In this document: positions 1 through 64,000 of the stretch, one piece after another | How the letters are laid out: each line of letters opens with the position of its first letter | Position numbering within the stretch: the stretch's first letter is position 1 | Assembly: GCA_965214705.1 (NCBI GenBank) | Contig: OZ243972.1 | Location: forward strand, 320,001-384,000 | Direction of reading: 5' to 3' | From: Alphaproteobacteria bacterium | GTDB taxonomy: Bacteria; Pseudomonadota; Alphaproteobacteria; UBA828 | Length of the DNA: 64,000 nucleotides | The notes under the pieces: generated by a model | Told to the model about the DNA's origin: nothing | The model's input: only the letters and a program-made list of their open reading frames with translations | The model's database searches: none | Position numbers and translations under genes: made by a program

Positions 1-2
1 TC

Positions 3-389
3 GGCCTACCGACCTACTACGACTGGAGGACGCGATCGGGCTGCTACTTCTGCTTCTATCAACGCAAGGCCGAATGGGTCGGTCTCGCTGATCGGCATCC
101 TGAGTTGTTTCGGCGTGCGGTCGCCATCGAGCGGAAGGTGTTGCGAGACGCCGGTGTTGACGGCGATGCCGATTTCCGCAGCCAAGCCATGCGGGGTCGC
201 CAGTACACTTGGTCCAGCGGGGAGACCCTCACGGAGCTGCTGTCCCGTCGGATCGAGATTCTTGAGCGGCATGAGGCTGCTAAGTCTCGTGCAGCCAAAG
301 TGCCGGCGAACGTCCCGCTGATCGAAATACTCACTGAAGCACTCGACGAGGACGACGACACCATACCCTGCACCGTGTGCGCATTGTGA
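3..389 (+). CDS. PAPS-reductase family protein, SspD/DndC-like (5' end outside window)
   Basis: Frame 3 is open from the window start: GLPTYYDWRTRSGCYFCFYQRKAEWVGLADRHPELF...YTWSSGETL...CTVCAL. The SGCxFCF motif and terminal CxxC match the SspD-type C-terminus as I recall it. Confidence 0.7.
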   Translation, partial: GLPTYYDWRTRSGCYFCFYQRKAEWVGLADRHPELFRRAVAIERKVLRDAGVDGDADFRSQAMRGRQYTWSSGETLTELLSRRIEILERHEAAKSRAAKVPANVPLIEILTEALDEDDDTIPCTVCAL

Positions 390-2008
390 GCGGTATGGCG
401 GTGGCGCCGCCCGGCGGACCGGGGCTCTCAGTTGCCCGGTTTCTCGATTCGCTCCCGGATCGAGATCTCAGAAGATTCTTGGAACCTGGTGTCCTGTCGG
501 TGTTGGACGCACTCTTCGGCGGCCGTATAGACGGCGAGGATCTGCGGCGAGTCGCTCGGACCTTGGTCGATTTCGATATCCTGCTCGGAGAGCCAAATGG
601 TCGGAAGCTTGTCCTAAGCCTCGTTCCTGATGAAAAGCGCGCCGAGTTGGAGGCCCGCGTCGGGCGGATCATCGCGGCGAGTCGCGTGAGCGAGTGGTCC
701 GAATCGGAGGTACGCCGGCTCCGCGACTTCTTCGGTCTGGTCGAGGAGCGGATCCTGCCCCCGCCGACGCCATCCACGGACACGATCACCCCGGTCTACG
801 GCCTGTTCGATCATCAGAGGAACGCCGTGTGCAGGCTGGCGCCGTTGCTGGCCGAGGATGAACGCCGAGCCGTTCTTCATCTGCCGACCGGGGTCGGAAA
901 GACACGGACAGCCATGCACGTGGTGGCGGAAACTTTGCGAGCTAACGAGCCGTCAGTCGTGGTTTGGCTGGCCTCCGGCAAGGAGCTGCTGGAGCAGGCG
1001 GTTGTGGCGTTCAAGGAAGCCTGGATGCACTTAGGAGCGAGGCAGCTCCAAATCGGAACCATGTGGGGCGACCGAATGCCGGATCTTGATCGCTTATCCG
1101 ACGGGTTTCTCGCGGTCGGGCTCGCAAAGGGCTGGGCGGCGATCTCGCGCACTGATCCAGATTGGGCAGTTCGGCTATCTCGACGGGTCCGGCTGGTAGT
1201 CTTCGACGAAGCCCACCAGAGCATCGCCAGAACCTATCGGCGGATCACCGAGGAGCTCACGCTGGACTTCAGGTGCGCGCTGCTGGGCCTCACTGCGACG
1301 CCGGGGCGGACATGGGCCGATATCGACAAAGACGGTGAGCTTGGCGAGTTTTTCGCCGGAAACAAGGTGACACTCGAAGTCCCCGGCAAGAATCCCATCG
1401 AATACCTCATCGAGAACGGATTCTTAGCACGGCCAAGCTTCCGGACACTCCTTTCGCGGCCCGGGCTCGTATTCAGTGAAGAGGAGCTTGCCCGCATCGC
1501 CGGAGGGTTGGACATTGCAGAAGAGATCGTGGTGGCCTTGTCGATGAGCGAGCAGTACGTGGCCGCGGTTCTGGATGCCGTCAACGAGTTGCTCGACGCT
1601 GGGCACAGGCGAGTGCTCGTCTTCGCCGCCACGGTGGACCACGCGCGGATATTGAGCGCGATTCTCGTCGCACGTGGCGTGCTCAGCAATGTGGTCACAG
1701 GTCTGACACCCGGGCGTGCGAGAGAGCACGCCATCAGGGCCTTCAGGTCCGATGACGACGTACCCATGGTCCTGGTCAACTTCGGCGTATTGACTACAGG
1801 GTTCGACGCCCCCAAGGCTAGCGCAGTCGTCATCGCCCGTCCCACTCGGTCCTTGGTGTTGTTTAGTCAAATGGTCGGTAGGGCAATTCGAGGTCCCAAG
1901 GCCGGTGGGACCGAGGCATGCGAAGTCGTAACCGTCGTCGATCCGAATCTGCCGGGTTTTGGCGATGTGGCGGCAGCGTTTCTGAACTGGGAGGACGTAT
2001 GGCAGTGA
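386..2008 (+). CDS. SF2 DEAD/DEAH-box helicase
   Basis: Motifs LPTGVGKT, DEAH, LTATP, TTGFDAP, QMVGRAIR. GTG at 386 overlaps the upstream stop (GTGA); alternative ATG at 395. Confidence 0.9.
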   Translation: MSGMAVAPPGGPGLSVARFLDSLPDRDLRRFLEPGVLSVLDALFGGRIDGEDLRRVARTLVDFDILLGEPNGRKLVLSLVPDEKRAELEARVGRIIAASRVSEWSESEVRRLRDFFGLVEERILPPPTPSTDTITPVYGLFDHQRNAVCRLAPLLAEDERRAVLHLPTGVGKTRTAMHVVAETLRANEPSVVVWLASGKELLEQAVVAFKEAWMHLGARQLQIGTMWGDRMPDLDRLSDGFLAVGLAKGWAAISRTDPDWAVRLSRRVRLVVFDEAHQSIARTYRRITEELTLDFRCALLGLTATPGRTWADIDKDGELGEFFAGNKVTLEVPGKNPIEYLIENGFLARPSFRTLLSRPGLVFSEEELARIAGGLDIAEEIVVALSMSEQYVAAVLDAVNELLDAGHRRVLVFAATVDHARILSAILVARGVLSNVVTGLTPGRAREHAIRAFRSDDDVPMVLVNFGVLTTGFDAPKASAVVIARPTRSLVLFSQMVGRAIRGPKAGGTEACEVVTVVDPNLPGFGDVAAAFLNWEDVWQ

Positions 2009-3412
2009 GCACATCCGGGGTCCAACTGAGCTTTTCCATCATTGATTCCGAAATGACGGTCAAGGCGATGCGTGACAGCGGTTACAAGTCCACGACGCAT
2101 GCGCTGGCTGAACTCATCGACAACTCGATCGAGAGTAACGCGACGGCTGTCGAGGTGTTCGGAACCAGTCGCAGGGATGCCCGCACCGGAAGATTCACCC
2201 TCACGACGTTGGCGGTCCTCGACAACGGTGAGGGCATGAATGGCGACACCCTGCGAGGGAGCCTTCGCTATGGTCACGGTACCCGCCGTGAGCGGAGAGG
2301 TATCGGCCGTTTCGGTCTGGGTCTTCCCAACTCCTCGATGTCGCAAGCGAAACGAGTGGATGTGTGGTCGTGGCAATCGGGTGCCACGAACGCTCTTCAC
2401 ACGCACCTGTCCCTTGACGAGGTGGAGGCCGGAGCGAGAGAGATTCCGGAGCTGGAACGGCTGGAGATCCCGAGCGTTTTTCGCGAAGCGAGCCGCTGCG
2501 TGTTCGGCGACTCTGGCACCCTCGTGGTGTGGAGCGACCTCGATCGTGTCGAATGGAAGCAGGCATCCACGACGTTTAAGCACACCGAGTTACTGATTGG
2601 GCGGATGTATCGGCGCTTCCTGGCGAAACAATCAGAACGTCTACATCGGGATGATCCGAGGGAATCTGAGATCGGATCACGACGCACCATCACCTTGATT
2701 CCCATTCGGGAAGACGGAGAAGTAACTAAAGTTCAGGAGGATGAAATTGTTGAGGTGAGGCCAAACGATCCCTTGTATCTAATGACAAGCACGTCTTGCC
2801 CGGAGAGCTTTGGCCCCGGCCCCATGTTCACGGAGCTTGAGGGAAGTCCGTTCCAGGTACCCGTGAGGTACCAGGGACGGGACTTCGAGGTTCGCGTTCG
2901 GGCGAGCTATGCACGCGCACACGTCCGGGATTCTTCCGCGCCCGAGGCAGATTGGCCCGAAGAGTGGGTCGGCAAGGACGCGGGACGCGCTCCGTGGGGA
3001 AAACATGCGGATCAGAACATGGGGGTCTCGCTGGTTCGGGCGCACCGAGAGATTCAGCTCGATGATTCCTGGGTCAGTGGCGACGACCCGAGAGAACGCT
3101 GGTGGACCGTGGAAGTCGACTTTCCGACAGCACTCGACGAAGTGTTCGGCGTGACCAACAACAAGCAGGGCACAATGACCTTTGAACGAAGCCGCTACGC
3201 GGAGTTAGCGGCGTAGAGTTCATTCATTTCCGAGGCGTCGCGGGTGCCGTTTGTTCTGTGCGTTCGCTTCCCGGTTGCGTCAGTGGCGCTCCGCCCGTCG
3301 GGTGGCGGATCCCCAGCAGCCTCCCGATCACCAGTGGTTAGTATCGACCCCTGCGACGGACCGTCGCCGGATCGGTCCGGCGGCGCGCCGTCGCGATCCA
3401 GGGAGATCGATA

Positions 3413-4291
3413 ATGACCGGGACCGCGTGCGACACGAACACCGTCACCCCTCTTCGCCAGCGCATGGAGGAGCAGCTCCGCATCGCCAATCTGGCCGCGA
3501 GCACGTCCAAGGCCTACATCTGCGAGATCAAGAACCTGGCCAGGTACTACGACGCCTCGCCGGACGAGCTCGACGCCGAGCAGGTGCGCCAGTGGTACCT
3601 GGGGCGGATCGACAAGGGGCTCAGTCCGGGCACGACCAACGTCTCCTTCGCCGCGCTGAACTTCCTCTACATCGACACACTCGGCTGGCCTGACCATGTC
3701 GCCGGCCTGCGCTCCCGCAAGAAGCCCGGCAAGCTGCCGCGCTACATGTCGGAGCAGGAGGTCGAGCACCTCATCCTTGCGACACCCGACCTCCGCCACC
3801 GTGCTGCCATTGTCACCGGCTATGGCGGCGGGCTCCGCATCTCCGAGACCTTGGCCATCAAGGTCGGCGACATCCTGTCGGAGAAGAAGCTGCTGCACAT
3901 CCCCTCCGGCAAAGGCGGCACCGAGAGAATGGCACCGTTGCCGGACATCGTCATCCACTACTTGCGCGTCTACTACAGGAACATCTGGCCGCGTCCGACG
4001 AGCTGGCTCTTCTACGGCGTCTCGCTCGACAGGCCCATCGCAACGGAGACCTTGCAGGCCGCCTTCAGGAGGGCGCGCGACATTGCCGAGCTCGACCGCA
4101 GCTACACCTTCCATTGCCTGCGCCATTCGGCGGCGACCCATCTCCTCGAGCGCGGCGGCGATATCGAGGTGATCCGGGACATGCTCGGCCATCGAAGCGC
4201 GAACACGACCCGTCACTACGCCCGCGTCACCGGCAAGATGTTCGAGGGCCTCGACCACCCGATCTCAGGCTTCGCAGCGTTGCGCAACTGA
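3413..4291 (+). CDS. Tyrosine recombinase/integrase
   Basis: GLRISE, GKG, HCLRH, LGH...TRHY; RBS GGGAG before ATG 3413. Confidence 0.9.
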   Translation: MTGTACDTNTVTPLRQRMEEQLRIANLAASTSKAYICEIKNLARYYDASPDELDAEQVRQWYLGRIDKGLSPGTTNVSFAALNFLYIDTLGWPDHVAGLRSRKKPGKLPRYMSEQEVEHLILATPDLRHRAAIVTGYGGGLRISETLAIKVGDILSEKKLLHIPSGKGGTERMAPLPDIVIHYLRVYYRNIWPRPTSWLFYGVSLDRPIATETLQAAFRRARDIAELDRSYTFHCLRHSAATHLLERGGDIEVIRDMLGHRSANTTRHYARVTGKMFEGLDHPISGFAALRN

Positions 4292-4297
4292 CGGCGC

Positions 4298-5539
4298 GTG
4301 GAGGCCGAACGCGCGGGCGTGGCGGAGATCTTCCGCCGCGCCGGCGCCGCTTTCCGTGAGCGCCACAAAGGGCGCATCGACGCCGCCCGGCTCAAGGTCA
4401 TGGGCGCCATCGAGGCGTGCCGCACCGCCGTGCTCGGCGGCCACATGTACGCCTGCGAGGGCTGCGGGCGCGAGCATCCGCTCTTCAACTCCTGCCGCAA
4501 CCGCCACTGCCCCACCTGCCAGGGTCTCGCCGCCAACCTCTGGAGCGAGGAGCGCGCCGGGGACATCCTGCCGGTGCCCTACTTCCATGTGGTCTTCACC
4601 CTGCCCAAGGAGGTTGCCGCCATTGCCTTCTGCAACCGCAGGGTGGTGTTCGACATCCTCTTCCGGGCCGTCGCCGAGACCCTGCGCACCATCGCCGCCG
4701 ATCCCCGCCACGGCGGCATGCGCATCGGCGGCACCGCGGTCCTCCATACCTGGGATCAGAAGCTCCGCTTCCACCCGCACCTGCACGTGGTCGTGCCCAA
4801 CGCGGGCTTCGACGTAGACAGTGGCGAGTGGAAGACGGGGAGCACCACCTTCCTCGCCCCCGTCAAGGTCCTCGGCAGCCTGTTCCGCCGCCTCTTCCTC
4901 GAGGAGCTCGCCCGCGCCCACGGCCGGGGGGACCTGGAGTTCCACGGCACCCTCGCCCACCTCGCCAATCCCGGCGAGTTCCACGCCACGCTTGCCGCCG
5001 CCCGGGCCAGGGACTGGGTGGTCTACGCCAAGCGGCCCTTCCGCGGGCCTGAGCAGGTCTTCCGGTACCTCTCGCACTACACGCACAGGATCGCCATCTC
5101 CGACAGCCGCATCGTCTCCTTCGACGGCGAGACGGTCTCCTTCCGCCACCGAAAGCCCAAGGCGCCGGGGCAGAGAAAGCCGCGCTACGGCATCGCCACC
5201 GTGAGCGCCGACGAGTTCATCCGCCGCTTCCTGAGGCACGTCCTGCCGGACGGCATGCACCGCATTCGCTACTTCGGCATCCTCGCCAACGGCTGCCGCG
5301 CCAGCACGCTGGAGAGAGCACGCCAGGCTCTCGGCGCCCTCGGCTGCGCCGCCCCCGAGGGAAGCGTGGACGGCGCTCGGGCCGAGCCCGACGAAGAGCC
5401 CGAGATCGGCACCGCGCCCGTGGCCTGCCCCCACTGCGGCGGCGTCATGCGCCTCGTCCGCGAAATCCGCCGCCGCCATGAGCCCCGCTCGACGCGCGGC
5501 CCGCCGGCGCTGCCGCCGACCCACAGGGGGAAACCGTGA
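4298..5539 (+). CDS. IS91-family (Y2 HUH) transposase
   Basis: Zn-binding CEGC...SCRNRHCPTC, HUH motif HPHLH, YLSHY. Confidence 0.93.
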   Translation: MEAERAGVAEIFRRAGAAFRERHKGRIDAARLKVMGAIEACRTAVLGGHMYACEGCGREHPLFNSCRNRHCPTCQGLAANLWSEERAGDILPVPYFHVVFTLPKEVAAIAFCNRRVVFDILFRAVAETLRTIAADPRHGGMRIGGTAVLHTWDQKLRFHPHLHVVVPNAGFDVDSGEWKTGSTTFLAPVKVLGSLFRRLFLEELARAHGRGDLEFHGTLAHLANPGEFHATLAAARARDWVVYAKRPFRGPEQVFRYLSHYTHRIAISDSRIVSFDGETVSFRHRKPKAPGQRKPRYGIATVSADEFIRRFLRHVLPDGMHRIRYFGILANGCRASTLERARQALGALGCAAPEGSVDGARAEPDEEPEIGTAPVACPHCGGVMRLVREIRRRHEPRSTRGPPALPPTHRGKP

Positions 5540-6614
5540 GACGCCCGCTCGCTTCGGCCCCGCGCAACGGCGCCAAAGCGCCGACGCACGACCGAACCTG
5601 TCTCCGCTTGAGCCGGGCTGACAGCCCTCGGCTCACACCCCGCTCAGTCCTCGCAGCGTGCGCCCGCATGCCTGCCGAAAGACCGGCGCGAGCGTCGATT
5701 TTATGCGCAACTCTGCTGCCGGTGGATGCCGCCTGACGCTGACATCAGCGCACTTTCCACATAGCTCAACTTCGCCTCTCGTGGCCCGCGGCTTCGTTCA
5801 AAAGGGTTGGGCAGGCTCTCTCTCGAGAGCCTGCCCAACCCTTAACCTTCAGCGTCTTGCCCGGTTTGACTGGAAAAGAGAATCGCTTCCCGATGAGGAA
5901 TCGAGCGGTGATGTTCGCCGCCGGATGGAAGAAGAGGGAGATCACCGAAGCTACCTTCTGGATCTTCGCAAACAGATCACGAACGCGATCGAGCTACTCC
6001 GGCCTCGGTCCCGCCAAGCCAAGCAACCCCGTGGTAAGCGACACGTTCTCGATGAAGATCAGAAGGCCGACGCCAAGGCGACCGCTGCAATAACGCGCCG
6101 AATGCAAGAGGGCCACGAAGGCGAGTCCGACAAGGCGGGCGAATCAGGCTCCGCGGAGGAACAACGGGAAGCGCAAGTCGAATCCCTCACTGAGAAACAT
6201 CATTTCGACCAGACGGACGCGCTGCAGGAAATTGATGAGACGATTCGGGCGGGAAACCGCGTACGCTGGATCCAATCGGCGCAGTCCAGTCCTGCGTTCT
6301 TCGACGTCGAATCGTTGCCCAATGTGATTCAGGTCGCTCTCAACACGGACCATCCGGTGCACTCGCACCTCTACGACATCATGCATCCAGATGTCGAGGA
6401 CATGACCGACGACGAGGTTCGGGAACGACTCGCGCGAGCCGCCGCGGCGTTCCGCATCCTCATTTATTCGTGGGCACGCTACGAGGACGAGCAGACCGAA
6501 CGGGACCGCCGCCGGGTCCGAAACGCCCGGTTGGAGTGGGGTAAGTACGCGGAGGAATTCTTCGACGAGGATGACGATTCGGTTCCCCCGACGGATCTCG
6601 TATAGGAATTCGTC

Positions 6615-7526
6615 GTGGCCGGCAGTGATCGTGATACTCAAGGTGCCCGAATCCGGGCCCTCTTCGAGCGTGCAGACGGCGAGGTCGCTGTGATTGCGCC
6701 ATTCATGAAGGTCGACGCACTGCGCTCTCTGCTCGAAGTCATCCCCGCCGATTTGCATCTGCGTTGCGTCTCCCGCTGGCTTCCGAAGGAAATCGCCGCC
6801 GGAGTCTCGGACCCGGAAATCCTGGATCTGCTTGAGGCGCGTGGCAACTTCAGTCTCTTCCTCGTGGACCGGTTGCACGCAAAGCTCTACATCGCCGGTG
6901 ACCGGTGTTTCGTGGGTTCGGCCAACGTTACCCATGCCGGGCTTGGAGAAGGCGGTGATGGCGGCAATATCGAGGTCCTCGTCGAGTCGACGGTCAACAA
7001 CCCTGGAGTCGCGGCTACGCTTAAGGAGATCGCTCAAGCTGGGCGAGAAGCGACAAGGAGCATGGCGCGGACGGCTCGGCGGCTTGCCGACAGCCTTGCC
7101 GATTCGACGAGACCTGCGGTTGCGCCTGATGTCCCCTGGTTTCCCAGGAGTCGCCGTCCCGAGCAGGCGTACGGCTTCTATGCGCAGCCGCCGAACGGTT
7201 TCGTAGGCGCGGCCGATCACGTTCTTATCGCGGACTTGGCAGGCTCAAATCTACCACCGGGTCTCAACGAGCAGGAGTTTAAGGATGCGATTCGAGAGTT
7301 GCTTGCCGCTATACCACCCGCCGAAATCCTCCTTGAAGGTTCGGGGGACATGACGCTTACCCGAGCCGACGCGAGTTCCTGGTTGGAGACGGTCACCGGA
7401 GATGATTTCTCCACCAACGACTTGTGGATTGCGTTCGTCAACTGGATGGTGTGTTTCTTTCCTGACTGGGTCATGAAACAGGAGATATCGGAGGTCGCCC
7501 TCCGGCGCGCCCGGTTGCTGGGCTAG
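6615..7526 (+). CDS. Phospholipase D-like (HxK) nuclease domain protein
   Basis: IAPF...RLHAKLYIAGD...GSANVT; starts 9 bp after the ATPase stop. Confidence 0.8.
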   Translation: MAGSDRDTQGARIRALFERADGEVAVIAPFMKVDALRSLLEVIPADLHLRCVSRWLPKEIAAGVSDPEILDLLEARGNFSLFLVDRLHAKLYIAGDRCFVGSANVTHAGLGEGGDGGNIEVLVESTVNNPGVAATLKEIAQAGREATRSMARTARRLADSLADSTRPAVAPDVPWFPRSRRPEQAYGFYAQPPNGFVGAADHVLIADLAGSNLPPGLNEQEFKDAIRELLAAIPPAEILLEGSGDMTLTRADASSWLETVTGDDFSTNDLWIAFVNWMVCFFPDWVMKQEISEVALRRARLLG

Positions 7527-7833
7527 GATGAACTTCGCCGCAAGTGTTTACTCGGTGCGGTGGCTCCGCGCATATCTGAGAATCTTGTATTCGAGGAGGA
7601 TCAGGGCGAAGAACATGGAGGCCTTGCCGGACTTTCGCGAGTGAGTGACCGTGTTCAAGGGACGCGCGTGGGACGCGCGGCCTTCGCCGTTTTCACCCAC
7701 CAGCAATGTGTCGAATGGGTTCGTCAACATGATCGGGATGGCCGCTGGAGCCTGGAGCGGGTGGTTGACCTGGATCGGCACGAAATACGCAATGTGATCG
7801 GCCGATGCGCGGTGAGATGACCCCTTGTCAGTG

Positions 7834-8630
7834 TTATGGGTAGACGTCCTCCCGGTCCTCGCGATAGTCGCCGACGACCCATATGAAGCTCTGGATGTCG
7901 ATGCGGTCGCGCGGATCGAGGTCTGACAATCGGTTCGCGGTCTGCTCGGTGAGTTCGAGAAGGGACGCATAGACGTCGAAATTGAGTTGGGCCTCGTAGA
8001 CGGATGCGAGCAGGTGGCCCACCCGTGTCGCGAAATCCTTCGTCGCTTCCAGCTTCAGATACATGTGGACTTCGGGCCGCCAAAGGAACGGCAGGTAGGT
8101 CGCAACGGTTCACTTGGCGCGGTCGTTGGGCTTGAGCACCCTCTCGAGTTCGCGCAACGCAGGCTCTGTCCCGTCCTCGGCGAACCTGGCTGCGGCCCGG
8201 ACGAAGGCATCGGCGTCCCGGCCGTGCATCAGATCCGCGACCCGCGCCTTCTCGAGCGGGGACAGCATGTTCGTGGCGTGGAACACCGAAAGCACCGCTT
8301 CGCCGAATCCGACGCCAGTCAGCGCGTCATCCAGCGGCGCGTATTCGTCCAGCTTTCTCTTCGCTACCACCTTGTAGTCGCGCTCCATTGACAAAAAACC
8401 GTCGGAACGGAAACCGTTGGGAAAGAACTTGAGGAACCGGATCCGCGCGCCGTCGAAGCCGAAATATCGTGGGTCGGCCTTGCCCGCATCTTCGTGAAGG
8501 CGCCGCTAGACATTCCGTCGACGCATCTCTGGCCATCGACGAGGCCGTAGAAATGGTGGTTCTTCTCGACGAGGCGCAGATTGCGCTTGCCCAGCCTTCC
8601 CTGCCGGACCCCTCGAGCGCTAGCGGCCAT
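7834..8630 (-). pseudogene. Conserved hypothetical protein with a premature stop and frameshift
   Basis: ORFs 8110-8394 and 7834-8064 are in one frame, separated by TGA where W is expected (AK*TVATYLPFLWRP...DRIDIQSFIWVVG); the 5' part is in another frame. Confidence 0.6.
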
Positions 8631-9458
8631 GTCCTGTCCTCATAATCGTGGGGTCATCCTACCGCGCCGATGGCCGGGTTGTGTACCGCGTTCCGGCCAG
8701 GCAGCTGCCGCCGAATGCCGAGCGGGATGGGAGTAGTCCGCGGCACCGGACTGCCTACGATTCGCGTTCGGGAGATTCTGCGCCGAGGGTCTCGGATAGC
8801 GCAAGTCTCGCATCCTCCACGGCGATGACAACCAGTCGTCCTCGCCAAGCTTGGCAAGCTCGTCGCACTTCCGGAAACGCCAGCAGGTGGACGCGGCGGA
8901 TGGTGCCCTCGTTCAGGTCGGCCAGTTCCGTCGCGGCGGACCGGATCGGTGACGTATAGATTTGGGTCGCGTGCTTCGGACAGACCGGCCGGATGCGGTT
9001 CGTTGTCCGGCTCCGGCAATAGGGTGGAGATGAACTGCGGGATTTCGTTGACCTCGTGCTGACGATCACCCGCGATCAGGTCGCGCTCGCGGATGCGGGC
9101 GGATCGGAAGTGTGCCCCCGGGCCTCATGAAGCGCCGTCCCGAGTAGCTGCGGTGAAGGGCGGAATTGATTTCGGACTGTCTGGGTGCGGGACATCGGTG
9201 CAAATTCTCATTTGCGGCGCTGCGCACGGTAGCGCACTTATGTCGTCAATTGTTTGAAATCATTAGAATAAATGCGTTGCAACCTGCGATGGATCGCATT
9301 ACCTTCCGGCCGAATCCGGGCCGGGAAGGCAGTGAATTCCATGATGACGGTGGTTCTGCAACGAGGCGCAGAGACCGCAGCGACGGCGATGCGGCGGTGG
9401 ACGCGGTCCGTGCCGTCGGTAGCGGAACCGAGCGCGGTTGCGCGCCGGGGAGCACACC

Positions 9459-10256
9459 ATGCCAGACCGGGATAGGTGGCTCGTCCAGCTCCTCGTCGCG
9501 GCGATCTTCGTTGCAGGGATGGCGGTTCTGGTCACCGCCACCGCGCTGGTGCTCGGCACCACCGGCCATGAGTGGTACGCCGCATGGAAACTGACGCTGG
9601 TCGAGGCGATGCTCGGCGTCGGCTTCGACCAGTACGGGACGGTCGAATACCGAACGGCGGAGGGCGCGACCGTGACGGTCGAGCGCTACCGTCTCGCCTA
9701 TGCCATGGTTGAGCCGTGGCGGGCTCGCGACCACATCCTGTCGCTGATCGCTGACCGTGGCGTTCTGGGCGCTTGGACGGGCCTCGCTGTGTGCGTGCCG
9801 TGGCTGGGGGTCCGGGCGGCGATGTTCTCGCGGCGGTTCGGATCTGGGCGCGGCGCGGTCGTCGAGCCGGCGCCGCGGACCGGACCCGGATTCGCCGGCC
9901 GGATGCAGGACCCGGATTCGTGGAGCGACGGCGAGCTGATCGGGGCGCTTGTCCGGCGGAGCGGAGGGTTCGGGGTCCTGCTGGTGCCGGCGGCCGAGGT
10001 CGAGCGGCTGGCGGGCGGCCATGGCCAAACCAAAGGACAGCCCGCGAGGCCACCGGAAGCGCTATCGCCGTCGCCCGCGCCCGTCCTGCCCCCGTCCGGC
10101 GGCGCGGAGCAGGCCGGTGCCAAGGCAGGTAGGACCGTACAGCCGGTGGCTGCCGGAACGGTTGAGCGCCCGGGCAAGACGAACGCGGACAACCCAGGGA
10201 ATAGCAGGGCGGTCGCGGGCAGGAAGAAGTCTGGCAACCGCGAGCGCCGATTCTGA
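9459..10256 (+). CDS. Membrane protein resembling the N-terminal anchor of a type IV coupling protein; no ATPase domain
   Basis: Two hydrophobic segments and a low-complexity tail; stop overlaps the relaxase start (TGATG); no Walker A. Confidence 0.5.
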   Translation: MPDRDRWLVQLLVAAIFVAGMAVLVTATALVLGTTGHEWYAAWKLTLVEAMLGVGFDQYGTVEYRTAEGATVTVERYRLAYAMVEPWRARDHILSLIADRGVLGAWTGLAVCVPWLGVRAAMFSRRFGSGRGAVVEPAPRTGPGFAGRMQDPDSWSDGELIGALVRRSGGFGVLLVPAAEVERLAGGHGQTKGQPARPPEALSPSPAPVLPPSGGAEQAGAKAGRTVQPVAAGTVERPGKTNADNPGNSRAVAGRKKSGNRERRF

Positions 10257-13234
10257 TGGTTGCCTCGATCGGCGCGGTGGCAAGCCCATCGCAAGGGGCG
10301 AGCTACTACGAGAGGGACGGATACTATGCGAAAGACGATCCCGAACATCGCGAGGCGAGCGCCTGGGCGGGAAAAGGCGCGTCCGAACTCGGACTCGAAG
10401 GACCGGTCGATCCGGACACCTTCAAGGCGGTGCTGGATGGCGAGGTGCCAGACGGGTCCGGGCGGAAGCTCGGGCGCAAGACCCGGGACGGCGATATCCA
10501 GCACCGTCCCGGACGCGATCTCACCTTCTCCGCGCCCAAGTCCGTCTCTCTCGCCGCGCTGATCGGCGGCGACGAACGCATCGTCGAGGCGCACGACCGG
10601 GCGGTCGGGCGCACGCTCGGATGGTTCCAGAAGAACGCCGCCGAGACCCGGATGCAAGATCCGGCGACCGGGCGCATGGTGCGCACCGGCGGCCAGAAGA
10701 CGGTAATCGCCACCTTCAGGCATGACACCTCCCGGAACCTCGATCCGGCGCTGCACACCCATTCGGTGATCGCCAACATGCTGCAGGGCGCCAACGGCAA
10801 GTGGCGGACCATGGCGAACGAGAGTCTCTACGCCTCGAAAATGCTGCTAGGGGCTATGTACCGGAGCGAGCTCGCGGGCGAGCTTGCAAAGCTCGGCTAT
10901 TCCATCGAGAAGACCCACGCGGACGGGCGCTTCGAGGTCGCAGGGGTATCCAGACACATTATAGATGCGTTCTCCACACGCCGGGCCGAGATCGAGGCGG
11001 CGATGGCCGAGCGCGGCCTCGGCGAGACGGCCGGGAACCAGCATCTCGCCCGGCGCGCGGCGCTGATGACGCGCGCGCACAAGCGGGAGGTCGACAAGGA
11101 GGCGCTGCGCGGGACCTGGGAGAAGCAGGCCGGGGAGCTTGGCTTCGACGCGAAGGCGCTCGCCGCATCGGCGATGGAACGGAGCCGGGACGCGGCCGGC
11201 AAGGGCCGCACCGGGGCGAGGGGACCGGGCAAGGACGGTCTACCCGGTGCGGCGCGCCAGACGGACCTGTTCGAGCATGCGGCGCAGGCGGACCACCCCG
11301 CACGCGAGGCCGTGGACTGGGCGCTCGCGCATCTCTCCGAGCGCGACGCGGTGTTCGCCTCGACCGACCTGCTCGCGGCCGCCCTCGCCTACAGCCCCGG
11401 CGCGGCCCCGGTCGGGGCCATCGAGCGGGCCGTGAATGATCTGAAGCGCGAGGGCCTGTTGCACGACGCGCCACTGCTCGAAGGCGGCGGCGGGCTCACC
11501 ACCGACAAGGTCATCGCTGGGGAACGGGAAACGATCGCGCTGATGCGCGGCGGCGCGGGCCGGGGCAAGGCGCCGATGCGCGGTTGGATGGTCGACCGGC
11601 ACCTGCGCAAGGGACCGCTCACGGCCGGACAGCAACAGGCGGTGAAGCTGATCCTCTCGGAGAAGGACCGCACCGTCGGAGTGCAGGGCTATGCCGGCAC
11701 CGGCAAGACGCGGATGCTCAACCGTGCCCGCGCGCTCGCGGAGAAGAAGGGCTGGCACATGGTGGGGCTCGCTCCCTCGGCCTCGGCGGTGCAGACATTG
11801 GCCGCGGAGTCCGGCATCGAGAGCGAGACGCTTCAGCGGTTCCTCGCACGGAACGCGGGCGTCGTCGAGGGCAGACTCACCAGGAAAGGCGCGCGGGAGA
11901 TGCGCGCCGCGTTTGCGAAGACCGTGCTGGTGGTCGACGAGGGTTCGCTGGCCTCCACCGTCCAGGCCCGGGATCTGCTCAGGATCGCGGGCGAGCTTCG
12001 CATCCCGAAGCTGGTGCTGGTCGGCGATGCGAAGCAGCTCGATGCCGTGGACGCGGGTAAGCCCTTCGCCCAACTTCAGCAGGCGGGCATGAAGACCGCG
12101 GTGATGGACGAGATCATGCGCCAGCGCAATCCGGACCTGAAGGCTGCGGTCGAGGCGAGCCTCGCGGGCGAGATCGGCAGGGCGTTCGAGAAGCTCGGCT
12201 CCAACGTCGCCGAGGTGAACCCCGATAACATCGCTGGCGCGGTCGCCGCGCGCTGGCTCGCCCTCTCCAAAGAAGAGCGCGAGCGCACCGGGGTGGTGGC
12301 CCCGAGCCACGAACTGCGCGAGGGGATCAACGCGCACATCCGCGAACGCCTCGCCCGCGAAGGACGGATAGTCGGGCCGACTCTCGAAACACAGCGCCTG
12401 GTCTCCAAGGGCTACACCAACGCGGAGAAGGCGCTGGCGGCGAACTACGCCCCCGGAGACGTGGTCGCGTTCCACCGCGCCTACAAGCGTCTCGGCGTCG
12501 AGAAGGGCGACGAGCGCCGCGTCATGGGCGTCGATCACGGGAAGAGGACCGTCCAGCTCGAAGGCCCGGACGGCTCGACCGTCGACTGGAAGCCATCGCA
12601 GATCGGCGGACGCAGGGGCGGCACGGAGGCCTACCGCGCCGAAACCATCGAGCTTCGCGCGGGCGACCGCATCCGCTGGACGCGGAACGACGCGGGGTTG
12701 AAGCTCGTGAACAGCGCCACCGCCGAGGTCGCCGGTGTCCGGAACGGGCGGGTGACGTTCGGGCTGGAGGACGGCCGGAACCTGACACTGACCCGAGGCG
12801 ATCCCCAGTTCCGTCATCTCGACCATGCCTGGGCCTCGACCGTGCACGCCTTCCAGGGCCGCACGGTGGACAACGTGATCGCCGCGATGGAGGCGAACCA
12901 CCCCCACCTGACGACGGGCAAGTCCTTCTATGTGGAGGTCTCGCGCGCCCGCGACCGGGCGGAGCTCGTCACGGACGACGCGCAGGCGCTGAGGGAACGG
13001 CTCGAGGCGGTGACCGGAGAGCGCATCTCGGCGCTCGAAGGGATCGGCGAATCCGTCCGGCCCGAGCACGGGAAGGACACCAAAGCCTCGCTCGACCGGG
13101 AGCGGAGGGACCGGGAGACCGCCGCGCCGCCGTCGCCGGACAAGGGCATCGAGCACGAGGCCGTGCCCAGCAAGGCCCCGGAGCCCGAGCCTCCGTCCCG
13201 TGGCAAGGTCGTCGAAATGGACATGGGGATGTAA
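10256..13234 (+). CDS. MobF (TrwC/TraI-like) relaxase-helicase
   Basis: YYERDGYY, DLTFSAPKSVS, HDTSRNLDPALHTH; helicase motifs GYAGTGKT, DEGS, STVHAFQG. Confidence 0.95.
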   Translation: MVASIGAVASPSQGASYYERDGYYAKDDPEHREASAWAGKGASELGLEGPVDPDTFKAVLDGEVPDGSGRKLGRKTRDGDIQHRPGRDLTFSAPKSVSLAALIGGDERIVEAHDRAVGRTLGWFQKNAAETRMQDPATGRMVRTGGQKTVIATFRHDTSRNLDPALHTHSVIANMLQGANGKWRTMANESLYASKMLLGAMYRSELAGELAKLGYSIEKTHADGRFEVAGVSRHIIDAFSTRRAEIEAAMAERGLGETAGNQHLARRAALMTRAHKREVDKEALRGTWEKQAGELGFDAKALAASAMERSRDAAGKGRTGARGPGKDGLPGAARQTDLFEHAAQADHPAREAVDWALAHLSERDAVFASTDLLAAALAYSPGAAPVGAIERAVNDLKREGLLHDAPLLEGGGGLTTDKVIAGERETIALMRGGAGRGKAPMRGWMVDRHLRKGPLTAGQQQAVKLILSEKDRTVGVQGYAGTGKTRMLNRARALAEKKGWHMVGLAPSASAVQTLAAESGIESETLQRFLARNAGVVEGRLTRKGAREMRAAFAKTVLVVDEGSLASTVQARDLLRIAGELRIPKLVLVGDAKQLDAVDAGKPFAQLQQAGMKTAVMDEIMRQRNPDLKAAVEASLAGEIGRAFEKLGSNVAEVNPDNIAGAVAARWLALSKEERERTGVVAPSHELREGINAHIRERLAREGRIVGPTLETQRLVSKGYTNAEKALAANYAPGDVVAFHRAYKRLGVEKGDERRVMGVDHGKRTVQLEGPDGSTVDWKPSQIGGRRGGTEAYRAETIELRAGDRIRWTRNDAGLKLVNSATAEVAGVRNGRVTFGLEDGRNLTLTRGDPQFRHLDHAWASTVHAFQGRTVDNVIAAMEANHPHLTTGKSFYVEVSRARDRAELVTDDAQALRERLEAVTGERISALEGIGESVRPEHGKDTKASLDRERRDRETAAPPSPDKGIEHEAVPSKAPEPEPPSRGKVVEMDMGM

Positions 13235-13669
13235 GAACGCCCCCGTGGCCGCCACGTGTCTGTTCTGACCGGCGGCGGAAACACCGGAGCAGCCGTGGAT
13301 CGCTTGTTATAGGCGCTTTATAGGCGCTGCCCCATGAATGGGTGGTTCCGCGTCACTGTTCGGGTCGCTCAGCAAGCCGGCGCACCTGCGTTGTTCCCCG
13401 TTGTTCCGTACAGGGTTGACATCGTCCGTTCGACCCCGCAGAATACATCTTGGAACAACTAGGAACAACGCTGTGATCGAGTTGAGCTACGCCGCTTCGC
13501 ATCCCCCGGCACGGAGGCCAATCTGGACGGATGGCTTTCGCCATGCGCCGCGCGGACCACCACGTCATCGGCCAGGTGTTGGCCAAGAAGTTCGTCCGGA
13601 CCGAACGATCCTTGCAGGTTCGGGCCGGCGGGATTACGGACACATGTTATCGGACTCAGGATCAAGACC

Positions 13670-15973
13670 ATGACTGCAACTATATACACCGCATCGAAAT
13701 CCCGATCGAACCGTCCGGGCTGGTCGGTTAGCTTTCGTCATCCGCTACGCAGTGACGCGAGAGGCAGGCCGGGCCTGAAAATGCGCAGGGGATTGGGTAC
13801 GACGGACGAAGACAAGGCGGATCGGCTTGTCCAGGAAATGAACGTTCTTCTTTCTGATCGTGCATGGTGGAACGCGAACAGGCATGCCGATGCCGAGAAG
13901 CGGTTTTCACAGATCGTCGTCGATGCCTTCTACGACGAGATCCAGGCTGGTCGGGCAGATTCGGAGGCTCTCCGCGAAGAGTCGATACCGCTTCCCGGTC
14001 ACGAGCAAGGCTTTTCCCGGGTTCTGTTCGTCGGAACGACGGGGGCCGGCAAGACCTCGCTACTCAGGCAGCTGATCGACTCTGACCCGGACAGGGACAG
14101 GTTTCCCTCGACGGCTCCGGCAAAGACGACGATAGCTGACATCGAGGTCGTGCAGAACGAGGGTGACTATCGGGCTGCTGTCACGTTCTTCACAGAGTTT
14201 CAGGCTCAGTCGAGTATCGAAGAGTGCATCGTCGATTCGTGCCTGGCCACTCTTGATCGGCAGCCCACTGACAAGGTAGCCGAACGATTCCTAAACCACC
14301 GGGATCAGAAGTTCAGGCTCAGCTACGTACTTGGCGGATGGAATCAAGCTTCCCCGTCGGGTGAAAGCGATGAAGACGAGTTTTCCTTCGACGCCGAAAC
14401 AGAGACAACCGGCGGCGGGCAAGATGACGATGCTGTAACTGTATCCGAGCAATCCGCGAATCGCGAGGCTCTCCGAGGATTTCTTGAACGAATAGATGGA
14501 CTGGTCGCGTCGGCGGAGCAGCGATTGTCGAACGACCTTGGGATTGATCCCGGCGATACGAGCGGCGGCGATCGCGAGGCGGCCAAGCAGCTCATGGAGG
14601 AGAACTTCGAGGAATACGTTGCCGGGGAAGAACTATTCCAGGAGCTAGTCCAGGACGTGCTCGACTGTGTGCGCGCGCGTTTCGATCTGATCACCGAGGG
14701 CAGTCTGGAGCGGTACCGCTCCGGCTGGCCGAAACGCTGGACGTTCGAAACCGCGGAGCGCGGCCAGTTCATTGCTCAAATTCGCTGGTTTTCCAGTAAC
14801 GACTGGCGCCAGTTCGGCCGACTCCTGACGCCGCTTGTTGACGGCATCCGTGTGAGGGGTCCTCTTTTCCCGTCATTCGTCGAGACAGGGCCGCAGCTCG
14901 TCCTGATCGACGGCCAGGGGCTGGGTCATACACCGGATTCCTCGTCCAGCGTAACGACGCACATCACCAGACGGTTCGACCACGTGAACGTGATCCTGTT
15001 GGTGGACAATGCGCAACAGCCGATGCAGGCAGCGCCGCTTTCTGTTCTACGAACGGTCGCCCATAGTGGCCATAGCGAGAAGCTGGCAGTCGCGTTTACG
15101 CACTTCGACCAGATCAAGGGACCGAATCTGCGGACGTTGTCCGACAAGCGCGATCATGTGATGGCATCGGTTCTGAACGCGTTGTCGAATCTGCGCGATG
15201 ATCTCGGAATGTCCTTCGTCAGGAGCATTGAGCACGGAATCGACGCTCGGTGCTTCATGCTTGGCGGGGTCGACCGGAACCTTGGGCGCTTGAGGAGTCG
15301 GGCAGGAGACTACATGCGTGATGCGCTCCGAGCGCTCGTCCAGTTCTGTGAGGACGCCATTTTGCCGCCGGAGCCGCCGGAGGCGAGCCCCGTCTACGAT
15401 CCTTCCGGCATCCCGTTTGCCGTTCGAGAGGCGGTCTCGAACTTCCAGGCGCCCTGGCTTGCCCGCTTGGGACTGGCCTCTCACGAAGGAGTCAGGAAGG
15501 AGCATTGGACGCGGGTGAAGGCGCTGAACCGTCGAATTGCCGGCGAACTGGACGATGAGTACGACACGCTCAAGCCTGTTGCCGACTTGGTTGCTCGACT
15601 GAACGAGGCCGTTTCCCGCTTCCTGGACGTGCCCGTCGGATGGACGCGGGAACCGGCGGACGATCAGGAGCGTCAGGCTGCGATCGCAGGCATACAGAGG
15701 GTTGTGTCGTCTGAAGTACACGAACTGGCGCTTCGGCGTATCGTCGAGCGCCACCTCGCTGACTGGCGCACAGCTTACGATTTGCGTGGTAGAGGCTCGA
15801 CGTTTGTGCGGGCTCGCGCCATTCGCGGAATCTATGACGATGCCGCTCCTTTGCTGGACGCCATTATGCCGCCGCCGTCAAAGCGGTTCCTCGCGGAAAT
15901 TCGGCGTATCGTGGTCAACGCGATCAGGACAGGCGGTGGAGAGGTCAAATCGGATATCACACTGCATAACTAA
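13670..15973 (+). CDS. Large dynamin-like P-loop GTPase with N-terminal basic domain
   Basis: G1 GTTGAGKTS, G3 DGQG, G4-like THFD; helical C-terminus; 767 aa. Confidence 0.7.
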   Translation: MTATIYTASKSRSNRPGWSVSFRHPLRSDARGRPGLKMRRGLGTTDEDKADRLVQEMNVLLSDRAWWNANRHADAEKRFSQIVVDAFYDEIQAGRADSEALREESIPLPGHEQGFSRVLFVGTTGAGKTSLLRQLIDSDPDRDRFPSTAPAKTTIADIEVVQNEGDYRAAVTFFTEFQAQSSIEECIVDSCLATLDRQPTDKVAERFLNHRDQKFRLSYVLGGWNQASPSGESDEDEFSFDAETETTGGGQDDDAVTVSEQSANREALRGFLERIDGLVASAEQRLSNDLGIDPGDTSGGDREAAKQLMEENFEEYVAGEELFQELVQDVLDCVRARFDLITEGSLERYRSGWPKRWTFETAERGQFIAQIRWFSSNDWRQFGRLLTPLVDGIRVRGPLFPSFVETGPQLVLIDGQGLGHTPDSSSSVTTHITRRFDHVNVILLVDNAQQPMQAAPLSVLRTVAHSGHSEKLAVAFTHFDQIKGPNLRTLSDKRDHVMASVLNALSNLRDDLGMSFVRSIEHGIDARCFMLGGVDRNLGRLRSRAGDYMRDALRALVQFCEDAILPPEPPEASPVYDPSGIPFAVREAVSNFQAPWLARLGLASHEGVRKEHWTRVKALNRRIAGELDDEYDTLKPVADLVARLNEAVSRFLDVPVGWTREPADDQERQAAIAGIQRVVSSEVHELALRRIVERHLADWRTAYDLRGRGSTFVRARAIRGIYDDAAPLLDAIMPPPSKRFLAEIRRIVVNAIRTGGGEVKSDITLHN

Positions 15974-16346
15974 CGGAACGACGATTTCAGGCTGGGTGCG
16001 GACGCGGAGCCGCTCAGTCGCCCGGCCCTCGGCTTTCCGCGCGGCTTCGAGATCGCTCGTGTTTGTCGTCGGTTAGGCTCGCAACCGCGCCGTTGACGGG
16101 CCGAAGTCTGGCGTGCAGGGAATCGTCGGGGGTGCATGGCTTGGGTTGATATCGGAGCGATTGTTCACGAGTATCGTAGCACCCAATCCGTGCGGCGATG
16201 AGCCCGCCGTTCGAAGGCGCGATCACGCGGCACGGCGCCAGAAGGAGCGACGTCGGGTCCAGGTCCGGGGTGAGTTTCGTCCCATCGCAGGACCCGGCTT
16301 GCGTCGCCAGGCGGCTGGAGCTTCGCTGAACGATGCCGCGAACGGT

Positions 16347-16721
16347 TCACGCTGGGCCTTCATTCATAGTGTCGGCCATCGCACCGTGGGCCGCGCCGAC
16401 GAGTTCGTCGAAGTCTTCCTGGCTCATCTGCTCCGTGTTGAGCATGGTCAGCATGTGGACGGCGCGGTAAATCGCTTCGATGAGCGCGATGTGTCCGGGC
16501 GACAAAGTGGCTGGCGGATGCTCGCCGAGCCGATCTTCGGCGAGAGCGGGCGCGCCCGAACGGACGAGCTCGCCGGCGGGAACAGCGTGCCGTGCTGCGG
16601 CCTGCTCGATCAGATCCCACTCGGAGTCGGAGAAACGGATGGAGTGAGGGTGGCGCGCACTGCCACGGTTTTCGCCGGACTGGTTGCTCGTTCCGCGAGG
16701 GAATCTATCTTTCCGGGTCAA
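16347..16721 (-). CDS. Ribbon-helix-helix (MobC/CopG-like) protein
   Basis: HSIRFSDSEWDLIEQAAARHAVPAGELVR; paralogue at 36187-36588. Confidence 0.7.
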   Translation of the reverse strand: MTRKDRFPRGTSNQSGENRGSARHPHSIRFSDSEWDLIEQAAARHAVPAGELVRSGAPALAEDRLGEHPPATLSPGHIALIEAIYRAVHMLTMLNTEQMSQEDFDELVGAAHGAMADTMNEGPA

Positions 16722-17606
16722 CTTTCCTGTTCCCTGTCGCTCGTCATCGGTTACGGGCTTGGCCCATTCCAGTCACGAAAGCCGTCCCGGGCCGCTCGGT
16801 TCCAGCCGAAAATCCCGTGTCCCGTGATGGTTAACCTGCCGGAGTCGGGGCCTCGGAATGGGGGTGTGGCGGCCACGGGCGGGGACCGCAACGCTGGGCC
16901 GAATCGCGGCGGCGCGTCTTGGAAAGGCCGCACTCAAACTGATTGTTCACGGTAACACGCCGTCTTACGCTCGGCAATCGCGTGCAGTCAGAATGAGTGT
17001 TTTCGCGGTCGGGCGCAGGCATGCGCCGACAGGGATGCGAAAGCGGCGTGTATGCGCTGAGACTACACGCGATCCGGCATAGACGAGGCGTTTCATGTCG
17101 TTGAGAGCGCACGGGGATGCAGGTCAGGCGCGCGCTGGGAGTTGAGGGCACCATAGGTGCGTTCCGGTGTGAGAACTGAACGCCGCAGGGCGTAGCGATA
17201 GCCTGGAATCCGAGTGAGAGCGATGAGGGAATCGCCGCCGGCGCAGGATGCGCTCGGGAGCCGCCGCGGCGCTTGAGCGGCGGGCGGTGCGGCCGGAGCC
17301 GCGGGCAGTCGTGCGCAGCACGCTGCCGAAGGCGATGGCGGTGGTGCCCGCACTGGTGCGGCCAGCGGTGGACGACGCAGTGCGGAGCGCGGTGTACGGC
17401 GAAGCCGTCACCGGCGACGCACGGAGTGCCGCGGCGACGAGCCGAGGCGCTGCCCGCAGCCGGCCAGGGCGAGCGAGGCGAGGTCGATGACGAGCGCGGC
17501 GCGCAGCGCCGGCGTGAGGATGACACGGCGGTGAAGACACCAGTGCCGTCGAACCTCGCAGCGAGCGTGTCGGCCCGGCAACGGCGGTGAGCGAAGCGAG
17601 CCGCCG

Positions 17607-17724
17607 GGCAAGCGGAGCGCGCAGCGACCGAAGGGAGCGGAGGCGCGAGGGATACCCGCCCGAAGGGCCGAGACCGCGCAGCGGGCTCGGCAGGGTAGCC
17701 CGGTCGCGAAGCGACGCGCCCAAC
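17607..17724. repeat. ~117-bp hairpin-rich direct repeat, copy 1
   Basis: Near-identical to 19336-19452 (GAGGGATACCCGCCCGAAGGGCCGAGACCGCGCAGCGGGC...GGTCGCGAAGCGACGCGCCCAAC). Confidence 0.9.
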
Positions 17725-18055
17725 ACCGTCGAACGGAGACCTGCACACGCATCCATGTTCGGCACCAGCACCAGCATCACGGACACCAGCATCGGTGTTC
17801 GCATCGTTGCCGACGGCGACGGCGATGGCGTTGGTGAGCGTCCGTTGCCGCGAAGCGCAACGACGGCGGGAATACGCTCGCGCTGCCGATGGTGACACGC
17901 CGAGCTCGCGAGGCGGTGCAGGGGAAGAGCGGCGGAGCCGCCGCGGAGCGCGACGCCGCAGGCGGCGGACGCGGCGGGCGGCGAGGCGGTGGTGTCTGAC
18001 CAAAGAGAGAGGGCCGCACCGCCGAGGCGATGCGACCCTGTGGTGGCGATGGCGC

Positions 18056-18982
18056 TCACGCCGCGCAGCGCTGAACCGGGATGCCGAGCGCGACGGCCTT
18101 GTCGACGAGGTTGTCGGTGATGCCCGAGCCCGGGAAGGCGATGACGCCCTTGGGCAGCAGGTTCAGCAGGTCGTCGTTGCGCCGGAACGGAGCCGCGCGG
18201 CCATGGGCGTTCCAGTCGGGCTTGCACACCACCTGATGGACGCCGTTGCGGTCCGCCCACTGGGCTGCGATGCGTTCGACGCCGGGGCCGCCGCCGTGCA
18301 CGAGGACGAGGTCCGCGTACTTCGCCCGCGCCTTGTCGAGGCGTGCGAAGACGGCGTTCGCGTCGGTGACGTCCTTGCCGCCGGCGATGGCGACCAGCGT
18401 GCCCTCGGGCAGGTGGGCCTTCATCTCGCGGTCCTTGCGTGCGCGTAAGAAGTCGCGGGCGTCGATGGCGGCCGAGGTGAGCTTGCCGGTCTGGCTCGTG
18501 TGGCTGCCGTGCCTCGGGCGCCAGGTGTCGCCGGTCTCGCCGCGGTAGGCGTCTGCGGCGGCGTCGCGCAGTTGCTCGAAGGCGTCGCGGCGGTCGCCGA
18601 GGTTGCGCGCCCGGTCGGTCACCAGTTCGAGCTCGCGGGCGTTGATCTCGGTGCCGTCCTGGGCGCGCTGGAGGTCGCGGAGCTGGGGCGCGAGGCGGTC
18701 GACGCCGCGGTCGAGGCGCCGGACCTGGGCGTCGAGGCAGTTGACGAAGCCCCAGAGCAGGCTCTCGCGCTCGTCGGCGAGCTGGAAGCCGTCCGGCGCG
18801 ACGCCTTCGGCGAGGACGCGGAACGCCTCGCTCACCGCGTCGATGGCGTCGTCGCGGTCCCAGACCTCGCGCGGGTCGAACTCGTCGCGCTCGGGGGTTG
18901 CGCCGTAGAGCTGGGCGTTCTCGCAGACGATGGCGGTCGGGGACTGCGCCTGGTGGGTGTCGATGCTGTCGAGGTCGTACAT
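18056..18982 (-). CDS. DUF2493 (SLOG/YspA-like) domain protein
   Basis: LVHGGGPGVERIAAQWA, AAPFRRND, FPGSGITDNLVDKA. Confidence 0.85.
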   Translation of the reverse strand: MYDLDSIDTHQAQSPTAIVCENAQLYGATPERDEFDPREVWDRDDAIDAVSEAFRVLAEGVAPDGFQLADERESLLWGFVNCLDAQVRRLDRGVDRLAPQLRDLQRAQDGTEINARELELVTDRARNLGDRRDAFEQLRDAAADAYRGETGDTWRPRHGSHTSQTGKLTSAAIDARDFLRARKDREMKAHLPEGTLVAIAGGKDVTDANAVFARLDKARAKYADLVLVHGGGPGVERIAAQWADRNGVHQVVCKPDWNAHGRAAPFRRNDDLLNLLPKGVIAFPGSGITDNLVDKAVALGIPVQRCAA

Positions 18983-19335
18983 GAGTGTCTCCTGATTCGA
19001 GAGTGAGTGTTGAGCCTCGCGGCCCGTTGTCGCCGGAAGCGCGTCTCCCGACGTTGGCCTATTGGTTCACGCGCGCGCAGCGCAGCCACCGGGGCCGCAG
19101 GGCATGGCCCATCGGCGTGCGCGAGTGGTGCGGGCGCAGGGAGCGAAGCGACTGAGCCACGGTCGCGCGCGCCGATGGGACTAGGCGCGCCAGCGCCGTT
19201 GCCCTGCGAGTCCCGGCCGGAACGGAGCGAAGCGGAGTGAAGGACCCTGCCGCAGGCAGGGTTGGCGCAGTGAGCACGTGTGGGACAATGGGCCTACGTC
19301 GGGAAGAGAGCTCCCTCCCCTTGCGTGCTTTTCTT

Positions 19336-19452
19336 GGCAAGCGGAGCGCGCAGCGAGCTTGCGAGCGGAGGCGCGAGGGATACCCGCCCGAAGGGCCGAG
19401 ACCGCGCAGCGGGCACGGCAGGGTAGCCCGGTCGCGAAGCGACGCGCCCAAC
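19336..19452. repeat. ~117-bp hairpin-rich direct repeat, copy 2
   Basis: Near-identical to 17607-17724. Confidence 0.9.
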
Positions 19453-19511
19453 CTTCTTCTTGATTGCGGCACCGCCCGCCGCGACTGTCGCGGTGACCGA
19501 ACGCATTTCCG

Positions 19512-19739
19512 TCAACCCCACAGCGGATGCGAGTCCACCCGCTGCTGGACCACGTCGCGGATGCTGTCGCGGTCGCGAATGCGCACCGGTCCACGGATGT
19601 CCTCGTCGAGATGCGCGACGTAGACGCGCTGGCCGGGATGGAGGACGTCGTCGAGGCAGTAGAGGTCGCCGATGCAGTCCCCGTCCTGATAGATGCGTGA
19701 TTCGCCCGGAGTGATGCGCTTGAAGGCGATGCGGCTCAT
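19512..19739 (-). CDS. Small hypothetical protein (75 aa)
   Basis: MSRIAFKRITPGESRIYQDGD...; paralogue at 28555-28782; start overlaps the DUF4326 stop. Confidence 0.75.
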   Translation of the reverse strand: MSRIAFKRITPGESRIYQDGDCIGDLYCLDDVLHPGQRVYVAHLDEDIRGPVRIRDRDSIRDVVQQRVDSHPLWG

Positions 19740-20071
19740 GCGGCCCTCCTCGATTCGAGCTGCGAAGCGGCCCAGGCCGCGGCGCGGGCGAGCACGTGCC
19801 CGTGGCAGGGCAGTGGGTCGCACCAGCAGGCGAGCCGCATGCCGTCGAGCTCGGCGAGCGCCTCGAGCGCGACCTCGCCGGCGCGGATGCGCCGCCAGAG
19901 GTCGGCCCGGTAGCGCGCGATGACGTGCTCCCTCGTTCCATCGCGTCCGACCTTGAAGGGGTTCCCCCACTTGGTGCGCCGGTCGATGAGCACGGTGTTG
20001 CTGTGCACGTGCGCGTGCTCGAGCTCTTCCCTGAGCCCGGGCTCGTGCTTCAGATTGACGACGGCGTCCAT
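19736..20071 (-). CDS. DUF4326 domain protein
   Basis: KWGNPF...LACWCDPLPCHG. Confidence 0.85.
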   Translation of the reverse strand: MDAVVNLKHEPGLREELEHAHVHSNTVLIDRRTKWGNPFKVGRDGTREHVIARYRADLWRRIRAGEVALEALAELDGMRLACWCDPLPCHGHVLARAAAWAASQLESRRAA

Positions 20072-21088
20072 GGCCTCTCTCCTCTACTCCGGTCGGCTTG
20101 CCCGACCCTCCGCTCGCCTCTTCCTCCCGCGAAGCGGAACAGGGGCGCGAGCCGGGCGGTGAGCGCGCCGGGCCCGAGCGCCACGAGGTCGTCGTTGAAG
20201 TCCCCGCCCTCGGGGACGACGACGAGAGCGGCGACGCCGGCGCGCGCGCAGCGCCGCGCGAGGCGTTCCGCCGCCTGCTCGCCCTCGGCGTCGCTGTCGC
20301 GGGCGATGACGAGGCGGGCGAGGCCGGGCGGAGGCGCGAACGCGCCGAGGCTCCCGGCCGAGAGCGCCGCCGCGGCGGTGGTCTGCGGCACGGCGGTGAT
20401 GAGCGAGAGCACCGTCTCGATGCCCTCGCCGACCAGCAGCGACGCGTCGGGCCGTCCGAAGCGGACGGCGTGGCCGTAGATGCGCCCGAGCGCCTTGCGC
20501 GGATGGGCGACGCCCGCCTTGGCGGGCGAGCGGGGGTCGAGCCAGGTGCGCTGCACGCCGAGGATGGCGCCGTCGTCGCCGGTCGCGGCGGCGACCAGCG
20601 CCGGCAGGTGTCGGACGCTCGCGCCTTCGCGGTAGCGAAGCGCGGGGTGGAAGCGCAGCGCCGCGAAGCGGCAGCGCGCGAGACCCCGCGCCTGGAGGTA
20701 GCGCTCGGCATGTGTGCCGTCGATGGCGCGGCAGCCGCGCCAGAGGCGGCGCGCGGCCTCGCTCGCGTCGTAGGTCTCGCCCCCGTCCGTGGCCGGCGCA
20801 GCCGGCAGGGCGAGGAAGGCGCGCGCCTCGTCGAGCGCCGCGCGCAGCGTCGGCGCGCGGAGGCGGAGGCGGATGAGGTCGAGCAAGTCGCGTGCTTGCC
20901 GGTGGCCGATCGGTCCACTTCCCCGGTGTGCCGGGGCCTGCGAGGCGCACGTAGAGGGAGCGCCCGCGGGCGCCGTCGAGGTCGCCCGCGACCCAGTAGC
21001 GGCCCTGGCGGCGGCCGTGCGGCAGGTAGTGCCGGCACACGGCCTCGGCGCGCTCGCCGAGCGCGGCGGCGATGGCGGCGGCGTTCAC
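20050..21088 (-). pseudogene. Toprim-domain (primase-like) protein, frameshifted near 20890-20912
   Basis: Paralogue of 27494-28477; two single-base deletions in the KWTD-AATGEHGDLLD segment; GEGIET toprim motif. Could be sequencing error. Confidence 0.75.
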
Positions 21089-21324
21089 GGCGCCGCTCCG
21101 GCGCAAGCGTTGCAAGATGACAGCATGGTTGGAGACTCCTCGGCCTGGCGGGGACGCCCCGATACCGGCCGCCCCTCCGGCTTTCGCCGGCGCCGGAGGG
21201 CGAACGCCACGCGCGAAGCGCGGGTGCGAGGCCCCGGCGAGGACGGACTCGAACCCGACTGCAAAGAAATTGGACCGACGCGCGAGGCGCCGGCCCGAGG
21301 TGGAGGGAGGATTGAGTGGACGAA

Positions 21325-21792
21325 TCAGAACGGCAGGTCTTCGCCGGATTCCGGCATCTGTGCCGGAGCGCCGCCCGCCGGCATGGCCTCGCCGTTCGCG
21401 GGTGCGGTCTCCGTCGCGGCGGCCGCGCCGTTAGCGCCGTTCGCCTTGTCGAGGAACTGGATCCGCGAGCCGGGCACGAGCAGGATCTCGGTCGAGAACC
21501 GGTCCGAGTCCTCGTCGTCCTTGCGCCAGCGCCGGGTCTGCATCTTGCCCGCGACGTAGACCAACCGGCCCTTCCTCGCGTTCTTGGTCAGCATGTCGAT
21601 GAGGCCGGGCTGGAAGGTCACCACCCGGTGCCACTCGGTCTTGTCGATGCGCTCGCCCGAGCTGCGATCCAGATACCCCTCGTCGGTCGCGATGCTCAGG
21701 TTGGCCACGCGGCCCCCCGAGACGAGATGGTTGACGACGACGTCGGCGCCGAGGCGGCCGATGACTTCCGCGCGATTCAATCCGAAGCTCAT
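21325..21792 (-). CDS. ssb: Single-stranded DNA-binding protein
   Basis: LNRAEVIGRLGAD, TEWHRVV, acidic C-terminus EDLPF; RBS AAGGAG. Confidence 0.93.
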   Translation of the reverse strand: MSFGLNRAEVIGRLGADVVVNHLVSGGRVANLSIATDEGYLDRSSGERIDKTEWHRVVTFQPGLIDMLTKNARKGRLVYVAGKMQTRRWRKDDEDSDRFSTEILLVPGSRIQFLDKANGANGAAAATETAPANGEAMPAGGAPAQMPESGEDLPF

Positions 21793-22282
21793 GGGTTTCT
21801 CCTTCAGGTCAGGTTGATGACGATGGGATGCGAACGGACGGGACCGGGAGACCTTTCTCCAGACCCCTTCTCCGTTCACCCTTCTCCTGCTTCCCTCCTT
21901 CTCCATGACGGGACCGGATGGTCGGGGCAGCGCCGGACGAGGTCGTCGGCGAGCGCTTCCCGGACGGAGGGGACGTCGAGCCCGAGGTCCTCGAGGAGCC
22001 GGGTCGCCGATGGATCGATGGGGTCGTGGTCGGTGTCGATGCCGAACATGGGATGCCCTCCGCTGCGCCGCGCCCGGCAAGCGAGGAAACCACTCCCTCC
22101 GTCCTTGCCGGGCGTTCGCCCGGCCCACGCCATGCTCTGTCTCCCGGACAGGCGGGACGCTGTCGGTGGGGGAAGCGGCGGAGATGCATGGGGGCGACGC
22201 GGGTCGCCGCGGCGCTACGAAGGCCCGGCCCGGGAAGCCTCGGCGCTACCGGCCCCCGGCTGCGGACGGCGGGGTGGGCAGC

Positions 22283-22546
22283 TCAATCGCCGCCGCCGTT
22301 GCAGGAGGAACCGGCGCGCCGGCGGTGGGCGGCGAAGGCGGTCCAGGATGCTCGGTCGTGGCCGAGGCGCCGGTTCAGGCGATCGCACACGCCGAGCAAC
22401 TCGTCAGGGTTGAGCGCGATCATCGCCGTGGGAATGGTGGCGTCCATGCCCGCGACGGAGATCGCGACGCGGTGCAGGCCGTCCTCGGGGAGCTCCTCGA
22501 CGAAGAACACGAAATCCACCTCGTCGGGCAGGGTATCGGCGTTCAT
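22283..22546 (-). CDS. Hypothetical protein
   Basis: 87-aa ORF with globular composition and RBS GAGGGAG; co-oriented with neighbours. Confidence 0.55.
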   Translation of the reverse strand: MNADTLPDEVDFVFFVEELPEDGLHRVAISVAGMDATIPTAMIALNPDELLGVCDRLNRRLGHDRASWTAFAAHRRRAGSSCNGGGD

Positions 22547-22745
22547 GGATGAACTCCCTCGGTTGCGCCGGTGCGGGCCATCGACGGGCCGGCTGGCGGT
22601 AGTGGCACGGCGGCGGAGCGGATGCCCACCGGCGGCACGGGCGGGATGCCTGTCCTCCGCGTCCCCGGTCGGCGGCGGGACGGCCAGACGTCTGTCACGG
22701 GCGCCGGCCGCGGCGGGTATCCACCGGATCGCCGGGGCACGGCCG

Positions 22746-23765
22746 TTACTCCCACCCCGTCATCGACTGCATGGGCGAGCGGTCCACAAGCACCTCGACC
22801 TGGTCCCGGGTCAGCTTCTCGAAGGCGAGATAGGCTGCCACGTCCATTTCGTCGTCGAAGACGCCGAGCGGCACGTCGGAGTCGACCGGCACCACGGTGA
22901 AGGTCGGAGGATAGATCGGCAACCCCCGGAAATGATCCGATCGCTCGTAACTGCGGCGCGCGCACGGCGCGCACCTCGCCGCGCCCTGGCTCGGCGCATT
23001 GCAGTCCGTACAGCGCCCGGTCATTTTCCGCGCCCAATACCGCCGACGGGCCGCCTCGTTCTTTCGTTCGGCGGAACGGCCTTCGAATTCGAGCGCCGAA
23101 CACGGTGCGCACCGCGAGGCGCCGTCGTTCGTCGGGCCGGCGCATTTCACGCACAACCCGGCGGACCTCCGGGCGGCGTAGAGCTCGCGGTCCGCCTCGC
23201 GTCTCGCGATGCGGCAAGGCTCGCAGGTCGTGCCGCCCTCGACGGGCGGACGGCGACCGCAACCGGTGCATAGCCCGGAATCGCGGCGGATGTTCTGGCG
23301 CCGCTTGCTGGCGAGGCGGGCGGCCCTGCGCTTGACCGCTACCGATCTGCCGCCGTACTTGAGCCCGGCACCCTTCGCCTTGCGGTATCGGATCCGGTCG
23401 GCCTCGCGCCTCTTCGCCAGACAGAGCTCGCACGTGCGGCGGCCGGGCTCGGTGGGATTGCGGCCGCATTTGCCGCACAACCCGGCCTCGCGCCGCTGTT
23501 CGGCTTCCCGGCGGGAGCGCTCGCGCTCGTACTGCCTTGCGCGGTTGGGGTCCCGTCTGGGCTGTCCCGCCGCGCGGAGACGCGCGTCGCGCGCCCGTCC
23601 GGCGGCGTTGGCCTTCTCGGCGCAGGCGCCGCAGACGGGCCGGCCGGGCACGGGTCGGCAGCGTCCGCACTTGACGCAAAGGCCGGCAGCGCGCCGTTTG
23701 GCAACCCGCCTGCGGGAGCGCTCGCGGTCTCTCTGCTTTCGTACCACCAAGTCTCGATATGCCAC
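22746..23765 (-). CDS. Arg-rich protein with five C4 zinc-finger-like repeats
   Basis: GTG start after AGGAGG; five G(L/R)CxxC-x9-11-CxxC units. Confidence 0.75.
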   Translation of the reverse strand: MAYRDLVVRKQRDRERSRRRVAKRRAAGLCVKCGRCRPVPGRPVCGACAEKANAAGRARDARLRAAGQPRRDPNRARQYERERSRREAEQRREAGLCGKCGRNPTEPGRRTCELCLAKRREADRIRYRKAKGAGLKYGGRSVAVKRRAARLASKRRQNIRRDSGLCTGCGRRPPVEGGTTCEPCRIARREADRELYAARRSAGLCVKCAGPTNDGASRCAPCSALEFEGRSAERKNEAARRRYWARKMTGRCTDCNAPSQGAARCAPCARRSYERSDHFRGLPIYPPTFTVVPVDSDVPLGVFDDEMDVAAYLAFEKLTRDQVEVLVDRSPMQSMTGWE

Positions 23766-23848
23766 AGCGTCCTCCTGGCGTGTTCGGACTTCGGACCGCG
23801 GGCGCCCCGGCCGGCTTGCCGCCGGCGGGACGCCCGGGAGAACGCCGC

Positions 23849-24184
23849 TCAGCCCCTCTGGCGGCGGTCGTGGAACATCGAGGTCGCGATGTCCCCCCAG
23901 TACTGCCTGCCGCCGCGGGTGCGCAGCCCCGTGCAGATGATGATCTCCGTGCGCGCCGGGCGCATGGCTTCGGCCTCCTCGCGCGAGACCACCATGCGCT
24001 TCGCCCTGCGCCGGCCCTTGGTCCGCGGGGCCTCGGGCTGGATCGGGCGAATGTCTCCGTCGATCAGTGCCTTGAAGCGCTCGACCACGAAGCGGTCCTC
24101 GCCGTCGAGGCCGTTGCCGAAGGTGTGAACGAGATATGTCCGGGCGCCGCCCTGAAGCGCTTCGATCGTCTGCATAAGTGTCAT
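23849..24184 (-). CDS. Hypothetical protein
   Basis: MTLMQTIEALQGGARTYLVHTFG...; co-oriented upstream of the Zn-finger gene. Confidence 0.5.
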   Translation of the reverse strand: MTLMQTIEALQGGARTYLVHTFGNGLDGEDRFVVERFKALIDGDIRPIQPEAPRTKGRRRAKRMVVSREEAEAMRPARTEIIICTGLRTRGGRQYWGDIATSMFHDRRQRG

Positions 24185-24629
24185 CTCCGTCGTGCCGATG
24201 GTCGGGAACGGCGGCAGCGCCTCTCCCCTGAGCGCCGACCGCCGCCCCGCTTCCGACCGGACTCCGACTCTCGGCGGCGCGAAGCACGTCGGGTGGCGAT
24301 AGGACGGCAAGGGGTTGCGGCAGCAAGACGGCGACGACGACTTCGGGGAAGGAGACAAGCCGCCGGCGAGGCCGATGGCGGGCGGTTCGTCGGGTTGGGC
24401 GGCAACCGTGCCGCGAGGCTTCCCGACGGCGCTGAAGCCGTGTCGGCGCTGCGATCGGCGACAGGCGGCGGCGTGCCGTCTACGCTGCGCATCCTCGGAT
24501 CCGGCGGTGTCGACGATCCGGCATCCACAGCCGAACAGGCGTTTGTGCCCGAGCCGGCGGAACGCTGGAATCCGGGGGTGAGAAGTGAGGAGGGAGTGGA
24601 GAGCGCGGCGAGTCGGGAGCGGCTGACTG

Positions 24630-25820
24630 ATGAACGCACAACAATCCAAGCCCGCGGCCTCGACGCACGGTTTCCTGTCCTACGGCTTCCGGCCCTTCTT
24701 CCTGTCCGCGGCGCTGTGGGCGCTGCTCGCCATGGCGTCTTGGGTCGCGATGCTTACCGGAAGGCTCGCGTTGCCGAGCGCTTTCGACCCGGTGTCCTGG
24801 CACGCCCACGAGGCGCTGTTCGGCTATCTCGGCGCGGTGCTCGCGGGGTTCCTGCTCACCGCCGTGCCGAACTGGACTTCCCGGCCTCCACTCGCGGGGT
24901 GGCCCCTGGCCGGCCTGCTCGCGCTCTGGGTCCTCGGCCGGGTTGCGGTCGCGGCGTCGGAATGGCTCACGCCCTTGGCGGTGGCGCTGATCGACCTGTC
25001 CTGCCTCGTCGTCCTTGGCGGCTACGTGCTGCGCGAGATCGTCGCCGGCAGGAACTGGCGCAACCTCGTGGTGATCGCGATGATCGGCGTGTTCGTCACG
25101 GGCAACGCGCTGTTCCATCGAGAAGCCGCCGACGGCGCGTACGCGGCGTCGGGCTACGGGCTGCGCATCGGCCTTGCCGCCGCGATCATGATGATCTCGA
25201 TGATCGGCGGGCGGATCGTTCCCGCGTTCACGCGCAACTGGCTGTCGGCGCGCGGCAGCGATGGGCTCCCGGCGGAGTTCGGGCGTCTCGACGGCCTCGC
25301 CCTCGCGCTCACCTTGTTCGCACTTGCCGCGTGGGTGGCGGTCCCCGAGGCATCCGCGTGCGGATATTTGCTCCTCGCCACGGGCCTCGCGCAGGCCGCA
25401 CGGCTCTCGCGCTGGTGCGGGCTGCAGACACGCCGCGAGCCCCTGCTGTGGATCCTGCACGTGGGATACGCGTTCGTGCCGCTCGGCATGCTGGGCGTGG
25501 GCGCGACAATCCTGTGGCCGGACACCTTGCCGCCCGCCTCGGCCCAGCATCTGTGGATGGCGGGCGCGATCGGCGTCATGACACTCGCTGTGATGACCCG
25601 CGCGACGCTTGGCCACGGCGGCCGGGTGCTGACCGCGGGGCCGGGGACGGCCGCAATCTATCTGCTGGTCGTTGCCTCGGTGCTCGCGAGGCTCGCCGGC
25701 GGCGTGCTCCCGGGCCATGCGATGGCGTTGTGGACGCTCGCGGGCCTCCTGTGGTGCTGCGGCTTTGCCGGGTTTATGCTTGCCTACGGACGGCTGTTGA
25801 TCGGCGCGGCGCAGCGGTGA
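24630..25820 (+). CDS. nnrS: NnrS family membrane protein
   Basis: GFRPFFL, WHAHEALFGY, GFLLTAVPNWT, IGGRIVPAFTRNWL, LLWILHVGY, MTRATLGH. Confidence 0.93.
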   Translation: MNAQQSKPAASTHGFLSYGFRPFFLSAALWALLAMASWVAMLTGRLALPSAFDPVSWHAHEALFGYLGAVLAGFLLTAVPNWTSRPPLAGWPLAGLLALWVLGRVAVAASEWLTPLAVALIDLSCLVVLGGYVLREIVAGRNWRNLVVIAMIGVFVTGNALFHREAADGAYAASGYGLRIGLAAAIMMISMIGGRIVPAFTRNWLSARGSDGLPAEFGRLDGLALALTLFALAAWVAVPEASACGYLLLATGLAQAARLSRWCGLQTRREPLLWILHVGYAFVPLGMLGVGATILWPDTLPPASAQHLWMAGAIGVMTLAVMTRATLGHGGRVLTAGPGTAAIYLLVVASVLARLAGGVLPGHAMALWTLAGLLWCCGFAGFMLAYGRLLIGAAQR

Positions 25821-25951
25821 GCGGCGACGGCGGAAATGGCGTTCACGGCCGCCGCGCCGTGGCTCGCGAGGTACCGGCAAGGATCGCTCGGAAGATGACG
25901 ACTGCCCGCGGTTACCGCCGACGACGGCCGAGATAGCGCAGGGATCGCATC

Positions 25952-26788
25952 TTGGCAGGAGTTCGAATTTACGACGGTGCTATCCGTTCGCCGGTCGAAG
26001 TGCTGGAACGTTATCTGGATCGGGGCGGCACGACCATTATCCGTGCTGCATTCGAGCATTCTTACTTCGTCCACCCGGACGAGGTCCGACGGAAAACGCC
26101 CCTCTATCCGGATCGGGCCCGTCTCAGTCGCGAGCACTACCCGGGATCTGACAGGGGTGACCGAGGCATGTGGAAGGGTCGGGAAGTCAAGCTGGGCGAC
26201 AACTCCGCGGCTCAGAGGGCCTGGACGAGATATTCCGGCCGGAGCATCGAACGCTCTTCGGGCTACGGCGTTCGACATGTCTGGGGATACCCCTGGGATC
26301 CGGACGCGTTCACCGCCGGATGGAATCTCTGCTACATGCCCTTCTGGGCGGGGATGCTCACGGAGCGGCAACACCCCCATCCGGAACTGGAAGCGGCGAT
26401 TCGCCAGGCGGCATGGGACCTCTTCTTCCGTCAGGACCCGGTGTGCGCCCCGCCGGAGTTCGTAAACGATCCCGGGATCGATCTGGACGCGCTCCTCGGC
26501 GGACAGCCCATCCTTGTCTTGGCTGGGGGAGCGGCCCGTGCCGACCGATGCACGCTGGCGTCCGGGGCCTCAGGCGATGAGATCGACGCACGCATAAAGG
26601 AGATCAGAAGAGCCTCCAGGCAGAGTTGGTCGAACCTGCGGAAGGCCGTGCGTGCGCTCCAGGGGAAGCCGCACGAGCCCTTCGGAACCCGGAACGTCCA
26701 GGCGACAGCGAAGAGCACGGTTCGGCGTATCCAACGCGAGACGGGGCTGGATCTGACCGCACTCGCGTGTCGGCTGACGAAGAATTGA
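25952..26788 (+). CDS. Hypothetical protein (start uncertain)
   Basis: 278-aa protein-like ORF; VRHVWG...FTAGWNLCYMP. Confidence 0.55.
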   Translation: MAGVRIYDGAIRSPVEVLERYLDRGGTTIIRAAFEHSYFVHPDEVRRKTPLYPDRARLSREHYPGSDRGDRGMWKGREVKLGDNSAAQRAWTRYSGRSIERSSGYGVRHVWGYPWDPDAFTAGWNLCYMPFWAGMLTERQHPHPELEAAIRQAAWDLFFRQDPVCAPPEFVNDPGIDLDALLGGQPILVLAGGAARADRCTLASGASGDEIDARIKEIRRASRQSWSNLRKAVRALQGKPHEPFGTRNVQATAKSTVRRIQRETGLDLTALACRLTKN

Positions 26789-26965
26789 GGGGTCGGTCGG
26801 GGGCATCCGGGAGATCTGGGACCCGGCGAGGTGGGTTGCGTGAGACATTTCGCAGGACTTGTCGCCGTGTTGCGATAGTGTTGACAAGCAGCTCGCGAGA
26901 ACCGGCCCTCATAGAATTAATTCTCTAAAAACACTAGGTTATGACGTAGAAAATCTCCTGCTCGA

Positions 26966-27214
26966 ATGTTCGAGAAGCACGCGAAGAAGGGCCGGCTGGT
27001 CTACGTCGCGGGCAAGATGCAGACCAGGAAGTGGCGCAAGGAGGGCGAGGACAGCGACCGGTTCTCGACCGAGATCCTGCTGGTGCCTGGTTCGCGCGTC
27101 CAGTTCTTGGATAAGCCTGCCGGCACCAACGGCAACGGTGCCCAGGCGCCCGACGGTGAGGCTGCGCCGGCCGGCGATGCCGCTACGGCAGGGACAGACG
27201 GCGTCCCGTTCTAG
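26966..27214 (+). pseudogene. ssb: 5'-truncated ssb
   Basis: KGRLVYVAGKMQTRKWRK...GVPF matches the C-terminal half of 21325-21792; the N-half is replaced by AT-rich sequence. Confidence 0.85.
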
Positions 27215-27257
27215 TTGCCCGTCCTCGCAGCGGGCGTCCTCAGCCCGCTCGCCCCAG

Positions 27258-27296
27258 AGCCCACCCCGCGTCCCTCCCGCGCGGGGTGGGCTTTTT
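27258..27296 (+). terminator. Rho-independent terminator
   Basis: 13-bp stem AGCCCACCCCGCG/CGCGGGGTGGGCT followed by a T tract, downstream of ssb. Confidence 0.7.
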
Positions 27297-27493
27297 CGTG
27301 CAGCCTGATCCGAGGCCACCGTAGGCCGGACGGCGGGGCTCGCGCTTCGCGCGCCGCCCGCCGTCCCGGCGCCGACGAGAGGCCGAGCGATGCCGGGACC
27401 GGGCACGTCCCATCCAGCGGCCAGCGAGGTCCCCATGCTCTCCATCTCCGGTCCCGGCTTCGCCGGTTCCCGTTCGATCCCGAAGGGCGCGCC

Positions 27494-28477
27494 ATGAACG
27501 CGGCCGCCGTCGCCGCAGCGCTCGCCGAGCGCGCTGAGGAGGTCTGCCGCCGATACCTGCCCTACGGGCGGCGCCGGGGCCGGTATTGGGTCGCAGGCGA
27601 CCTCGATGGCGGGCGCGGGCGATCCCTCTTCGTCCGCCTCGCGCCCCCCGGCACGCCCGGCAAGTTCACCGATGCGGCCACGGGGGAACATGGCGACCTG
27701 CTCGACATCGTCCGCCATCGCGTCAACGCGCCGACGCTGCGCGCGGCGCTCGACGAAGCGCGCTCCTTCCTCGCCCGGCCGGCTGCCCCGGCCGCAGGCT
27801 CGGGCGACGCCTATGACGCCACCGAGGCGGCCCGCCGTCTCTGGCAGCGCTGCCGCGCCATCGACGGCACCCATGCCGAGGCCTACCTCGAGGCGCGCGG
27901 TATTGAGCGCTGCCGCTTCGCGGCCCTGCGCTTCCATTCCGGCCTCTTCTACCGCGACGGCGGCGGCATGCGCCGCCTGCCCGCCCTGGTCGCCGCCGTA
28001 ACCGCTCACGACGGCGACATCGTCACCGGTGTCCATCGCACATGGTTGGACCCTCGGCGTCCCGCGAAGGCCAGCGTCTCGCGCCCGCGCAAGGCGCTCG
28101 GGCGCATTTTCGGCCATGCCGTCCGCTTCGGACGCCCCGCCGACGGCGCTTCGCTCCTCGTCGGCGAGGGCATCGAGACCGTGCTGTCGCTGGTGACGGC
28201 CGTTCCGACCATCACCGCCGCCGCTGCGCTCTCCGCCGGCAGCCTGGGTGCCTTCTCTCCGCCTGCCGGCACAGCCCGCCTCGTCATCGCCAGGGACAAC
28301 GACGATGAAGGCGAGCGCGCGGCTCTCCGCCTCGCCCAGCGCTGCGCGCGGGCGGGCATCGCCACCACGGTCATCTCGCCCAGGGGTGAAGATTTCAATG
28401 ACGACCTCCTCGCGTTCGGCCCCGCCGCGCTTGCCGCCTGGACGGCGGCCGCGCTCGCAGAACGGGAGCCCGGGTGA
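27494..28477 (+). CDS. Toprim-domain (primase-like) protein
   Basis: YWVAGDLDG, TDAATGEHGDLLD, GEGIETVLS, ARDNDDEG, DFNDDL. Confidence 0.85.
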   Translation: MNAAAVAAALAERAEEVCRRYLPYGRRRGRYWVAGDLDGGRGRSLFVRLAPPGTPGKFTDAATGEHGDLLDIVRHRVNAPTLRAALDEARSFLARPAAPAAGSGDAYDATEAARRLWQRCRAIDGTHAEAYLEARGIERCRFAALRFHSGLFYRDGGGMRRLPALVAAVTAHDGDIVTGVHRTWLDPRRPAKASVSRPRKALGRIFGHAVRFGRPADGASLLVGEGIETVLSLVTAVPTITAAAALSAGSLGAFSPPAGTARLVIARDNDDEGERAALRLAQRCARAGIATTVISPRGEDFNDDLLAFGPAALAAWTAAALAEREPG

Positions 28478-28554
28478 GGGCAGCCAACGGGCGAGCCGCA
28501 TGGAGAGCAGAGAAAGTCCTCTCCGCGCCGGCATCACGCTACGGGGGGAAGACC

Positions 28555-28782
28555 ATGAGCAGCGATATCAAGTTCCGGCGGGTGAGCGAGAACGAGGCCC
28601 GCGTCTATCAGGACGGCGACTACGTCGGCGACGTCTTCCGCCAGGACGACATCCTCAACCGCGGCGCGGTGTTCCATGTGGTGCATCTCAGCGAAGACCC
28701 CCGCGGGCCCGTCAGGGTGCACGAGCGCCATCGCGTCCGCGAGGTCGCCCGACACCTCCTCGACACCCACCCGATGCTGTGA
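28555..28782 (+). CDS. Small hypothetical protein (75 aa)
   Basis: Paralogue of 19512-19739 (YQDGD, RGPVR, HP). Confidence 0.75.
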   Translation: MSSDIKFRRVSENEARVYQDGDYVGDVFRQDDILNRGAVFHVVHLSEDPRGPVRVHERHRVREVARHLLDTHPML

Positions 28783-28908
28783 GCGGTGACGAGCGCCACC
28801 GGGAGCGGCTCGCCCTCGATCCCGTTGCCGGGCCCGCGGCCGGCACCGCGCATTTCATCGCTGCGGGAGGTGCCGCGCCGCTTGCGGGAAACAAAAACAA
28901 GGGGTCCG

Positions 28909-31129
28909 GTAGAGTAGGACGCGAGCGCCTGGTGATCCTCACGCACCACAGGTTTCTCGCGCCCTCTCTCAGAACCGGGCGTGCACCTTTCGTTATGCAC
29001 CCGGCTCGCCAAAGGCTTTCGTGAAGGCAGGAGTTTTCATCCAATTGAGCTTGAACTGCATGACCGGAATCCGGCCCATTTGGTACAGCTCAGTGTCGCC
29101 ATCGGCCCAGACCCGAGCGCCGGGATACTGCCGGCTCGGCCTCGACCAAGAAGCGTACACCCGTCGCGGGGAGGCGCCGTCGTGCTTACCCCGCATCCAC
29201 AGCCAGAGCCGTCGCCACACATACCAGTCCAGACTGGACAGGATGCGCTTGGCCCCGATGCAGTGGCGGTAGTAGTGGCCCCACCCCCGGAGGATTGGAT
29301 TGATTTCCTGGAGCACGCTTCTCAGCGAGCGCGTCCGCGTCCGCTGATTCAGCACTTGCTTGATCCGCCGGCAGAAGTCACTGATCGCCTCCTTCGGGAT
29401 TTCGACCCGGCACATGTAGCCGTCATGGTCGTCCCCTTTGAGACGAACCCGGCATCCGAGGAACCGGAATCCTTCCGTCAGTCTGGTGATCCGCGTCTTC
29501 TCCTCCGATAGCGTCAGCCCCATCTCCTCGCGCAGCCAGTCCGCGAGCGCCTGCTTCTCAGCAGCCGCATCGTCGTAACCGCCCGCCACGAAGATCAGGA
29601 AGTCGTCGGCATATCGGACCGGGTAGAAGACCGTTCGCCCGGCCTCCCTGTCCCGAAATCGCCGTGTCGCGGCCATCCGCCTTCCGTCAGTCCGGATATT
29701 GGGATCATGCGGGTGCCTCACCCACCACCAGTACCGCTCCTCGATCGCGCTCAGCGCGATGTTGGCCAGCAGGGGAGACAGGACACCCCCTTGAGGCGTG
29801 CCGGTGGTTGTCGGATTGTAGTTGACGTCCTCCAATACCCCGGCTTTGAGGAACCGCACGATCAGCCTGTTGACCTTCCGGTCCGCAACGGATTTCCGTA
29901 CGCGCTCCATCAGGTAGTGATGGCCGATGTTGTCGAAGCAGCCCTCGATGTCGCCTTCAATCACCCATTGATAGGGAGGGTCGCGAAGCTTCCCATCGGT
30001 TCTCGACTTGTGAGTCCGAGTGGTCAGCCGGATATGTTCGAGTGCGCCATGGCAGCCCCGTCCGGGCCTGAACCCGTAGGAGACCTGCCAGAAACGCGCC
30101 TCGAAAATTGGCTCCAGGATGTTCTTGACCGCGCATTGCACCACGCGGTCAGCAACGGTGGGGATACCAAGGGGTCGGAACTTCCCCGGCTTGCCCGGCT
30201 TCGGAATCCACTTCCGCCGGGCGGGCGACGGTCGGTAGCTGCCATCGCGCAGCGCCTCCCGAAGCTCGTCCAGAAAGAGCGGTACACCTCCATCGCCAGC
30301 GGCAATGCTCGCCACCGTCAGCCCGTCGACGCCCGGCGTTCGTCTGCCCTTGTTCTGGGCAATCGAGTGCCATGCACAGCGAAGATTGCGCGGATCGGTT
30401 ACCCAGTTCCACACATCGCCGTAAGCGCCTTCAGGCGTCTCCTTACTCCACCGATACAACTTCCGCTGCACGTTGAGGAGCCAGGCCATGTCGGCCTGAT
30501 TATCCGAGTCCACGGATAGTTCCTCCGTCAGTCGATAGCCGATCCACCTTCTGCCCCCCTTCGCCATGTATGCGGCTTTCCCGCACTCCGACTACTACGA
30601 GGGCTCCGCCCCCATGCGGCCCGTCTCCGTTCTCCGCGGCTAGCCCGGTTCCGTGCCGGGCGAACAGCATGGGTTCCTGTGTTCCGATGACAAACCTGAG
30701 ACCCTTAGGCGGCACGCTATACCCCTTGCAGCTCTGGGGTTCGGGATAGAAGGGTTGACCCGTACCCGGGTGCGTTCAACACACCCGCCAGTCGGCAGAC
30801 GGAAGACCAACCGGCTCTCACCGCGCTCCCTCCGCCCCGTCGGGCCATTGAGGGTTGGACATCTAAATAAAGAGGCTTCCGTCACGTGCTTCGTTCAACC
30901 TCGCCATAGGTCCTGTGGTAGCCCGGCCCGCGAGCGACGGCCCGCACCCGGTACAGTTCAGATCGCAGCTCTTTCGCCCCACCGTCGGAAACCGGCGGAG
31001 CTTAGCGATCCCCTTCCGCCCAACACCCCTCGTCAGGCAGGGTGGCGTTTCAGCCACCGGTCGATCATCAGCACTACCAAGTGTTTGGTTTACTTCATGC
31101 TTTCCTCCTACTTGGTATTCACAGCGCAC
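28909..31129 (-). mobile_element. Group II intron, apparently full length (2.2 kb)
   Basis: 5' GTGCG at 31129; domain V GAGCCGGGTGCATAACGAAAGGTGCACGCCCGGTTC after the ORF; 3' end CCTACTCTAC at 28909. Confidence 0.88.
28993..30513 (-). CDS. ltrA: Group II intron reverse transcriptase/maturase, no endonuclease domain
   Basis: RPLGIPTVADR, SYGFRP, PQGGVLSPLLANI, RYADD, FLG, LRGWGHYY. Confidence 0.93.
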   Translation of the reverse strand: MDSDNQADMAWLLNVQRKLYRWSKETPEGAYGDVWNWVTDPRNLRCAWHSIAQNKGRRTPGVDGLTVASIAAGDGGVPLFLDELREALRDGSYRPSPARRKWIPKPGKPGKFRPLGIPTVADRVVQCAVKNILEPIFEARFWQVSYGFRPGRGCHGALEHIRLTTRTHKSRTDGKLRDPPYQWVIEGDIEGCFDNIGHHYLMERVRKSVADRKVNRLIVRFLKAGVLEDVNYNPTTTGTPQGGVLSPLLANIALSAIEERYWWWVRHPHDPNIRTDGRRMAATRRFRDREAGRTVFYPVRYADDFLIFVAGGYDDAAAEKQALADWLREEMGLTLSEEKTRITRLTEGFRFLGCRVRLKGDDHDGYMCRVEIPKEAISDFCRRIKQVLNQRTRTRSLRSVLQEINPILRGWGHYYRHCIGAKRILSSLDWYVWRRLWLWMRGKHDGASPRRVYASWSRPSRQYPGARVWADGDTELYQMGRIPVMQFKLNWMKTPAFTKAFGEPGA

Positions 31130-31625
31130 TCCGTCGTGATGTCCGAGGATTTCACACGTGCTCGCGACAGCAACCCTGCGGGTCCTCCGGTCGCTCCGCT
31201 CCCTACGGCCTGACCCAAGGAAGTCTAAGGCGGGCCGTGAAGTTCGGCGACCGTGAAGATGGCTTGCGTGTAATTGCCAACCGCCTCGTCTTGCAGCGCG
31301 CCGGCCCCTGACGCGGGGCCGACGCGTCACGCTGCACCGCCTCAAATCCATTCGCGGAACCATTCGTCGCGGCGCCTAGACGCCGGGCAGGCCCAAGCGG
31401 GCCCGCCCGGCACGGCGCCGTAATGACCACTGGAATGGATTTGCTGCGGAGCACCGTTCCCACCGGCACGGCGGCGCCATCTTCCGCACCGACATCGCCG
31501 AACTTCCGCACCCAAACCCGCCCAAGACTTCCCAGGGCCAGGTGCTGCCGCTGCGCGCGCGTGAATCACAAAGGACATCACCACGGGGCACAGGGTCCCG
31601 GAGGTTGAACCAACAGGAGATCGTC

Positions 31626-32549
31626 ATGATCGACACGACCAGCGCTACCGCATCAGCTTCTTCCACTGCCACGGTCTGCGAGGGCATGGCCCTCTACGGC
31701 GCAGCGCCCGAGCGCGGCGAGCTCGACAGCCGCGTCGTCTGGGACGAAGACGACGCCATCGATGCGCTGAACGAAGCCATCCGCGTCATCGTCGACGGCA
31801 TCACCGTAGACGGCACGCAGATGGCCGACGAGCGCGAGCCCCTGATGTGGGGCCTGACCAACATGCTGCACAGCCAGGTCACACGCCTCGACCGCGCCGT
31901 CGACCGCATCACGCCCGAGATGCGCGACCTCGAGAAGGCGCAGGACGGATCGGAGGTGAAGGCATGGGAGCTGCAGACCATGACTGACAGGGCGCAGAAC
32001 CTCGGCGACAGGCGCGACGCCTTCGAGAAGCTCCGCGACCTCGCCGCCGACGCCTACCGCGTCGAGACCGGCGACACATGGCGCCCGAGGCACGGCTCGC
32101 ACACGAGCCAGACCGGACAGCTCACCTCCGCCGCCATCGACGCGCGCGACTTCCGCAGAGCTCGCAAGGACCGCGAGACGAGGGCGCACCTGCCCGAGGG
32201 CACCCTGGTCGCGATCACCGGCGGCAAGACCGTCGCCGATGCCGACGCGGTCTGGAGCACGCTCGACATGGCGCGCGCAAAGTACGGCGACATGGTGCTG
32301 CTACATGGTGGCGGTCCCGGCGTCGAGAAGATCGCCGCGAGCTGGGCAGAAGCGAGAGGCGTCAACCAGGTCATCTGCCGCCCGGACTGGAATGCGCACG
32401 GCAAGGCCGCGCCCTTCCGCCGCAACGACGAGCTGCTGAACTTCCTGCCCAAGGGCGTCATCGCCTTCCCCGGCAGCGGCATCACCGGCAACCTCGTCGA
32501 CAAAGCTCGGCAGCTCGGCATACCGGTTATGCAGATAAAGGCCGCGTAA
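31626..32549 (+). CDS. DUF2493 (SLOG/YspA-like) domain protein
   Basis: Paralogue of 18056-18982; LLHGGGPG, AAPFRRND. Confidence 0.85.
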   Translation: MIDTTSATASASSTATVCEGMALYGAAPERGELDSRVVWDEDDAIDALNEAIRVIVDGITVDGTQMADEREPLMWGLTNMLHSQVTRLDRAVDRITPEMRDLEKAQDGSEVKAWELQTMTDRAQNLGDRRDAFEKLRDLAADAYRVETGDTWRPRHGSHTSQTGQLTSAAIDARDFRRARKDRETRAHLPEGTLVAITGGKTVADADAVWSTLDMARAKYGDMVLLHGGGPGVEKIAASWAEARGVNQVICRPDWNAHGKAAPFRRNDELLNFLPKGVIAFPGSGITGNLVDKARQLGIPVMQIKAA

Positions 32550-33323
32550 GCAGCGCGCGCCTCGACGAAGCGGCCGATCCCCGATGCGGGATCGGCCGCT
32601 TTCGTCGTGTTTCACGACGGGCATCAACGAGCGTCTGCCTGTGTCCCCCGCCAGACCGCGCACCGCCAACCCGAGTGCGCGCTCGAAGCCCGGCGACGCC
32701 GCGCTTCGCGCCGGCGCCGCTCGCGCTCGCTGCGGCGACCGTGCTTCCCCGCCCCTCCGCCGCCGCGCATCCGGCTCGGCGCTCGTGCGCCGTCGCCGGA
32801 CGATGGCCTCGCAGCAGAGAGGCAGACCGCGGTTCAGTCCGCGAAGATCTGCCCGCAGTCAGGCAGCGCACGCCGTCGCCGGCCGTTGCAGCGGCGCCCC
32901 CATGGACTGCGCGTGCTCCCGCTTGTGCCGGTGAGGACGATCAGGGCGATGAACATGGCCATGGTGCACCGGCGAGTGCGGCCGCCGACATCGTGCCGCA
33001 ATCCATCTTCGACCGCCGAACCGCAAGTCACGCGCGCGCCCTCGGTGTCAGCGCCGTCGCCGATGGCGACGAGCGCCTCCGCGGTTCGACGGACATTGAT
33101 GCCGTCGTGCCTGAACGGCCCGACGTCACCACGTCCGACACTCGTGAAGATCATGGTGATCGGTCCACTGCGCCGACCATGATCGCATGCCCCGGTTCCG
33201 CCGCATTTCCGAACGCCGCCAAGCCAGCGAGAACATGCCCCTGCACGAGCTCGGCAGATCGATCCCCGAGTGCGTCCCGAGCCGTGCCGAGCGCTCCGGC
33301 ATCGCCACACACGGACAACACAA

Positions 33324-35483
33324 CCCAAGTTGGCACTTTTTCCGACCAGCCGAGCCTGTTCGAGCCAGTTTTGCGGCGCTGAACCACTAGATGTTGGGGT
33401 TGGAGGACACCTGAGACCCACATTTGCCATTCGTGGTCCTGGAAGCCAATTGTGGGGCCAGGACTTTGGAGTTGAGTCGATATCCCTCTTGCCAGATGCC
33501 GCGAACGCCGTGTATGCGAAACAGGCATCGCAGAAACGGCGCCGCCATGTACATCAAGGCAACCAGGACACACACCGACAAGGCCGGCCAGCCGGTCCGA
33601 AGCCATCGCCTCGTGCTCGCCCAGCGCGTCGGCGACAAGGTGCGCCACAGGACGCTGCTCAATCTCGGCACCGACTATCCGGTGCCGCGCGAGAAGTGGA
33701 AGGCCGTCACCGAACTCGCCGAGGCGCTGCTTCACGGCAAGCCGCCGCTGTTCGAGGGCGAGGCGGATGTGCGGGCCGCAGCCGAGGACATCGTCGCCAA
33801 GCTCAGGGCCAGGGGGTTCCGCGTCGAGGCGATGCAGGAAGAGGCGCGCAAGCCCGACATCGCCACCGTCGACCTCGATACCCTGGAGCACGAGAACCCG
33901 CGCACGGTCGGCTGCGAGCGCCTGTGCCTCAAGGCCCTCGACGCCCTCGGCTTCGCCGAAATCCTCCACGGCCTCGACATCAAGGGCCGCGACGGGCGCA
34001 TCGCCAGCGCGCTGATCGTCGCCAGGATGGTCCATCCCGCCAGCGAGCGTGATACCAGCCGCTGGCTCCGCCACGACAGCGCGGCCGCCGAGCTCCTGGG
34101 CCTGGAGGGCGACCGCAAGGCGCTGCGGCGCAAGACGCTCTACCGCATCGGCGACCTGCTCTGGCGCCACCGCGCCGCCATCCAGCGGGAGCTGTTCAAC
34201 CGTGAGCGCGCACTGCTCGACCTGCCCGAGACGATCGCCTTCTACGATCTCACCAACGTCCACTACCACGGCCACACGGGCGGCGAGCTTCCCAGGTTCG
34301 GGCGCTCCAAGCAGAAGCGCGACGACTGTCCCCTCATCACGCTGGCGCTGGCGCTCGACGGCGCGGGCTTCCCGCGCAGTTGCGAGATCCTGCCGGGCAA
34401 CGTGAGCGAGCCGGGCACGCTGCACGAGGCGCTGGCGCGGCTCGAGGCGGTGTGCGGCGGCACGGCGCCGAAGCCCACGGTGGTCATGGACGCGGGCATC
34501 GCCACCGAGAAAAACATCGCGTGGCTGGGCGAGCAGGGCTACGACTGGATCGCGGTCAGCCGCGGTGCCAGGCCTGCGCCGCCCGAGGGCGGACCCGAGG
34601 CCCTGCTGATCACCAGCGCGCGCCACGAGGTGCGGGCCTGGCGGCTTGCCAGCGAGGACGGCGAGGCGCGGCTCTACGTCGTCAGCGAGGGCAAGAAGAA
34701 GGCCGAGAACGCGATCATCGGCCTGAGGCGGAACCGCTTCGAGGCGGCGCTGGAAAGGCTCCACGGCGGCCTCCCGGTCAAGGGCCGCCTCAAGCGCTAC
34801 GACAAGGTGCTGGAGAGCATAGGCCGCCTCAAGCAGCGCTTCTCCGCCGTCGCCAGGCACTACGAGATCACGGTCGAGAGGGCGAAAACCGGCCCCAATG
34901 CCACCGCCGTGCGCTTCAAGCGCAGGCCGCGATACGACGAGGCCGATGAGGGCGCCGGTGCCTATGTGCTGCGCACCAGCCACGTCGACTGGGACATCGA
35001 GACGGTCCTGCGGACGTACTGGCGGATCACGGATATCGAGGCGACATTCCGGAGCCTGAAATCCGAGCTCGGCCTTCGCCCGATCTGGCACCAGCTCGAC
35101 CGGCGCATCGCGGCCCACCTGCTGATCGCCGTGCTGGCCTACCACGCCGTGCATCTGATCCGTACCCGGCTGGCCGCGCGCGGCATCCACAAGTGCTGGG
35201 CGTCGATCCGCGAGAGCATGCGGACCTGGGTGCGGATCACCACGCGCCTGCGCCAGACCGACGGCACCTTGATCGTCAACCGCCAGGACACGCGCCCGGC
35301 CGCCGAGGTTGCCGCAATCTCCTCGGCGGCGGGCGTGGACCCCGCCATCCACCGCACGAGGACCCGTCTGATGAGCTGACAGAATCTCACAAAATGTGGG
35401 GCCATGTTGGAATCGACCGAGAAAAATATCGCGTTGAATCAAACCAATAGGGAACACAGGCAGCGGAAAAGTGCCAACTTGGG
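33324..35483 (+). mobile_element. IS1634-family insertion sequence
   Basis: TIR CCCAAGTTGGCACTTTT at both ends; ACAA repeated on both flanks. Confidence 0.88.
33547..35379 (+). CDS. IS1634-family DDE transposase
   Basis: YDLTN, GRSKQKRDD, VMDAG, IEATFRSLKSELGLRPIWH. Confidence 0.92.
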   Translation: MYIKATRTHTDKAGQPVRSHRLVLAQRVGDKVRHRTLLNLGTDYPVPREKWKAVTELAEALLHGKPPLFEGEADVRAAAEDIVAKLRARGFRVEAMQEEARKPDIATVDLDTLEHENPRTVGCERLCLKALDALGFAEILHGLDIKGRDGRIASALIVARMVHPASERDTSRWLRHDSAAAELLGLEGDRKALRRKTLYRIGDLLWRHRAAIQRELFNRERALLDLPETIAFYDLTNVHYHGHTGGELPRFGRSKQKRDDCPLITLALALDGAGFPRSCEILPGNVSEPGTLHEALARLEAVCGGTAPKPTVVMDAGIATEKNIAWLGEQGYDWIAVSRGARPAPPEGGPEALLITSARHEVRAWRLASEDGEARLYVVSEGKKKAENAIIGLRRNRFEAALERLHGGLPVKGRLKRYDKVLESIGRLKQRFSAVARHYEITVERAKTGPNATAVRFKRRPRYDEADEGAGAYVLRTSHVDWDIETVLRTYWRITDIEATFRSLKSELGLRPIWHQLDRRIAAHLLIAVLAYHAVHLIRTRLAARGIHKCWASIRESMRTWVRITTRLRQTDGTLIVNRQDTRPAAEVAAISSAAGVDPAIHRTRTRLMS

Positions 35484-36186
35484 ACAAGTCGCACCTTGTG
35501 TTTCCATGCAAGCGTGCCATAGGAATTTCCCGTGTTCTCCGGCAAACACACCCGAATTCTCGGATCCCTGGCCTCACCAAGCCTCCCCTCGCCCCATAAG
35601 TGGCTGGGCCTGATAGTTTTTCTGCGGACCCTTGGACCTGTCCTACGCCCTCAGGGCGCTTTTACCGTCACACCCCACGCGCCTGAAGGCGCAAAGATGT
35701 TTTCAGGCGACATAGCCTGTCATGGCCGGACACGAGAGGACAGAATCGTAGCGAATCCACAGGCAGTGGCGTTGGAACGAGCGAACTACATTGAAATACG
35801 GCCCCTAGCCACCTGATTGGACGCATGTCTTGACAGGTAGTAATACATTGAAATACGAAGGAGCTTTGCGAATCCAACCGGCGCGTAGTTCTTTGAAACA
35901 CGCGACTTGCAGGGGCTGACAGGGCGACACATGTCCGCAATCCGGAGCACGAGAAGATGAACGCCCAGCGAGATCGCCTTGCGGGAGAACGCTAACGTGA
36001 CGAACAAAAAACGGTCATGGCCAGCGGATTGGCCACCCCGTAGAATGAGAATTTAGACGCGCTCGGCGGAGGCCGACTTCGGGCCACATCGGGGAAGCCT
36101 ACCGGTCGTAGCCACCCAGCCGGGCGCCTGTTGCCGACGGTGAGCTGGGCGACGCGGGATGAGCGCCAGCGTCGCAACAAGTTGGC

Positions 36187-36588
36187 TTGCGCCGATCCCC
36201 AGGCATTTTCACGGCAAGCAAGACAAGACCCCGCTCCAAATCCCAAGTCGATGAAAAACCGGCCGGGATTCGCTCGCCGAGAACCGTCAGATTCACAGAT
36301 GCCGAGTGGGCGAAGGTCCAGCGAGCCGCAGCAGCAGCCAACATTTCGACCGCCACCTTCGCGCGCAACGCCGTCCTGAACGCCGTAGTCGAACCCACGG
36401 AAGCCTCCGACGGCACCCTTCCGCCCGGCATGCTCGAGCGGGTCAAGCGCACTTATCGCAGCGCCTACACCCTTTCGACGCTCATGCGGGACGACATGAT
36501 CCGCGAAGGGCGGCAGGAACAACTCGAACGTACGGTTCAGGCGGCGCGGGATGCCGAGGCTCACGTCCTGGGCGACGCGTCAGAGTAG
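36187..36588 (+). CDS. Ribbon-helix-helix (MobC/CopG-like) protein; start uncertain
   Basis: RTVRFTDAEWAKVQRAA; paralogue of 16347-16721. Confidence 0.65.
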   Translation: MRRSPGIFTASKTRPRSKSQVDEKPAGIRSPRTVRFTDAEWAKVQRAAAAANISTATFARNAVLNAVVEPTEASDGTLPPGMLERVKRTYRSAYTLSTLMRDDMIREGRQEQLERTVQAARDAEAHVLGDASE

Positions 36589-36743
36589 CCCCGTACCGCG
36601 CCTGCTCCGTTCCCGTCGCGGCAGGCGGCAAACGAGAGCTAGAGGAGGGCTTTGGGAAGAGTGAGCAGGGAGGGGGTCGAGAGAGTGTCCCCTGACCCAC
36701 TCGTCACCCATCGTCAGCAACCTGGATGTGAAGGAGACGAACA

Positions 36744-36757
36744 ATGGCCTTCGGTTT
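36744..36757 (+). pseudogene. First codons of a third ssb-like gene, cut by IS66
   Basis: Leader (CCCATCGTCAGCAACCTG...GAAGGAGA) and ATG GCC TTC GGT TT match the leader and start (MSFGL) of ssb at 21792. Confidence 0.6.
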
Positions 36758-36818
36758 GTAACTGCCCAGGTTGTTTCTGGGGATGATTCCGCTGTTGGGG
36801 AGTTCTCGCCGGGTCGGC

Positions 36819-38324
36819 TCACGCGCACTTGACGGTGGCGATGAGTTGGTCCGATGGGCTCATCAGGGCTTCGATGATGTTCCAGCCCTGCTTTCTGGCG
36901 GTGGTGATGACGCTGCGCAGGATGGCGAAGTTCTCGGCCCCCTTCTCGGATCGGAAGCCCCCGGAGATCTTCTGGCGCAGCTTCATCATCCGAAGGTCGC
37001 GCTCGGCCTCGTTGTTTGTGAACCCGACCTCGAGGTCGGTCAGGAACCGGAGCACCGCGCACTTGCGGTCGCGCAGCCTCAAGGCCAGATTGTGACCGAT
37101 CCGTCGTTTCCGGCGTTTCTTCCTCTTGCCAGGCGAGAACGGCGGTTGGCTCTCGTGGAAGGCCAACGCCTCGGCAATGATCTCGTCGTATCGGCGCTCG
37201 ATCAGCGCCGCAAGCCTCGCCGGAACGGCGATATCCTTGTCCTGTGCGATCCGGGCGGCGCGATTTGCCCGGCGCAGAAGCTGCTGCATGTGGCGAGCCC
37301 AGGCCTCCCCTTCGATGTCCACCAGAGCCTGCAACTCCCGCAGGTGATGGGCGTTGCACAGGCTGTGCTCCACACCCTCCATCGTAAAGTACGGCTTCCA
37401 GTGATCGTGAACGACGATGCCGGAAACACCCGAGAGCAAGGCGCCGCGCCTGCCGCTGACCCGGTACGCCGCCAGATGCGGCGTGCAGATCACATGAAGC
37501 CACTGCGTCTGCCCGCCGATCCGGAACCCGGTCTCGTCCATGTGCTTCACCCGCGCCGTGCCCGCCGCCAGATCCTGTATGTGCGAGGCCACGTCCCGCA
37601 GCCGCTCTGCCGCCCTCTCGCTCATCGTCGCCAGCGTCGCAGCCGTCACCGGCGCGCCGAACAGCTCGGCCATCACCTGCGACAGCCGATCCTCCGGCAG
37701 GAAGTGGGCGTGCTGAAGGTAGACCGCCACGCCTGCAATGCGAGGGCCGTACTGCACCGGTGCCGACACCCCGTCGGGGAACGCCGCCCGCGTCACCGTC
37801 CCGCAATGCCCGCAGCACTTGGCATGCGCCCGGTGCTCGGTCACCTCCAGTGGGCTCGGCTCGGGCAGATCGAAGACCTGGCGGGCGACCGGCGTTCCCG
37901 CCTTGGCCGCGTCCGAAAGCGACGAGCCGCATCCCTTGCAGGAAGCCGGCATGTGGTCCTTCACCCGATCCGGGTGATCGCGGTGGCGCAGCGTCTTGCC
38001 CTCATGGCCGGGCTGCCCGCCGGGCTTGCGGCCCGATTTGCCGCGCAGGCTTCGGGTTCGCCGCTTCGACCTCGGCTTCTTCAGCCCATCGCTCGAAGGC
38101 GGCTTGCCACTGTTGCCGCTGTCGAGGCCAAGACGGCGCTCCAACTCCTCGATGCGCTCGACGAGACGCGCGACTTGCTCTTCCAGCCGCGCGTTCTGCT
38201 GCCGAAGCCAAGCGTTTTCCTCTCGAAGCCGGGTGTTCTCCTCTTCCAGATGGGCGATCTTCTGTGCGGGCGTTTCGGGCGCTGCCCCCGTCGAAGGGCC
38301 GCGCGGCGACTCGGGATTGCTCAT
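36819..38324 (-). CDS. IS66-family transposase
   Basis: NSGKPPSSD, MDETG, VHDHW, CNAHHLREL, TNNEAERDLR, QKISGGFRS. Confidence 0.93.
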   Translation of the reverse strand: MSNPESPRGPSTGAAPETPAQKIAHLEEENTRLREENAWLRQQNARLEEQVARLVERIEELERRLGLDSGNSGKPPSSDGLKKPRSKRRTRSLRGKSGRKPGGQPGHEGKTLRHRDHPDRVKDHMPASCKGCGSSLSDAAKAGTPVARQVFDLPEPSPLEVTEHRAHAKCCGHCGTVTRAAFPDGVSAPVQYGPRIAGVAVYLQHAHFLPEDRLSQVMAELFGAPVTAATLATMSERAAERLRDVASHIQDLAAGTARVKHMDETGFRIGGQTQWLHVICTPHLAAYRVSGRRGALLSGVSGIVVHDHWKPYFTMEGVEHSLCNAHHLRELQALVDIEGEAWARHMQQLLRRANRAARIAQDKDIAVPARLAALIERRYDEIIAEALAFHESQPPFSPGKRKKRRKRRIGHNLALRLRDRKCAVLRFLTDLEVGFTNNEAERDLRMMKLRQKISGGFRSEKGAENFAILRSVITTARKQGWNIIEALMSPSDQLIATVKCA

Positions 38325-38373
38325 GCCGCTGTTGAGTCATTTCCCGAAATTCCCGTCAACCCCTTTACGCCAA

Positions 38374-39584
38374 AAGGCTTATCCCCTTGACCCCGGTTTG
38401 ACGACATCTTGTGTTTGGGTTGGCAGGGACGAGTTGTTCGTGTAATGTTCTCGCCATGCCGAGCCGCTGGAAGCACGACCGCCCGATGTCCCGCGCTGCC
38501 TTCGAGGCGCGCTTCCCCGATGAAGAGGCCTGCGCCAGACACCTCGCGGCAAAGCGTTGGCCCGACGGCTTCGTTTGCCCCGCTTGCGGCCATGACAAGG
38601 GTTGGGAGTTGAAGCGTCGCAGGGCGAGTTGGGAATGTGCGGGCTGCGGCAAGGAGACGTCGGTGACCGCGGGCACGATCATGCATCGCAGCCACCTGCC
38701 GCTGAAGACCTGGTTCACCGCCATCCATATGGTGACCAGCCATTCGAACGGCATCTCCGCCCTGCAACTCCAGGCCCAGCTCGGGCTCGGCAGCTACAAG
38801 AGTGCGTGGCTGCTGCTGCACAAGCTGCGTCGCGCCATGGTCGATCCCGACCGCAGCCTGCTTGAGGATCTGGTTGAGATCGACGAAGCCTCGTTGCCGC
38901 AGCGCACCGCGCAAGACCCGCCCACCGGCGGGCAAGGCCGCAGCGCGCAAGGCAAGATGCTCATCGCCGGAGCGGTCGAGCTGTCTCCCGAGGGTGAGCC
39001 GCGCCGCATCCGCCTCGCGCCGATCGTGGATTACTCCGCGCTCAGCCTGCACGCCTTCGTTGCCGCCACCTCGGCGTCGGGCGCGCTGGTGATCACCGAC
39101 GGTTGGAGCGGCTATCCCGGCCTGTCCGGGCACGACCATGAGGCCAGGATCGTCGGCGACACGCCCGCCCATCTCGTGCTGAAGTGGACCCATCGCGTCT
39201 TCTCGAACCTGAAACGCTGGGCGCTCGGCACCTTTCACGGCCTGCGCCGCGCCCATTTGCGCCGTTACCTCGACGAGTTCGTCTTCCGTTGGAACCGACG
39301 CCGCCACACCGACGCCGCCTTCGACACCCTGCTCGGCATCGGCGCCGGCCTTCAACCCGCCAGCTACCGCGACTTCGTCGAACAACGCGCCTGATCCCAC
39401 CGGCCGGTCAACACCGTGCCGCAGCCAGCCATTCCGGCTGTCTCGGAGTCATTATACCGAACTCCGGCACCGCGTGACGGGGCCGGGCAGCGCTCTCGCC
39501 AGTCCAAGATATCACGCGTGCGACGCGCGCCGATGCCGGCGACGATCAACATCTTGCGTCACCGGAACCAAGGGGAGAAGCCTT
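38374..39584 (+). mobile_element. IS1595-family insertion sequence
   Basis: TIR AAGGCTT(A/C)TCCCCTTG; 8-bp TSD TACGCCAA at 38366-38373 and 39585-39592. Confidence 0.88.
38456..39394 (+). CDS. IS1595-family transposase
   Basis: Zn ribbon CPAC...CAGC, VEIDE, TDGWSGY, NLKRW, YLDEFVFRWNRR. Confidence 0.92.
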   Translation: MPSRWKHDRPMSRAAFEARFPDEEACARHLAAKRWPDGFVCPACGHDKGWELKRRRASWECAGCGKETSVTAGTIMHRSHLPLKTWFTAIHMVTSHSNGISALQLQAQLGLGSYKSAWLLLHKLRRAMVDPDRSLLEDLVEIDEASLPQRTAQDPPTGGQGRSAQGKMLIAGAVELSPEGEPRRIRLAPIVDYSALSLHAFVAATSASGALVITDGWSGYPGLSGHDHEARIVGDTPAHLVLKWTHRVFSNLKRWALGTFHGLRRAHLRRYLDEFVFRWNRRRHTDAAFDTLLGIGAGLQPASYRDFVEQRA

Positions 39585-39811
39585 TACGCCAATTCCGCAG
39601 GACTATCCCACGCTCCCCAAATGCGGACGATCCGGGCTGCGTTCGGGCGATTTCGGGTGTTGCGGCTCCCGCGCGATAGCCCGATTCGCAGGCTCACGGT
39701 TCGGGCGAGACGTTGGCTTGGCCGCAATGGGCGTCAGGTGCTGACAGACCGGCGGTGACGAGGCTGCACACCGCCATTGTCCGCCGTCCGGATCGGCCGG
39801 CGTCGTAGCGC

Positions 39812-40464
39812 TCAGGGAGAAAGGATTGCTTCGAAGGCGTCCTCGCGCTGGAGCGCGAAGTGCCGGGTTGCCGAGGCGACGCTGTCGAAGTCGGTCTTGT
39901 GGATGATGAGCGCGATCGCGATGTTGGTGCAGAGCGCGTTGTTCTCGGGCGCGAACCCGGTGCGCGCGAGGCAGGCGTCCTCGGCGAAGAGCTTGTCCCT
40001 GACGTGGTGGTTGACCTCGACGGACCAGTGGCCGCGGTTCCAGGCGAGAAGGTCCTGTGGCGAGGCGCGCTCTGCCGGCACCGAGGTGATGCCGTAGGCG
40101 TGCTCGATGCTGGTCTCGCCTGTGCCGTTGCGCCGTGCGTCGGTGCGCTTGCGGGTGACGCGGAACATCTGCGCGACATGAGGGTAGTTGATCAGGCCTG
40201 GAAGCGGGGTCAGGGTCTCGATGCGGCGTTGCTCGATGCGGCCATGGGCCTTGGCGACATCTTCCTCGAAGTGTCCGCTCGCGTCGCGCTCCCAGTCGAT
40301 GGAGGCGAGGGTCTCGCAGGTCTCGGGCGCGTTTTCCTTGACCGTCATGAGATAGTCGGCGCCGTGGGTTTCCTTGATGGTGCGCGCGGTGTCGCGGGTG
40401 GTGTCGCGGGTGGTGTCGCGGGTGGTGTCGCGGGTGGTGTCGCGGGTGGTGTCGCGGGTGGTGT
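39812..40464 (-). pseudogene. ISAs1 transposase, C-terminal part
   Basis: ADYLMTVKEN, AHGRIEQR, RGHWSVE, RD..FAED; continues ...IDALHTTR from 62341. Confidence 0.85.
40393..40464. repeat. Tandem repeat (CGCGGGTGGTGT)x6 at the left junction of element A
   Basis: Six perfect 12-bp units, in frame with the ISAs1 transposase (TTRD repeats). Confidence 0.95.
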
Positions 40465-40880
40465 GCACTAAATAACGCTATTGCTTAGTGCACGGGGGCT
40501 GACGCAGGGTTGCAGTTTCCTCCTTTATTAAAGTTATACTACAAAAGGTTATGTCTCAAGTCAAGGGTGATTGGAGCGGGGACGTAGGACACATTGGCTG
40601 ATCCTGTGTCTCTCGGCAGTTGCATTCAGGGGAGCCGGCAAGTGGAATTCGTCGTGGAGTAGTGATCTGGTGGCTGTTGCGGGATCGGATCATTCGGTCA
40701 GGACACAAGTATGGCACAGGTTCTTGTGTGCGAGGAATGTCATAGGAGTTTCGTGATCTATTCTACATGCAGGGGTAGCCCCGTGTCCCGGTTGCAGCAG
40801 GTTCCTACGGGCGGCTGGGCCGCGATGAGGGAGGATACCGGCGGACGCCGCCAGCGCGCGATCATGGCCACCGATGCCGA

Positions 40881-41234
40881 GTGGGAGCGGAGTGCGAGAC
40901 AATCCCGCCGCTACCGTGGACTAATTTCTCACCGCCGTTCACACTGTCGCGCCTGCTGAACGGCAAGGCGGGCGTATCGGCGAACATGGCCTTGGCGCTG
41001 GAGGATATCGGCTGGGGAACCGCCGAGCACTGGATGCGGATGCAGGCGAGCTACGAGCTTGCACAGGCGCGCCGCAACCGAGCCGTTGTCGAACGCCGCG
41101 CTGGCGCGCTTCAAGCTTGCCCGAGCGTCGTGCCAGCACTGCCGGACAGGGAGTTGTCCCGCATGCCGCCGGTCATCCGCTTCCTGACAACGGCAGGCTG
41201 CGACACGCCGCGCACCACGCGCGGCGCCGCCTGA
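40881..41234 (+). pseudogene. HigA-like (XRE HTH) antitoxin fragment
   Basis: TLSRLLNGKAGVSANMALALE...WMRMQASYELAQAR; N-terminus and toxin absent. Confidence 0.7.
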
Positions 41235-41426
41235 TGCGCCTGTCGTGGAACGAGGTCCGCCCGAAATCTTGGTGAGCAATTTCCGGACCTTCGAGCTTCA
41301 CGATCTTGACTCGCGCATGGACGCAGCGATGATCGCGTCCACCTTTTTCGCCGCTTAGACGACATGCGCATCGGCAAGGTGAGCATAGCTCGCCATCGTC
41401 CGGTGCTGCCTTAGGAGACAGCCAGA

Positions 41427-42209
41427 ATGCCGATTTACGAGAAAACCGTCAAGGAGCTGATGCACGAGTTCGCGGCCCAGGAATTGGGGCCAGGGAAGGT
41501 CTTCTCTCGTAAAGATGCGATTCGCTGGTTTGCCGAGCACTATCCGAGAATCAAGAGCAACACCGTCGGGTTGCATGTGGACGGCATGTCGGTGAACAAT
41601 TTTACTCAACGTCGGCACAGCCCCCAGATAAAGCCGGACAAGGACTGGGACCTGTTCTACAAGGAGGGCCCGCGCGAATTTCGCTTATGGGATCGCGAGA
41701 ACGATCCAGACCCCCGCTACAAGACCGATCTTGATGCAGATATTGGAGGAAGCGTTGCCAGGGCGGACGATATTGCCGGAGAGACCTCTGAGGAAGACGA
41801 CCCCGGTTCGCGCAAGTTCGCGTTCGAGCGGGACCTTCAGAACTATCTCGTGCAAAATCTCGGACTTTTGGAACCCGGCCTGAAGCTCTACGAAGACGAG
41901 GACGGAGAATTCACCGGCGTCGAGTTTCCCGCAGGCCAGCGCCGCATAGACATTCTCGCGGTCGGTGGCGACAGCGCCTACGTGGTGATCGAGACCAAGG
42001 TGTCCCGCGCCTACGACCGAGTCGTAGGTCAGGTTCTCCGGTATATGGGCTGGATTAAGGAAAACCTCGCTGGCGATGCGCCGGTCAGGGGCGTTATCGT
42101 CGCCAGCGAGATTTCGGAGGACCTCATTCTGGCAACTTCCTCCGTCGAGAACATTAGGCTCGTTGAGTACGAAATTTCTTTCTCCCTTAAATCCGTTTTC
42201 GGGCAATGA
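41427..42209 (+). CDS. NucS-like PD-(D/E)XK endonuclease domain protein with N-terminal HTH-like domain
   Basis: ERDLQNYL, RIDILA, VVIETK, VGQVLRYMGW. Confidence 0.85.
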   Translation: MPIYEKTVKELMHEFAAQELGPGKVFSRKDAIRWFAEHYPRIKSNTVGLHVDGMSVNNFTQRRHSPQIKPDKDWDLFYKEGPREFRLWDRENDPDPRYKTDLDADIGGSVARADDIAGETSEEDDPGSRKFAFERDLQNYLVQNLGLLEPGLKLYEDEDGEFTGVEFPAGQRRIDILAVGGDSAYVVIETKVSRAYDRVVGQVLRYMGWIKENLAGDAPVRGVIVASEISEDLILATSSVENIRLVEYEISFSLKSVFGQ

Positions 42210-42289
42210 CCCGGCATGCCGGTATGTGGTGAAGACGGTCATCAACTGGTTCGCCAGCGCACAAACGCACGCCGGAACTGACGTTCAGA

Positions 42290-42400
42290 GCATCGGCACC
42301 GATTCCCATGGCTGCTGCGATAAAGCCTCCCACTTTCTCCGCCGCCGCGACCAAGTGCGCATCGTCAAGATGGGCGTAGCCTGCCGTGGTCCGGTGTCTC
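42290..42400 (-). pseudogene. C-terminal fragment of a third tyrosine recombinase
   Basis: RHRTTAGYAHLDDAHLVAAAEKVG parallels the MTLRYAH...EAAAERVG tail of the neighbouring integrases. Confidence 0.6.
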
Positions 42401-42441
42401 TCCGCCCTTGACAGTCTTGGGCGCAGACAGACAGCTCCGTC

Positions 42442-42549
42442 ATTTCCGGGGCGTAACCGCCCCGGCCTCATTGAGGCCACCGTGAGCGTGTGAAGCAGAC
42501 CTTCCGCGCGGCGATTTCCGGGGCGTCACCGCCCCGGCCTCATTGAAGC
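42442..42549 (+). CRISPR. Orphan mini-array: two 36-bp type I-G (I-U)-like repeats and one 36-bp spacer
   Basis: ATTTCCGGGGCGT(A/C)ACCGCCCCGGCCTCATTGA(G/A)GC at 42442-42477 and 42514-42549; internal hairpin CCGGGGCG/CGCCCCGG; ATTGAAGC end. Confidence 0.8.
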
Positions 42550-43562
42550 GCGTTGCCGATCCGGGTACGAGCGCGTCGAGTCAGTGGGACGAACTGGCCT
42601 CATTGCCACCGATAGCCCGCGCGATGGCCGCGCCGACGCGTTCTGCCGCCGCCTCGATCTCCCAGTCCCCGACATGGGCGTATCGTAGCGTCATGCTCGG
42701 GCGCTTGTGGCCGAGCAGGCGGGAGACGACCGGCAGCGGGATGCCCCGCAGCACGGCATGGCTGGCAAACGTATGACGAAGGTCATGCAGGCGCACGTCC
42801 TCGATCCCCGCTTCCCCGCGCACCGAGTACCAGAGCCTCAGATCGCACGAGAACGGCCGCCCGGGGTTCGACGGCGAGGGGAAGACATACGCGCACCCGG
42901 ATCGTGGTTGCCGTTCCAGGATGGCGCGGGCCGGCGCGTTCAGGAAGACCCGTCTCGGCCCGGTCTTGGTGTCGCTCAAATTGAGCGTGTCCTCGTCCAC
43001 ATCCTGCCAGCGAAGGGTCCGGATCTCGCTCTTCCGGCAGCCGGTCAGTAAGAGAAGGCGGATGATGTCCGCCTGTCGAGCGTGTGAGGCCCGCGCGTCG
43101 GCGTAGCGGTCCAGCACGCGGTGAAGGCGGCGGATCTCCTCGCGCGACAGAAAACGAGTGAGTTTCGGGCGGGGGTTGCGCTTGATGCCACGCGCCGGGT
43201 TCGTCTGGAGATGGCCGTAACCGGCCGCATGGTTCAGGATCTGGCGAAGCAGGCTCAGCGCGCGATTGGCCCCGCCGGGCGCGGACCGGCTATACTCGTC
43301 GAACCAGCGGGTCACGCCGGCCCGGGTGATCCGGTCCAGGGGCAACGCCCCGAACGCTGGAAGCAAGTGTGCTCTCAGGATCCAGGCTGCGGTCTTTGCC
43401 GTGAAACAGATTCCGGCGAGGCACGCGTGGTGACGGTCCAACCCGCGAGTTGTGCGGAGTTGGCTGAGATCGCCGGCGTCGGCGCGGCAGTGACGAGCGG
43501 TGGACTTCCCCGATGTGGCCCGAAGCCGGTCCCGCGTAGCCGACAGGCGTGATGCAGGCTGC

Positions 43563-44813
43563 TCAGGCGACCTTGAGTTCCGCGTCCACGGGCTCGATGT
43601 AGCCGTAGCGGCGGAGCATGCGGATCCACCGAGGGGCGTTGCGCTTGACCATCAGCGCGTCGTAGTCGGCCGTGCGGTCGTAGTAGGGCCTGCCGGTCTT
43701 GAGGACGACATAGATGATGCGCAGCATCTTGTGTGCGCCGGCGACGATGGCGCGCTTGTAGCCGCGCCGGGCGGCGAGGGCGCGGTGGTGAGCCTCGAAC
43801 TGGCACCCCTTGGTTCGGGCCGCGCCGTGGGCACACTCGACGAGGCAGGCGCGCAGGGTCTTGGAACCCATGCGGGTGCGCGCGTTGCGGCGCTTGCCGC
43901 CACTTTCGTTGTTGCCGGGGCAGAGGCCGGCCCAGGCGGCGAAGTGCTCCTTGGAGGCGAACGCCTCGATATCGGGGCCGATCTCGATCAGGATCGTGGA
44001 CGCGGCGATGCGGTCGATGCCGGGGATGGTGGTCAGCAGGCGGAGCTGCTCCTCCCACGGGGTCATCTGCCCGTCGATCTTCTTGGTGTAGGACGCGATG
44101 CGCGCCTCGAGTGCGTCGTGCTCCTCCAGAAGATCGTTGAGCATGAAGCGATCGTTGTCGCCCAGGCTCAGGGAGAGCGCCTCGCCGAGCCCCTCCAGCT
44201 TGTTCGCGACGTGGCGGGTGAGGGAGGCGAGGATGACCTCCCGCTCCGTGCCTTGAGCCAGGCCGTCGAGGATCTTGCGGCCGTTGACGCCGAAGACATC
44301 GGAGATGATGCCGCCGATGCGCGCACCGGCACGGTCGATGATCTTCTGCACACGGTTGCGAACGGTGGAGCGCTGCCTGACCAGGACGCGGCGCTGGCGG
44401 CTCAGAGCGCGCAGCTCCCGGAACGGCTCAGGCGGAACATGGGACGGCGTGCAGAGCCCGAACTGGCACACACAGGCCAGCCACACGCTGTCGGCCACAT
44501 CGGTCTTGCGCCCCTTCAACTGCTTCACCTGGCGCGCGTGCACCAGGATCGCCTCGATCCCGGCCGCCTCCAGGGCCGCGAAGGGCGCCTGCCAGTAGAC
44601 CCCGGTCCCCTCCATGACCGCAGCCTCGACGCCGTGAGCGGTCAGCCATGCGACCATCTCCTCCAGACCGCTCGGCAGCGTGCTGAAGCAGCGCGTCTCC
44701 ACCACCGGCTCGCCCTCGCCCTCGCAGAGGCGAACCGTCGCGGTGATCTCCATCTTGTGCACGTCCAGACCCGCCGCGCGCGGCCGGACGACGTGCAAGC
44801 CTTCCGTCTTCAT
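43563..44813 (-). CDS. IS110-family recombinase/transposase
   Basis: DEDD motifs GLDVHK, MEGTG, KTDVAD; ESGGK catalytic-serine motif. Confidence 0.93.
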   Translation of the reverse strand: MKTEGLHVVRPRAAGLDVHKMEITATVRLCEGEGEPVVETRCFSTLPSGLEEMVAWLTAHGVEAAVMEGTGVYWQAPFAALEAAGIEAILVHARQVKQLKGRKTDVADSVWLACVCQFGLCTPSHVPPEPFRELRALSRQRRVLVRQRSTVRNRVQKIIDRAGARIGGIISDVFGVNGRKILDGLAQGTEREVILASLTRHVANKLEGLGEALSLSLGDNDRFMLNDLLEEHDALEARIASYTKKIDGQMTPWEEQLRLLTTIPGIDRIAASTILIEIGPDIEAFASKEHFAAWAGLCPGNNESGGKRRNARTRMGSKTLRACLVECAHGAARTKGCQFEAHHRALAARRGYKRAIVAGAHKMLRIIYVVLKTGRPYYDRTADYDALMVKRNAPRWIRMLRRYGYIEPVDAELKVA

Positions 44814-44878
44814 CGCCTTCCTCCTCATTTGCGCTCTCGCCACGGCGGCGTACGATCACGCCGTGGCATCGCCACGGT

Positions 44879-45055
44879 GGAGGCGGGGACAGCGGTCGGA
44901 AGGACACGCATCCGCCGAGCGGGTGCGGTTCGATTTGCCGCGCGTCCACGGCCAAAGGCCGGGTACAATACGGGGTGCGGAGCCGACCGCCGGAAGCAGT
45001 TTTGTCATCGGGAACTACGTCACCGATATAACGACGCTCACACGTCCCCGCCTCC
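44879..45055 (-). ncRNA. Candidate IS110 bridge RNA
   Basis: Non-coding end upstream of the recombinase, closed by a 12-bp stem (GGAGGCGGGGAC/GTCCCCGCCTCC); contains short matches to target and donor junction sequences. Confidence 0.55.
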
Positions 45056-45869
45056 GCCAACACCCATCCTGACACGGCAGAACCAGTGCAGGCGTGAGAA
45101 AAACGTCAGCCCAAGCGCCCCTGTTTCATGCCACGGGGTGGCTCAGAACCGCGGGGACCATGACTGTTTTGTGTCGATGGTTTGCATCTGTCGAGACGCG
45201 CCCGCGCCGGACCTGCGGCGAATTCCGCGAAGGTCGGGACAGTTCCTCTTCTCGGCCTGCCGGACCGCGCTTCGGTCTCGACGGCGAGGCACTTGGCGCG
45301 CGCCTCCTCGACCCTCATCAACGCGGCAGACCCGAGCGTGATCCTGCGCGCGCCGCCCTCGCCCTTCCGGCAATAGACATAGCTCCGGTGCCCCGACGAC
45401 CGAACCCGCACGCCGAGACCGGTCTGGCGCGTGTCCCAGACGGTGTGCACTACCTAAAGCGAACTGTTCGCGAACGAACCGTGACGCAGGGTTGCTCTTT
45501 CCTCCTGTATATGACTGACGCTACAGTGAGTTAGGATTCTTGTCAAGGGCGGATTGGGCGGAGATGGAGAACACATTGGCAAATCTTGTGTCTCTCAGGA
45601 GTTGCACGCGGGGAAGTGGGTTGTGGATATTGACGTAGAGCGCTGGTATGGCTTTTATCATGAATTGGGGGCTCTGCGAGGACACAATGGCGGCATATAC
45701 TATCGCTCACGAGGAATGCCATAGGATTTTGGTGACATATTCCTCGTCCTCACGAAGCCACGTGTCCCGGTTGCAGCAGGTCCCTACGGGCGGCTCGCCA
45801 CCATGAGGGAGGATGCCAGTGGGCGCCGCCAGCGCGCGGTCATGGCGACCGATGCGGAGTGGGAGCGGA

Positions 45870-46070
45870 GTGCGTCAGGCGAACTGGTGCGAGTGCAGTT
45901 GGTGAAAGTCTAACAGGAAGGAGAAGGTGAGCCACCACTTCCACCCCGAGTCATGGGCCGTTGTTCGCGAGGGCGAGGGTCAAGCGTTGACAGGGGCGCG
46001 TGTGGGCGGGGCTATTGAGCACCGAAAGAAAAACATCATCCGGGATGCCGAGGCTCTTTGCCGTGAAAAT
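45870..46070 (+). mobile_element. 5' fragment of a group II intron
   Basis: GTGCG start followed by domain-I-like GGTGAAAGTC...CCCCGAGTCATG...AAGCGTTGACAGGGG...TATTGAGC; no RT or domain V follows. Confidence 0.55.
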
Positions 46071-46579
46071 GCCCTCGGGTTCGGCACAAACACTCCCGCG
46101 CGACGCCGGTGTGCTGCTCCGGGGTCGCCGGGTATCCGCGACGAACGGTGCTCCTCTTATGAGGACTGCGACCGGTAGGCTACCCCGATGTGGTCCGAAG
46201 TCCGTCCGCGCGACGGGCACCGATTTTCATTCTACGGGGTGGTCCAGCACGGCGTCGACCATGATCGTTTCTTGACGGTGTAGGGGACGGTCAGCTTCCG
46301 TCCGCAGCGGCGGACTCGCCGTCCAGGCGGAGTGACGGGAGATTGTCGCGTGCGCGTGATGTGAGCCGAAGCCGTCGCGGCGCTTGAGCGACGAGCGACT
46401 CCCGTTCCCGACCGTGCACGCCTTGCTTCGTGATGTTCGAGGCGTTGCCTTCTCCGGAGCCATCTCGATAATGCCGGTCTTCAACGTTGCGCACGATCAC
46501 GGCACGGACGGCTTGCCGCCGCGATTGGTGTCGTGGCGGCCATGACGGCGATTTCTCCTGGAGCATCCGACGCTAAACC

Positions 46580-48070
46580 ATGCGGTGCGAACAGACCTGC
46601 CGGACGACCGACGAGGCGCCTGCCGAGGCGCCGCTGGTCGTCGATGTCGACGGCTCGCTGATCGGCGGCGATCTGCTGATCGAGGGGATCGCCCGGCTGC
46701 TCTCGGTCTCGCCGCTCAGCCTGTTCGCCCTGCCGTTCTGGCTGGCCGCCTCGATGGTGAGGGGACGCGCCGGGCTGAAACGCAGGATCGCGGAGGCGGT
46801 TCCGTTGCCGCCTGACACGCTGGCGTTGAACCCGGCCGTGCTGGAGGAGATCGCCGCGGCGCAGGCGGCGGGACGCGCGGTCTGGCTTGCCTCTGCCTCC
46901 GACGAACGCGCGGTGGCCCCGCTCGCCGAGACGGTGGGAGCGGCAGGCTGTCTTGCTTCGGACGGACGCACCAACCTGGCGGGCGAGGCCAAGGCGGCCG
47001 CTCTGGTCGCGCGCTTCGGCGAGGGCGGGTTCGATTACATCGGCAACGAGCGGCGCGATCTGGCGGTCTGGAAGCGGGGGCGACGGGCCATCGGGGTCGG
47101 TCTTTCGGCGGGCCTAGCGCGCAAGGTTCGGGCGCTGGACGGCGAGGCCCGGTTCCTGCCCGGGCTCGGCGGCGGTCCGCTCGACCGGTTCCGGGCGTTG
47201 CGGCCGCACCAGTGGATCAAGAACGTGCTGGTGTTCGTTCCCCTCGCGGCGGCGCACGAGACCGGCGCGGGGCCGTATCTGGTGGCCGCCGGGATGTTCG
47301 CGGCGCTGTCGGCCGTAGCATCGGGCACCTATCTGCTGAACGACCTGCTCGATCTCCCGCACGACCGCCGGCACCCGGTCAAGCGCCACCGCCCGATGGC
47401 TGCGGGGAGGGTGCCGCTGCTGCCGATGATCGGCATCGGCGCCGCGCTGGCGTCGGGCGGCCTCGCCCTGGCGTTCTGGCTGTCGACCGCGGCGGGGCTC
47501 TGGGTCCTTCTGTATCTGGCCGCGACCTGCGCCTACTCGCTGTCGCTGAAGCGCAAGACCTTCATCGACGTGGTGACCCTCGCCATGCTCTATGCGGTCC
47601 GTGTGCTGGCCGGCGCGGCGGCGGTGTCGGTCGCGCTGTCGCCCTGGCTGCTCGCCTTTTTCCTGTTCCTTTTCCTCGCCCTGGCCATCGTCAAGCGTCA
47701 GGGCGAGCTGCGCGCGCTGCTCGGGTCCGACCAGTCCGCGCCCAGCGGCCGGGCCTATCTTGCCGAGGATTTCCCCGTGATGGCGGCGCTGGGCGCGGCG
47801 AGCGGCGTGGCCTCGGTGGTGATTCTGACCCTCTACATCCAGAGCCCGGAGACGGGGGAGCGCTATGCCCGCCCGGAGCTCCTGTGGCTGATCTGCCCGC
47901 TGCTTCTCTACTGGCTGGGGCGCATGGCGCTCCTCGCCTGTCGCGGGGGGGGGGGGGGGGACTCAAAACGGGTACCGGGTAACGACGACCCGCTGATCTT
48001 CGCGCTGCGTGACCGGACGAGCTGGCTGACCGGCCTCGGCGTCCTGGCCGCGTTCGCGGCAGCCCTGTGA
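46580..48070 (+). CDS. UbiA-family polyprenyl-phosphate phosphoribosyltransferase with N-terminal HAD-like domain
   Basis: VDVDGSL (HAD-like); LRPHQWIKN, NDLLDLPHDRRHPVKRHRP, DDPLIF; G16 tract at 47945-47960. Confidence 0.88.
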   Translation: MRCEQTCRTTDEAPAEAPLVVDVDGSLIGGDLLIEGIARLLSVSPLSLFALPFWLAASMVRGRAGLKRRIAEAVPLPPDTLALNPAVLEEIAAAQAAGRAVWLASASDERAVAPLAETVGAAGCLASDGRTNLAGEAKAAALVARFGEGGFDYIGNERRDLAVWKRGRRAIGVGLSAGLARKVRALDGEARFLPGLGGGPLDRFRALRPHQWIKNVLVFVPLAAAHETGAGPYLVAAGMFAALSAVASGTYLLNDLLDLPHDRRHPVKRHRPMAAGRVPLLPMIGIGAALASGGLALAFWLSTAAGLWVLLYLAATCAYSLSLKRKTFIDVVTLAMLYAVRVLAGAAAVSVALSPWLLAFFLFLFLALAIVKRQGELRALLGSDQSAPSGRAYLAEDFPVMAALGAASGVASVVILTLYIQSPETGERYARPELLWLICPLLLYWLGRMALLACRGGGGGDSKRVPGNDDPLIFALRDRTSWLTGLGVLAAFAAAL

Positions 48071-48077
48071 CGCGCGC

Positions 48078-48491
48078 ATGGTGCCGCCCGCGTCTCTCGG
48101 CCTGCGCTACGCCGCCTTCGCCGCGGCCGCGACGGCGGTCAACGCCGCAACCCAGTATATCGGCAGCACCCTGTACACGGGCCGCTACGAGCTGTACGCG
48201 GCCATGGCGGCGGGAACGCTTGCCGGGCTGATCGCCAAGTACGTCCTCGACCGCCGCTGGATCTTCCATGACCGGCCCGCCTCGCCGCGCGGCCACGCGG
48301 TCAAGTTCACCCTCTATTCGCTGACGGGCGTCCTGACGACCGTCATCTTCTGGGGCACCGAGCTTGCGTTCGCAGCGCTGGGCGATGCGCCCTGGCTGCG
48401 CTACGCCGGCGCCGTCCTCGGGCTCGCCGTCGGCTACACCGCGAAGTACCGCCTCGACCGGCGCTTCGTCTTCCGGGAGCGGGCCGCATGA
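48078..48491 (+). CDS. GtrA-family flippase-like protein
   Basis: 137 aa, four TM segments, KYVLDRRWIF / KYRLDRRFVF. Confidence 0.88.
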   Translation: MVPPASLGLRYAAFAAAATAVNAATQYIGSTLYTGRYELYAAMAAGTLAGLIAKYVLDRRWIFHDRPASPRGHAVKFTLYSLTGVLTTVIFWGTELAFAALGDAPWLRYAGAVLGLAVGYTAKYRLDRRFVFRERAA

Positions 48492-49825
48492 CGCTCTCCG
48501 GCTGGGGCCGGCATCCGGTGCTCGATTGCCGGCTGGAGCGCCTGCGCCGGCGCGAGGACCTGCCCACTCTGCTCCGGCGCGGCGGGACGCTGATCGCGCG
48601 CGGCAACGGGCGCTCCTACGGCGACGCCGCGCTCAACCCGGATCTGACGCTCTCGATGCTGGCGATGGACCGGATGTGGGCGTTCGACGCCGGGACCGGC
48701 CTGCTCGACTGCGAGGCCGGGGTGCTGCTCGCGGACATCCTGGAGACCTTCGTGCCGCGCGGCTGGTTCCCGCCGGTGGTGCCGGGGACCGGGCTCGTCA
48801 CCGTCGGCGGCATGATCGCGGCGGACGTGCACGGCAAGAACCATCACCGCGACGGGAGCTTCGGCGCGCACGTGGAAGCGCTGACGCTCGCGACCGCGGA
48901 CGGCGCGATACGGGCGTGCAGCCGCACGGAGAACGCCGATCTCTTCCGCGCCACCCTCGGCGGGATGGGGCTGACCGGGGTGATCCTGTCGGCACGCTTC
49001 CGCCTGATGCCGGTCGAGACCGCCTTCGTGTTGGCGGAGACCTGGGCCGCGCGCGACCTCGACGAGACGATGGCCCTGTTCGAGGAGTCCCGGGACTGGC
49101 CCTACAGCGTGGCCTGGATCGACAGCCTGGCGCGGGGCACGAGGCTGGGCCGCGCGGTGATGACGCGCGGCGCGTTCATGGAGCGCGGCGCGCTGCCGCC
49201 GCGGCTCGCGTCCGATCCCTTGCGCTTGGCGCATGCGGGCAATCTCCGGGTTCCCGCCGATGCGCCATCCGCCCTGCTCAACCGGGTCTCGATCGGTCTC
49301 TTCAACGAACTCCATTACCGGCGCGGGCGGGGACGAGCACGGGCCGGGGCGCGCCCGGTCCGTTTCGACCGCTTCTTCTTTCCCCTCGACCGGATCGAGG
49401 CGTGGAACCGCCTCTACGGGCGGCGTGGGTTCGTCCAGTACCAGTGCGTGCTGCCCAGGGGCGAGAGCGCGGCCGGGATCGCCGCGCTTCTGGAGCGCGT
49501 CGCCGCGTCCGGGCGGGGCTCGTTCCTGGCGGTGCTCAAGCTGTTCGGCCCCGCAGGCGAGGGGCCGATGTCGTTCCCCATGGAGGGCTACACGCTGGCG
49601 CTCGACTTTCCGATGCGCCGCGGCACGCCGGCGCTGCTCGATGCGCTCGACGAAATCGCCCACCGGCACGGCGGGCGCGTCTATTTCGCCAAGGACGCCC
49701 GCTGCGCGCCGGAACGGGTGCGCGAGGGCTATCCCCGGCTCGGCGCCTTCGAGGCGGTCCGCGCCGAGGCGGCCGGGGCGCCGCCCAGGTTCGCCTCCGC
49801 GCTCTCACGGCGGCTCGCTCTGTGA
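48488..49825 (+). CDS. DprE1-like FAD-dependent oxidoreductase
   Basis: LSGWG, ARGNGRSYGDAA, PGT..VTVGG, DVHGKNHH, WNRLYG, FVQYQ, YFAKD. Confidence 0.9.
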   Translation: MTLSGWGRHPVLDCRLERLRRREDLPTLLRRGGTLIARGNGRSYGDAALNPDLTLSMLAMDRMWAFDAGTGLLDCEAGVLLADILETFVPRGWFPPVVPGTGLVTVGGMIAADVHGKNHHRDGSFGAHVEALTLATADGAIRACSRTENADLFRATLGGMGLTGVILSARFRLMPVETAFVLAETWAARDLDETMALFEESRDWPYSVAWIDSLARGTRLGRAVMTRGAFMERGALPPRLASDPLRLAHAGNLRVPADAPSALLNRVSIGLFNELHYRRGRGRARAGARPVRFDRFFFPLDRIEAWNRLYGRRGFVQYQCVLPRGESAAGIAALLERVAASGRGSFLAVLKLFGPAGEGPMSFPMEGYTLALDFPMRRGTPALLDALDEIAHRHGGRVYFAKDARCAPERVREGYPRLGAFEAVRAEAAGAPPRFASALSRRLAL

Positions 49826-49851
49826 CCTCCCCTTCGAGAGAGAGGAACGAT

Positions 49852-52371
49852 ATGTCCCGTCGAACGACGCGAGGCCCGTTGATCGCTGGCGCGCCCTTAA
49901 TCGCACGGTGTCTGGATATTGCGGCGGAAGGCCAGATCCCGCCCGCTCCGTGGCGCAACGCGCTGTTCGCCCTGTTCATCGGCGGTATCCTCGCCTACGG
50001 GGCGGCGTTCGCCTGGTACATGCTCACCCATTTCGACCTGATCAACCTGATCCGCGACGTGAACAACGACGACGCCTTCTACTACTTCCAGATCGCCTAC
50101 CACTTGGCCGAGGGGAAGTTCTCGACCTTCGACGGCGGCATCACGCGCACCAACGGCTACCATCCGATCTGGCTGTTTCTGATCACGCCGTTCTACTGGG
50201 TATTCGACAAGGAGACCGCGCTGTTCGCTATCAAGGCGTTCGAGATCATGCTCGTCGCGGGCGGCGTCGCCCTCATCACCGCAGCCGCCCGTCTGGCACG
50301 CCTGCCGTGGTATCTACTGTTTGCAGCGCTGCCGATGCTCTACCAACACCGCAGCTTGTTTTCGGGGTTGGAAGGGGCGGCGGCGTTGTTCATGCTGGGC
50401 CTGTTTTTCCTGGCGCTGTGTCTTTATGCGCGGGATCCCGCGCGATGGCGGCGGCCGCTGGCCGCCGTCGCCTTTGCGCTGCCCTGGGCGCGTCTGGAGT
50501 ATGTCGCCATATCGCTGGCGGCGACAGGAGCGCTGTGCCTTGTCGAGTGGTCCCGGCAAGACCGCCCGCCCGGCGCGCCGCTCGGAGAGCGAGTTCGTTC
50601 CACACTCTCCGCCAAGGCGGTCGTTCCGCTCCTCTCCGGCTGCGCGGGCATCCTGGTGTATTTCTCCTACAACCGGCTCGTGTTCGGCGGCATCGTGCCG
50701 GTGAGCGCCGCGTCGAAGCAGGTCTGGTCGCAGACGCGATGGGAAAAGGAAGGCGGATACAGCCTGACGCAGAACTTCCGGGACGTATTGCAGATCGGCG
50801 TCTTCGACCTTGAGCTGCTGGTCGCGCTGGAGATCTGCGCCTACCTGCTGCTGGTCTGGTGGTTCGCCCGCCGCTCCCACAGCCGGGAGGACTGGTTGCT
50901 GCTTGTCTTTCTGGTGGGCGTGTTCGGCTTGGCGGCAGGTCACGTGGCCAAGTTCGCACAGAGCGTTCTCACCGTGCATCCTTATTGGGGGAGTTACTCT
51001 TGGTATTTCGTCCCGGCGTACCTGATGATGGCGATGATCATTCCAGTGCGATGTTATGTCGCCATTCACTTTGTTCGGCGTTTCATCGAGCCGCGATCGC
51101 ATCGGGCGGCAAATGTTCTGTGCCTGGGCATTGTCGTTGCCGGCGCGGTCTTCCTGCTTGCAAGGGCGGATTTCACCTCTCCGTTCCGGTTTGTGGACTG
51201 GGCGAGCGGGTCAACCGACCGCGAATGGGAGGTTACTTCTCATATGGGTACGCTGGTCATGGATCGCCTGCTCCCCGAGGACAGCGTGATCGGGTCGTGG
51301 GACGCTGGCGTCATAGGGTACTTCTCGCGCTTTCCGGTGGTGAACCTGGACGGCCTGGTCAATTCCTACGATTACATGCACGCCCGCAAGGAAGGAACCG
51401 CAGCCACGTTTTACCGGCAGTATGGGATTACCCACTTCGCGAACGTCGACAATGTAAGAAACAACCGGCGCCTCATGCTGTTCGAAGGCCCGCCATATCT
51501 CCACCCATCGGGTGAACGCCGATTCAGGCTGTGGTCGAACGAGCAGCCACCGGAGGCGTCGCAGAGCGGATTCGATCGTTCCGCGAAGTTCTGGGAGAGA
51601 ATGACGCCGCATTTCGATTACGTGTCGGAGTCAGTTGCAGTCATCGTCGACGGCAACATGGCGCAGGCAGTCGCCAGGGATTGCGTGCCGGCGGAAATAC
51701 ATGGCCAACTCCTGGTGTTTTCCTGGTTGACCGAAGGAGGCGAAACGGTTTCCCGCGCTTGGCGTCCGTGGAAGGACGCCGGCGAGAACAGCCTGGACTT
51801 TTGCGTGAACGCTTTCGAATTGCCCAACGATGCCCGCCCTCCCATTCGGATCGGAACGGCACCAGCCGGCAGTATCACGATTCACAGCGGCGACCATCTG
51901 TATCTTGGCGAGCAGGTGCTGGCGCGCTTCGAGGACGGCTTCGACGGCTGGCTTCTGGAAGGTGAAGCGGTCACGAATCACAGCCAGTATGGGCGCTACA
52001 GGGGTCAGCAGCCGATCAGCGGCAACGAGGGCCGAGGCTTCCTGACGAGTTACCATCCCGACAAGGGAGACCGGGCCACCGGACGGGCGCTCTCGCCGGA
52101 GTTCACCGCAGTGCATGGCCAATATCTCACATTCCTGATCGCCGGAGGCAAGGGCGGCGGTGTCGGGCTGCGCCTGTTGGCCGACGGCGACGAAACCGCG
52201 GTCTGGCGCGGCCGGAACACCGAACGGTTCGAACGGGTCGTTCATCCCCTGGCTGACGTCGCCGGCAAGCGTCTGCAACTGGAACTGTTCGACGGTGAAT
52301 CCGGCGGCTGGGGCCACATCATGCTTGATCAGGTCATGCTGGTGCGCCGCAACGCAAACGATCTCCAATGA
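49852..52371 (+). CDS. GT-C fold membrane glycosyltransferase (putative arabinofuranosyltransferase) with C-terminal CBM-like domain
   Basis: DDAFYY...TNGYHP after TM1; many TM segments; DAGVIGY...NLDGLVN. Confidence 0.75.
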
Positions 52372-54581
52372 AAGGGAGTGCCCTCCGCAATGCGCGAGTA
52401 ATCCTGCTGCATTTGCCGTGGTTGGCACTGCTGGGCTGGCTGGCCAGCGTGTCTTGGTTCCTGACGGACGACGCCTTCATCAGCTTCCGCTACGTCCGCA
52501 ACCTTCTGGAGGGTCACGGCCTGGTATTCAACCCCGGCGAAATTGTCGAAGGCTATTCCAACTTCCTGTGGGTGTTGGAACTCGCCGCGATATGGGCATT
52601 GTCGGGAGTCGCGCCGGAGGTCGCGGCCCCGTGGCTGTCCGTCGCGTTCACCGCCGGCACTATCGCCGCAGTGATGTGGTGGATCGCTCGCCTGCCGGGG
52701 CTACGCCATCGGGGTCTGGTCGCATGGATGGCTCTCGGCCTCGTGTGCTCCAGCGGCACCTTCGCGGTGTGGACGTCCGGCGGCGGGCTGGAGACGCGGC
52801 AGTTCACCTTCTTCATCGTCCTGGCCGTGATGTGCCTGAGCCTTTACCGGGACAGCCGCCGAGGCCTGCTGGCGGCGTCGTTGAGCCTGGCCGCCGCCGC
52901 CTTGACGCGGCCCGAAGGCCCGCTGATAGCGGCCTTGTGTTTCGGCTGGTTCGTTATCCAGCGGATGGCAGACACGGGGCGCCTGAAGCCGGACTGGCGC
53001 TGGCTGGTCTGCCTGATCGGGCCTTTCCTCGTCCTGGTCTCCGCCCATTTTCTGTGGCGCTACGCCTATTATGGCGAGTGGCTGCCCAACACCTACTACG
53101 CCAAGCATGTGCGGCCGTGGTACGAGTCGGGCTTCCGCTATCTGTGGGCGGCGGCGGTTGAGACGGGGCTGTATCTGCTGATCCCCCTGGCCGCTGTCAC
53201 CATGCGGAACCGCTGGCGAGCGTCCCGCGACGGGACAGGTGCCCTAGTGCTGCTATTGGTCGGCGTCCACATGGCCTATGTGATGCGTATCGGCGGCGAC
53301 CATTTCGAGTACCGCCCGCTGGACTTCTACTGGCCGCTACTGGCTGTCCCGGCTTCCATGGGAATCGTACACCTCGGCTCGAGGATTGCCGCCGGTCGGT
53401 GGTTACGAAAGTCCCCCCCCCCCCCCCCGCGTTCGGCAGCAGGTATGCGGATGTGCGCAATCGCTCTCTTCGTGCCGGTGTTGTTCTACACCAGTACGAT
53501 TCAGGGCACCCTGTTATTCGAGGGGGCCGCAATTCGCGAACGCATCCTGAAGTTGCACATAGAACTCGATGACGACAGCGCTGGGTGGTTACTCGCCGTG
53601 CCGGGGATGCCGATGCTTGTCGCCGTCTCAAACGACTTGCGCCGCCAAGCTGCCCAGCAGTCCGTCGCGTCGCCTTTTGCGGAACACCGCGAGTTCGCCA
53701 ACTCGCAATTGCGGACATGGAAACCATACGAGAACATGGAGAGAGGAGTGATTCCCGATGACGCGCTGATGGCTGGCGGCGGGCTCGGAATCCGCTTCTA
53801 TTATCTTCCCGACCTGAAGGTCATCGACATATTCGGCTTGACCGACGCGACGGTGGCGCGCAACCCGGTCACAAGACCCAACCACCAGCGTGTCATCGCC
53901 CACGACCGTCAACCACCTCCCGGATACCTCGAAGAACGGGGCGTCAACTTCACTATACACCCCGCAGCACCCAGCGCATCCAGGGCACTTCGCCGCGCGG
54001 CATACGCCGTGAGGGTCGGCCCGGATCTGTGGATGCCCTTCGACTCCTCCGACCGGCAGTGGGTCTTGGACCGTTTTTCCGGTCGAGACTTGCGCGCCCT
54101 CGTCTTCGACGAGCGGTTTCTCGGACGCTTCGAAGATGGCTTCGACGGCTGGCTTCTGGAAGGCGAAGCAGTCACGGTTCATGATCAACATGAACGCTAC
54201 AGAGGCCAGCAGCCGATCAGCGGCAACGTGGGCCGAGCGTTCCTAACGAGTTACCATCCCGACAAGGGAGACCGAGCCACCGGACGGGCGCTCTCGCCTG
54301 CGTTCGCCGCCGAGTCCGACCAGTATCTTATATTCCTGATCGCCGGAGGCGTGGGCAGCGGCGTCGGGTTACGCCTGTTGGCCGACGGCGGCGAAGCCGC
54401 GGTCTGGCGTGGCGAGAACACCGAGCGGTTCAGGCGGGTCATCTTCCCCTTGGCCGACGTCGCCGGCCAGCGTCTGCAACTGGAGCTGTTCGACGACGAA
54501 ACCGGCGGCTGGGGCCACATCATGCTCGACCAAGTCATGCTGGTGCGGCAACAATCCGAAGAGCCATCGGAGGAGCCTTAG
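52368..54581 (+). CDS. AftB-like GT-C glycosyltransferase with C-terminal CBM-like domain
   Basis: [12 protein letters not shown]...[36 protein letters not shown]; C16 tract at 53413-53428. Confidence 0.8.
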
Positions 54582-54696
54582 TGTGCCCTCGCCTGATCGC
54601 GGCAACCGGCAGCGGCCAGCGGACACCCAGCGAGGACCACGCTTGGAGGAGCGGCTTCGATCTCGTCGAAACGGCGAGCGGCGCGAAAACCCTGCC

Positions 54697-55443
54697 ATGA
54701 ACAGCGCGGTCGAAACAGCGCTGGTGATCGGCGCCACATCGGACATTGGCCGCGCCATCGCTCACACGATGGCGGACGGGGGCTGCGCGTTGCAGCTCGC
54801 GGCGCGCGACCCGGCGCGGCTGGAGCGGGAAGCGCGTGACATCCGGGTGCGCAAGGGGGCAGCCGTAGCCGCGCACCACTGCGACGTGCTCGATGAAGAC
54901 GGCGGCGTCTCGCTGCTCGATGAGCTCGATCCCCTGCCCGACGTGGCGGTGTGCGTCGTCGGGTTGCTCGGCGATCAGGCGGAAAGTCAGCGGGACGCCA
55001 ACGCCGCCGGGCCAGTGATGCGGACGAACTATATCGGTCCCGCGCTGCTGATGGGGGCGCTCGCCGAGCGCTTCGAGCAGCGTGGCGGCGGCATCCTGGT
55101 CGGTGTCAGCTCGGTGGCCGGCGACCGCGGGCGTGCATCGAACTACGTCTATGGCTCGGCGAAGGCGGGGTTCACCGCGTTCCTCTCCGGTCTGCGCGGC
55201 CGACTGGTTGCCTCCGGCGTCCACGTGGTGACGGTCAAGCCGGGCTTCGTGCGCACACGCATGACCGACGGGATGGACCTGCCGGCCCGGCTGACCGCTA
55301 ACCCCGAGGAGGTCGCCACGGTGGTCGTCGAAGCGATCCGCCGACGCCGCGACGTCGTTTACGTACGCCACGCCTGGCGCCCGATCATGTTCGTTATACG
55401 CGCTATTCCTGAGCGCCTGTTCAAGCGGATGAAGCGCCTGTGA
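54697..55443 (+). CDS. DprE2-like short-chain dehydrogenase
   Basis: IGATSDIG, SSVAGDRGRASNYVYGSAKAG, KPGFVRTRMT. Confidence 0.88.
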   Translation: MNSAVETALVIGATSDIGRAIAHTMADGGCALQLAARDPARLEREARDIRVRKGAAVAAHHCDVLDEDGGVSLLDELDPLPDVAVCVVGLLGDQAESQRDANAAGPVMRTNYIGPALLMGALAERFEQRGGGILVGVSSVAGDRGRASNYVYGSAKAGFTAFLSGLRGRLVASGVHVVTVKPGFVRTRMTDGMDLPARLTANPEEVATVVVEAIRRRRDVVYVRHAWRPIMFVIRAIPERLFKRMKRL

Positions 55444-55670
55444 AGAATTCACAATCCATCAGTCCATGGCGATTGCTTCTCGGCGGCGCTGCAAATTTGA
55501 TCTCGAATTCCGACCATGTGGAGTTGGTCGCACCTGGGGATTGGACGTGTCACCCAAAGGGCTGGAACGCTCGGAGGAGCCGCCGAACGGCTTGATGCGT
55601 CGTAGCCGCAAGTGCCCAGTTCCACCATTGGTGGGTATCGCGAGGAAAGCTGCACCGATACTCGAAGCCA

Positions 55671-56831
55671 TCAACAGTCTACGTTGACCCCACTGCAATC
55701 CAATGCGGACGCAATTGCCGCACCGATGCGTTCCGCCGCCGCCTCGGTCTCACGGTCGCCGACGTGAGCGTAGCGCAGCGTCATGCTTGGGCGCTTGTGG
55801 CCGAGCAGGCGCGAGACGACGGGCAAGGGGATGCCTTGCATCACGGCGTGGCTGGCGAACGTGTGTCGCAAGTCGTGAAGGCGCACGTCTTCGATTCCGA
55901 TTTCCCTGCGCACTAGGTACCAGAGCGGCAGGTGGGACGACAGCGGCCGCGTCGGATCGAACGGCGAGGGAAAGACATACGCGCTTCCGGTTCGCAGCTG
56001 CCGCTCCAGGATGGCGCGCGCGGGCGCATTCAGGACGACCCGCCGCGGCCCGGACTTGGCATCCGCGAGATTGAGCGCGTCCCCGTCGATGTCCTGCCGA
56101 CGCATGGTCACGATCTCGTTCTTGCGGCAGCCGGTCAGCAGGAGAAGGCGGATGATGTCCGCCTGCCGTGCGCGCGACGGCCGCGCGCCGGCATGGTGGT
56201 CCAGCGCGCGGTGAAGGCGCTGGATCTCCTCGCGCGAGAGGAAGCGGGTTAGCTTCGGGCGCGGATTCCGCTTCACGCAGCTGGCCGGGTTCGTGTCGAG
56301 ATGCCCGCACGCGACGGCCTGGTTCAGTATCCGGCGGAGCAGGCCCAACGCCTGGTTGGCCCCGCCCGGCGCGGTCCGGCTGTACTCGCCGAACCAGCGG
56401 TGCACATTCGCGGGGGCGATCCGGTCCAGCGGCGACGGGCCGAAGGCCGGAAGCAAGTGCCTCCGCAAGACCCAGTTCGCTCTCTTCCGCGCCGAAGGCT
56501 TGAGATTGTCGAGCCGCGCCTTCACCGGACCTGCGACGAAATCCCCGAACGTCGGCACCGCTCCCCGTTCCGGCCGCCCGGACCGTGCTGCGGTCTCCAG
56601 GGTGAGGCACTTGGCGCGCGCTTCCTCGACGCCCATCAGGGCCGCAGGCGCGAGGGTCATCCTGCGCGCGCCGCCCTCGCCCTTCCGGCAATAGACGTAG
56701 CTGCGGTGTCCCGAGGGCCGGACCCGCACGCCGAGGCCGGCATGGCGGGTGTCCCAGACCGTGTACTCGCGCGCCGCCGGCGTCAGCCAAGCCACGTTGG
56801 CGTCGGTCAGACGCTTCCTCTTCCCGGCCAT
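55671..56831 (-). CDS. intB of element B: intact tyrosine recombinase with arm-binding-type N-terminus
   Basis: TVWD...GLGVRV; LTGCRKNE, K, HDLRH, LGH, LRY. Confidence 0.92.
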   Translation of the reverse strand: MAGKRKRLTDANVAWLTPAAREYTVWDTRHAGLGVRVRPSGHRSYVYCRKGEGGARRMTLAPAALMGVEEARAKCLTLETAARSGRPERGAVPTFGDFVAGPVKARLDNLKPSARKRANWVLRRHLLPAFGPSPLDRIAPANVHRWFGEYSRTAPGGANQALGLLRRILNQAVACGHLDTNPASCVKRNPRPKLTRFLSREEIQRLHRALDHHAGARPSRARQADIIRLLLLTGCRKNEIVTMRRQDIDGDALNLADAKSGPRRVVLNAPARAILERQLRTGSAYVFPSPFDPTRPLSSHLPLWYLVRREIGIEDVRLHDLRHTFASHAVMQGIPLPVVSRLLGHKRPSMTLRYAHVGDRETEAAAERIGAAIASALDCSGVNVDC

Positions 56832-57051
56832 GCGTCAGCCCTCAAGGACAGCGCCGACGGCCTCGGCCGCCTCGCGCACCATGGCGTCGGACAAATGCAA
56901 GTATTTCAGCGTCGTTGCCGGATCGCGGTGCCCGAGAAGACAGCCGATGGTCAGCACCGTCGTAAGCGGTATCGAGGCCCCATACTTCCAACGCATCTGA
57001 TTTCGCGGCTGACTCTTGGCCTTGGCAAGGAGCCTTGGAGGAGGCATCGCG

Positions 57052-57654
57052 ATGAAGGATTTGGATTTTCTGCGTGGCCACGAGTTCGGCGGTCACTCGG
57101 TCGAGGCGCGAGCGCCTGAAGAGGCCGCCCCATCTGCCGCAGCCCCATCTACGGCAACTGTTCCGGCTGATCACACTCGGCGGTCATGGTCCGCCGAGGA
57201 GAAGGCACGGATCGTCGCGGAGAGCGACAGGCCGGGAGTTGTGCAGAAGGAGGTCGCGGCTCGCCACGGCATCAGCGCACAAACTCTTCGTCAGTGGCGC
57301 AGTCGGTCAGCGGCTTCCGGGAAGCGGCGTGGCCGGCCTTGGCCGGCTGATGTGAAGGCGCGGATTGTTGCGGAGAGCGAGCGCCCGGATGCATCGATAT
57401 CGGCAGTTGCCCGCCGTCACGGCATCAGCGAGAAGACGCTGCGCACCTGGCGTCGCCAGGCGGCGAGTGACGCTGGTGGCGATCGGCAGGGAGCCGGGTC
57501 TTCGCCCCCCTATATTCCGGTTGTAGTTGACGGGTCTGCGTCCGAGCGGACGGTCGCGATTGAGGCGCTGGGCGTCGTCGTTCGCCTTCCGGTGGAGAGC
57601 GCGGTCGATCGGATCGTGGCTGTGGCCTCGGGCCTGGGTCGTGCGTCGTCATGA
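57052..57654 (+). CDS. tnpA: IS66 TnpA with a duplicated HTH domain
   Basis: Two KARIVAES...VA.RHGIS..TLR.WR units. Confidence 0.85.
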   Translation: MKDLDFLRGHEFGGHSVEARAPEEAAPSAAAPSTATVPADHTRRSWSAEEKARIVAESDRPGVVQKEVAARHGISAQTLRQWRSRSAASGKRRGRPWPADVKARIVAESERPDASISAVARRHGISEKTLRTWRRQAASDAGGDRQGAGSSPPYIPVVVDGSASERTVAIEALGVVVRLPVESAVDRIVAVASGLGRASS

Positions 57655-58001
57655 TCGCGGTGCCCTCGCTTCGCATCGTGTTGGCGACGCGTCCGGTTGA
57701 TTTTCGTCGCGGCCACGACGCGCTTGCGGCGACGGCGGCGAGGGAGCTGGACCTCGATATCTATTCCGGGGTGATCGTGATCTTCCGCTCGCGCCGCGGG
57801 GACAGGCTCAAGCTTCTCACCTGGGACGGGACCGGTCTGGTGATGACCTACAAGCGTCTGGAGCAAGGCCGCTTCGCCTGGCCCCGGATCGAGGACGGTG
57901 TGATTCGCCTTACGAAGGGCCAGTTCGAGGCTCTCTTCGAGGGCCTCGACTGGCGCCGGGTGAAGGCCCGCCCGGTTCGCCGCCCGCTGGCGGCGGAGTG
58001 A
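57651..58001 (+). CDS. tnpB: IS66 accessory protein TnpB
   Basis: PVDFRRG, DRLKLLTWDGTG, KRLEQGRF. Confidence 0.92.
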   Translation: MIAVPSLRIVLATRPVDFRRGHDALAATAARELDLDIYSGVIVIFRSRRGDRLKLLTWDGTGLVMTYKRLEQGRFAWPRIEDGVIRLTKGQFEALFEGLDWRRVKARPVRRPLAAE

Positions 58002-58094
58002 GGCGAGACGCAGGCGGGTCCGCAGATTTTTGTCGAGGTCCCGCCTGCACTTTTCCCTGGTCACGCATTGGCGAATCGGATTAAGGGATCGGCC

Positions 58095-59810
58095 ATGCCG
58101 AAGGTCACGCCCTCACCCCTCAGCAGCGCCGGTTCGCCGTCGCCTGCGGTGGTTTCGGCGGCGCTGGCGACCCTGCAGGCGGAGCTTGCCGAGGAGCGCG
58201 CGGCGCGCCGTGCGACCGAAGCAGCCCTATGCGAAGCGGAGCAGGCACGCGGCGCGGCGGAGGCGGCGAGGCAGACGGCGGAAGCGCGGGCGGCACGGCT
58301 GGAGGCCGAGAACGCGCACAGCGCGGAGCAGATCAGCCGGCTTGAGCATCTCAACAAGGAGCTCAGGAAGGCGCTGTTCGGTCCGCGCTCCGAGAAGCTC
58401 AACGAGGACGAGCGCCAGCTTACGTTCGAGGAGTTTTGGGCGGCGATCGCTGAAGCCGGCGGTCGGCCCGAGGCAGATGACCAGGAGCAGGACGAGGGGG
58501 CTGGCGGCAAGCGCCGGCGGCGCTCTTCCCGGGGGTCGCGCAGCGGGGTGCGCTTCGGGCCCCAGGTCGACCGGCGCGAGGAGGTGATCGAGCCGGACAC
58601 GATCATGTGCCCCTGCGGCTGCGGCGAGATGACGAAGATCGGCGAGGACCGCAGCGAGCGGCTGGACTATGAGCCGGCGAAGTTCACCGTCATCGAGACC
58701 GTGCGCCCCCGCTACGCCTGCAACAAGTGCAAGGGCGGCGGGGTGGTGCAGGCGTCGGCGCCCGCCTCTCTGGTGGAGGGCGGCCTTCCCACCGAGGCTC
58801 TTCTGGCGCAGGTGCTGATCGCGAAGTACGGCGATCATTGCCCGCTCTACCGTCAGTCGCAGATTTACGAGCGCTCGGGGATCGAGGTTCACCGTGCGAC
58901 GCTGGCGACGTGGGTGGGGCAGGCGTCGTTTCACCTGCGCCCCGTGGTCGCTTGCCTGAAGGATGAGCTGAAGAAGTCGGATCACCTGGGTCTGGACGAG
59001 ACCACGATCCGCGTTCTCGACCCGGGCCGGGGCAAGACGAAGACGGGCTACATGTGGACCCTTGTGCGCGACGAGCGCCACTGGAGCGGCGCCGACCCGC
59101 CGGGCGTTGTCTATCGCTATGAGCCCGGTCGCGGCGGCAAGTATGGCGCCAGGCTCTTGAAGGGCTTTTCGGGGACGGTGCAGCTCGACGCCTACTCGGG
59201 CCACAACATCCTGGCGCGGCCGGACCGGCCCGGCGGCCCCGTGACGCGGGCTCTGTGCTGGGCGCACGTCAGGCGCAAGCTGAAAGAGGTGTACGACTCG
59301 AGCGCCTCGCCGATCGCGCTGGCTGGCCTGAAGCGGATCGCGACGCTCTATGCGATCGAGGAGAAGATCCGGGGCGAGCCGCCGGCGACGCGTCAGGCGA
59401 TCCGCTGGGAGGAGTCGGCGCCGATCGTGAACGCCTTCGGTGTCTGGCTCGACGAACAGCGCTCGCGGGTCTCACCGCGCTCGCGTCTCGGCGAGAAGCT
59501 CACCTATATCGCCAACCAGTGGGACGGGCTGCTGGAGTTCCTGCACGACGGCCGCGTCGAGATCGACTCGAACCTGGTGGAAAACCGAATCCGCCCGCTG
59601 AAGCTCACCGCCAAGAATGCGCTCTTCGCCGGCAACGACGAGGGTGCGCAAGCCTGGGCCCGCATCGCATCGCTGATCGAGACCTGCAAGATGAACGGCG
59701 TCGAGCCTTACGCCTGGATGCGGAGCACGCTCGAGAAGATCGCCAAGGGTCACCCGCAGTCCAAAATCCAGGAACTGCTGCCGTGGAACTTCGAGCCCGA
59801 GACAAATTGA
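58095..59810 (+). CDS. tnpC: IS66 transposase TnpC
   Basis: FGPRSEK, PLYRQ, DETT, DAYSG, CWAHVRRK, IDSNLVENRIR, ELLPWN. Confidence 0.93.
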   Translation: MPKVTPSPLSSAGSPSPAVVSAALATLQAELAEERAARRATEAALCEAEQARGAAEAARQTAEARAARLEAENAHSAEQISRLEHLNKELRKALFGPRSEKLNEDERQLTFEEFWAAIAEAGGRPEADDQEQDEGAGGKRRRRSSRGSRSGVRFGPQVDRREEVIEPDTIMCPCGCGEMTKIGEDRSERLDYEPAKFTVIETVRPRYACNKCKGGGVVQASAPASLVEGGLPTEALLAQVLIAKYGDHCPLYRQSQIYERSGIEVHRATLATWVGQASFHLRPVVACLKDELKKSDHLGLDETTIRVLDPGRGKTKTGYMWTLVRDERHWSGADPPGVVYRYEPGRGGKYGARLLKGFSGTVQLDAYSGHNILARPDRPGGPVTRALCWAHVRRKLKEVYDSSASPIALAGLKRIATLYAIEEKIRGEPPATRQAIRWEESAPIVNAFGVWLDEQRSRVSPRSRLGEKLTYIANQWDGLLEFLHDGRVEIDSNLVENRIRPLKLTAKNALFAGNDEGAQAWARIASLIETCKMNGVEPYAWMRSTLEKIAKGHPQSKIQELLPWNFEPETN

Positions 59811-61093
59811 CTCGCGCGCTCACGGCGCTCCTCAACAAGTCCCCCTCGTAGTCAACCCAGATTCCGGCATGGGGTCTGCGTAACGCTTACGCACCGTCTC
59901 GCCCCGCACCAGGGCCGTGCTGGCGTACGTATGTCGAAGGTCGTGAAGGCGGACGTCGCACAGGTCCGCTTCCGCCCTCACGCGATGCCAAGACTTGCCG
60001 ACACCGACCGTGTGCAGGAAGCCGTCGGACCGCGGCGAGGGGAAGACCCAGACGGACGTGCGGGGCAGGCCGTCGAGGATTGCGCGCGCGGCGGACGAGA
60101 GCCAGACCGTGCGCGGACCGGTCTTGGAATCGGGCAGGAACAGCTTGCCCTCGCGGTAGAAAGACCACTTCAGGGTGACGATCTCGCTCTTGCGGCATCC
60201 GGTGAGCAGCAGCAGGCGAATGATCGCCACGGCCAGCGGCCGGTCGGCCTCGTGGCGTGCCAGCACGGCGCCCAGCCGGCGCATCTCCGCGGCCGACAGG
60301 AAGCGCTCCCGCCCCTGGCGGCGGTACCGCCTGATGCCCGCGCACGGGTTGGTCCCCTCGGTCCGGTAGCCGTAGACCTCGGCTTGGCGCATGATGACCG
60401 AGAGGACTGGGGCCGAGCGGTCCGCCGCCACCGGGGTCACGTGGAGGGAGGCGAACCAGCGCTGGACGTCGTGCGCGGTGATGTCGGCGATCGGGCGCCC
60501 TTCGAAGCAGGGCAAAATCTGGTTGCGGTAGTAGTAGCGGTTGACCTTGAGCGTCGATGGTTTCCAGTTTCGGGCATAGCGGTGGAAGACTTCATCGGCG
60601 ACCGTCTCGAACGGGATGTCCGGCGCCGCTGTGGCATCGCCGCCGTTGCCCTTGCGGACCGAGGCCACCAGGGTCCTGGCCCGGTCGCGGGCCTCGTCGG
60701 CGCCGATGGCCCCGGCCTGGCCGACGATCTTCCAGACCCGCCGGCCCTGGTGCTGGGTATGGACGAAGTAGCGTTTGGCGCCCGAGGGAAGGACCCTGAC
60801 GCCGAAGCCCTTGAGATCGCGGTCGCGCACGTCGTAGGCGGACTTGCGGGGCTTGAGCGCGTCGACGCGGTGTTCGTTGAGGCGAACCGTCGCCATGAAA
60901 CTCCTCCTGCGTTCTGTTGCAGCCGGGGAAGAACGCGGACCGATTCCGCGTCTTCCGGGCTTGACAGGAGGAAAAAAGCAACGCTATGTCAGTGCATTAG
61001 AACCGAAGGTGCGCCAGACGGTGTACTCGCGGGCCATCGGCGCCAGCCGGGCCACGTTGGCGTCGGTCAGACGCCGCCTCTTCACGGCCATGC

Positions 61094-62218
61094 CTAGCCC
61101 TCCAGGACGGCGCCGACGGTATCGACGGCCTCGAGCACTGTGAGGTCGGACATGTGTGTGTATTTCAGCGTCGTTGCCGGATCGCGGTGTCCGAGAAGAC
61201 GGCCGATCGTGAGCACCGTCTCACCCTGCGCGAGTGCCATGCTGGCGTACGAATGCCGCAGATCGTGAAGGCGGACGTCGCGCAGATCCGCTTCCGTTCT
61301 CACGCGACACCAGACCGCGCCGACTGCCCTTGCGCTCAGGAAGCCACCTGTTCTTGGCGAGGGGAAAACCCAGGCGGCTTCGCGGGGCAAGCCGTCCAGG
61401 ATTGCGCGCGCGGCGGACGACAGCCAGACCGTGCGCGGCCCGGACTTGCTGTCGGGCAGGAACAGCTTCCCCTCGCGGTAGAAGCGCCATTTCAGGGAGA
61501 TGACCTCGCCCTTGCGGCAGCCGGTCAGCAGCAGCAGGCGTATGATCGCCATGGCCTGAGGGCAGGCGGCTTCATGGCGTGCCAGCACATCGCCCAGACG
61601 GCGGAGTTCGGCGGTCGACAGGAAGCGCTCCCGCCCCTGGCGGCGGTATCGCCTGATGCCCGCGCACGGGTTGCTTCCCTCGGGCCGGTAGCCGTAGATC
61701 TCGGCCTGGCGCATGATGACGGACAGGACGGGAGCCGAGCGGTCCGCCGCCACCGGGGTCTCGTGAAGGGATGCGAACCAGTGCCGGACATCGCGGGCGG
61801 CGATGCCGGCGATCGGGCGTCCCTTGAACCAGGGCAGAATCTGGTTCCGGTAGTAGCCCTGGTTGACCTTGAGCGTCGACGGCTTCCAGTTCCGAGCGTA
61901 GCGCCGGAACACTTCGTCGCCGACCGTCTCGAACGGAGTGTCCGGCGGTGCTGCGGCTTCGTCGTCGTTGCCCTTGCGGATGGAGGCCACCAGGGTTCTG
62001 GCCCGTTCGCGGGCCTCGTCAACGCTGACGGAGCCGGCGCGGCCGACGATCTTCCAGACCCGCCGACCGTCGTGCTGAGCATGTACGAAGTAGCGCTTGG
62101 CGCCCGAGGGCAGGACCCTGACGCCGAAGCCCTTGAGATCGCGGTCACGGACATCGTAGGCGGCCTTGCGGGGCTTGAGCGCGTTGACACGGCGTTGGTT
62201 GAGGCGAACTCTTGCCAC
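61094..62218 (-). CDS. intA of element A: intact tyrosine recombinase with arm-binding-type N-terminus
   Basis: GTG after GGAGG; GFGVRV, LTGCRKGE, DSKSG, HDLRH, LGH, LKY. Confidence 0.92.
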   Translation of the reverse strand: MARVRLNQRRVNALKPRKAAYDVRDRDLKGFGVRVLPSGAKRYFVHAQHDGRRVWKIVGRAGSVSVDEARERARTLVASIRKGNDDEAAAPPDTPFETVGDEVFRRYARNWKPSTLKVNQGYYRNQILPWFKGRPIAGIAARDVRHWFASLHETPVAADRSAPVLSVIMRQAEIYGYRPEGSNPCAGIRRYRRQGRERFLSTAELRRLGDVLARHEAACPQAMAIIRLLLLTGCRKGEVISLKWRFYREGKLFLPDSKSGPRTVWLSSAARAILDGLPREAAWVFPSPRTGGFLSARAVGAVWCRVRTEADLRDVRLHDLRHSYASMALAQGETVLTIGRLLGHRDPATTLKYTHMSDLTVLEAVDTVGAVLEG

Positions 62219-62340
62219 AGATATTCCTCCTGCATTCACTGTTGCGGCCGGGGCGAAAACACGGACCGGTTCCGTGTTCTTCGGCCGAATCAGGAGGAGA
62301 AATGCAACGCTATGTCAGTGTGTTAGAACCGCAGGTGCGC

Positions 62341-63548
62341 CGGGTGGTGTGAAGCGCGTCGATGGTGATCACGCGGCCTTCGACGGGAACCTCGTCCAGC
62401 AGTGCGCGCACGGCGGCGATCTCGCCGCCGTCGTCGTTGAAGGCGAGGCTCGCGAGCGGCGCGCCGGTTGCGTGGTCGACCAGGGTCGCGGTCTCGTGGT
62501 GGCCCTCGCCGTTGCGGTTGGCGCCGCGAATGCGCTTTCCGTCGAGCGCGATTGCACGGCCAAGGTTCAGTCTCGGCATCGAGAAGCGTTGCAGCGCCGC
62601 CTCGATCTGCTCGGGGTCGAGGGAGGCGATGACCCGGTGCAGGGTCGACTTCGAGACCGGCACGTAGAGGCCGGTCTTCGGGTTCTTCCAGGCGCCGAGC
62701 GCTTCCAGTTCCCGCTGCGCCAGCTTGCTCGCATACTCGGCGGCGGCGACGGGACCGCGCATGTTGGCGAGCCTTGCGAGGATATAGACCGCGAGCGTGG
62801 TTGCGACGCTGTGCTTGCGCCCCTGGCCGCGCCGGAAGTCCTCGATCCCGTCGAGTTCCTGGTAGAGCGAGCGCAGTTCGCTCGGCGCCCTGCCGGCGTG
62901 GCCCTTGGGCTCCCAGCTTGCGGGCAGCGGGCGGGGCGCGCTGAGCCGCCGGCGGGCATCGCGGCGCAGGGGATAGACATAGAGCCGCTTGGGCTCGCCG
63001 TGGGGGTCGGTGTAGCGGCCGTTGTGGCGGGCAAAGCCCCTGGTGTCGCCGAGATAATGCCAGTTGGCGGCCTCGTAGATCGTGCCCTCGAAGAGCGCCG
63101 GGTTCACGAAGGTCTCCGCGATCAGAATCGGATGCCCATAACAGGACTGCCAGTCGTCGCCGAGGCGGCGCAGCATCGCGGCGATCGCGAACGAGGCAAG
63201 ACACGGAAAGACGCGCTTCGCGCCGAGGATGACGAAGCGGGTGTTGTTCGCGATCAGATGCAGGCGCTGGAACTGCTGCGCCGCCGACCACCCGATCCAG
63301 CGGTCCCGGTGCCTGCTCTTGAAGGCGCCGGCCTGCCACCCGGCAAGCGCGATCCACAACCCGCACCATTCGACGATGTAGCGCAGGCCGCGTCCGGCGA
63401 AGCGCTTGAAGCCGAGGTAATGGTAACGCTCGACCGTCGCATCCCACTGCGCCCGTTCATGCGGCTCTGCGAGGCGGACCACGACATCGGCAAGCGAGAA
63501 GTCGGACGCGCGCTCGAAGAAGGGTCTGTCGTCCGCTCGGTGGCCCAT
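62341..63548 (-). pseudogene. ISAs1 transposase N-terminal part with DUF4338-like domain
   Basis: HYLG, NNTRFVIL, ETFV...GTIYEAANW; then DFRRGQG, ALDGKRIRG, ITIDALHT. Confidence 0.85.
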
Positions 63549-64000
63549 GCCGCCATCACTAATCGAACCGGCGGCGAAAAGCCAGAGAAAAGTGCAACTA
63601 CCTCGACTGGAAGCTCAAATCGTCAACAAAGCCTAGCGTGGGATGGCCCTGGCCAATTCCGACCGAGACACGCCTCAACTCACTGGCCCAAAATGACAAA
63701 TCAGACGACCTGGGCAGTTACTTCGGTTTGAGAATGAGGAGAGAGGTCAAACCAGATAATTGGAATGATAATAAAAGGTTAGTGAAGTGGGACGAAGATC
63801 TGCAAAGCGAGAATCAACACCATGGAAGCACAAGGCGCAAAAACCGTGGCAGGACGCCGACGTGGGTCGTCCATGCGCTACCGGCGAAAGCCTTCGGAGG
63901 TGGGATGGCGGGTCAGGGGAAAGCGCTACACCGTGCCACGCACCTACGGTGCTAACTATCTGACAAAGGGTCGTTTTCTCTCCCTCATCTTGTTGCATCC

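Follow-up and report, generated by a model that had tools for sequence, protein, structure and literature searches.

Three or four types of effector are known in defense based on DNA phosphorothioation: DndFGH, PbeABCD, SspE, and SspFGH. Among 2,678 sspBCD clusters, 7.3% were reported to carry SspFGH and 7.4% SspE, and about 85% were without a known partner (PMC8092258). SspFGH of Vibrio anguillarum FF-93, a three-gene effector set beside sspBCD, is reported to damage DNA that lacks phosphorothioate and to be compatible with different SspBCD modules; SspF is described as having a Walker A motif only and SspH an FtsK/SpoIIIE-like C-terminus, with no other homology (PMC8092258). SspE combines, in a single chain, a DUF262 NTPase at the N-terminus with an HNH-type nuclease at the C-terminus, is encoded beside sspD (PMC9646914), and is reported to be stimulated by phosphorothioate and non-toxic without it (PMC8092258; PMC9646914). 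In PbeABCD (CxC-ABC), PbeA is a fusion of HKD nuclease and SF2 helicase and is accompanied by the CxC ABC ATPase PbeC, the DndE-like PbeD, and a small protein (PMC10853773). MORC and paraMORC operons, a predicted restriction-modification theme, combine a GHKL–S5 ATPase, an SFII helicase, and a nuclease that is sometimes of the HKD type; such operons move laterally, and their ATPase is predicted to form a loop in the DNA that lies between the mark and the position of the cut (Iyer, Abhiman, and Aravind, 2008; PMC2292703). These operons are linked to DNA methylases, and sulfur-modification genes go unmentioned in that paper (zero hits for PAPS and for Dnd).

The locus described here encodes a helicase, a MORC-type ATPase, and a PLD nuclease, which probably form an enzyme complex, undescribed so far, that is directed against foreign DNA. 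The original prediction placed four co-oriented genes with overlapping or 9-bp junctions at 3..7526 of the 64,000-nucleotide stretch that we analyzed (the window), and we found them there, all on the + strand, in the following layout.

3..389, + strand: 3′ end of sspD, 128 codons, PAPS-reductase-like, predicted to write phosphorothioate (PADLOC SspD, E 1.4e-31, profile positions 157-276 of 277)
377..2008, + strand: SF2 helicase/translocase, 543 aa (Pfam ResIII, DEAD, Helicase_C)
1999..3183, + strand: MORC-type GHKL ATPase, codons 1-395 (HATPase_c_3, E 2.8e-19)
3184..5849, + strand: IS91-family insertion sequence, 2,666 bp
3251..4291, + strand: tyrosine recombinase gene of the insertion sequence, start codon uncertain (Phage_integrase, E 6.7e-33; Phage_int_SAM_4)
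4298..5539, + strand: IS91-family (Y2) transposase gene of the insertion sequence (Y2_Tnp, E 2.7e-54; Zn_Tnp_IS91)
5802..5843, no strand: 42-nt palindrome just within the right end of the insertion sequence (opposite-strand self-match in every copy)
5850..6605, + strand: MORC-type ATPase, codons 396-646 and stop codon (gap-free alignment to intact homologues)
6615..7526, + strand: single-HKD PLD-family nuclease gene (weak PLDc sequence matches, clear PLD-nuclease fold)

The sspD and helicase genes overlap by 13 nt, the helicase and ATPase genes overlap by 10 nt provided that the ATPase starts at ATG 1999, and 9 bp separate the ATPase from the PLD gene. These start/stop overlaps are conserved across relatives. 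A scan for terminators and promoters past the PLD gene (7300..8300) found none. The start of sspD lies upstream of the window.

The proposed link to phosphorothioation could be checked in the upstream DNA, where sspA, sspB, sspC, and a full-length sspD stand directly before the window and are intact. Each protein matches nearly the whole of its PADLOC profile (sspA, E 3.5e-128; sspB, 7.6e-104; sspC, 8.2e-302; sspD, 4.8e-107, for the open reading frame at 17421..18389 of L002), and Pfam identifies Aminotran_5, DUF4007, and PAPS_reduct domains. A cysteine desulfurase (SspA), a DUF4007 protein (SspB), a BrxC-like ATPase (SspC), and a PAPS-reductase-like protein (SspD) are thus present in one cluster, which, judged by sequence, is a complete predicted phosphorothioation gene set. 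An integrase gene also lies upstream of the window and a TrwC relaxase gene on the other flank of the whole unit, and the ssp genes and the trio are therefore probably carried by an integrative mobilizable or conjugative element. No tRNA gene that could mark an attachment site of this island was found by a scan that covered the 20 kb before the window and its first 20 kb.

Each protein of the trio has the features expected of its family. The helicase begins with a domain of ~140 aa that was not assigned to a family, followed by a motor whose PDB profile matches are to the repair helicase RadD, its best solved relative (3.5e-36), and to SauUSI (1.8e-16); across 38 sequences, the residues of its Walker A, DEAH, motif III, and motif VI do not vary. 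In the ATPase, codons 1-395 encode the GHKL domain and most of the S5/transducer domain, a fold resembling MORC3, SMCHD1, and MutL. Residues E38, N42, D75, G77, G79, G103, G106, and G108 are identical in all 38 sequences compared, and the four GHKL ATP-binding motifs of MORC proteins are present, with the assignment of residues to motifs I-III being our own reading. The S5-fold motif GhXhhpXXRhl (PMC2292703) appears as GVSLVRAHREI. Codons 396-646 encode a helical C-terminal region with a small beta domain, which aligns to columns 396-646 of intact homologues with no gap or loss. This region matched nothing in Pfam, PADLOC, or NCBIfam, and its 251 aa fell in unnamed clusters only in the ESM Atlas, with recognition below the usual mark. 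The nuclease has a PLD domain (residues 1-157) with HxK...GSxN in one copy per chain and a helical, winged-helix-like C-terminal domain (~166-303); its fold resembles SauUSI and BfiI, and its nearest relatives are the restriction nucleases SauUSI, BfiI, and NgoAVII R. Across 38-39 sequences, with identity down to 26-40%, the catalytic residues of all three proteins are invariant. Complex prediction for an intact MORC homologue (A4) with the PLD protein (A6) gave no answer (score 0.00, two runs), which speaks neither for nor against binding.

The expectation that no described module would match the trio also held, as PADLOC returned partial matches only (the PbeA helicase part, MzaB residues 13-171, and ZacB/DrmC) and NCBIfam returned nothing above its cut-offs. 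Modified cytosine is the target of SauUSI. Like NgoAVII/CglI (4rct), SauUSI (7clg) is an ATP-dependent PLD restriction enzyme, but neither system has a GHKL subunit or a phosphorothioate link. DISARM resembles the trio in pairing a helicase with a PLD protein in modification-linked defense, and our PLD protein matches DrmC weakly (E 9.2e-8; NCBIfam DrmC, 17.7 bits, below the cut-off of 133); no match to DrmA or DrmB (DUF1998) and no methylase was found, and we rejected this identity. The trio is also distinct from SspFGH, with which it shares the position of a three-gene set beside ssp genes: its ResIII/DEAD, HATPase_c_3, and PLD domains, with no FtsK-type match, differ from the published description of SspFGH (PMC8092258). 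It is not SspE, given that no trio protein contains DUF262, although both are tied to the same phosphorothioate-writing module and both flank sspABCD in S. yokosukanensis DSM 40224. PbeABCD shares the HKD nuclease, the SF2 helicase, and the link to phosphorothioation genes. The match of the trio helicase to PbeA, however, is confined to the helicase part (E 5.8e-17, profile 251-435 of 672), nuclease and helicase are separate genes, a GHKL ATPase replaces the CxC ABC ATPase, the small protein is absent, and neither an ABC ATPase nor a DndE-like gene was found in 3..7526. The MORC and paraMORC operons are alike in ATPase, helicase, and nuclease and differ in their methylases. In the openly available text of the literature, including PMC12839542, PMC10853773, PMC12914056, and PMC8569181, we found no description of this trio with Ssp. 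The 'SspH, a HATPase family regulator' of PMC9137472, a Streptomyces protein of 142 aa, is unrelated and coincides in name only.

Multiple observations connect the trio to phosphorothioation. First, gene order is conserved as the original prediction supposed: among 80 related loci, 76 were informative (at least 8 kb of upstream DNA), and in all 76 the helicase, ATPase, and PLD genes adjoin at least two of sspB, sspC, and sspD (all three in 72). Because of these synteny counts, the arrangement is far beyond chance. Second, the trio-bearing loci come from metagenome-assembled genomes labeled with many different phyla, from Streptomyces, including the SspE model strain, and from plasmids. On plasmids of Roseobacter and Hymenobacter the trio stands beside sspABCD or sspBCD, and on plasmid A of Trichormus variabilis it lies within the ssp operon, with a DndB-like gene on one side and a cysteine desulfurase on the other. 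Transcription of the trio and sspABCD diverges in 38 of the 76 loci, and three relative orientations are seen. Third, identities co-vary more strongly among the trio proteins (Spearman 0.86-0.88) and among SspB, SspC, and SspD (0.87-0.92) than from one set to the other (0.57-0.69). The trios of L019 and L021 are 89/88/77% identical, whereas their SspB/C/D proteins are just 35/25/47% identical, and the trio is therefore a swappable module.

With ssp genes upstream, conserved order, and no named module, the idea that the trio may be an alternative effector module is supported. The reading we favor, at a probability of about 0.68, is that helicase, MORC ATPase, and PLD nuclease form an exchangeable, phosphorothioate-coupled, ATP-dependent restriction cassette that acts as an effector of SspABCD and is inactive in this genome; we infer this function from gene context and domains. 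SspABCD would mark the DNA of its own cell with sulfur. The RadD/SauUSI-like SF2 motor would drive the complex along DNA with ATP as its fuel, and the PLD subunit, with its own DNA-binding-like tail, would be the nuclease and would work as a dimer, because it has a single HKD motif. By analogy to MutL and its nuclease, the MORC-type ATPase may be an ATP-driven, dimerizing clamp or switch through which cutting is licensed. Whether cutting occurs would depend on the phosphorothioate state of the DNA, with marks either blocking the complex, as reported for SspFGH and DndFGH, or activating it, as reported for SspE. More speculatively, this bacterial MORC ATPase could itself read or license the backbone mark, as a plug-in engine that senses phosphorothioate, or the lack of it, whatever the surrounding sequence. 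If so, the cassette could be attached to unrelated SspBCD writers and perhaps to lone SspD-like enzymes, which would explain some of the 'orphan' Ssp systems and provide a prokaryotic precedent for mark-guided MORC action.

Within the effector reading, a mode like that of SspE rather than that of SspFGH, in which phosphorothioate on host DNA switches on a cassette that is harmless without marks, is a tentative possibility. It would accommodate the intact trio frames of two loci in which sspD is destroyed, by an internal deletion of profile positions 24-162 (L017) or by an IS66 insertion (L026). This combination would not be expected of a trio that destroys the unmarked DNA of its own cell and argues against strict self-toxicity, but it was seen in just two loci, both of them from metagenome assemblies, and the events may be very recent. 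The reported properties of SspE are in line with such a mode, as are 9 of the 80 loci, in which an extra DUF262 gene (SspE N-domain type) and a ~240-aa gene lie between sspD and the helicase. Translocase-plus-nuclease designs, however, are typical of enzymes that attack unmarked DNA, and no phosphorothioate-binding pocket was identified in the trio. A DUF262 gene beside the locus was found in one of five checked genomes (L060, S. yokosukanensis, with SspE after sspD); none stood beside the locus in the genome of the window, where DUF262 matches are on another contig or far off and interrupted by stop codons, or in those behind L047, L013, L030, and L015. As a point against the restriction-cassette reading, SspABCD–SspE defense from S. 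yokosukanensis was reported to work without the trio (PMC9646914).

A self-sufficient, ATP-dependent cassette for restriction or defense, blind to phosphorothioate and merely sharing mobile islands with ssp genes, is an unlikely reading of the trio. Swapping among unrelated SspBCD types and the intact trios of L017 and L026 would fit such independence, DndFGH has been argued to be often functionally decoupled from DndABCDE (PMC10853773), and the MORC, SFII helicase, and nuclease theme occurs with methylases too (PMC2292703). A distant relative on an Agrobacterium plasmid (34% identity) has no ssp gene in view and only an FtsK/SpoIIIE-type three-gene set. Co-travel on islands alone, however, would hardly give adjacency in 76 of 76 loci from many phyla and in three relative orientations, the 13-nt overlap of sspD and helicase in the window, or a trio sitting between ssp genes in Trichormus, and host DNA would need another route to being spared without a self-mark, of which none was seen.

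Still less probable is a helper of the marking machinery or a repair unit, built from a RadD-like helicase, a MutL-like ATPase, and a nuclease, that processes nicks or intermediates of phosphorothioation, or places or erases marks, as might be suggested by the kinship with RadD and the tight coupling to sspD, given that IscS–SspBCD alone modifies DNA in E. coli (PMC8092258), that half of the informative loci transcribe the trio away from sspABCD, that the PLD domain is nearest to restriction nucleases, and that several genomes with intact ssp genes have lost the cassette or carry a broken copy of it.

If the restriction-cassette reading is correct, a further widely transferred effector would fill part of the gap in sspBCD partners and add a MORC-type ATPase to phosphorothioate biology. 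Tractable organisms that carry the trio include Streptomyces, among them the SspE model strain, Trichormus variabilis ATCC 29413 (plasmid A), and Roseobacter (plasmid). The copy in the window is a natural knock-out, with writers that look intact and a broken effector, and would reveal whether marking persists without its effector.

The trio is broken in the window, L016, L037, and L041, an insertion sequence separates the ATPase and PLD genes in L018, and L031 and L034 have damage in both modules. The asymmetry of classical restriction-modification systems, in which the effector is often broken and the writer never, was not borne out; decay is not clearly one-sided. In the window, the suspected disruption of the ATPase is real: the 2,666-bp element splits the gene between codons 395 and 396. 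Intact 646-aa homologues read straight across this point, with GTMTF immediately followed by QRLAR, and the ATPase has therefore lost nothing besides its continuity. This recent insertion also parts the nuclease gene from its operon, and the cassette is out of action here. The two proteins of the element had zero tblastn matches in the 80 related loci, and the disruptions elsewhere were therefore caused by other elements. Assignment to the IS91 family rests on a Y2 HUH-type transposase with a zinc-binding N-terminus (NCBIfam transpos_IS91, 382.5 bits against a cut-off of 125), the absence of duplicated flanks, and a short conserved target, with the left flank ending in YTT, as judged by comparing the ends and flanks of nine other copies. 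Counting that of the window, 42 full-length copies were among the matches listed in this genome; those elsewhere are 99.8-100% identical, and the GC content of the element is ~0.70, against ~0.61 in its surroundings.

The four genes at 3..7526 are co-oriented on the plus strand with overlapping or closely spaced junctions, as the original prediction proposed; ORF listing and family scans confirmed a 13-nt overlap between sspD and the helicase gene, a 10-nt overlap between the helicase and ATPase genes (taking ATG 1999 as the ATPase start), and a 9-bp gap between the ATPase and PLD genes. Foreign DNA separates the N and C parts of the ATPase gene. The same prediction tied the trio (SF2 helicase, MORC-type GHKL ATPase, and single-HKD PLD nuclease) to DNA phosphorothioation (PT), and inspection of the 20 kb directly before the window (L002) for sspA, sspB, and sspC found all three plus a full-length sspD, each PADLOC match covering nearly the whole profile.

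Features of the ssp-trio block and its flanks
L002 9560..10831: P4-type integrase
L002 11754..13073: sspA (PADLOC E 3.5e-128)
L002 13070..14077: sspB (PADLOC E 7.6e-104)
L002 14078..17548: sspC (PADLOC E 8.2e-302)
L002 17421..18389: full-length sspD, continuing into the window (PADLOC E 4.8e-107)
Window 3..389, plus: 3' end of sspD (PADLOC SspD E 1.4e-31)
Window 377..2008, plus: SF2 helicase, 543 aa (ResIII, DEAD, Helicase_C)
Window 1918..3216, plus: ORF with the GHKL ATPase N part, start ATG 1999 (HATPase_c_3 E 2.8e-19)
Window 5658..6605, plus: ORF containing the GHKL ATPase C part
Window 6615..7526, plus: PLD-type protein, 303 aa
Window 10256..13234: TrwC-type relaxase/helicase, downstream of the block

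A profile of the intact ATPase, scanned against one genome per species, gave 193 pattern matches, 173 of them encoding a relative; the best 80 of these 173 were retained (L013-L092) and searched by tblastn, with SspA-D, helicase, ATPase (each half separately), and PLD queries taken from the window's own genome (G000; the window is C1:320001-384000), and matches were tallied. In 76 loci the sequence extended 8 kb or more upstream of the ATPase gene, and every one of these had two or more of sspB/C/D beside the trio (72 had the full set at ≥50% coverage), bearing out the expected conservation of gene order; in the other four (L020, L038, L079, and L090), which were without an ssp match, the contig ends too early upstream. 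The helicase was present in 78 of 80 loci (absent in L031 and L034) and the PLD gene in 79 (L090 ends before it). An intact, contiguous trio, defined as a helicase of ≥520 aa, an ATPase of 600-670 aa, and a PLD protein of ≥280 aa within 100 nt, was present in 72 loci; the other eight were six genuine disruptions (L016, L018, L031, L034, L037, and L041) and two contig ends (L081 and L090). The ssp genes and trio were on opposite strands in 38 loci (actinomycetes) and on the same strand in 21, with sspA alone reversed in 8 and other layouts in 9. Nine of the 80 loci (L021 6528..8394, L019 6591..8394, and seven further) had two extra genes, absent from the window, between sspD and the helicase gene: a 363-384-aa DUF262 (GmrSD_N) protein and a ~240-aa protein without a family, which together look like an add-on similar to the N-terminal half of SspE. 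Streptomyces yokosukanensis DSM 40224 (L060) has a 777-codon DUF262 frame, presumably SspE, after sspD, with the trio on the other side of sspA.

The trio is widely transferred. Relatives 58-91% identical occur in MAGs labelled as very different groups (including Rhodospirillaceae, Gemmatimonadota, Poribacteria, Latescibacterota, Acidobacteriota orders, Nitrospirales, Spirochaetia, Gammaproteobacteria, Dehalococcoidia, and Acidimicrobiales), which points to recent lateral spread; copies in Streptomyces and other actinomycetes are 42-49% identical. Among 13 plasmid records carrying a relative, four were inspected. The trio adjoins sspABCD on a Roseobacter litoralis plasmid and sspBCD on a Hymenobacter plasmid. 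On plasmid A of Trichormus variabilis ATCC 29413 it lies inside the ssp cluster, flanked by a DndB-like gene and a cysteine desulfurase gene, giving a culturable model cyanobacterium with the trio embedded in an ssp operon. The order there (L093 879..15003) is sspB, sspC, sspD, two small genes, the 769-aa DndB-like gene, helicase, ATPase, PLD, and cysteine desulfurase; the opposite strand encodes a 'DNA phosphorothioation-associated putative methyltransferase' upstream of these genes. In Agrobacterium tumefaciens pAtCFBP7129b (L094; ATPase 34% identical), ssp writer genes were not in view; at 5705..18985 the ATPase, helicase, and a 360-aa third gene are followed by three more genes, two of them hypothetical and the last encoding an FtsK/SpoIIIE-domain protein of very large size, a layout resembling DndFGH or SspFGH.

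Across 2,624 pairs of loci, which are non-independent and make the figures descriptive, sequence identities gave Spearman coefficients of 0.86-0.88 within the trio and 0.87-0.92 within SspB/C/D, versus 0.57-0.69 between the two sets. In 39 pairs ATPase identity was ≥75% yet SspC identity was <35%, most clearly for L019/L021 (trio 89/88/77%, SspB/C/D 35/25/47%), and nine pairs had the reverse pattern. These identities show the trio moving as one cassette among different Ssp writers.

Each protein has conserved active-site or fold features. A helicase profile of 38 sequences matched RadD (3.5e-36) and the SauUSI motor (1.8e-16) among solved structures. Its invariant residues include G172, G174, and K175, which we take to be Walker A; D277, E278, and H280, presumably the DEAH box; and T308-R311 with Q498, G501, R502, and R505, which we assign to further helicase motifs. 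The first ~140 helicase residues had no family match. An AlphaFold model (pLDDT 81) of the L013 ATPase, which is intact, aligned over residues 15-456 with the GHKL+S5 folds of MORC3, SMCHD1, and MutL; MORC2 with DNA was the top Foldseek match and MORC2 chains were the best PDB sequence matches (1.5e-8). GHKL residues E38, N42, D75, G77, and G79 and the NNKQ loop (387-390) are invariant. GVSLVRAHREI (342-352), with five invariant positions, fits GhXhhpXXRhl, the MORC-specific S5 motif (PMC2292703). The last ~190 ATPase residues, helical with a small beta unit, matched nothing. In the PLD model (pLDDT 91), residues 1-157 match restriction-type PLD nucleases such as SauUSI and BfiI.

No described module matched the trio, which RefSeq names only 'DEAD/DEAH box helicase', 'ATP-binding protein', and 'phospholipase D family protein'. 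PADLOC gave partial matches only (helicase part of PbeA, 5.8e-17; MzaB residues 13-171, 4.4e-14; ZacB, 3.8e-10; DrmC, 9.2e-8), and no NCBIfam score was near cut-offs. SspFGH differs in domain content by its published description, in which one protein has a Walker A motif and another is FtsK-like, otherwise without homology (PMC8092258). The trio is also not SspE, a DUF262/HNH protein (PMC9646914), nor PbeABCD, whose PbeA is an HKD-SF2 fusion working with a CxC ABC ATPase (PMC10853773). R-M operons in which a MORC ATPase is combined with an SFII helicase and with a nuclease, in some cases HKD, were predicted in 2008; the accessible part of that paper draws no link to sulfur modification (PMC2292703). 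Searches of open full-text literature found no description of the trio with Ssp. With sspA-D upstream, synteny in 76 of 76 loci, and no named match, the reading as a PT-linked alternative effector module is supported; the trio is apparently an undescribed effector cassette of PT-based defence, built from known domain types.

The genes present, their synteny, the conservation of active sites, the folds, and the ATPase break are directly established; beyond these, we infer that the trio proteins cooperate in an ATP-dependent nuclease governed by whether DNA carries PT. Two single-HKD PLD subunits would pair to build a single active site, as in Nuc and BfiI, with the SF2 motor providing translocation. 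The role of the MORC-type ATPase would be to hold DNA as a clamp or loop and to permit cutting, a role already proposed for MORCs linked to R-M (PMC2292703). A simple model in which the trio kills unmarked DNA is argued against by two loci with all trio frames intact beside a destroyed sspD: L017 (~7940..8388), with an internal sspD deletion (profile positions 24-162), and L026 (5171..8388), where an IS66 element splits sspD. On the trio side, an IS5-type element lies within the L041 helicase and an IS630-type element between the L018 ATPase and PLD genes, L016 has a truncated ATPase and L037 an altered one, and L031 and L034 have lost both sspD and helicase. With breaks on both sides, decay is not clearly one-sided.

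The predicted disruption of the window's ATPase by an insertion was borne out.

Features of the inserted element
3184..5849: IS91-family element, 2,666 bp, splitting the ATPase gene
3251..4291: tyrosine recombinase of the element
4298..5539: IS91-family transposase of the element (NCBIfam 382.5 bits vs cut-off 125)

Intact homologues (646 aa, 77-93% identity) read across the break as ...GTMTF|QRLAR..., so the cut in the ATPase gene is clean, falling between codons 395 and 396, with the rest of the gene whole. The element has a GC content of ~0.70 versus ~0.61 in surrounding DNA and a 42-nt palindrome at its right end. Searching G000 with 3000..6000 found at least 42 full-length copies, the window's included, each listed at a rounded 100% identity; comparison with nine others gave 99.8-100% identity, no target duplication, and a left flank ending in YTT in every copy. 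This near-identical two-gene element (tyrosine recombinase plus Y2 transposase) has expanded across all three G000 contigs, with two copies head to tail at C2:643960-649295. G000 has no second ATPase gene copy, and sspB is single-copy. The helicase, PLD protein, and both ATPase halves have no further defects and the IS copy is near-identical to its siblings, so inactivation of the trio is recent. The shortened ATPase would retain its GHKL domain and much the greater part of S5 but lack ~250 C-terminal residues, and the element moves the PLD gene 2.7 kb further from the promoter. The trio in G000 is a natural knock-out.

With a P4-type integrase upstream and a TrwC relaxase downstream, the ssp-trio unit is probably carried by an integrative element of mobilisable or conjugative type; a tRNA scan of the 20 kb before the window and of its first 20 kb found no tRNA gene or attachment site at the island ends. 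Outside the island, a RecD2-type helicase gene (L002 2941..4989, minus) lies ~7 kb upstream of the integrase. A YspA/SLOG-domain protein is encoded at window 18056..18982 (minus), and the remaining window is rich in mobile DNA (28993..30567, minus; 33424..35379; 36819..38324, minus; 55671..62239; 58068..59810), comprising a group II intron reverse transcriptase/maturase, IS66 and DDE_Tnp_1 transposases, and three further tyrosine integrases.

Follow-up and report, generated by a model that had tools for sequence, protein, structure and literature searches.

Nested elements A and B with paired tyrosine integrases: probable decayed copies from a large integrative mobilizable element family

Positions 40465 to 62340 of the window (the whole stretch of 64,000 nucleotides that was analysed) harbour two insertions, elements A and B, each bounded by a perfect pair of 10-mers ending in GGTGT and each with the genes of two tyrosine recombinases, intA and intB. 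What, then, do the 10-mers represent, and to what kind of element do they belong? A sequence-only reading had regarded A and B as a candidate undescribed family of cargo transposons that generate 10-bp target duplications. We consider it likely, instead, that both are decayed members of a large integrative mobilizable element (IME) family using conservative tyrosine recombination, and the flanking 10-mer is most likely a recombination crossover site, not a transposon-style target duplication.

Anatomy of the two nested copies

The bounds of both elements were read directly from the sequence, and their parts are as follows.

39812..40464, minus strand: 3′ half of the host gene of A, a DDE_Tnp_1 transposase gene (Pfam) that resumes at 62341-63548
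40393..40464: six tandem 12-bp units (CGCGGGTGGTGT; repeat family D5), the last 10 bp being A's left 10-mer
40455-40464 and 62341-62350: perfect flanking 10-mer of A, CGGGTGGTGT
40465 (GCACTA..) to 62340 (..TTAGAACCGCAGGTGCGC): element A
40465..40824, plus strand: non-coding left end of A, subterminal inverted-repeat arm at ~40499-40525; candidate oriT and arm-site region
40825..40896, plus strand: start of a NikA-like ribbon-helix-helix gene in A (alignment of 15 left ends)
40881..41234, plus strand: HigA-like antitoxin fragment, A cargo (NCBIfam TIGR02607, 1.5e-11, below cut-off)
41427..42209, plus strand: DUF7669 + NucS_C nuclease-like gene, A cargo (Pfam)
42441..42549, plus strand: two CRISPR-like repeats and one spacer (Rfam RF01330 at 42513-42549)
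42581..43402, minus strand: A intB, C-terminal piece, residues ~116-377 (tblastn, Pfam)
43403..45174, minus strand: IS110-family insertion within A intB, transposase at 43563-44843 (Pfam PF01548/PF02371)
45175..45446, minus strand: A intB, middle piece, residues ~23-113 (tblastn), containing B's left 10-mer
45437-45446 and 61015-61024: perfect flanking 10-mer of B, CAGACGGTGT
45447 (GCACTA..) to 61014 (..TTAGAACCGAAGGTGCGC): element B, nested in A
45447..45869, plus strand: left end of B, non-coding, with inverted-repeat arm at ~45482-45508 and NikA-like gene start at 45803-45869
45870..46134, plus strand: group II intron 5′ fragment, beginning GTGCG, in B's NikA-like gene (Rfam RF02005, 87.8 bits, at 45905-46134)
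46580..55443, plus strand: B cargo, comprising a HAD+UbiA prenyltransferase, GtrA, a FAD_binding_4 oxidase and a short-chain dehydrogenase (Pfam), and two long ORFs with no Pfam family match
55671..56831, minus strand: B intB, intact, 386 aa (Pfam)
56838..56960, minus strand: B intA, C-terminal remnant, residues ~341-381 (tblastn)
56961..59831, plus strand: IS66-family insertion splitting B intA, approximate bounds (Pfam), with ORFs at 57016-57654, 57651-58001 and 58068-59810
59832..60896, minus strand: B intA, N-terminal ~335 residues
60897..61014, minus strand: right end of B, with inverted-repeat arm and terminus TTAGAACCGAAGGTGCGC
61015..61091, minus strand: A intB, start codon and first ~26 codons (sequence reading), containing B's right 10-mer
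61094..62239, minus strand: A intA, intact, 381 aa, with R242, H325, R328, H351 and Y360 present
62240..62340, minus strand: right end of A, inverted-repeat arm at 62291-62318, terminus TTAGAACCGCAGGTGCGC
62341..63548, minus strand: right 10-mer of A (62341-62350) and 5′ half of its host gene (Pfam DruA + DDE_Tnp_1_assoc)

Both insertions lie within coding genes, as first proposed: A interrupts a DruA/DDE_Tnp_1 transposase gene, of which the genome has 8 copies, and B the N-terminal codons of A's intB. Four uninterrupted copies of A's host gene possess a single 12-bp unit. As a separate observation, copies of this gene show GGTGT-ended tandem expansions of 12 bp and 25 bp. A CRISPR-like array related to that of A, with at least nine repeats, is held by another element of the family.

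The homology between A and B extends to 78 % identity over 100 nt at the right ends (repeat family D10) and 72.8 % over 401 nt at the left. Reading of the sequence bears out the shared termini, left end, subterminal inverted repeat and inward-reading intA-intB that had been described for them, as well as the unequal placement of the repeat, which in both starts 34-35 nt in from the left terminus but 22 nt in from the right. Three particulars were correct only in part. The GCACTA left terminus is common to A and B but not family-wide, other copies beginning GGTCCT, GAGTCC, GACAAA or GAACCT. Homology across the reported ~430-bp conserved left end is real, but ends where a group II intron entered the NikA-like gene; in A this gene stops after ..EWER, with 5 nt of the intron 5′ end (40892-40896) followed by unrelated DNA, and the insertion point seen in B recurs in two other copies. 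An intact homologue of the gene matches PF21983, below gathering score. Finally, the coupled intA-intB pair is present and directed inward, but neither operon is intact. In A, where the intA stop codon lies 2 nt ahead of the intB start codon, intB is broken into three pieces by B and the IS110 insertion, the size of which is reflected in a 1772 bp difference in spacing between repeat families D3 and D4. In B, the IS66 insertion removes the last ~40 residues of intA, including His351 and Tyr360, whilst its intB doubles as a paralogous uninterrupted version of B's own target (repeat family D11). A and B are decayed, relaxase-less copies, and with A's intB and B's intA both broken their movement would be possible only in trans.

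A multicopy family with a predicted mobilization module

Searching the host genome with the element ends revealed many copies, comprising 37 right ends (consensus ..TTAG(C/A)ACCG(N)AGGTGCG(C/T)) and ~31 left ends, which upholds the earlier view of a multicopy mobile family defined by a coupled tyrosine integrase pair and conserved ends. Of the right ends, 35/37 are directly followed by NNNNNGGTGT. The left ends fall into three types, all with a matching subterminal repeat, and every left junction in the host-genome catalogue reads GGTGT-G, the hyphen marking the border. Fourteen right ends are without an assigned partner, so rearrangements are common, and certain of the positional pairs may be composite. 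The family is also present in 13/18 other genomes of the genus, and at least 7322 proteins among 8000 scored candidates from public assemblies are IntA relatives at E ≤ 0.001, the best 120 being 77-84 % identical, with only generic names among the matches listed. In a public scan, GGTGT was shifted by 1-2 nt or altered in 9/27 right ends having the subterminal repeat. The family is common, attains ~37 copies in one genome and holds sizeable cargo, three of the genome's five Cas1 loci among it. For annotation, the nested 'integrase' clutter of such genomes proves separable into individual elements whose ends are exact.

An intA-intB pair is found at every right end examined, with both genes full-length at 24/37, and intB begins within a few nucleotides of the intA stop in 23/24 intact pairs (the exception being C1-1856380). 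Both proteins display Arm-DNA-bind_3, SAM-like and Phage_integrase domains (Pfam). PF00589 matches all four integrase genes of the window, and PF13356 with PF14659/PF22022 in IntA and IntB of A, B and two further elements, h and g, identifies them as arm-binding (P4-type) integrases. Within one element IntA and IntB, at ~375-395 aa, are 35-39 % identical. R242, E245, H325 and R328 do not vary across 29 IntA and 24 IntB sequences; H351 is retained by 28/29 IntA and 24/24 IntB, and Y360 by 29/29 and 23/24, respectively.

Canonical members consist of a left end, ~365-400 bp of non-coding DNA, NikA-like genes, a TrwC-type relaxase-helicase gene, cargo, and finally intB and intA, both directed inward from the right end. 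The non-coding region probably contains an oriT and integrase arm sites. NikA-like genes occur at 17-20 of the left ends, with the ORF start 366-407 bp from the terminus at 17/31, all NikA matches being below the Pfam gathering score. Element h, for example, harbours NikA-like ORFs (PF21983, below gathering score) and a 1598-aa TrwC + AAA_30 protein (PF08751, 4.5e-75), and a long TrwC relaxase lies inside ten elements. A search for VirB4 (PF03135) gave no match in the genome; seven strong TrwB matches stand beside other relaxases, none among the ten relaxases counted inside paired elements. 'Cargo transposon' is therefore too narrow a term, since NikA-like genes and a TrwC relaxase in canonical members make the family look, from its gene content, like IMEs. 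In keeping with the definition of PMC5704250, the intA-intB pairs provide the element's own integration and excision enzymes; that definition further calls for a relaxase and/or oriT without a mating-pair apparatus, and for excision as a circle with transfer by a helper. Excision and mobilization of family members are predicted, with cell-to-cell transfer presumably dependent on the element's relaxase and a helper conjugation system.

The flanking 10-mer as a probable crossover core

Amongst 23 end pairs, 11 are perfect (A, B and nine others) and 12 differ at one or two positions. All 23 positional pairs differ at no more than two of the five variable positions, compared with 75/506 (14.8 %) of non-partner comparisons, and recurrence of the A/B pattern is well beyond chance. 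The 17 mismatches fall at positions 4 (seven), 5 (five), 1 (two), 3 (two) and 6 (one), such that positions 4-5 take 12/17 overall and 12/16 of those within positions 1-5 (p = 0.005). In other genomes, two pairs are mismatched at position 5 and one at position 10.

Three other explanations of this pattern were weighed. In the first, the copies are ordinary site-specific islands with one fixed site each, accumulated by separate acquisitions and segmental duplication with no hopping within the genome. Integrases of different copies are indeed just 60-80 % identical, their cargo differs, and targets are reused: three insertions occupy TTGTCGGTGT within a 36-copy repeat, and GTTAAGGTGT has served repeatedly. 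We nevertheless think it unlikely, as six integrase modules at least 97 % identical, indicative of recent spread, sit at six loci with differing outer flanks and with cores (CGTCC, CGCAT, CGCGC, CGTCA, CGCAC and CGTCT) that differ at positions 3-5. Moreover, H-GGTGT is the sole conserved target feature, the flanks being without information, and the targets range from coding genes and IS copies to the integrase gene of another element.

The second explanation is that of the sequence-only reading, wherein a 10-bp staggered cut by a tyrosine-recombinase transposon is repaired to yield a true duplication. It would account for the perfect pairs, for a variable half that differs among insertions, and for empty sites with exactly one copy: a single 10-mer is present in uninterrupted paralogous targets of h (19 copies), j (45), u/bb (36), x (32), y (95) and B (6), and an orthologous empty site of element c occurs in two related genomes. 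It is, however, highly improbable. Tyrosine recombinases perform conservative strand exchange, with no DNA synthesis, and the concentration of mismatches in the 12 imperfect pairs is unlike random decay. Furthermore, in six imperfect pairs with an empty-site comparator, one flank departs from the target at central positions: in c, d, o and s it is the right-hand copy that has the target's version, in i and cc the left-hand one, the target versions of d, i, s and cc being taken from paralogues only 86-94 % identical. Related elements share the non-target versions, d and l having ACGCT, and o and f CGCGA. Taken together, central mismatches, a target version on either side and recurring non-target variants argue for a shared crossover core over staggered cutting and fill-in.

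A third possibility is that the TrwC-type relaxase sets the ends by nicking at GGTGT-G and joining a rolled-out single strand to GGTGT targets in an HUH/rolling-circle-like manner. In its favour, TrwC can integrate DNA at oriT-like sequences, the F-type nick site includes GGTGT, and canonical members encode the relaxase near a left end that always joins as GGTGT-G. It is nonetheless very unlikely: such a process needs no five-base match (all 23 pairs match at three or more of five) and should leave the target version always on the left, each of the 37 right ends has its conserved terminus immediately upstream of intA, and the ends are the same in the relaxase-less copies A, B and the 4.1-kb element g.

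Under conservative recombination, an excised circle would recombine through its end-to-end junction (..GGTGCGC-NNNNNGGTGT-G..) with a target in which GGTGT follows about five bases that match those of the element, which would make the 10-mer a crossover core common to element and target. The predicted cleavage positions place an overlap of ~8 bp at positions 1-8, with the GT belonging to the right-hand core site; a type-1 circle junction would read GTGCGC-N8-GTGCAC, with near-inverted arms around 8 bp. Identity would be required beside both cleavage points and central mismatches (positions 4-5) tolerated, in which case a segregating heteroduplex could leave left and right copies that differ and slowly rewrite the element's core. 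A heteromer of the two paralogous integrases probably acts on this asymmetric core, like XerC/XerD. A simple 8-bp overlap predicts neither the position-10 mismatch in another genome nor element c, in which both 10-mers end in T although position 10 is C in both orthologous empty sites. The mismatches at positions 1 and 3 and the shifted or altered GGTGT of the public scan likewise count against the model. Nor is the high copy number explained by conservative cut-and-paste alone. Contigs of public runs contained no circle junction and one empty-site-like joint, with 20-nt sides, which the 19 paralogous target copies can yield.

A bolder extension, which we put forward as tentative and rather doubtful, is that the integrase is naturally retargetable, the protein pair reading GGTGT and the element's five-base overlap supplying the rest of the address, checked by pairing and rewritten at its centre with each hop. 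If true, this would account for one near-identical module at six different cores; a five-base change in the joined ends would redirect integration to matching NNNNHGGTGT sites; and the 12-bp and 25-bp expansions would be scars of enzymes acting between neighbouring GGTGT sites. Were target choice to consist of five fixed and five matchable bases, the integrase pair would be worth testing as an integration tool.

Relation to described elements

No name for the family emerged from full-text literature searches, and it is apparently unnamed. Elements of its kind are, however, described: tandem-integrase mobilizable transposons are known in Prevotella intermedia and, judged by description, seem to be the closest kin. 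As described, MTnPi1-3 possess a relaxase, two tandem tyrosine integrase genes and an 11-bp att at both borders, with several copies per genome, low integration specificity and one copy within an integrase gene (PMC4755523, PMC5704250). On those descriptions, the relaxase, tandem integrases, short att and multicopy state are held in common with the family here, and the Bacteroidota host and a primase-family gene are not. A 2017 review knew of no canonical IME that has a MobF relaxase, nor of any from Proteobacteria (PMC5704250); the family would add a proteobacterial, MobF-type, paired-integrase branch to the mobilizable transposons.

By gene content, the family is distinct from RIT (recombinase in trio), Tn554, SE/GInt and BIM (bipartite module). 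Strand-biased circularizing integrative elements (SE) carry intA-tfp-intB and srap, GInt ginABCD, and Tn554 tnpA, tnpB (a large recombinase) and tnpC (PMC10214605, PMC3414803). These three resemble the present family, so far as described, in two tyrosine recombinases, imperfect terminal repeats, an old-site spacer carried to the new site such that flanks may mismatch, and a conserved accessory gene at the end distant from intA (PMC10214605). The gene sets of SE and GInt are nevertheless unmatched, on the descriptions of SE: the far-end gene here is NikA-like, and the close spacing of intA and intB leaves no room for tfp. In addition, the 6 bp spacer of SE is placed with strict side bias, as opposed to a target version on either side here, and the same account reports SE only from Gammaproteobacteria, at 1-2 copies per replicon (PMC10214605). 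Tn554 is set apart, again by description, by its one large recombinase, both integrases here being ~375-395 aa with an arm-binding domain. BIM combine one tyrosine recombinase with a conserved non-recombinase second protein, in Betaproteobacteria (PMC3414803), whereas both genes here encode tyrosine recombinases (Pfam). RIT elements have three adjacent recombinases (ritA-ritB-ritC), as against two genes here, with cargo beyond intB.

CTnDOT and NBU1 employ a single integrase and a conservative exchange that tolerates differences within the overlap, or coupling sequence. Together with Tn916 and Tn4555, they share with the family, in outline, a heteroduplex, flanks that may differ and a short fixed motif beside the overlap; the heteroduplex model of Tn916, and Tn4555, are described in PMC10214605 and PMC5704250. 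Those systems, as portrayed, have a single integrase, unlike the pair here, for which mismatches are concentrated at the centre and homology still seems to be needed beside the cleavage points. Its copies are a natural data set for gauging the overlap identity that a pair of tyrosine recombinases requires. XerC/XerD at dif are likewise two paralogous tyrosine recombinases; the heteromer suggested here would resemble them in acting on an asymmetric core, each protein at one half-site. Xer proteins lack an arm-binding domain and serve a single fixed chromosomal site, and the element they move does not encode them. Island integrases of the P4 type (Arm-DNA-bind_3 / DUF4102) act singly at long fixed cores, usually tRNA gene ends, and display the same domain order as IntA and IntB: arm-binding, SAM-like, catalytic.

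Nested elements A and B

Two nested elements, both decayed members of a family with paired tyrosine integrases, were delimited by direct reading, each flanked by a 10-bp repeat (10-mer) of five variable positions followed by GGTGT.

Element A, 40465-62340; 10-mers CGGGTGGTGT at 40455-40464 and 62341-62350
Element B, 45447-61014; 10-mers CAGACGGTGT at 45437-45446 and 61015-61024

Both start with GCACTA, finish with TTAGAACCG(C/A)AGGTGCGC and carry an inverted repeat of ~27 bp that begins 34-35 nt in from the left end and 22 nt in from the right end. The common termini, subterminal repeat and 10-bp flanks of the sequence-only reading are all borne out. Their right ends (repeat family D10) are 78% identical over 100 nt, and each is followed by two inward-reading genes, intA and then intB, with Arm-DNA-bind_3, SAM-like and Phage_integrase domains (Pfam); in A, 2 nt separate the intA stop from the intB start. 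A coupled intA-intB operon had been proposed for both; the inward pair is present at both right ends, but is whole in neither element. The intB of A is broken twice, by B after codon ~26 and by an IS110-family element (~43403-45174). The intA of B is broken at residue ~335-342 by an IS66-family element, with its last ~40 codons at 56838-56960, and because of this cut B IntA lacks His351 and Tyr360 (residue numbers from the integrase alignment).

The insertion site of B is thus A's intB, and that of A is a transposase gene (62341-63548 plus 39812-40464) in which a Druantia DruA domain is fused to DDE_Tnp_1_assoc and DDE_Tnp_1. This gene has eight copies in the genome (G000, contigs C1-C3), four of which hold a single GGTGTCGCGGGTGGTGT unit. 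The copy hosting A has five additional 12-bp units adjoining the element (40393-40464), an element-free copy has nine, and another has two together with two tandem 25-bp inserts, each ending GGTGT; the expanded copies outside the window lie at C3:1309656-1309763 and C3:~1727485-1727573. Such tandem expansions could be recombinase scars or simple slippage.

Copies in the host genome and relatives beyond it

A census of the whole host genome (7.92 Mb, 3 contigs) returned 37 right ends reading TTAG(C/A)ACCG(N)AGGTGCG(C/T), followed by NNNNNGGTGT in 35, and ~31 left ends, a 32nd listed row having been excluded as an internal-repeat artefact. The left ends are of three types, starting with GCAC (15), GGTCCT or GAGTCC (13) and GACAAA (3), and all carry a subterminal repeat matching that of their own right ends. 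Fourteen right ends have no assigned partner, a 94-kb candidate for the one at C3:512979 having been rejected because its match, at the end of a multi-copy IS, was fortuitous. Other ends face the wrong way (e.g. C3:1420737 with C3:2067572, and C1:4124596 with C1:4139695), and together with the unpartnered ends they indicate that rearrangements between copies are common. Across the genome, family members often sit within other mobile DNA, including a repeat present in 95 copies, the intA or intB of another element and, for element d, a TrwB coupling-protein gene; a single site in a 36-copy repeat, TTGTCGGTGT, has been used three times, by elements of three different left-end types.

Both integrase genes are full-length at 24 of the 37 right ends, and IntA and IntB of one element share 35-39% identity. 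All 29 IntA and all 24 IntB proteins compared retain R242, E245, H325 and R328; H351 is present in 28/29 and 24/24, and Y360 in 29/29 and 23/24, respectively. Classes sharing A-type ends have an IntA ~80% or ~60% identical to that of A, whilst a third paired class (~40%) has different ends. This class looks like a sister family, with ~15 tandem integrase pairs and ends rich in GCGTA(G/C) motifs (e.g. C2:603358-605723, C1:1980804-1983097 and C3:225594-227884).

With regard to distribution, 13 of 18 other genomes of the genus have IntA matches at E ≤ 1e-80 (as many as 15 in one genome), as do 0 of 12 genomes sampled from other genera of the order and class. At 8 of 11 relatives' loci, the right terminus is the same and is followed by NNNNNGGTGT. 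A protein search with IntA gave 7322 proteins at E ≤ 0.001 among 8000 scored candidates; the best 120 of these, the window's own protein apart, are 77-84% identical, and names, given to few of them, are limited to 'site-specific integrase' or 'tyrosine-type recombinase/integrase'. Twenty-four related loci were retrieved, mostly from Alphaproteobacteria MAGs, with IntB directly after IntA in at least 16. A scan with the 18-nt right terminus, using one genome per species, gave 27 matches with the subterminal repeat, of which 18 have GGTGT at positions 6-10 and nine have it altered or displaced by 1-2 nt. Most matches lacking that repeat are fortuitous, in line with what 17 fixed bases would give in the collection scanned; variant subfamilies in MAGs of Alpha- and Gammaproteobacteria are also among them. 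Relatives on PLSDB plasmids (11 records) are all <60% identical. An overlapping pair on the Shewanella oneidensis MR-1 megaplasmid (NC_004349.1, 32496-34993), annotated as site-specific integrase and tyrosine recombinase, has a first member ~39% identical to IntA, and suggests that the occurrence of coupled integrase pairs may extend far beyond the present family.

The flanking 10-mer as a putative crossover core

From comparisons of element borders, the 10-mer is most likely a recombination crossover core and not a fill-in duplication. Ends were paired by position and orientation, with sequence not used, which yields 23 pairs, none of them with more than two differences among the five variable positions; of 506 non-partner comparisons, 75 (14.8%) are as close. 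Eleven pairs are perfect and 12 imperfect, with 17 mismatches at positions 4 (seven), 5 (five), 1 (two), 3 (two) and 6 (one), so that positions 4-5 take 12 of the 16 within positions 1-5 (binomial p = 0.005). The invariance of positions 6-10 is partly by construction, because left-end refinement demanded GGTGT. The target logo reads NNNN-H-GGTGT, with no information in the flanks. Six integrase modules that are ≥97% identical over ≥1.5 kb are found at six loci with different flanks, and have the cores CGTCC, CGCAT, CGCGC, CGTCA, CGCAC and CGTCT.

Uninterrupted paralogous targets hold a single 10-mer (19 copies for element h, 45 for j, 36 for u/bb, 32 for x, 95 for y and 6 for B); a pattern search found no empty GTTAAGGTGT target. 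Element c has an uninterrupted orthologous site in two related genomes, with flanks 94-99% identical. Where an imperfect pair has an empty-site comparator, four elements (c, d, o and s) keep the target version in their right-hand 10-mer and two (i and cc) in their left-hand one. For d, i, s and cc, that comparator is a paralog of just 86-94% identity. Related elements share the non-target versions: d and l both have ACGCT, and o and f both have CGCGA. Pairs with a position-5 mismatch also occur in other genomes (ATGTT/ATGTA and ATCAA/ATCAG, the latter also mismatched at position 10); in three of five other genomes, no partner left end was found within 60 kb.

Exchange of flanks between copies, by homologous recombination, was weighed as a cause of the imperfect pairs. 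Only g and i look reciprocal, and swapping fails for c, d, i, o, s and cc because in each case an empty site has the left and right flanks joined. With just over half of the pairs imperfect, mismatches mostly central and the target version on either side, the original description of 10-bp target duplications is not supported. Taken together, the pair, mismatch, side, spread and logo data form the pattern predicted by conservative tyrosine recombination. Pairing of the overlap would be needed next to the two cleavage points, with central mismatches tolerated, and the resulting heteroduplex would segregate to either daughter; tolerance of heterology is known for CTnDOT and NBU1. In the joined circle, type-1 ends would give GTGCGC-N8-GTGCAC, which would place the overlap at ~8 bp (positions 1-8); the last two bases of the 10-mer would then be GT of the right-hand core site.

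Some observations fit this crossover model less well. Element c has T at position 10 of both 10-mers, against C in both orthologous empty sites, which may reflect either a SNP that gave rise to the site or donor sequence lying beyond the proposed overlap. The mismatches at positions 1 and 3 are further examples, as are the unpartnered or wrongly facing ends and the nine right termini with displaced or altered GGTGT. A joint of element h (137->15665; 20-nt sides, 10 shared letters), seen in contigs of three of four public runs, was not counted as excision because of the 19 near-identical empty target copies in the genome; no circle joint of h is listed in contigs of those runs.

Mobilization genes, known systems and cargo

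Gene order of the apparently intact element h (C2:554447-569963, perfect 10-mers)
~365 bp of non-coding DNA
Two or three NikA-like ribbon-helix-helix ORFs (PF21983, E 5e-5 to 2e-4, below gathering score)
1598-aa TrwC relaxase with AAA_30 helicase (PF08751, 4.5e-75)
Cargo, including IS1595
intB, intA

Of 31 left ends, 17 have a NikA-like ORF whose start lies 366-407 bp from the terminus, and in three others that distance is 445-595 bp; a long TrwC homolog lies inside ten elements. There is no match to VirB4 (PF03135) in the host genome, and the seven strong TrwB matches adjoin other relaxases, with none among the ten relaxases counted inside paired elements. Judged by this gene content, the family would fit integrative mobilizable elements, of which A and B are derivatives without relaxase. 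The conserved left end of ~430 bp noted previously is confirmed as homology (72.8% identity over 401 nt), but its stop is set by a group II intron inserted in the NikA-like gene after ..EWER. B retains a 5′ intron fragment (Rfam RF02005, 45905-46134, 87.8 bits) within an intron stretch of 45870-46134, A merely 5 nt (40892-40896), and an intron occupies the identical codon in two other copies (C1:~2015460 and C3:~1780410). The NikA-like gene resembles an intron homing site.

Full-text literature searches, which covered the papers' main text, found no description of the family. Given its recurrent ends and pairs, the proposal of a real paired-integrase family, apparently unnamed, is upheld; what changes is its reading as a cargo transposon, in favour of a probable mobilizable integrative element whose flanking repeat would be a recombination core. 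The general kind of element is already described. By gene content as outlined in excerpts of PMC10214605 and PMC3414803, the family is set apart from RIT (three recombinases rather than a pair), SE (intA-tfp-intB plus srap; PMC10214605), GInt (ginABCD; PMC10214605), Tn554 (tnpABC with one large recombinase; PMC10214605, PMC3414803) and BIM (one recombinase and a non-recombinase protein, versus two recombinases here; PMC3414803). Excerpts of PMC8138268 mention RIT and Tn554 subgroups, and not paired arm-binding integrases. The closest described kind, likened by description, is MTnPi1-3, mobilizable transposons of Prevotella intermedia that encode a relaxase and a tandem pair of tyrosine integrases, have similar att sequences of 11 bp, are active in several copies and show low specificity (excerpts of PMC4755523 and PMC5704250). 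According to the latter, a review, no canonical IME with a MobF relaxase, nor any in Proteobacteria, was known in 2017.

The cargo of B (46580-55443) encodes a HAD+UbiA prenyltransferase, GtrA, a FAD_binding_4 oxidase and a short-chain dehydrogenase, as well as two long ORFs (1335 and 737 aa) with no family match. It presumably represents something like a polyprenyl-phospho-sugar (arabinose-type) cell-surface pathway. It also contains a G16 tract (47942-47963) and a C16 tract (53410-53431) forming a perfect 22-nt inverted pair (I12), 5.4 kb apart, which may be either phase-variation tracts or artefacts of the assembly. No Pfam family was matched by twelve other ORFs of A and B. A holds a 2-repeat CRISPR-like mini-array (42441-42549; Rfam CRISPR-DR16), and a related array of at least nine repeats, with Cas1 adjoining, is found in element n. 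Of the five Cas1 matches in the genome, three are inside family elements (n, p and x), with CRISPR/Cas1-related loci at C3:1657419-1660014, C1:406199-407047 and C3:494463-495314.

Follow-up and report, generated by a model that had tools for sequence, protein, structure and literature searches.

A one-spacer CRISPR mini-array of the type I-G repeat family beside an interrupted integrase gene: perhaps the remnant of a longer array

Two near-identical 36-nt sequences lie 36 nt apart beside an integrase gene in the 64-kb stretch of alphaproteobacterial DNA analysed here (the window, with coordinates counted from its first nucleotide), raising the question of whether they form a genuine CRISPR array and, if so, whether that array is at work, serves some other purpose of the mobile DNA around it, or is merely left over. 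The whole unit occupies 42442-42549 on the + strand as repeat, spacer and repeat (36/36/36 nt), and the stop codon of the integrase (42581-42583, minus strand) follows 31 nt past the end of the second repeat; both the layout and the adjacency to the integrase are thus as an earlier note, made from the sequence alone, had described them. That note holds as regards two repeats of type I-G-like character, the orphan state of the array and its place next to the integrase, but not as regards the relic of a third repeat that it proposed. The features to which we refer are these:

40779-41234: HigA-like gene
41427-42209, + strand: gene for a DUF7669 and NucS-like nuclease protein, a candidate defence gene (Pfam; NCBIfam NucS; PADLOC PDC-S02, E 1.4e-27)
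42408-42413, + strand: TTGACA, a hexamer weakly resembling a -35 box, 34-29 nt ahead of repeat 1
42442-42477, + strand: repeat 1, the degenerate copy, 36 nt, with ATTGAGGC as its 8-nt handle
42470-42541, + strand: predicted mature crRNA, 72 nt (a handle of 8 nt, the whole spacer, then 28 nt from repeat 2 that include the hairpin)
42478-42513, + strand: the single spacer, 36 nt
42514-42549, + strand: repeat 2, the canonical copy, 36 nt, with the consensus handle ATTGAAGC
42581-43441, minus strand: C-terminal piece of a P4-type tyrosine integrase (Pfam Phage_integrase and Phage_int_M), convergent with the array
43563-44843, minus strand: IS110-family transposase gene (Pfam; NCBIfam transpos_IS110, E 3.9e-81), which splits the integrase
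45175-45447, minus strand: N-terminal piece of the integrase (tblastn: residues 23-113 of a paralog, 78%)

Each repeat is built of 4 nt, an 8-bp GC stem with a 4-nt loop, another 4 nt and an 8-nt tail. The two copies are identical at 34 of 36 positions, one mismatch falling in the hairpin loop and the other in the last 8 nt (ATTGAGGC vs ATTGAAGC), and both stems are perfect; RNA hairpins form in both repeats according to fold prediction, and the predicted fold of the 131-nt array stretch beats 200 of 200 shuffles (z = -3.69). Besides these two, no further copy at up to 3 mismatches occurs in the 64-kb window (nor did any of 100 shuffles contain a match), and no additional degenerate repeats rise above background on either side of the array. 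The generic description of a CRISPR array, as at least two direct repeats, each 23-55 nt long, with unique spacers of like length between them, therefore applies to this unit, at the minimum possible size.

The supposed third repeat, GGCCTCATTG at 42596-42605, is an exact 10-mer shared with the repeat, but its distance from the copy within repeat 2 is 60 nt, where a period of 72 would be expected. Over the 36 nt that surround it, 16/36 positions agree with the repeat, and 19/36 or more are reached by 23% of random 250-nt windows. It falls within the last 8 codons of the integrase, and an intact integrase paralog at 55671-56831 (77% protein identity to the split integrase) carries 7 of the 10 bases at the equivalent spot. 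Because this paralog and the piece at 42581-43441 align as DNA up to a common stop codon, the 10-mer is native integrase coding sequence; with the wrong period, the sub-background frame match and the paralogy of the integrases, we rejected the relic. The homology of the two integrase loci reaches exactly to the stop codon and no farther, and no array lies behind the paralog.

The repeat belongs to an established family. Searched with the Rfam model CRISPR-DR16 (RF01330), repeat 2 scores 39.0 bits on the + strand, over the gathering score of 35, and repeat 1 scores 29.9 bits, under it. When the array region was compared with PLSDB by blastn, a single record was returned, a plasmid of Candidatus Methylocalor cossyra with 31 matching places, in which a stretch of 21 repeats has the same 3' half as the repeats of the window together with a compensatory change in the stem. 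Scanned against species-representative genomes, a 19-nt pattern made from the 3' half of the repeat, which is conserved, yielded at least 123 loci from many phyla, many of them with tens to hundreds of repeats, and flanking DNA was taken from 80 of these loci (labelled L plus a number where we refer to one). Among the matches listed, the closest repeats are those of L061, a real array that differs from repeat 2 at 2 positions, and of L106 and L121, which are 3 positions off.

Around 11 loci with arrays of this family, 57 flanking ORFs were scanned against NCBIfam: type I-G effector genes (Cas3g, Cas8g/Csx17, Csb1, Csb2) were present in seven of these loci, a Cas4g/Cas1g fusion in ten, and type III modules (Cmr or Csm) in three. 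The link between the repeat family and type I-G cas genes thus comes from other genomes and not from that of the window, but together with the CRISPR-DR16 match it makes "type I-G-like", as the repeat had been called, a sound label. Since the upstream cas genes of those other loci lie on the same strand as the repeat as written, the array of the window reads on the + strand, and any leader would lie to the left of 42442. According to the structural account of type I-G in PMC9638904, repeats are 36 nt long and Csb2 cuts them 4 nt beyond the hairpin, which gives a 5' handle of 8 nt, a rule that the predicted geometry of the window's repeats fits exactly. The unit is, then, a genuine CRISPR array, though of the smallest kind, and its repeats are of the type I-G family. 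It shares with the arrays of RF01330 the 36-nt repeat, the GC hairpin, the 4-nt linker, the 8-nt ATTGAAGC-type handle, the 36-nt spacer and the orientation, but differs from them in having two repeats only, a first repeat below the Rfam threshold, and neither cas genes within 64 kb nor a leader motif, the two elements that a complete type I-G locus has in cis and upstream.

The absence of cas genes from the window, on which the name "orphan" rested, is borne out twice: a Pfam scan of 40 ORFs of the 64-kb window revealed no Cas families, and tblastn of 24 type I-G Cas proteins from the fetched loci against the window revealed no cas remnants (best E 0.08). To describe the leader we surveyed the 90 nt upstream of 56 real arrays among the matches listed and derived from them a motif, CGCTCG[C/A]AA, that is a product of this analysis and not of the literature. 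Situated about 53 nt ahead of the first repeat, it is present as the strict pattern in 37/56 of these listed leaders, and its core TCG[C/A]A can be read by eye in about 50/56. Neither strand of 41900-42700 contains the motif, and no listed leader resembles the DNA upstream of the window's array, blastn matches starting just 6-8 nt ahead of repeat 1. The motif keeps a fixed distance to the repeats in most listed arrays of the family (L002-L121), across many phyla, and may be a leader recognition site of the Cas4g/Cas1g integrase; the portions of PMC10274657 at hand do not mention it.

Signals for transcription are mixed. TTGACA stands at the position that -35 boxes (followed by TATAGT) occupy in several real leaders, and transcription is therefore possible, but the -10 of the window is poor, a promoter scan near the array gave 0 sites, and no intrinsic terminator was detected near the array by scan. 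Given a transcript and Csb2, cleavage 4 nt past each hairpin would, by the rule of PMC9638904 and the predicted fold, release one crRNA of 72 nt (42470-42541), and its handle would be atypical. In a census of 2792 repeats from 77 real arrays among the matches listed, 2453 ended in ATTGAAGC, 297 in ATTGAAGG and none in ATTGAGGC. Variant ends, again among the matches listed, occur at the last repeat in 24 cases vs four at the first; the odd copy of the window is the upstream repeat 1, from which the sole crRNA would take its handle. Repeats inside real arrays are mostly uniform among the matches listed, whereas the two of the window differ. However, in the type I-G structure as presented in PMC9638904, Cas7.1 alone touches the handle, and the change therefore need not disable the RNA.

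The search for spacer targets that the earlier note had in view returned none: the spacer is unique in the window (longest partial match 11 nt, which is chance level), and it found no convincing target in PLSDB (best E 0.3-1) or in phage records (best E 0.1), and nothing in the at least 123 fetched loci. The best plasmid match, in a Rhodococcus replication gene, has 7 mismatches over 32 aligned positions, only one of them at a third codon position, and was set aside as chance-level. Conversely, when 2901 spacers from the fetched arrays were searched against the window, the best match (21/22 nt, in the relaxase gene) was not significant after correction for 2901 queries. A missing target is weak evidence, because the searched databases hold few elements from environmental Alphaproteobacteria of this kind.

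The neighbourhood of the array is rich in mobile DNA and badly decayed. Positioned on the 3' side of the P4-type integrase, the array lies among IS, toxin-antitoxin and defence-type genes: the DUF7669/NucS-like gene sits between the HigA-like gene and the mini-array and stops 232 nt ahead of repeat 1, and the window is crowded with IS66, IS1595, IS4-like and IS91 genes, parts of group II introns and three more integrase paralogs. It also includes a conjugative relaxase, 29 kb from the array; megablast of 40500-46500 against plasmids gave no match. We considered a direct repeat of about 300 nt (40600-40896 and 45579-45874) as the att sites of an island and rejected it, as it is a paralogous segment upstream of a HigA-like gene. 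Its right copy (45579-45874) is interrupted by a group II intron, of which an RNA domain is recognizable at 45905-46134 (Rfam group-II-D1D4-6, 87.8 bits), and an ORF for a group II intron reverse transcriptase/maturase lies at 28993-30567, 16 kb from that domain. The window's P4-type integrase genes form a set of four paralogs (55671-62239 plus 42581-45447), with a C-terminal integrase fragment (56837-56961) directly upstream of one and an integrase N-terminal-like stretch (61008-61093) directly downstream of another; paralogs and fragments together suggest that related islands piled up serially at one site.

One other locus among the matches listed repeats the layout of an integrase followed by a mini-array. 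Locus L027, from Psychromarinibacter sediminicola, consists at 8236-10036 of a tRNA-Tyr gene, a P4-type integrase, 201 nt and a two-repeat type I-G mini-array, which lies on the opposite strand and points at the integrase, so that the two are convergent. Its first repeat scores 39.6 bits with CRISPR-DR16 (good) and its second 29.9 bits (degenerate). Both arrays, that of the window and that of L027, turn their trailer side to the integrase, and the two integrases have only their family in common. Since the tRNA target is on the 5' side of the L027 integrase and no repeat of the tRNA end follows that integrase up to the end of the contig, the array of L027 lies inside the island. Upstream of this mini-array there is a leader-like motif, and the contig ends 634 nt further on.

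Beyond these two cases, integrases are rare beside arrays of the family. We built a profile from seven integrases, a narrow one, and ran it on the ORFs of 122 loci, 66 of them longer than 6 kb; among the matches listed it found integrases only in L027 and L070, and by this narrow profile no long-array locus among those 66 listed loci had one within 5 kb of the array. Proximity to an integrase is therefore no general trait of arrays of this family, with the caveat that two cases make a small sample. L070 has its array 5 kb from two integrases and from a relaxase fragment related to the relaxase of the window, and is, with L001 and the Methylocalor plasmid, one of the arrays of the family on or near mobile DNA. 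Solitary CRISPR-DR16 repeats occur in L047 (9984-10019, 45.5 bits) and L077 (9986-10019, 39.8 bits), both above the Rfam threshold and each the sole repeat within 20 kb; that of L047 lies between a RES/Xre toxin-antitoxin pair and mnmE. L037 has a single degenerate repeat (1341-1359) just upstream of a type I-G csb1 (Cas_GSU0053) gene at 1513-2739; possibly this repeat is a cr-like regulator located within a cas locus. An alphaproteobacterial locus, L019, is the best match to the window among the loci listed: its segment at 5469-9027 is related to the TrwC relaxase region of the window (72% identity along 3.6 kb; 72-81% over the genes of the region), and about 1 kb upstream of that segment comes a 21-nt match to the 3' half of the repeat (10001-10021) that ends in ATTGAGGC; we dropped it as a sister case, the covariance model calling no repeat there at E up to 0.05. 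Together with weak plasmid matches at 65-67% identity, L019 points to a probable alphaproteobacterial source of the window.

What, then, is the array of the window? The reading we prefer, to which we give about an even chance, is that a longer array, part of the cargo of an integrative island, collapsed into this leaderless remnant; that the remnant is inert or nearly so is likewise about an even call. We infer collapse and present inactivity from the missing cas genes and leader motif, the handle ATTGAGGC that occurs 0 times among the 2792 listed repeats, the difference between the two repeats, the lack of a target and the integrase split by an IS. A longer array would once have travelled as cargo of the island; recombination between repeats, with loss of the cas and leader side, would have left two repeats and one spacer, after which the repeats would have drifted while the island decayed too and its integrase was split by IS110. 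Such a mini-array could acquire no spacers, and any activity would have to come about in trans and would require transcription, Csb2 from the host and an effector of type I-G or of a linked type III system. The unit may in this way represent one step of a collapse series that runs from long arrays over two repeats, as in L027, to the solitary repeats of L047 and L077. Set against the remnant are the two intact hairpins and fully canonical repeat 2, the TTGACA in the place of a real -35 box, and a handle change that need not be disabling, while the integrase and convergent two-repeat layout shared with L027 hint that this arrangement is maybe kept for a reason.

The intact hairpins, the canonical repeat 2 and the TTGACA would also speak for a live, island-borne mini-array with its own promoter, which host Csb2 would process into a crRNA for host type I-G or type III effectors, directed against a competing element. 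Its position as island cargo beside defence-type genes (the PDC-S02-like nuclease and HigA) and the independent parallel in L027 point the same way, and viral mini-arrays with 1-2 spacers against related elements are established, as reported in PMC11656645. We nevertheless regard this as unlikely, though deserving of attention, in view of a spacer with no target in any of the sets searched, a handle base unseen in the listed repeats, the poor -10 and empty promoter scan, and an island whose integrase is dead. Somewhat bolder, and doubtful in our estimation, is the idea that two-repeat type I-G mini-arrays are a recurrent, selected cargo of tRNA-type islands, kept behind the integrase and pointing into it, where they would either borrow host type I-G/III effectors against rival islands or plasmids or damp the integrase by antisense read-through. 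It is improbable, too, that the repeats act as a decoy in the manner of an RNA anti-CRISPR, tying up the Csb2 and Cas7 of a recipient and so shielding the island during transfer. Repeat mimicry by mobile elements is established, supplementary file 3 of PMC10651486 includes two I-G-labelled solitary repeats with the same ...CTCATTGAAGC end, the window has a conjugative relaxase, and a crRNA with a mutant handle could conceivably form unproductive complexes; but the known Racrs, as that source presents them, are solitary repeats right after a promoter, and here there are two repeats around a spacer of normal length, no clear promoter, and a relaxase 29 kb away from an array in an IS-ridden stretch.

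Two further explanations turn on the integrase next door. The array could be host DNA at the boundary of the island, either because the island integrated next to a chromosomal type I-G array, or within one, or because imprecise excision carried off an array end from a former host, and it does abut the 3' end of the integrase with its trailer side, as in L027, at the very point where homology to the paralogous integrase ends, which is what either a boundary or variable cargo would produce. We think this improbable: the L027 array lies inside its island, the integrases of the window have the same domain architecture, what lies left of the array is again mobile and defence DNA with no core genes, and the 10-mer in the end of the integrase is due to paralogy and not to recombination in the repeat. 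Least of all do we expect a regulatory element, whether a crRNA-like RNA repressing a gene by partial complementarity or antisense read-through into the integrase. Array and integrase converge with just 31 nt and no terminator between them, and cas loci are known to contain regulatory mini-arrays whose repeats are degenerate (described in bioRxiv 10.1101/2023.03.03.530964); such elements, however, are in or beside cas loci, of which the window has none, partial matches of the spacer in the window reach at most 11 nt, and the integrase is already inactivated. The functional ideas of the earlier note (borrowing of host Cas, regulation, RNA anti-CRISPR) are all weakened by the missing leader motif, the unseen handle, the lack of a target and the decayed surroundings.

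Viruses and other mobile elements that carry mini-CRISPR arrays were reportedly described by Medvedeva et al. 2019. Orphan arrays as such are commonplace, and the papers found on their association with integrases or genomic islands are mostly routine genome surveys; orphan arrays and mini-arrays on mobile DNA, mostly viral, are known already. The array of the window resembles the viral mini-arrays of PMC11656645 in its one spacer, two repeats, lack of cas genes and probable location on mobile DNA, but those, as that source portrays them, have repeats identical to the host's and spacers that match related elements, whereas here the repeats differ and no target was found. With Racrs it shares the mimicry of a CRISPR repeat on mobile DNA and the handle end of the I-G-labelled examples, and it departs from them, as characterized in PMC10651486, in being a repeat-spacer-repeat unit with 0 sites in the promoter scan and not a single repeat right behind a promoter. 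It is unlike a CreA-type regulatory mini-array in having no cas locus and spacer matches of at most 11 nt. The nearest analogue is the Francisella type V-A remnant reported in bioRxiv 10.1101/2023.03.03.530964, with one or two degenerate repeats where cas genes and array are gone, although loss was demonstrated there by genomes with and without the locus.

For practical purposes, this genome should not be credited with a working CRISPR system on account of the locus; as a type I-G example in a probable genomic island, it is one data point on the movement and decay of arrays. Taken with L027, it is a modest but testable clue that one-spacer arrays may be retained by islands beside the integrase, and its spacer could be used as a marker to trace past hosts of the island.

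Two other features of the window deserve mention. Some eight tandem copies of a 12-nt unit lie at 40363-40464, within an ORF for a transposase fragment. Farther from the array, 18074-21585 and 26975-32528 are long inverted duplications of one another (76-84% identity) that contain genes with YAcAr/SLOG, Toprim/DUF7146 and SSB domains, and they are two related segments of conjugative elements placed face to face.
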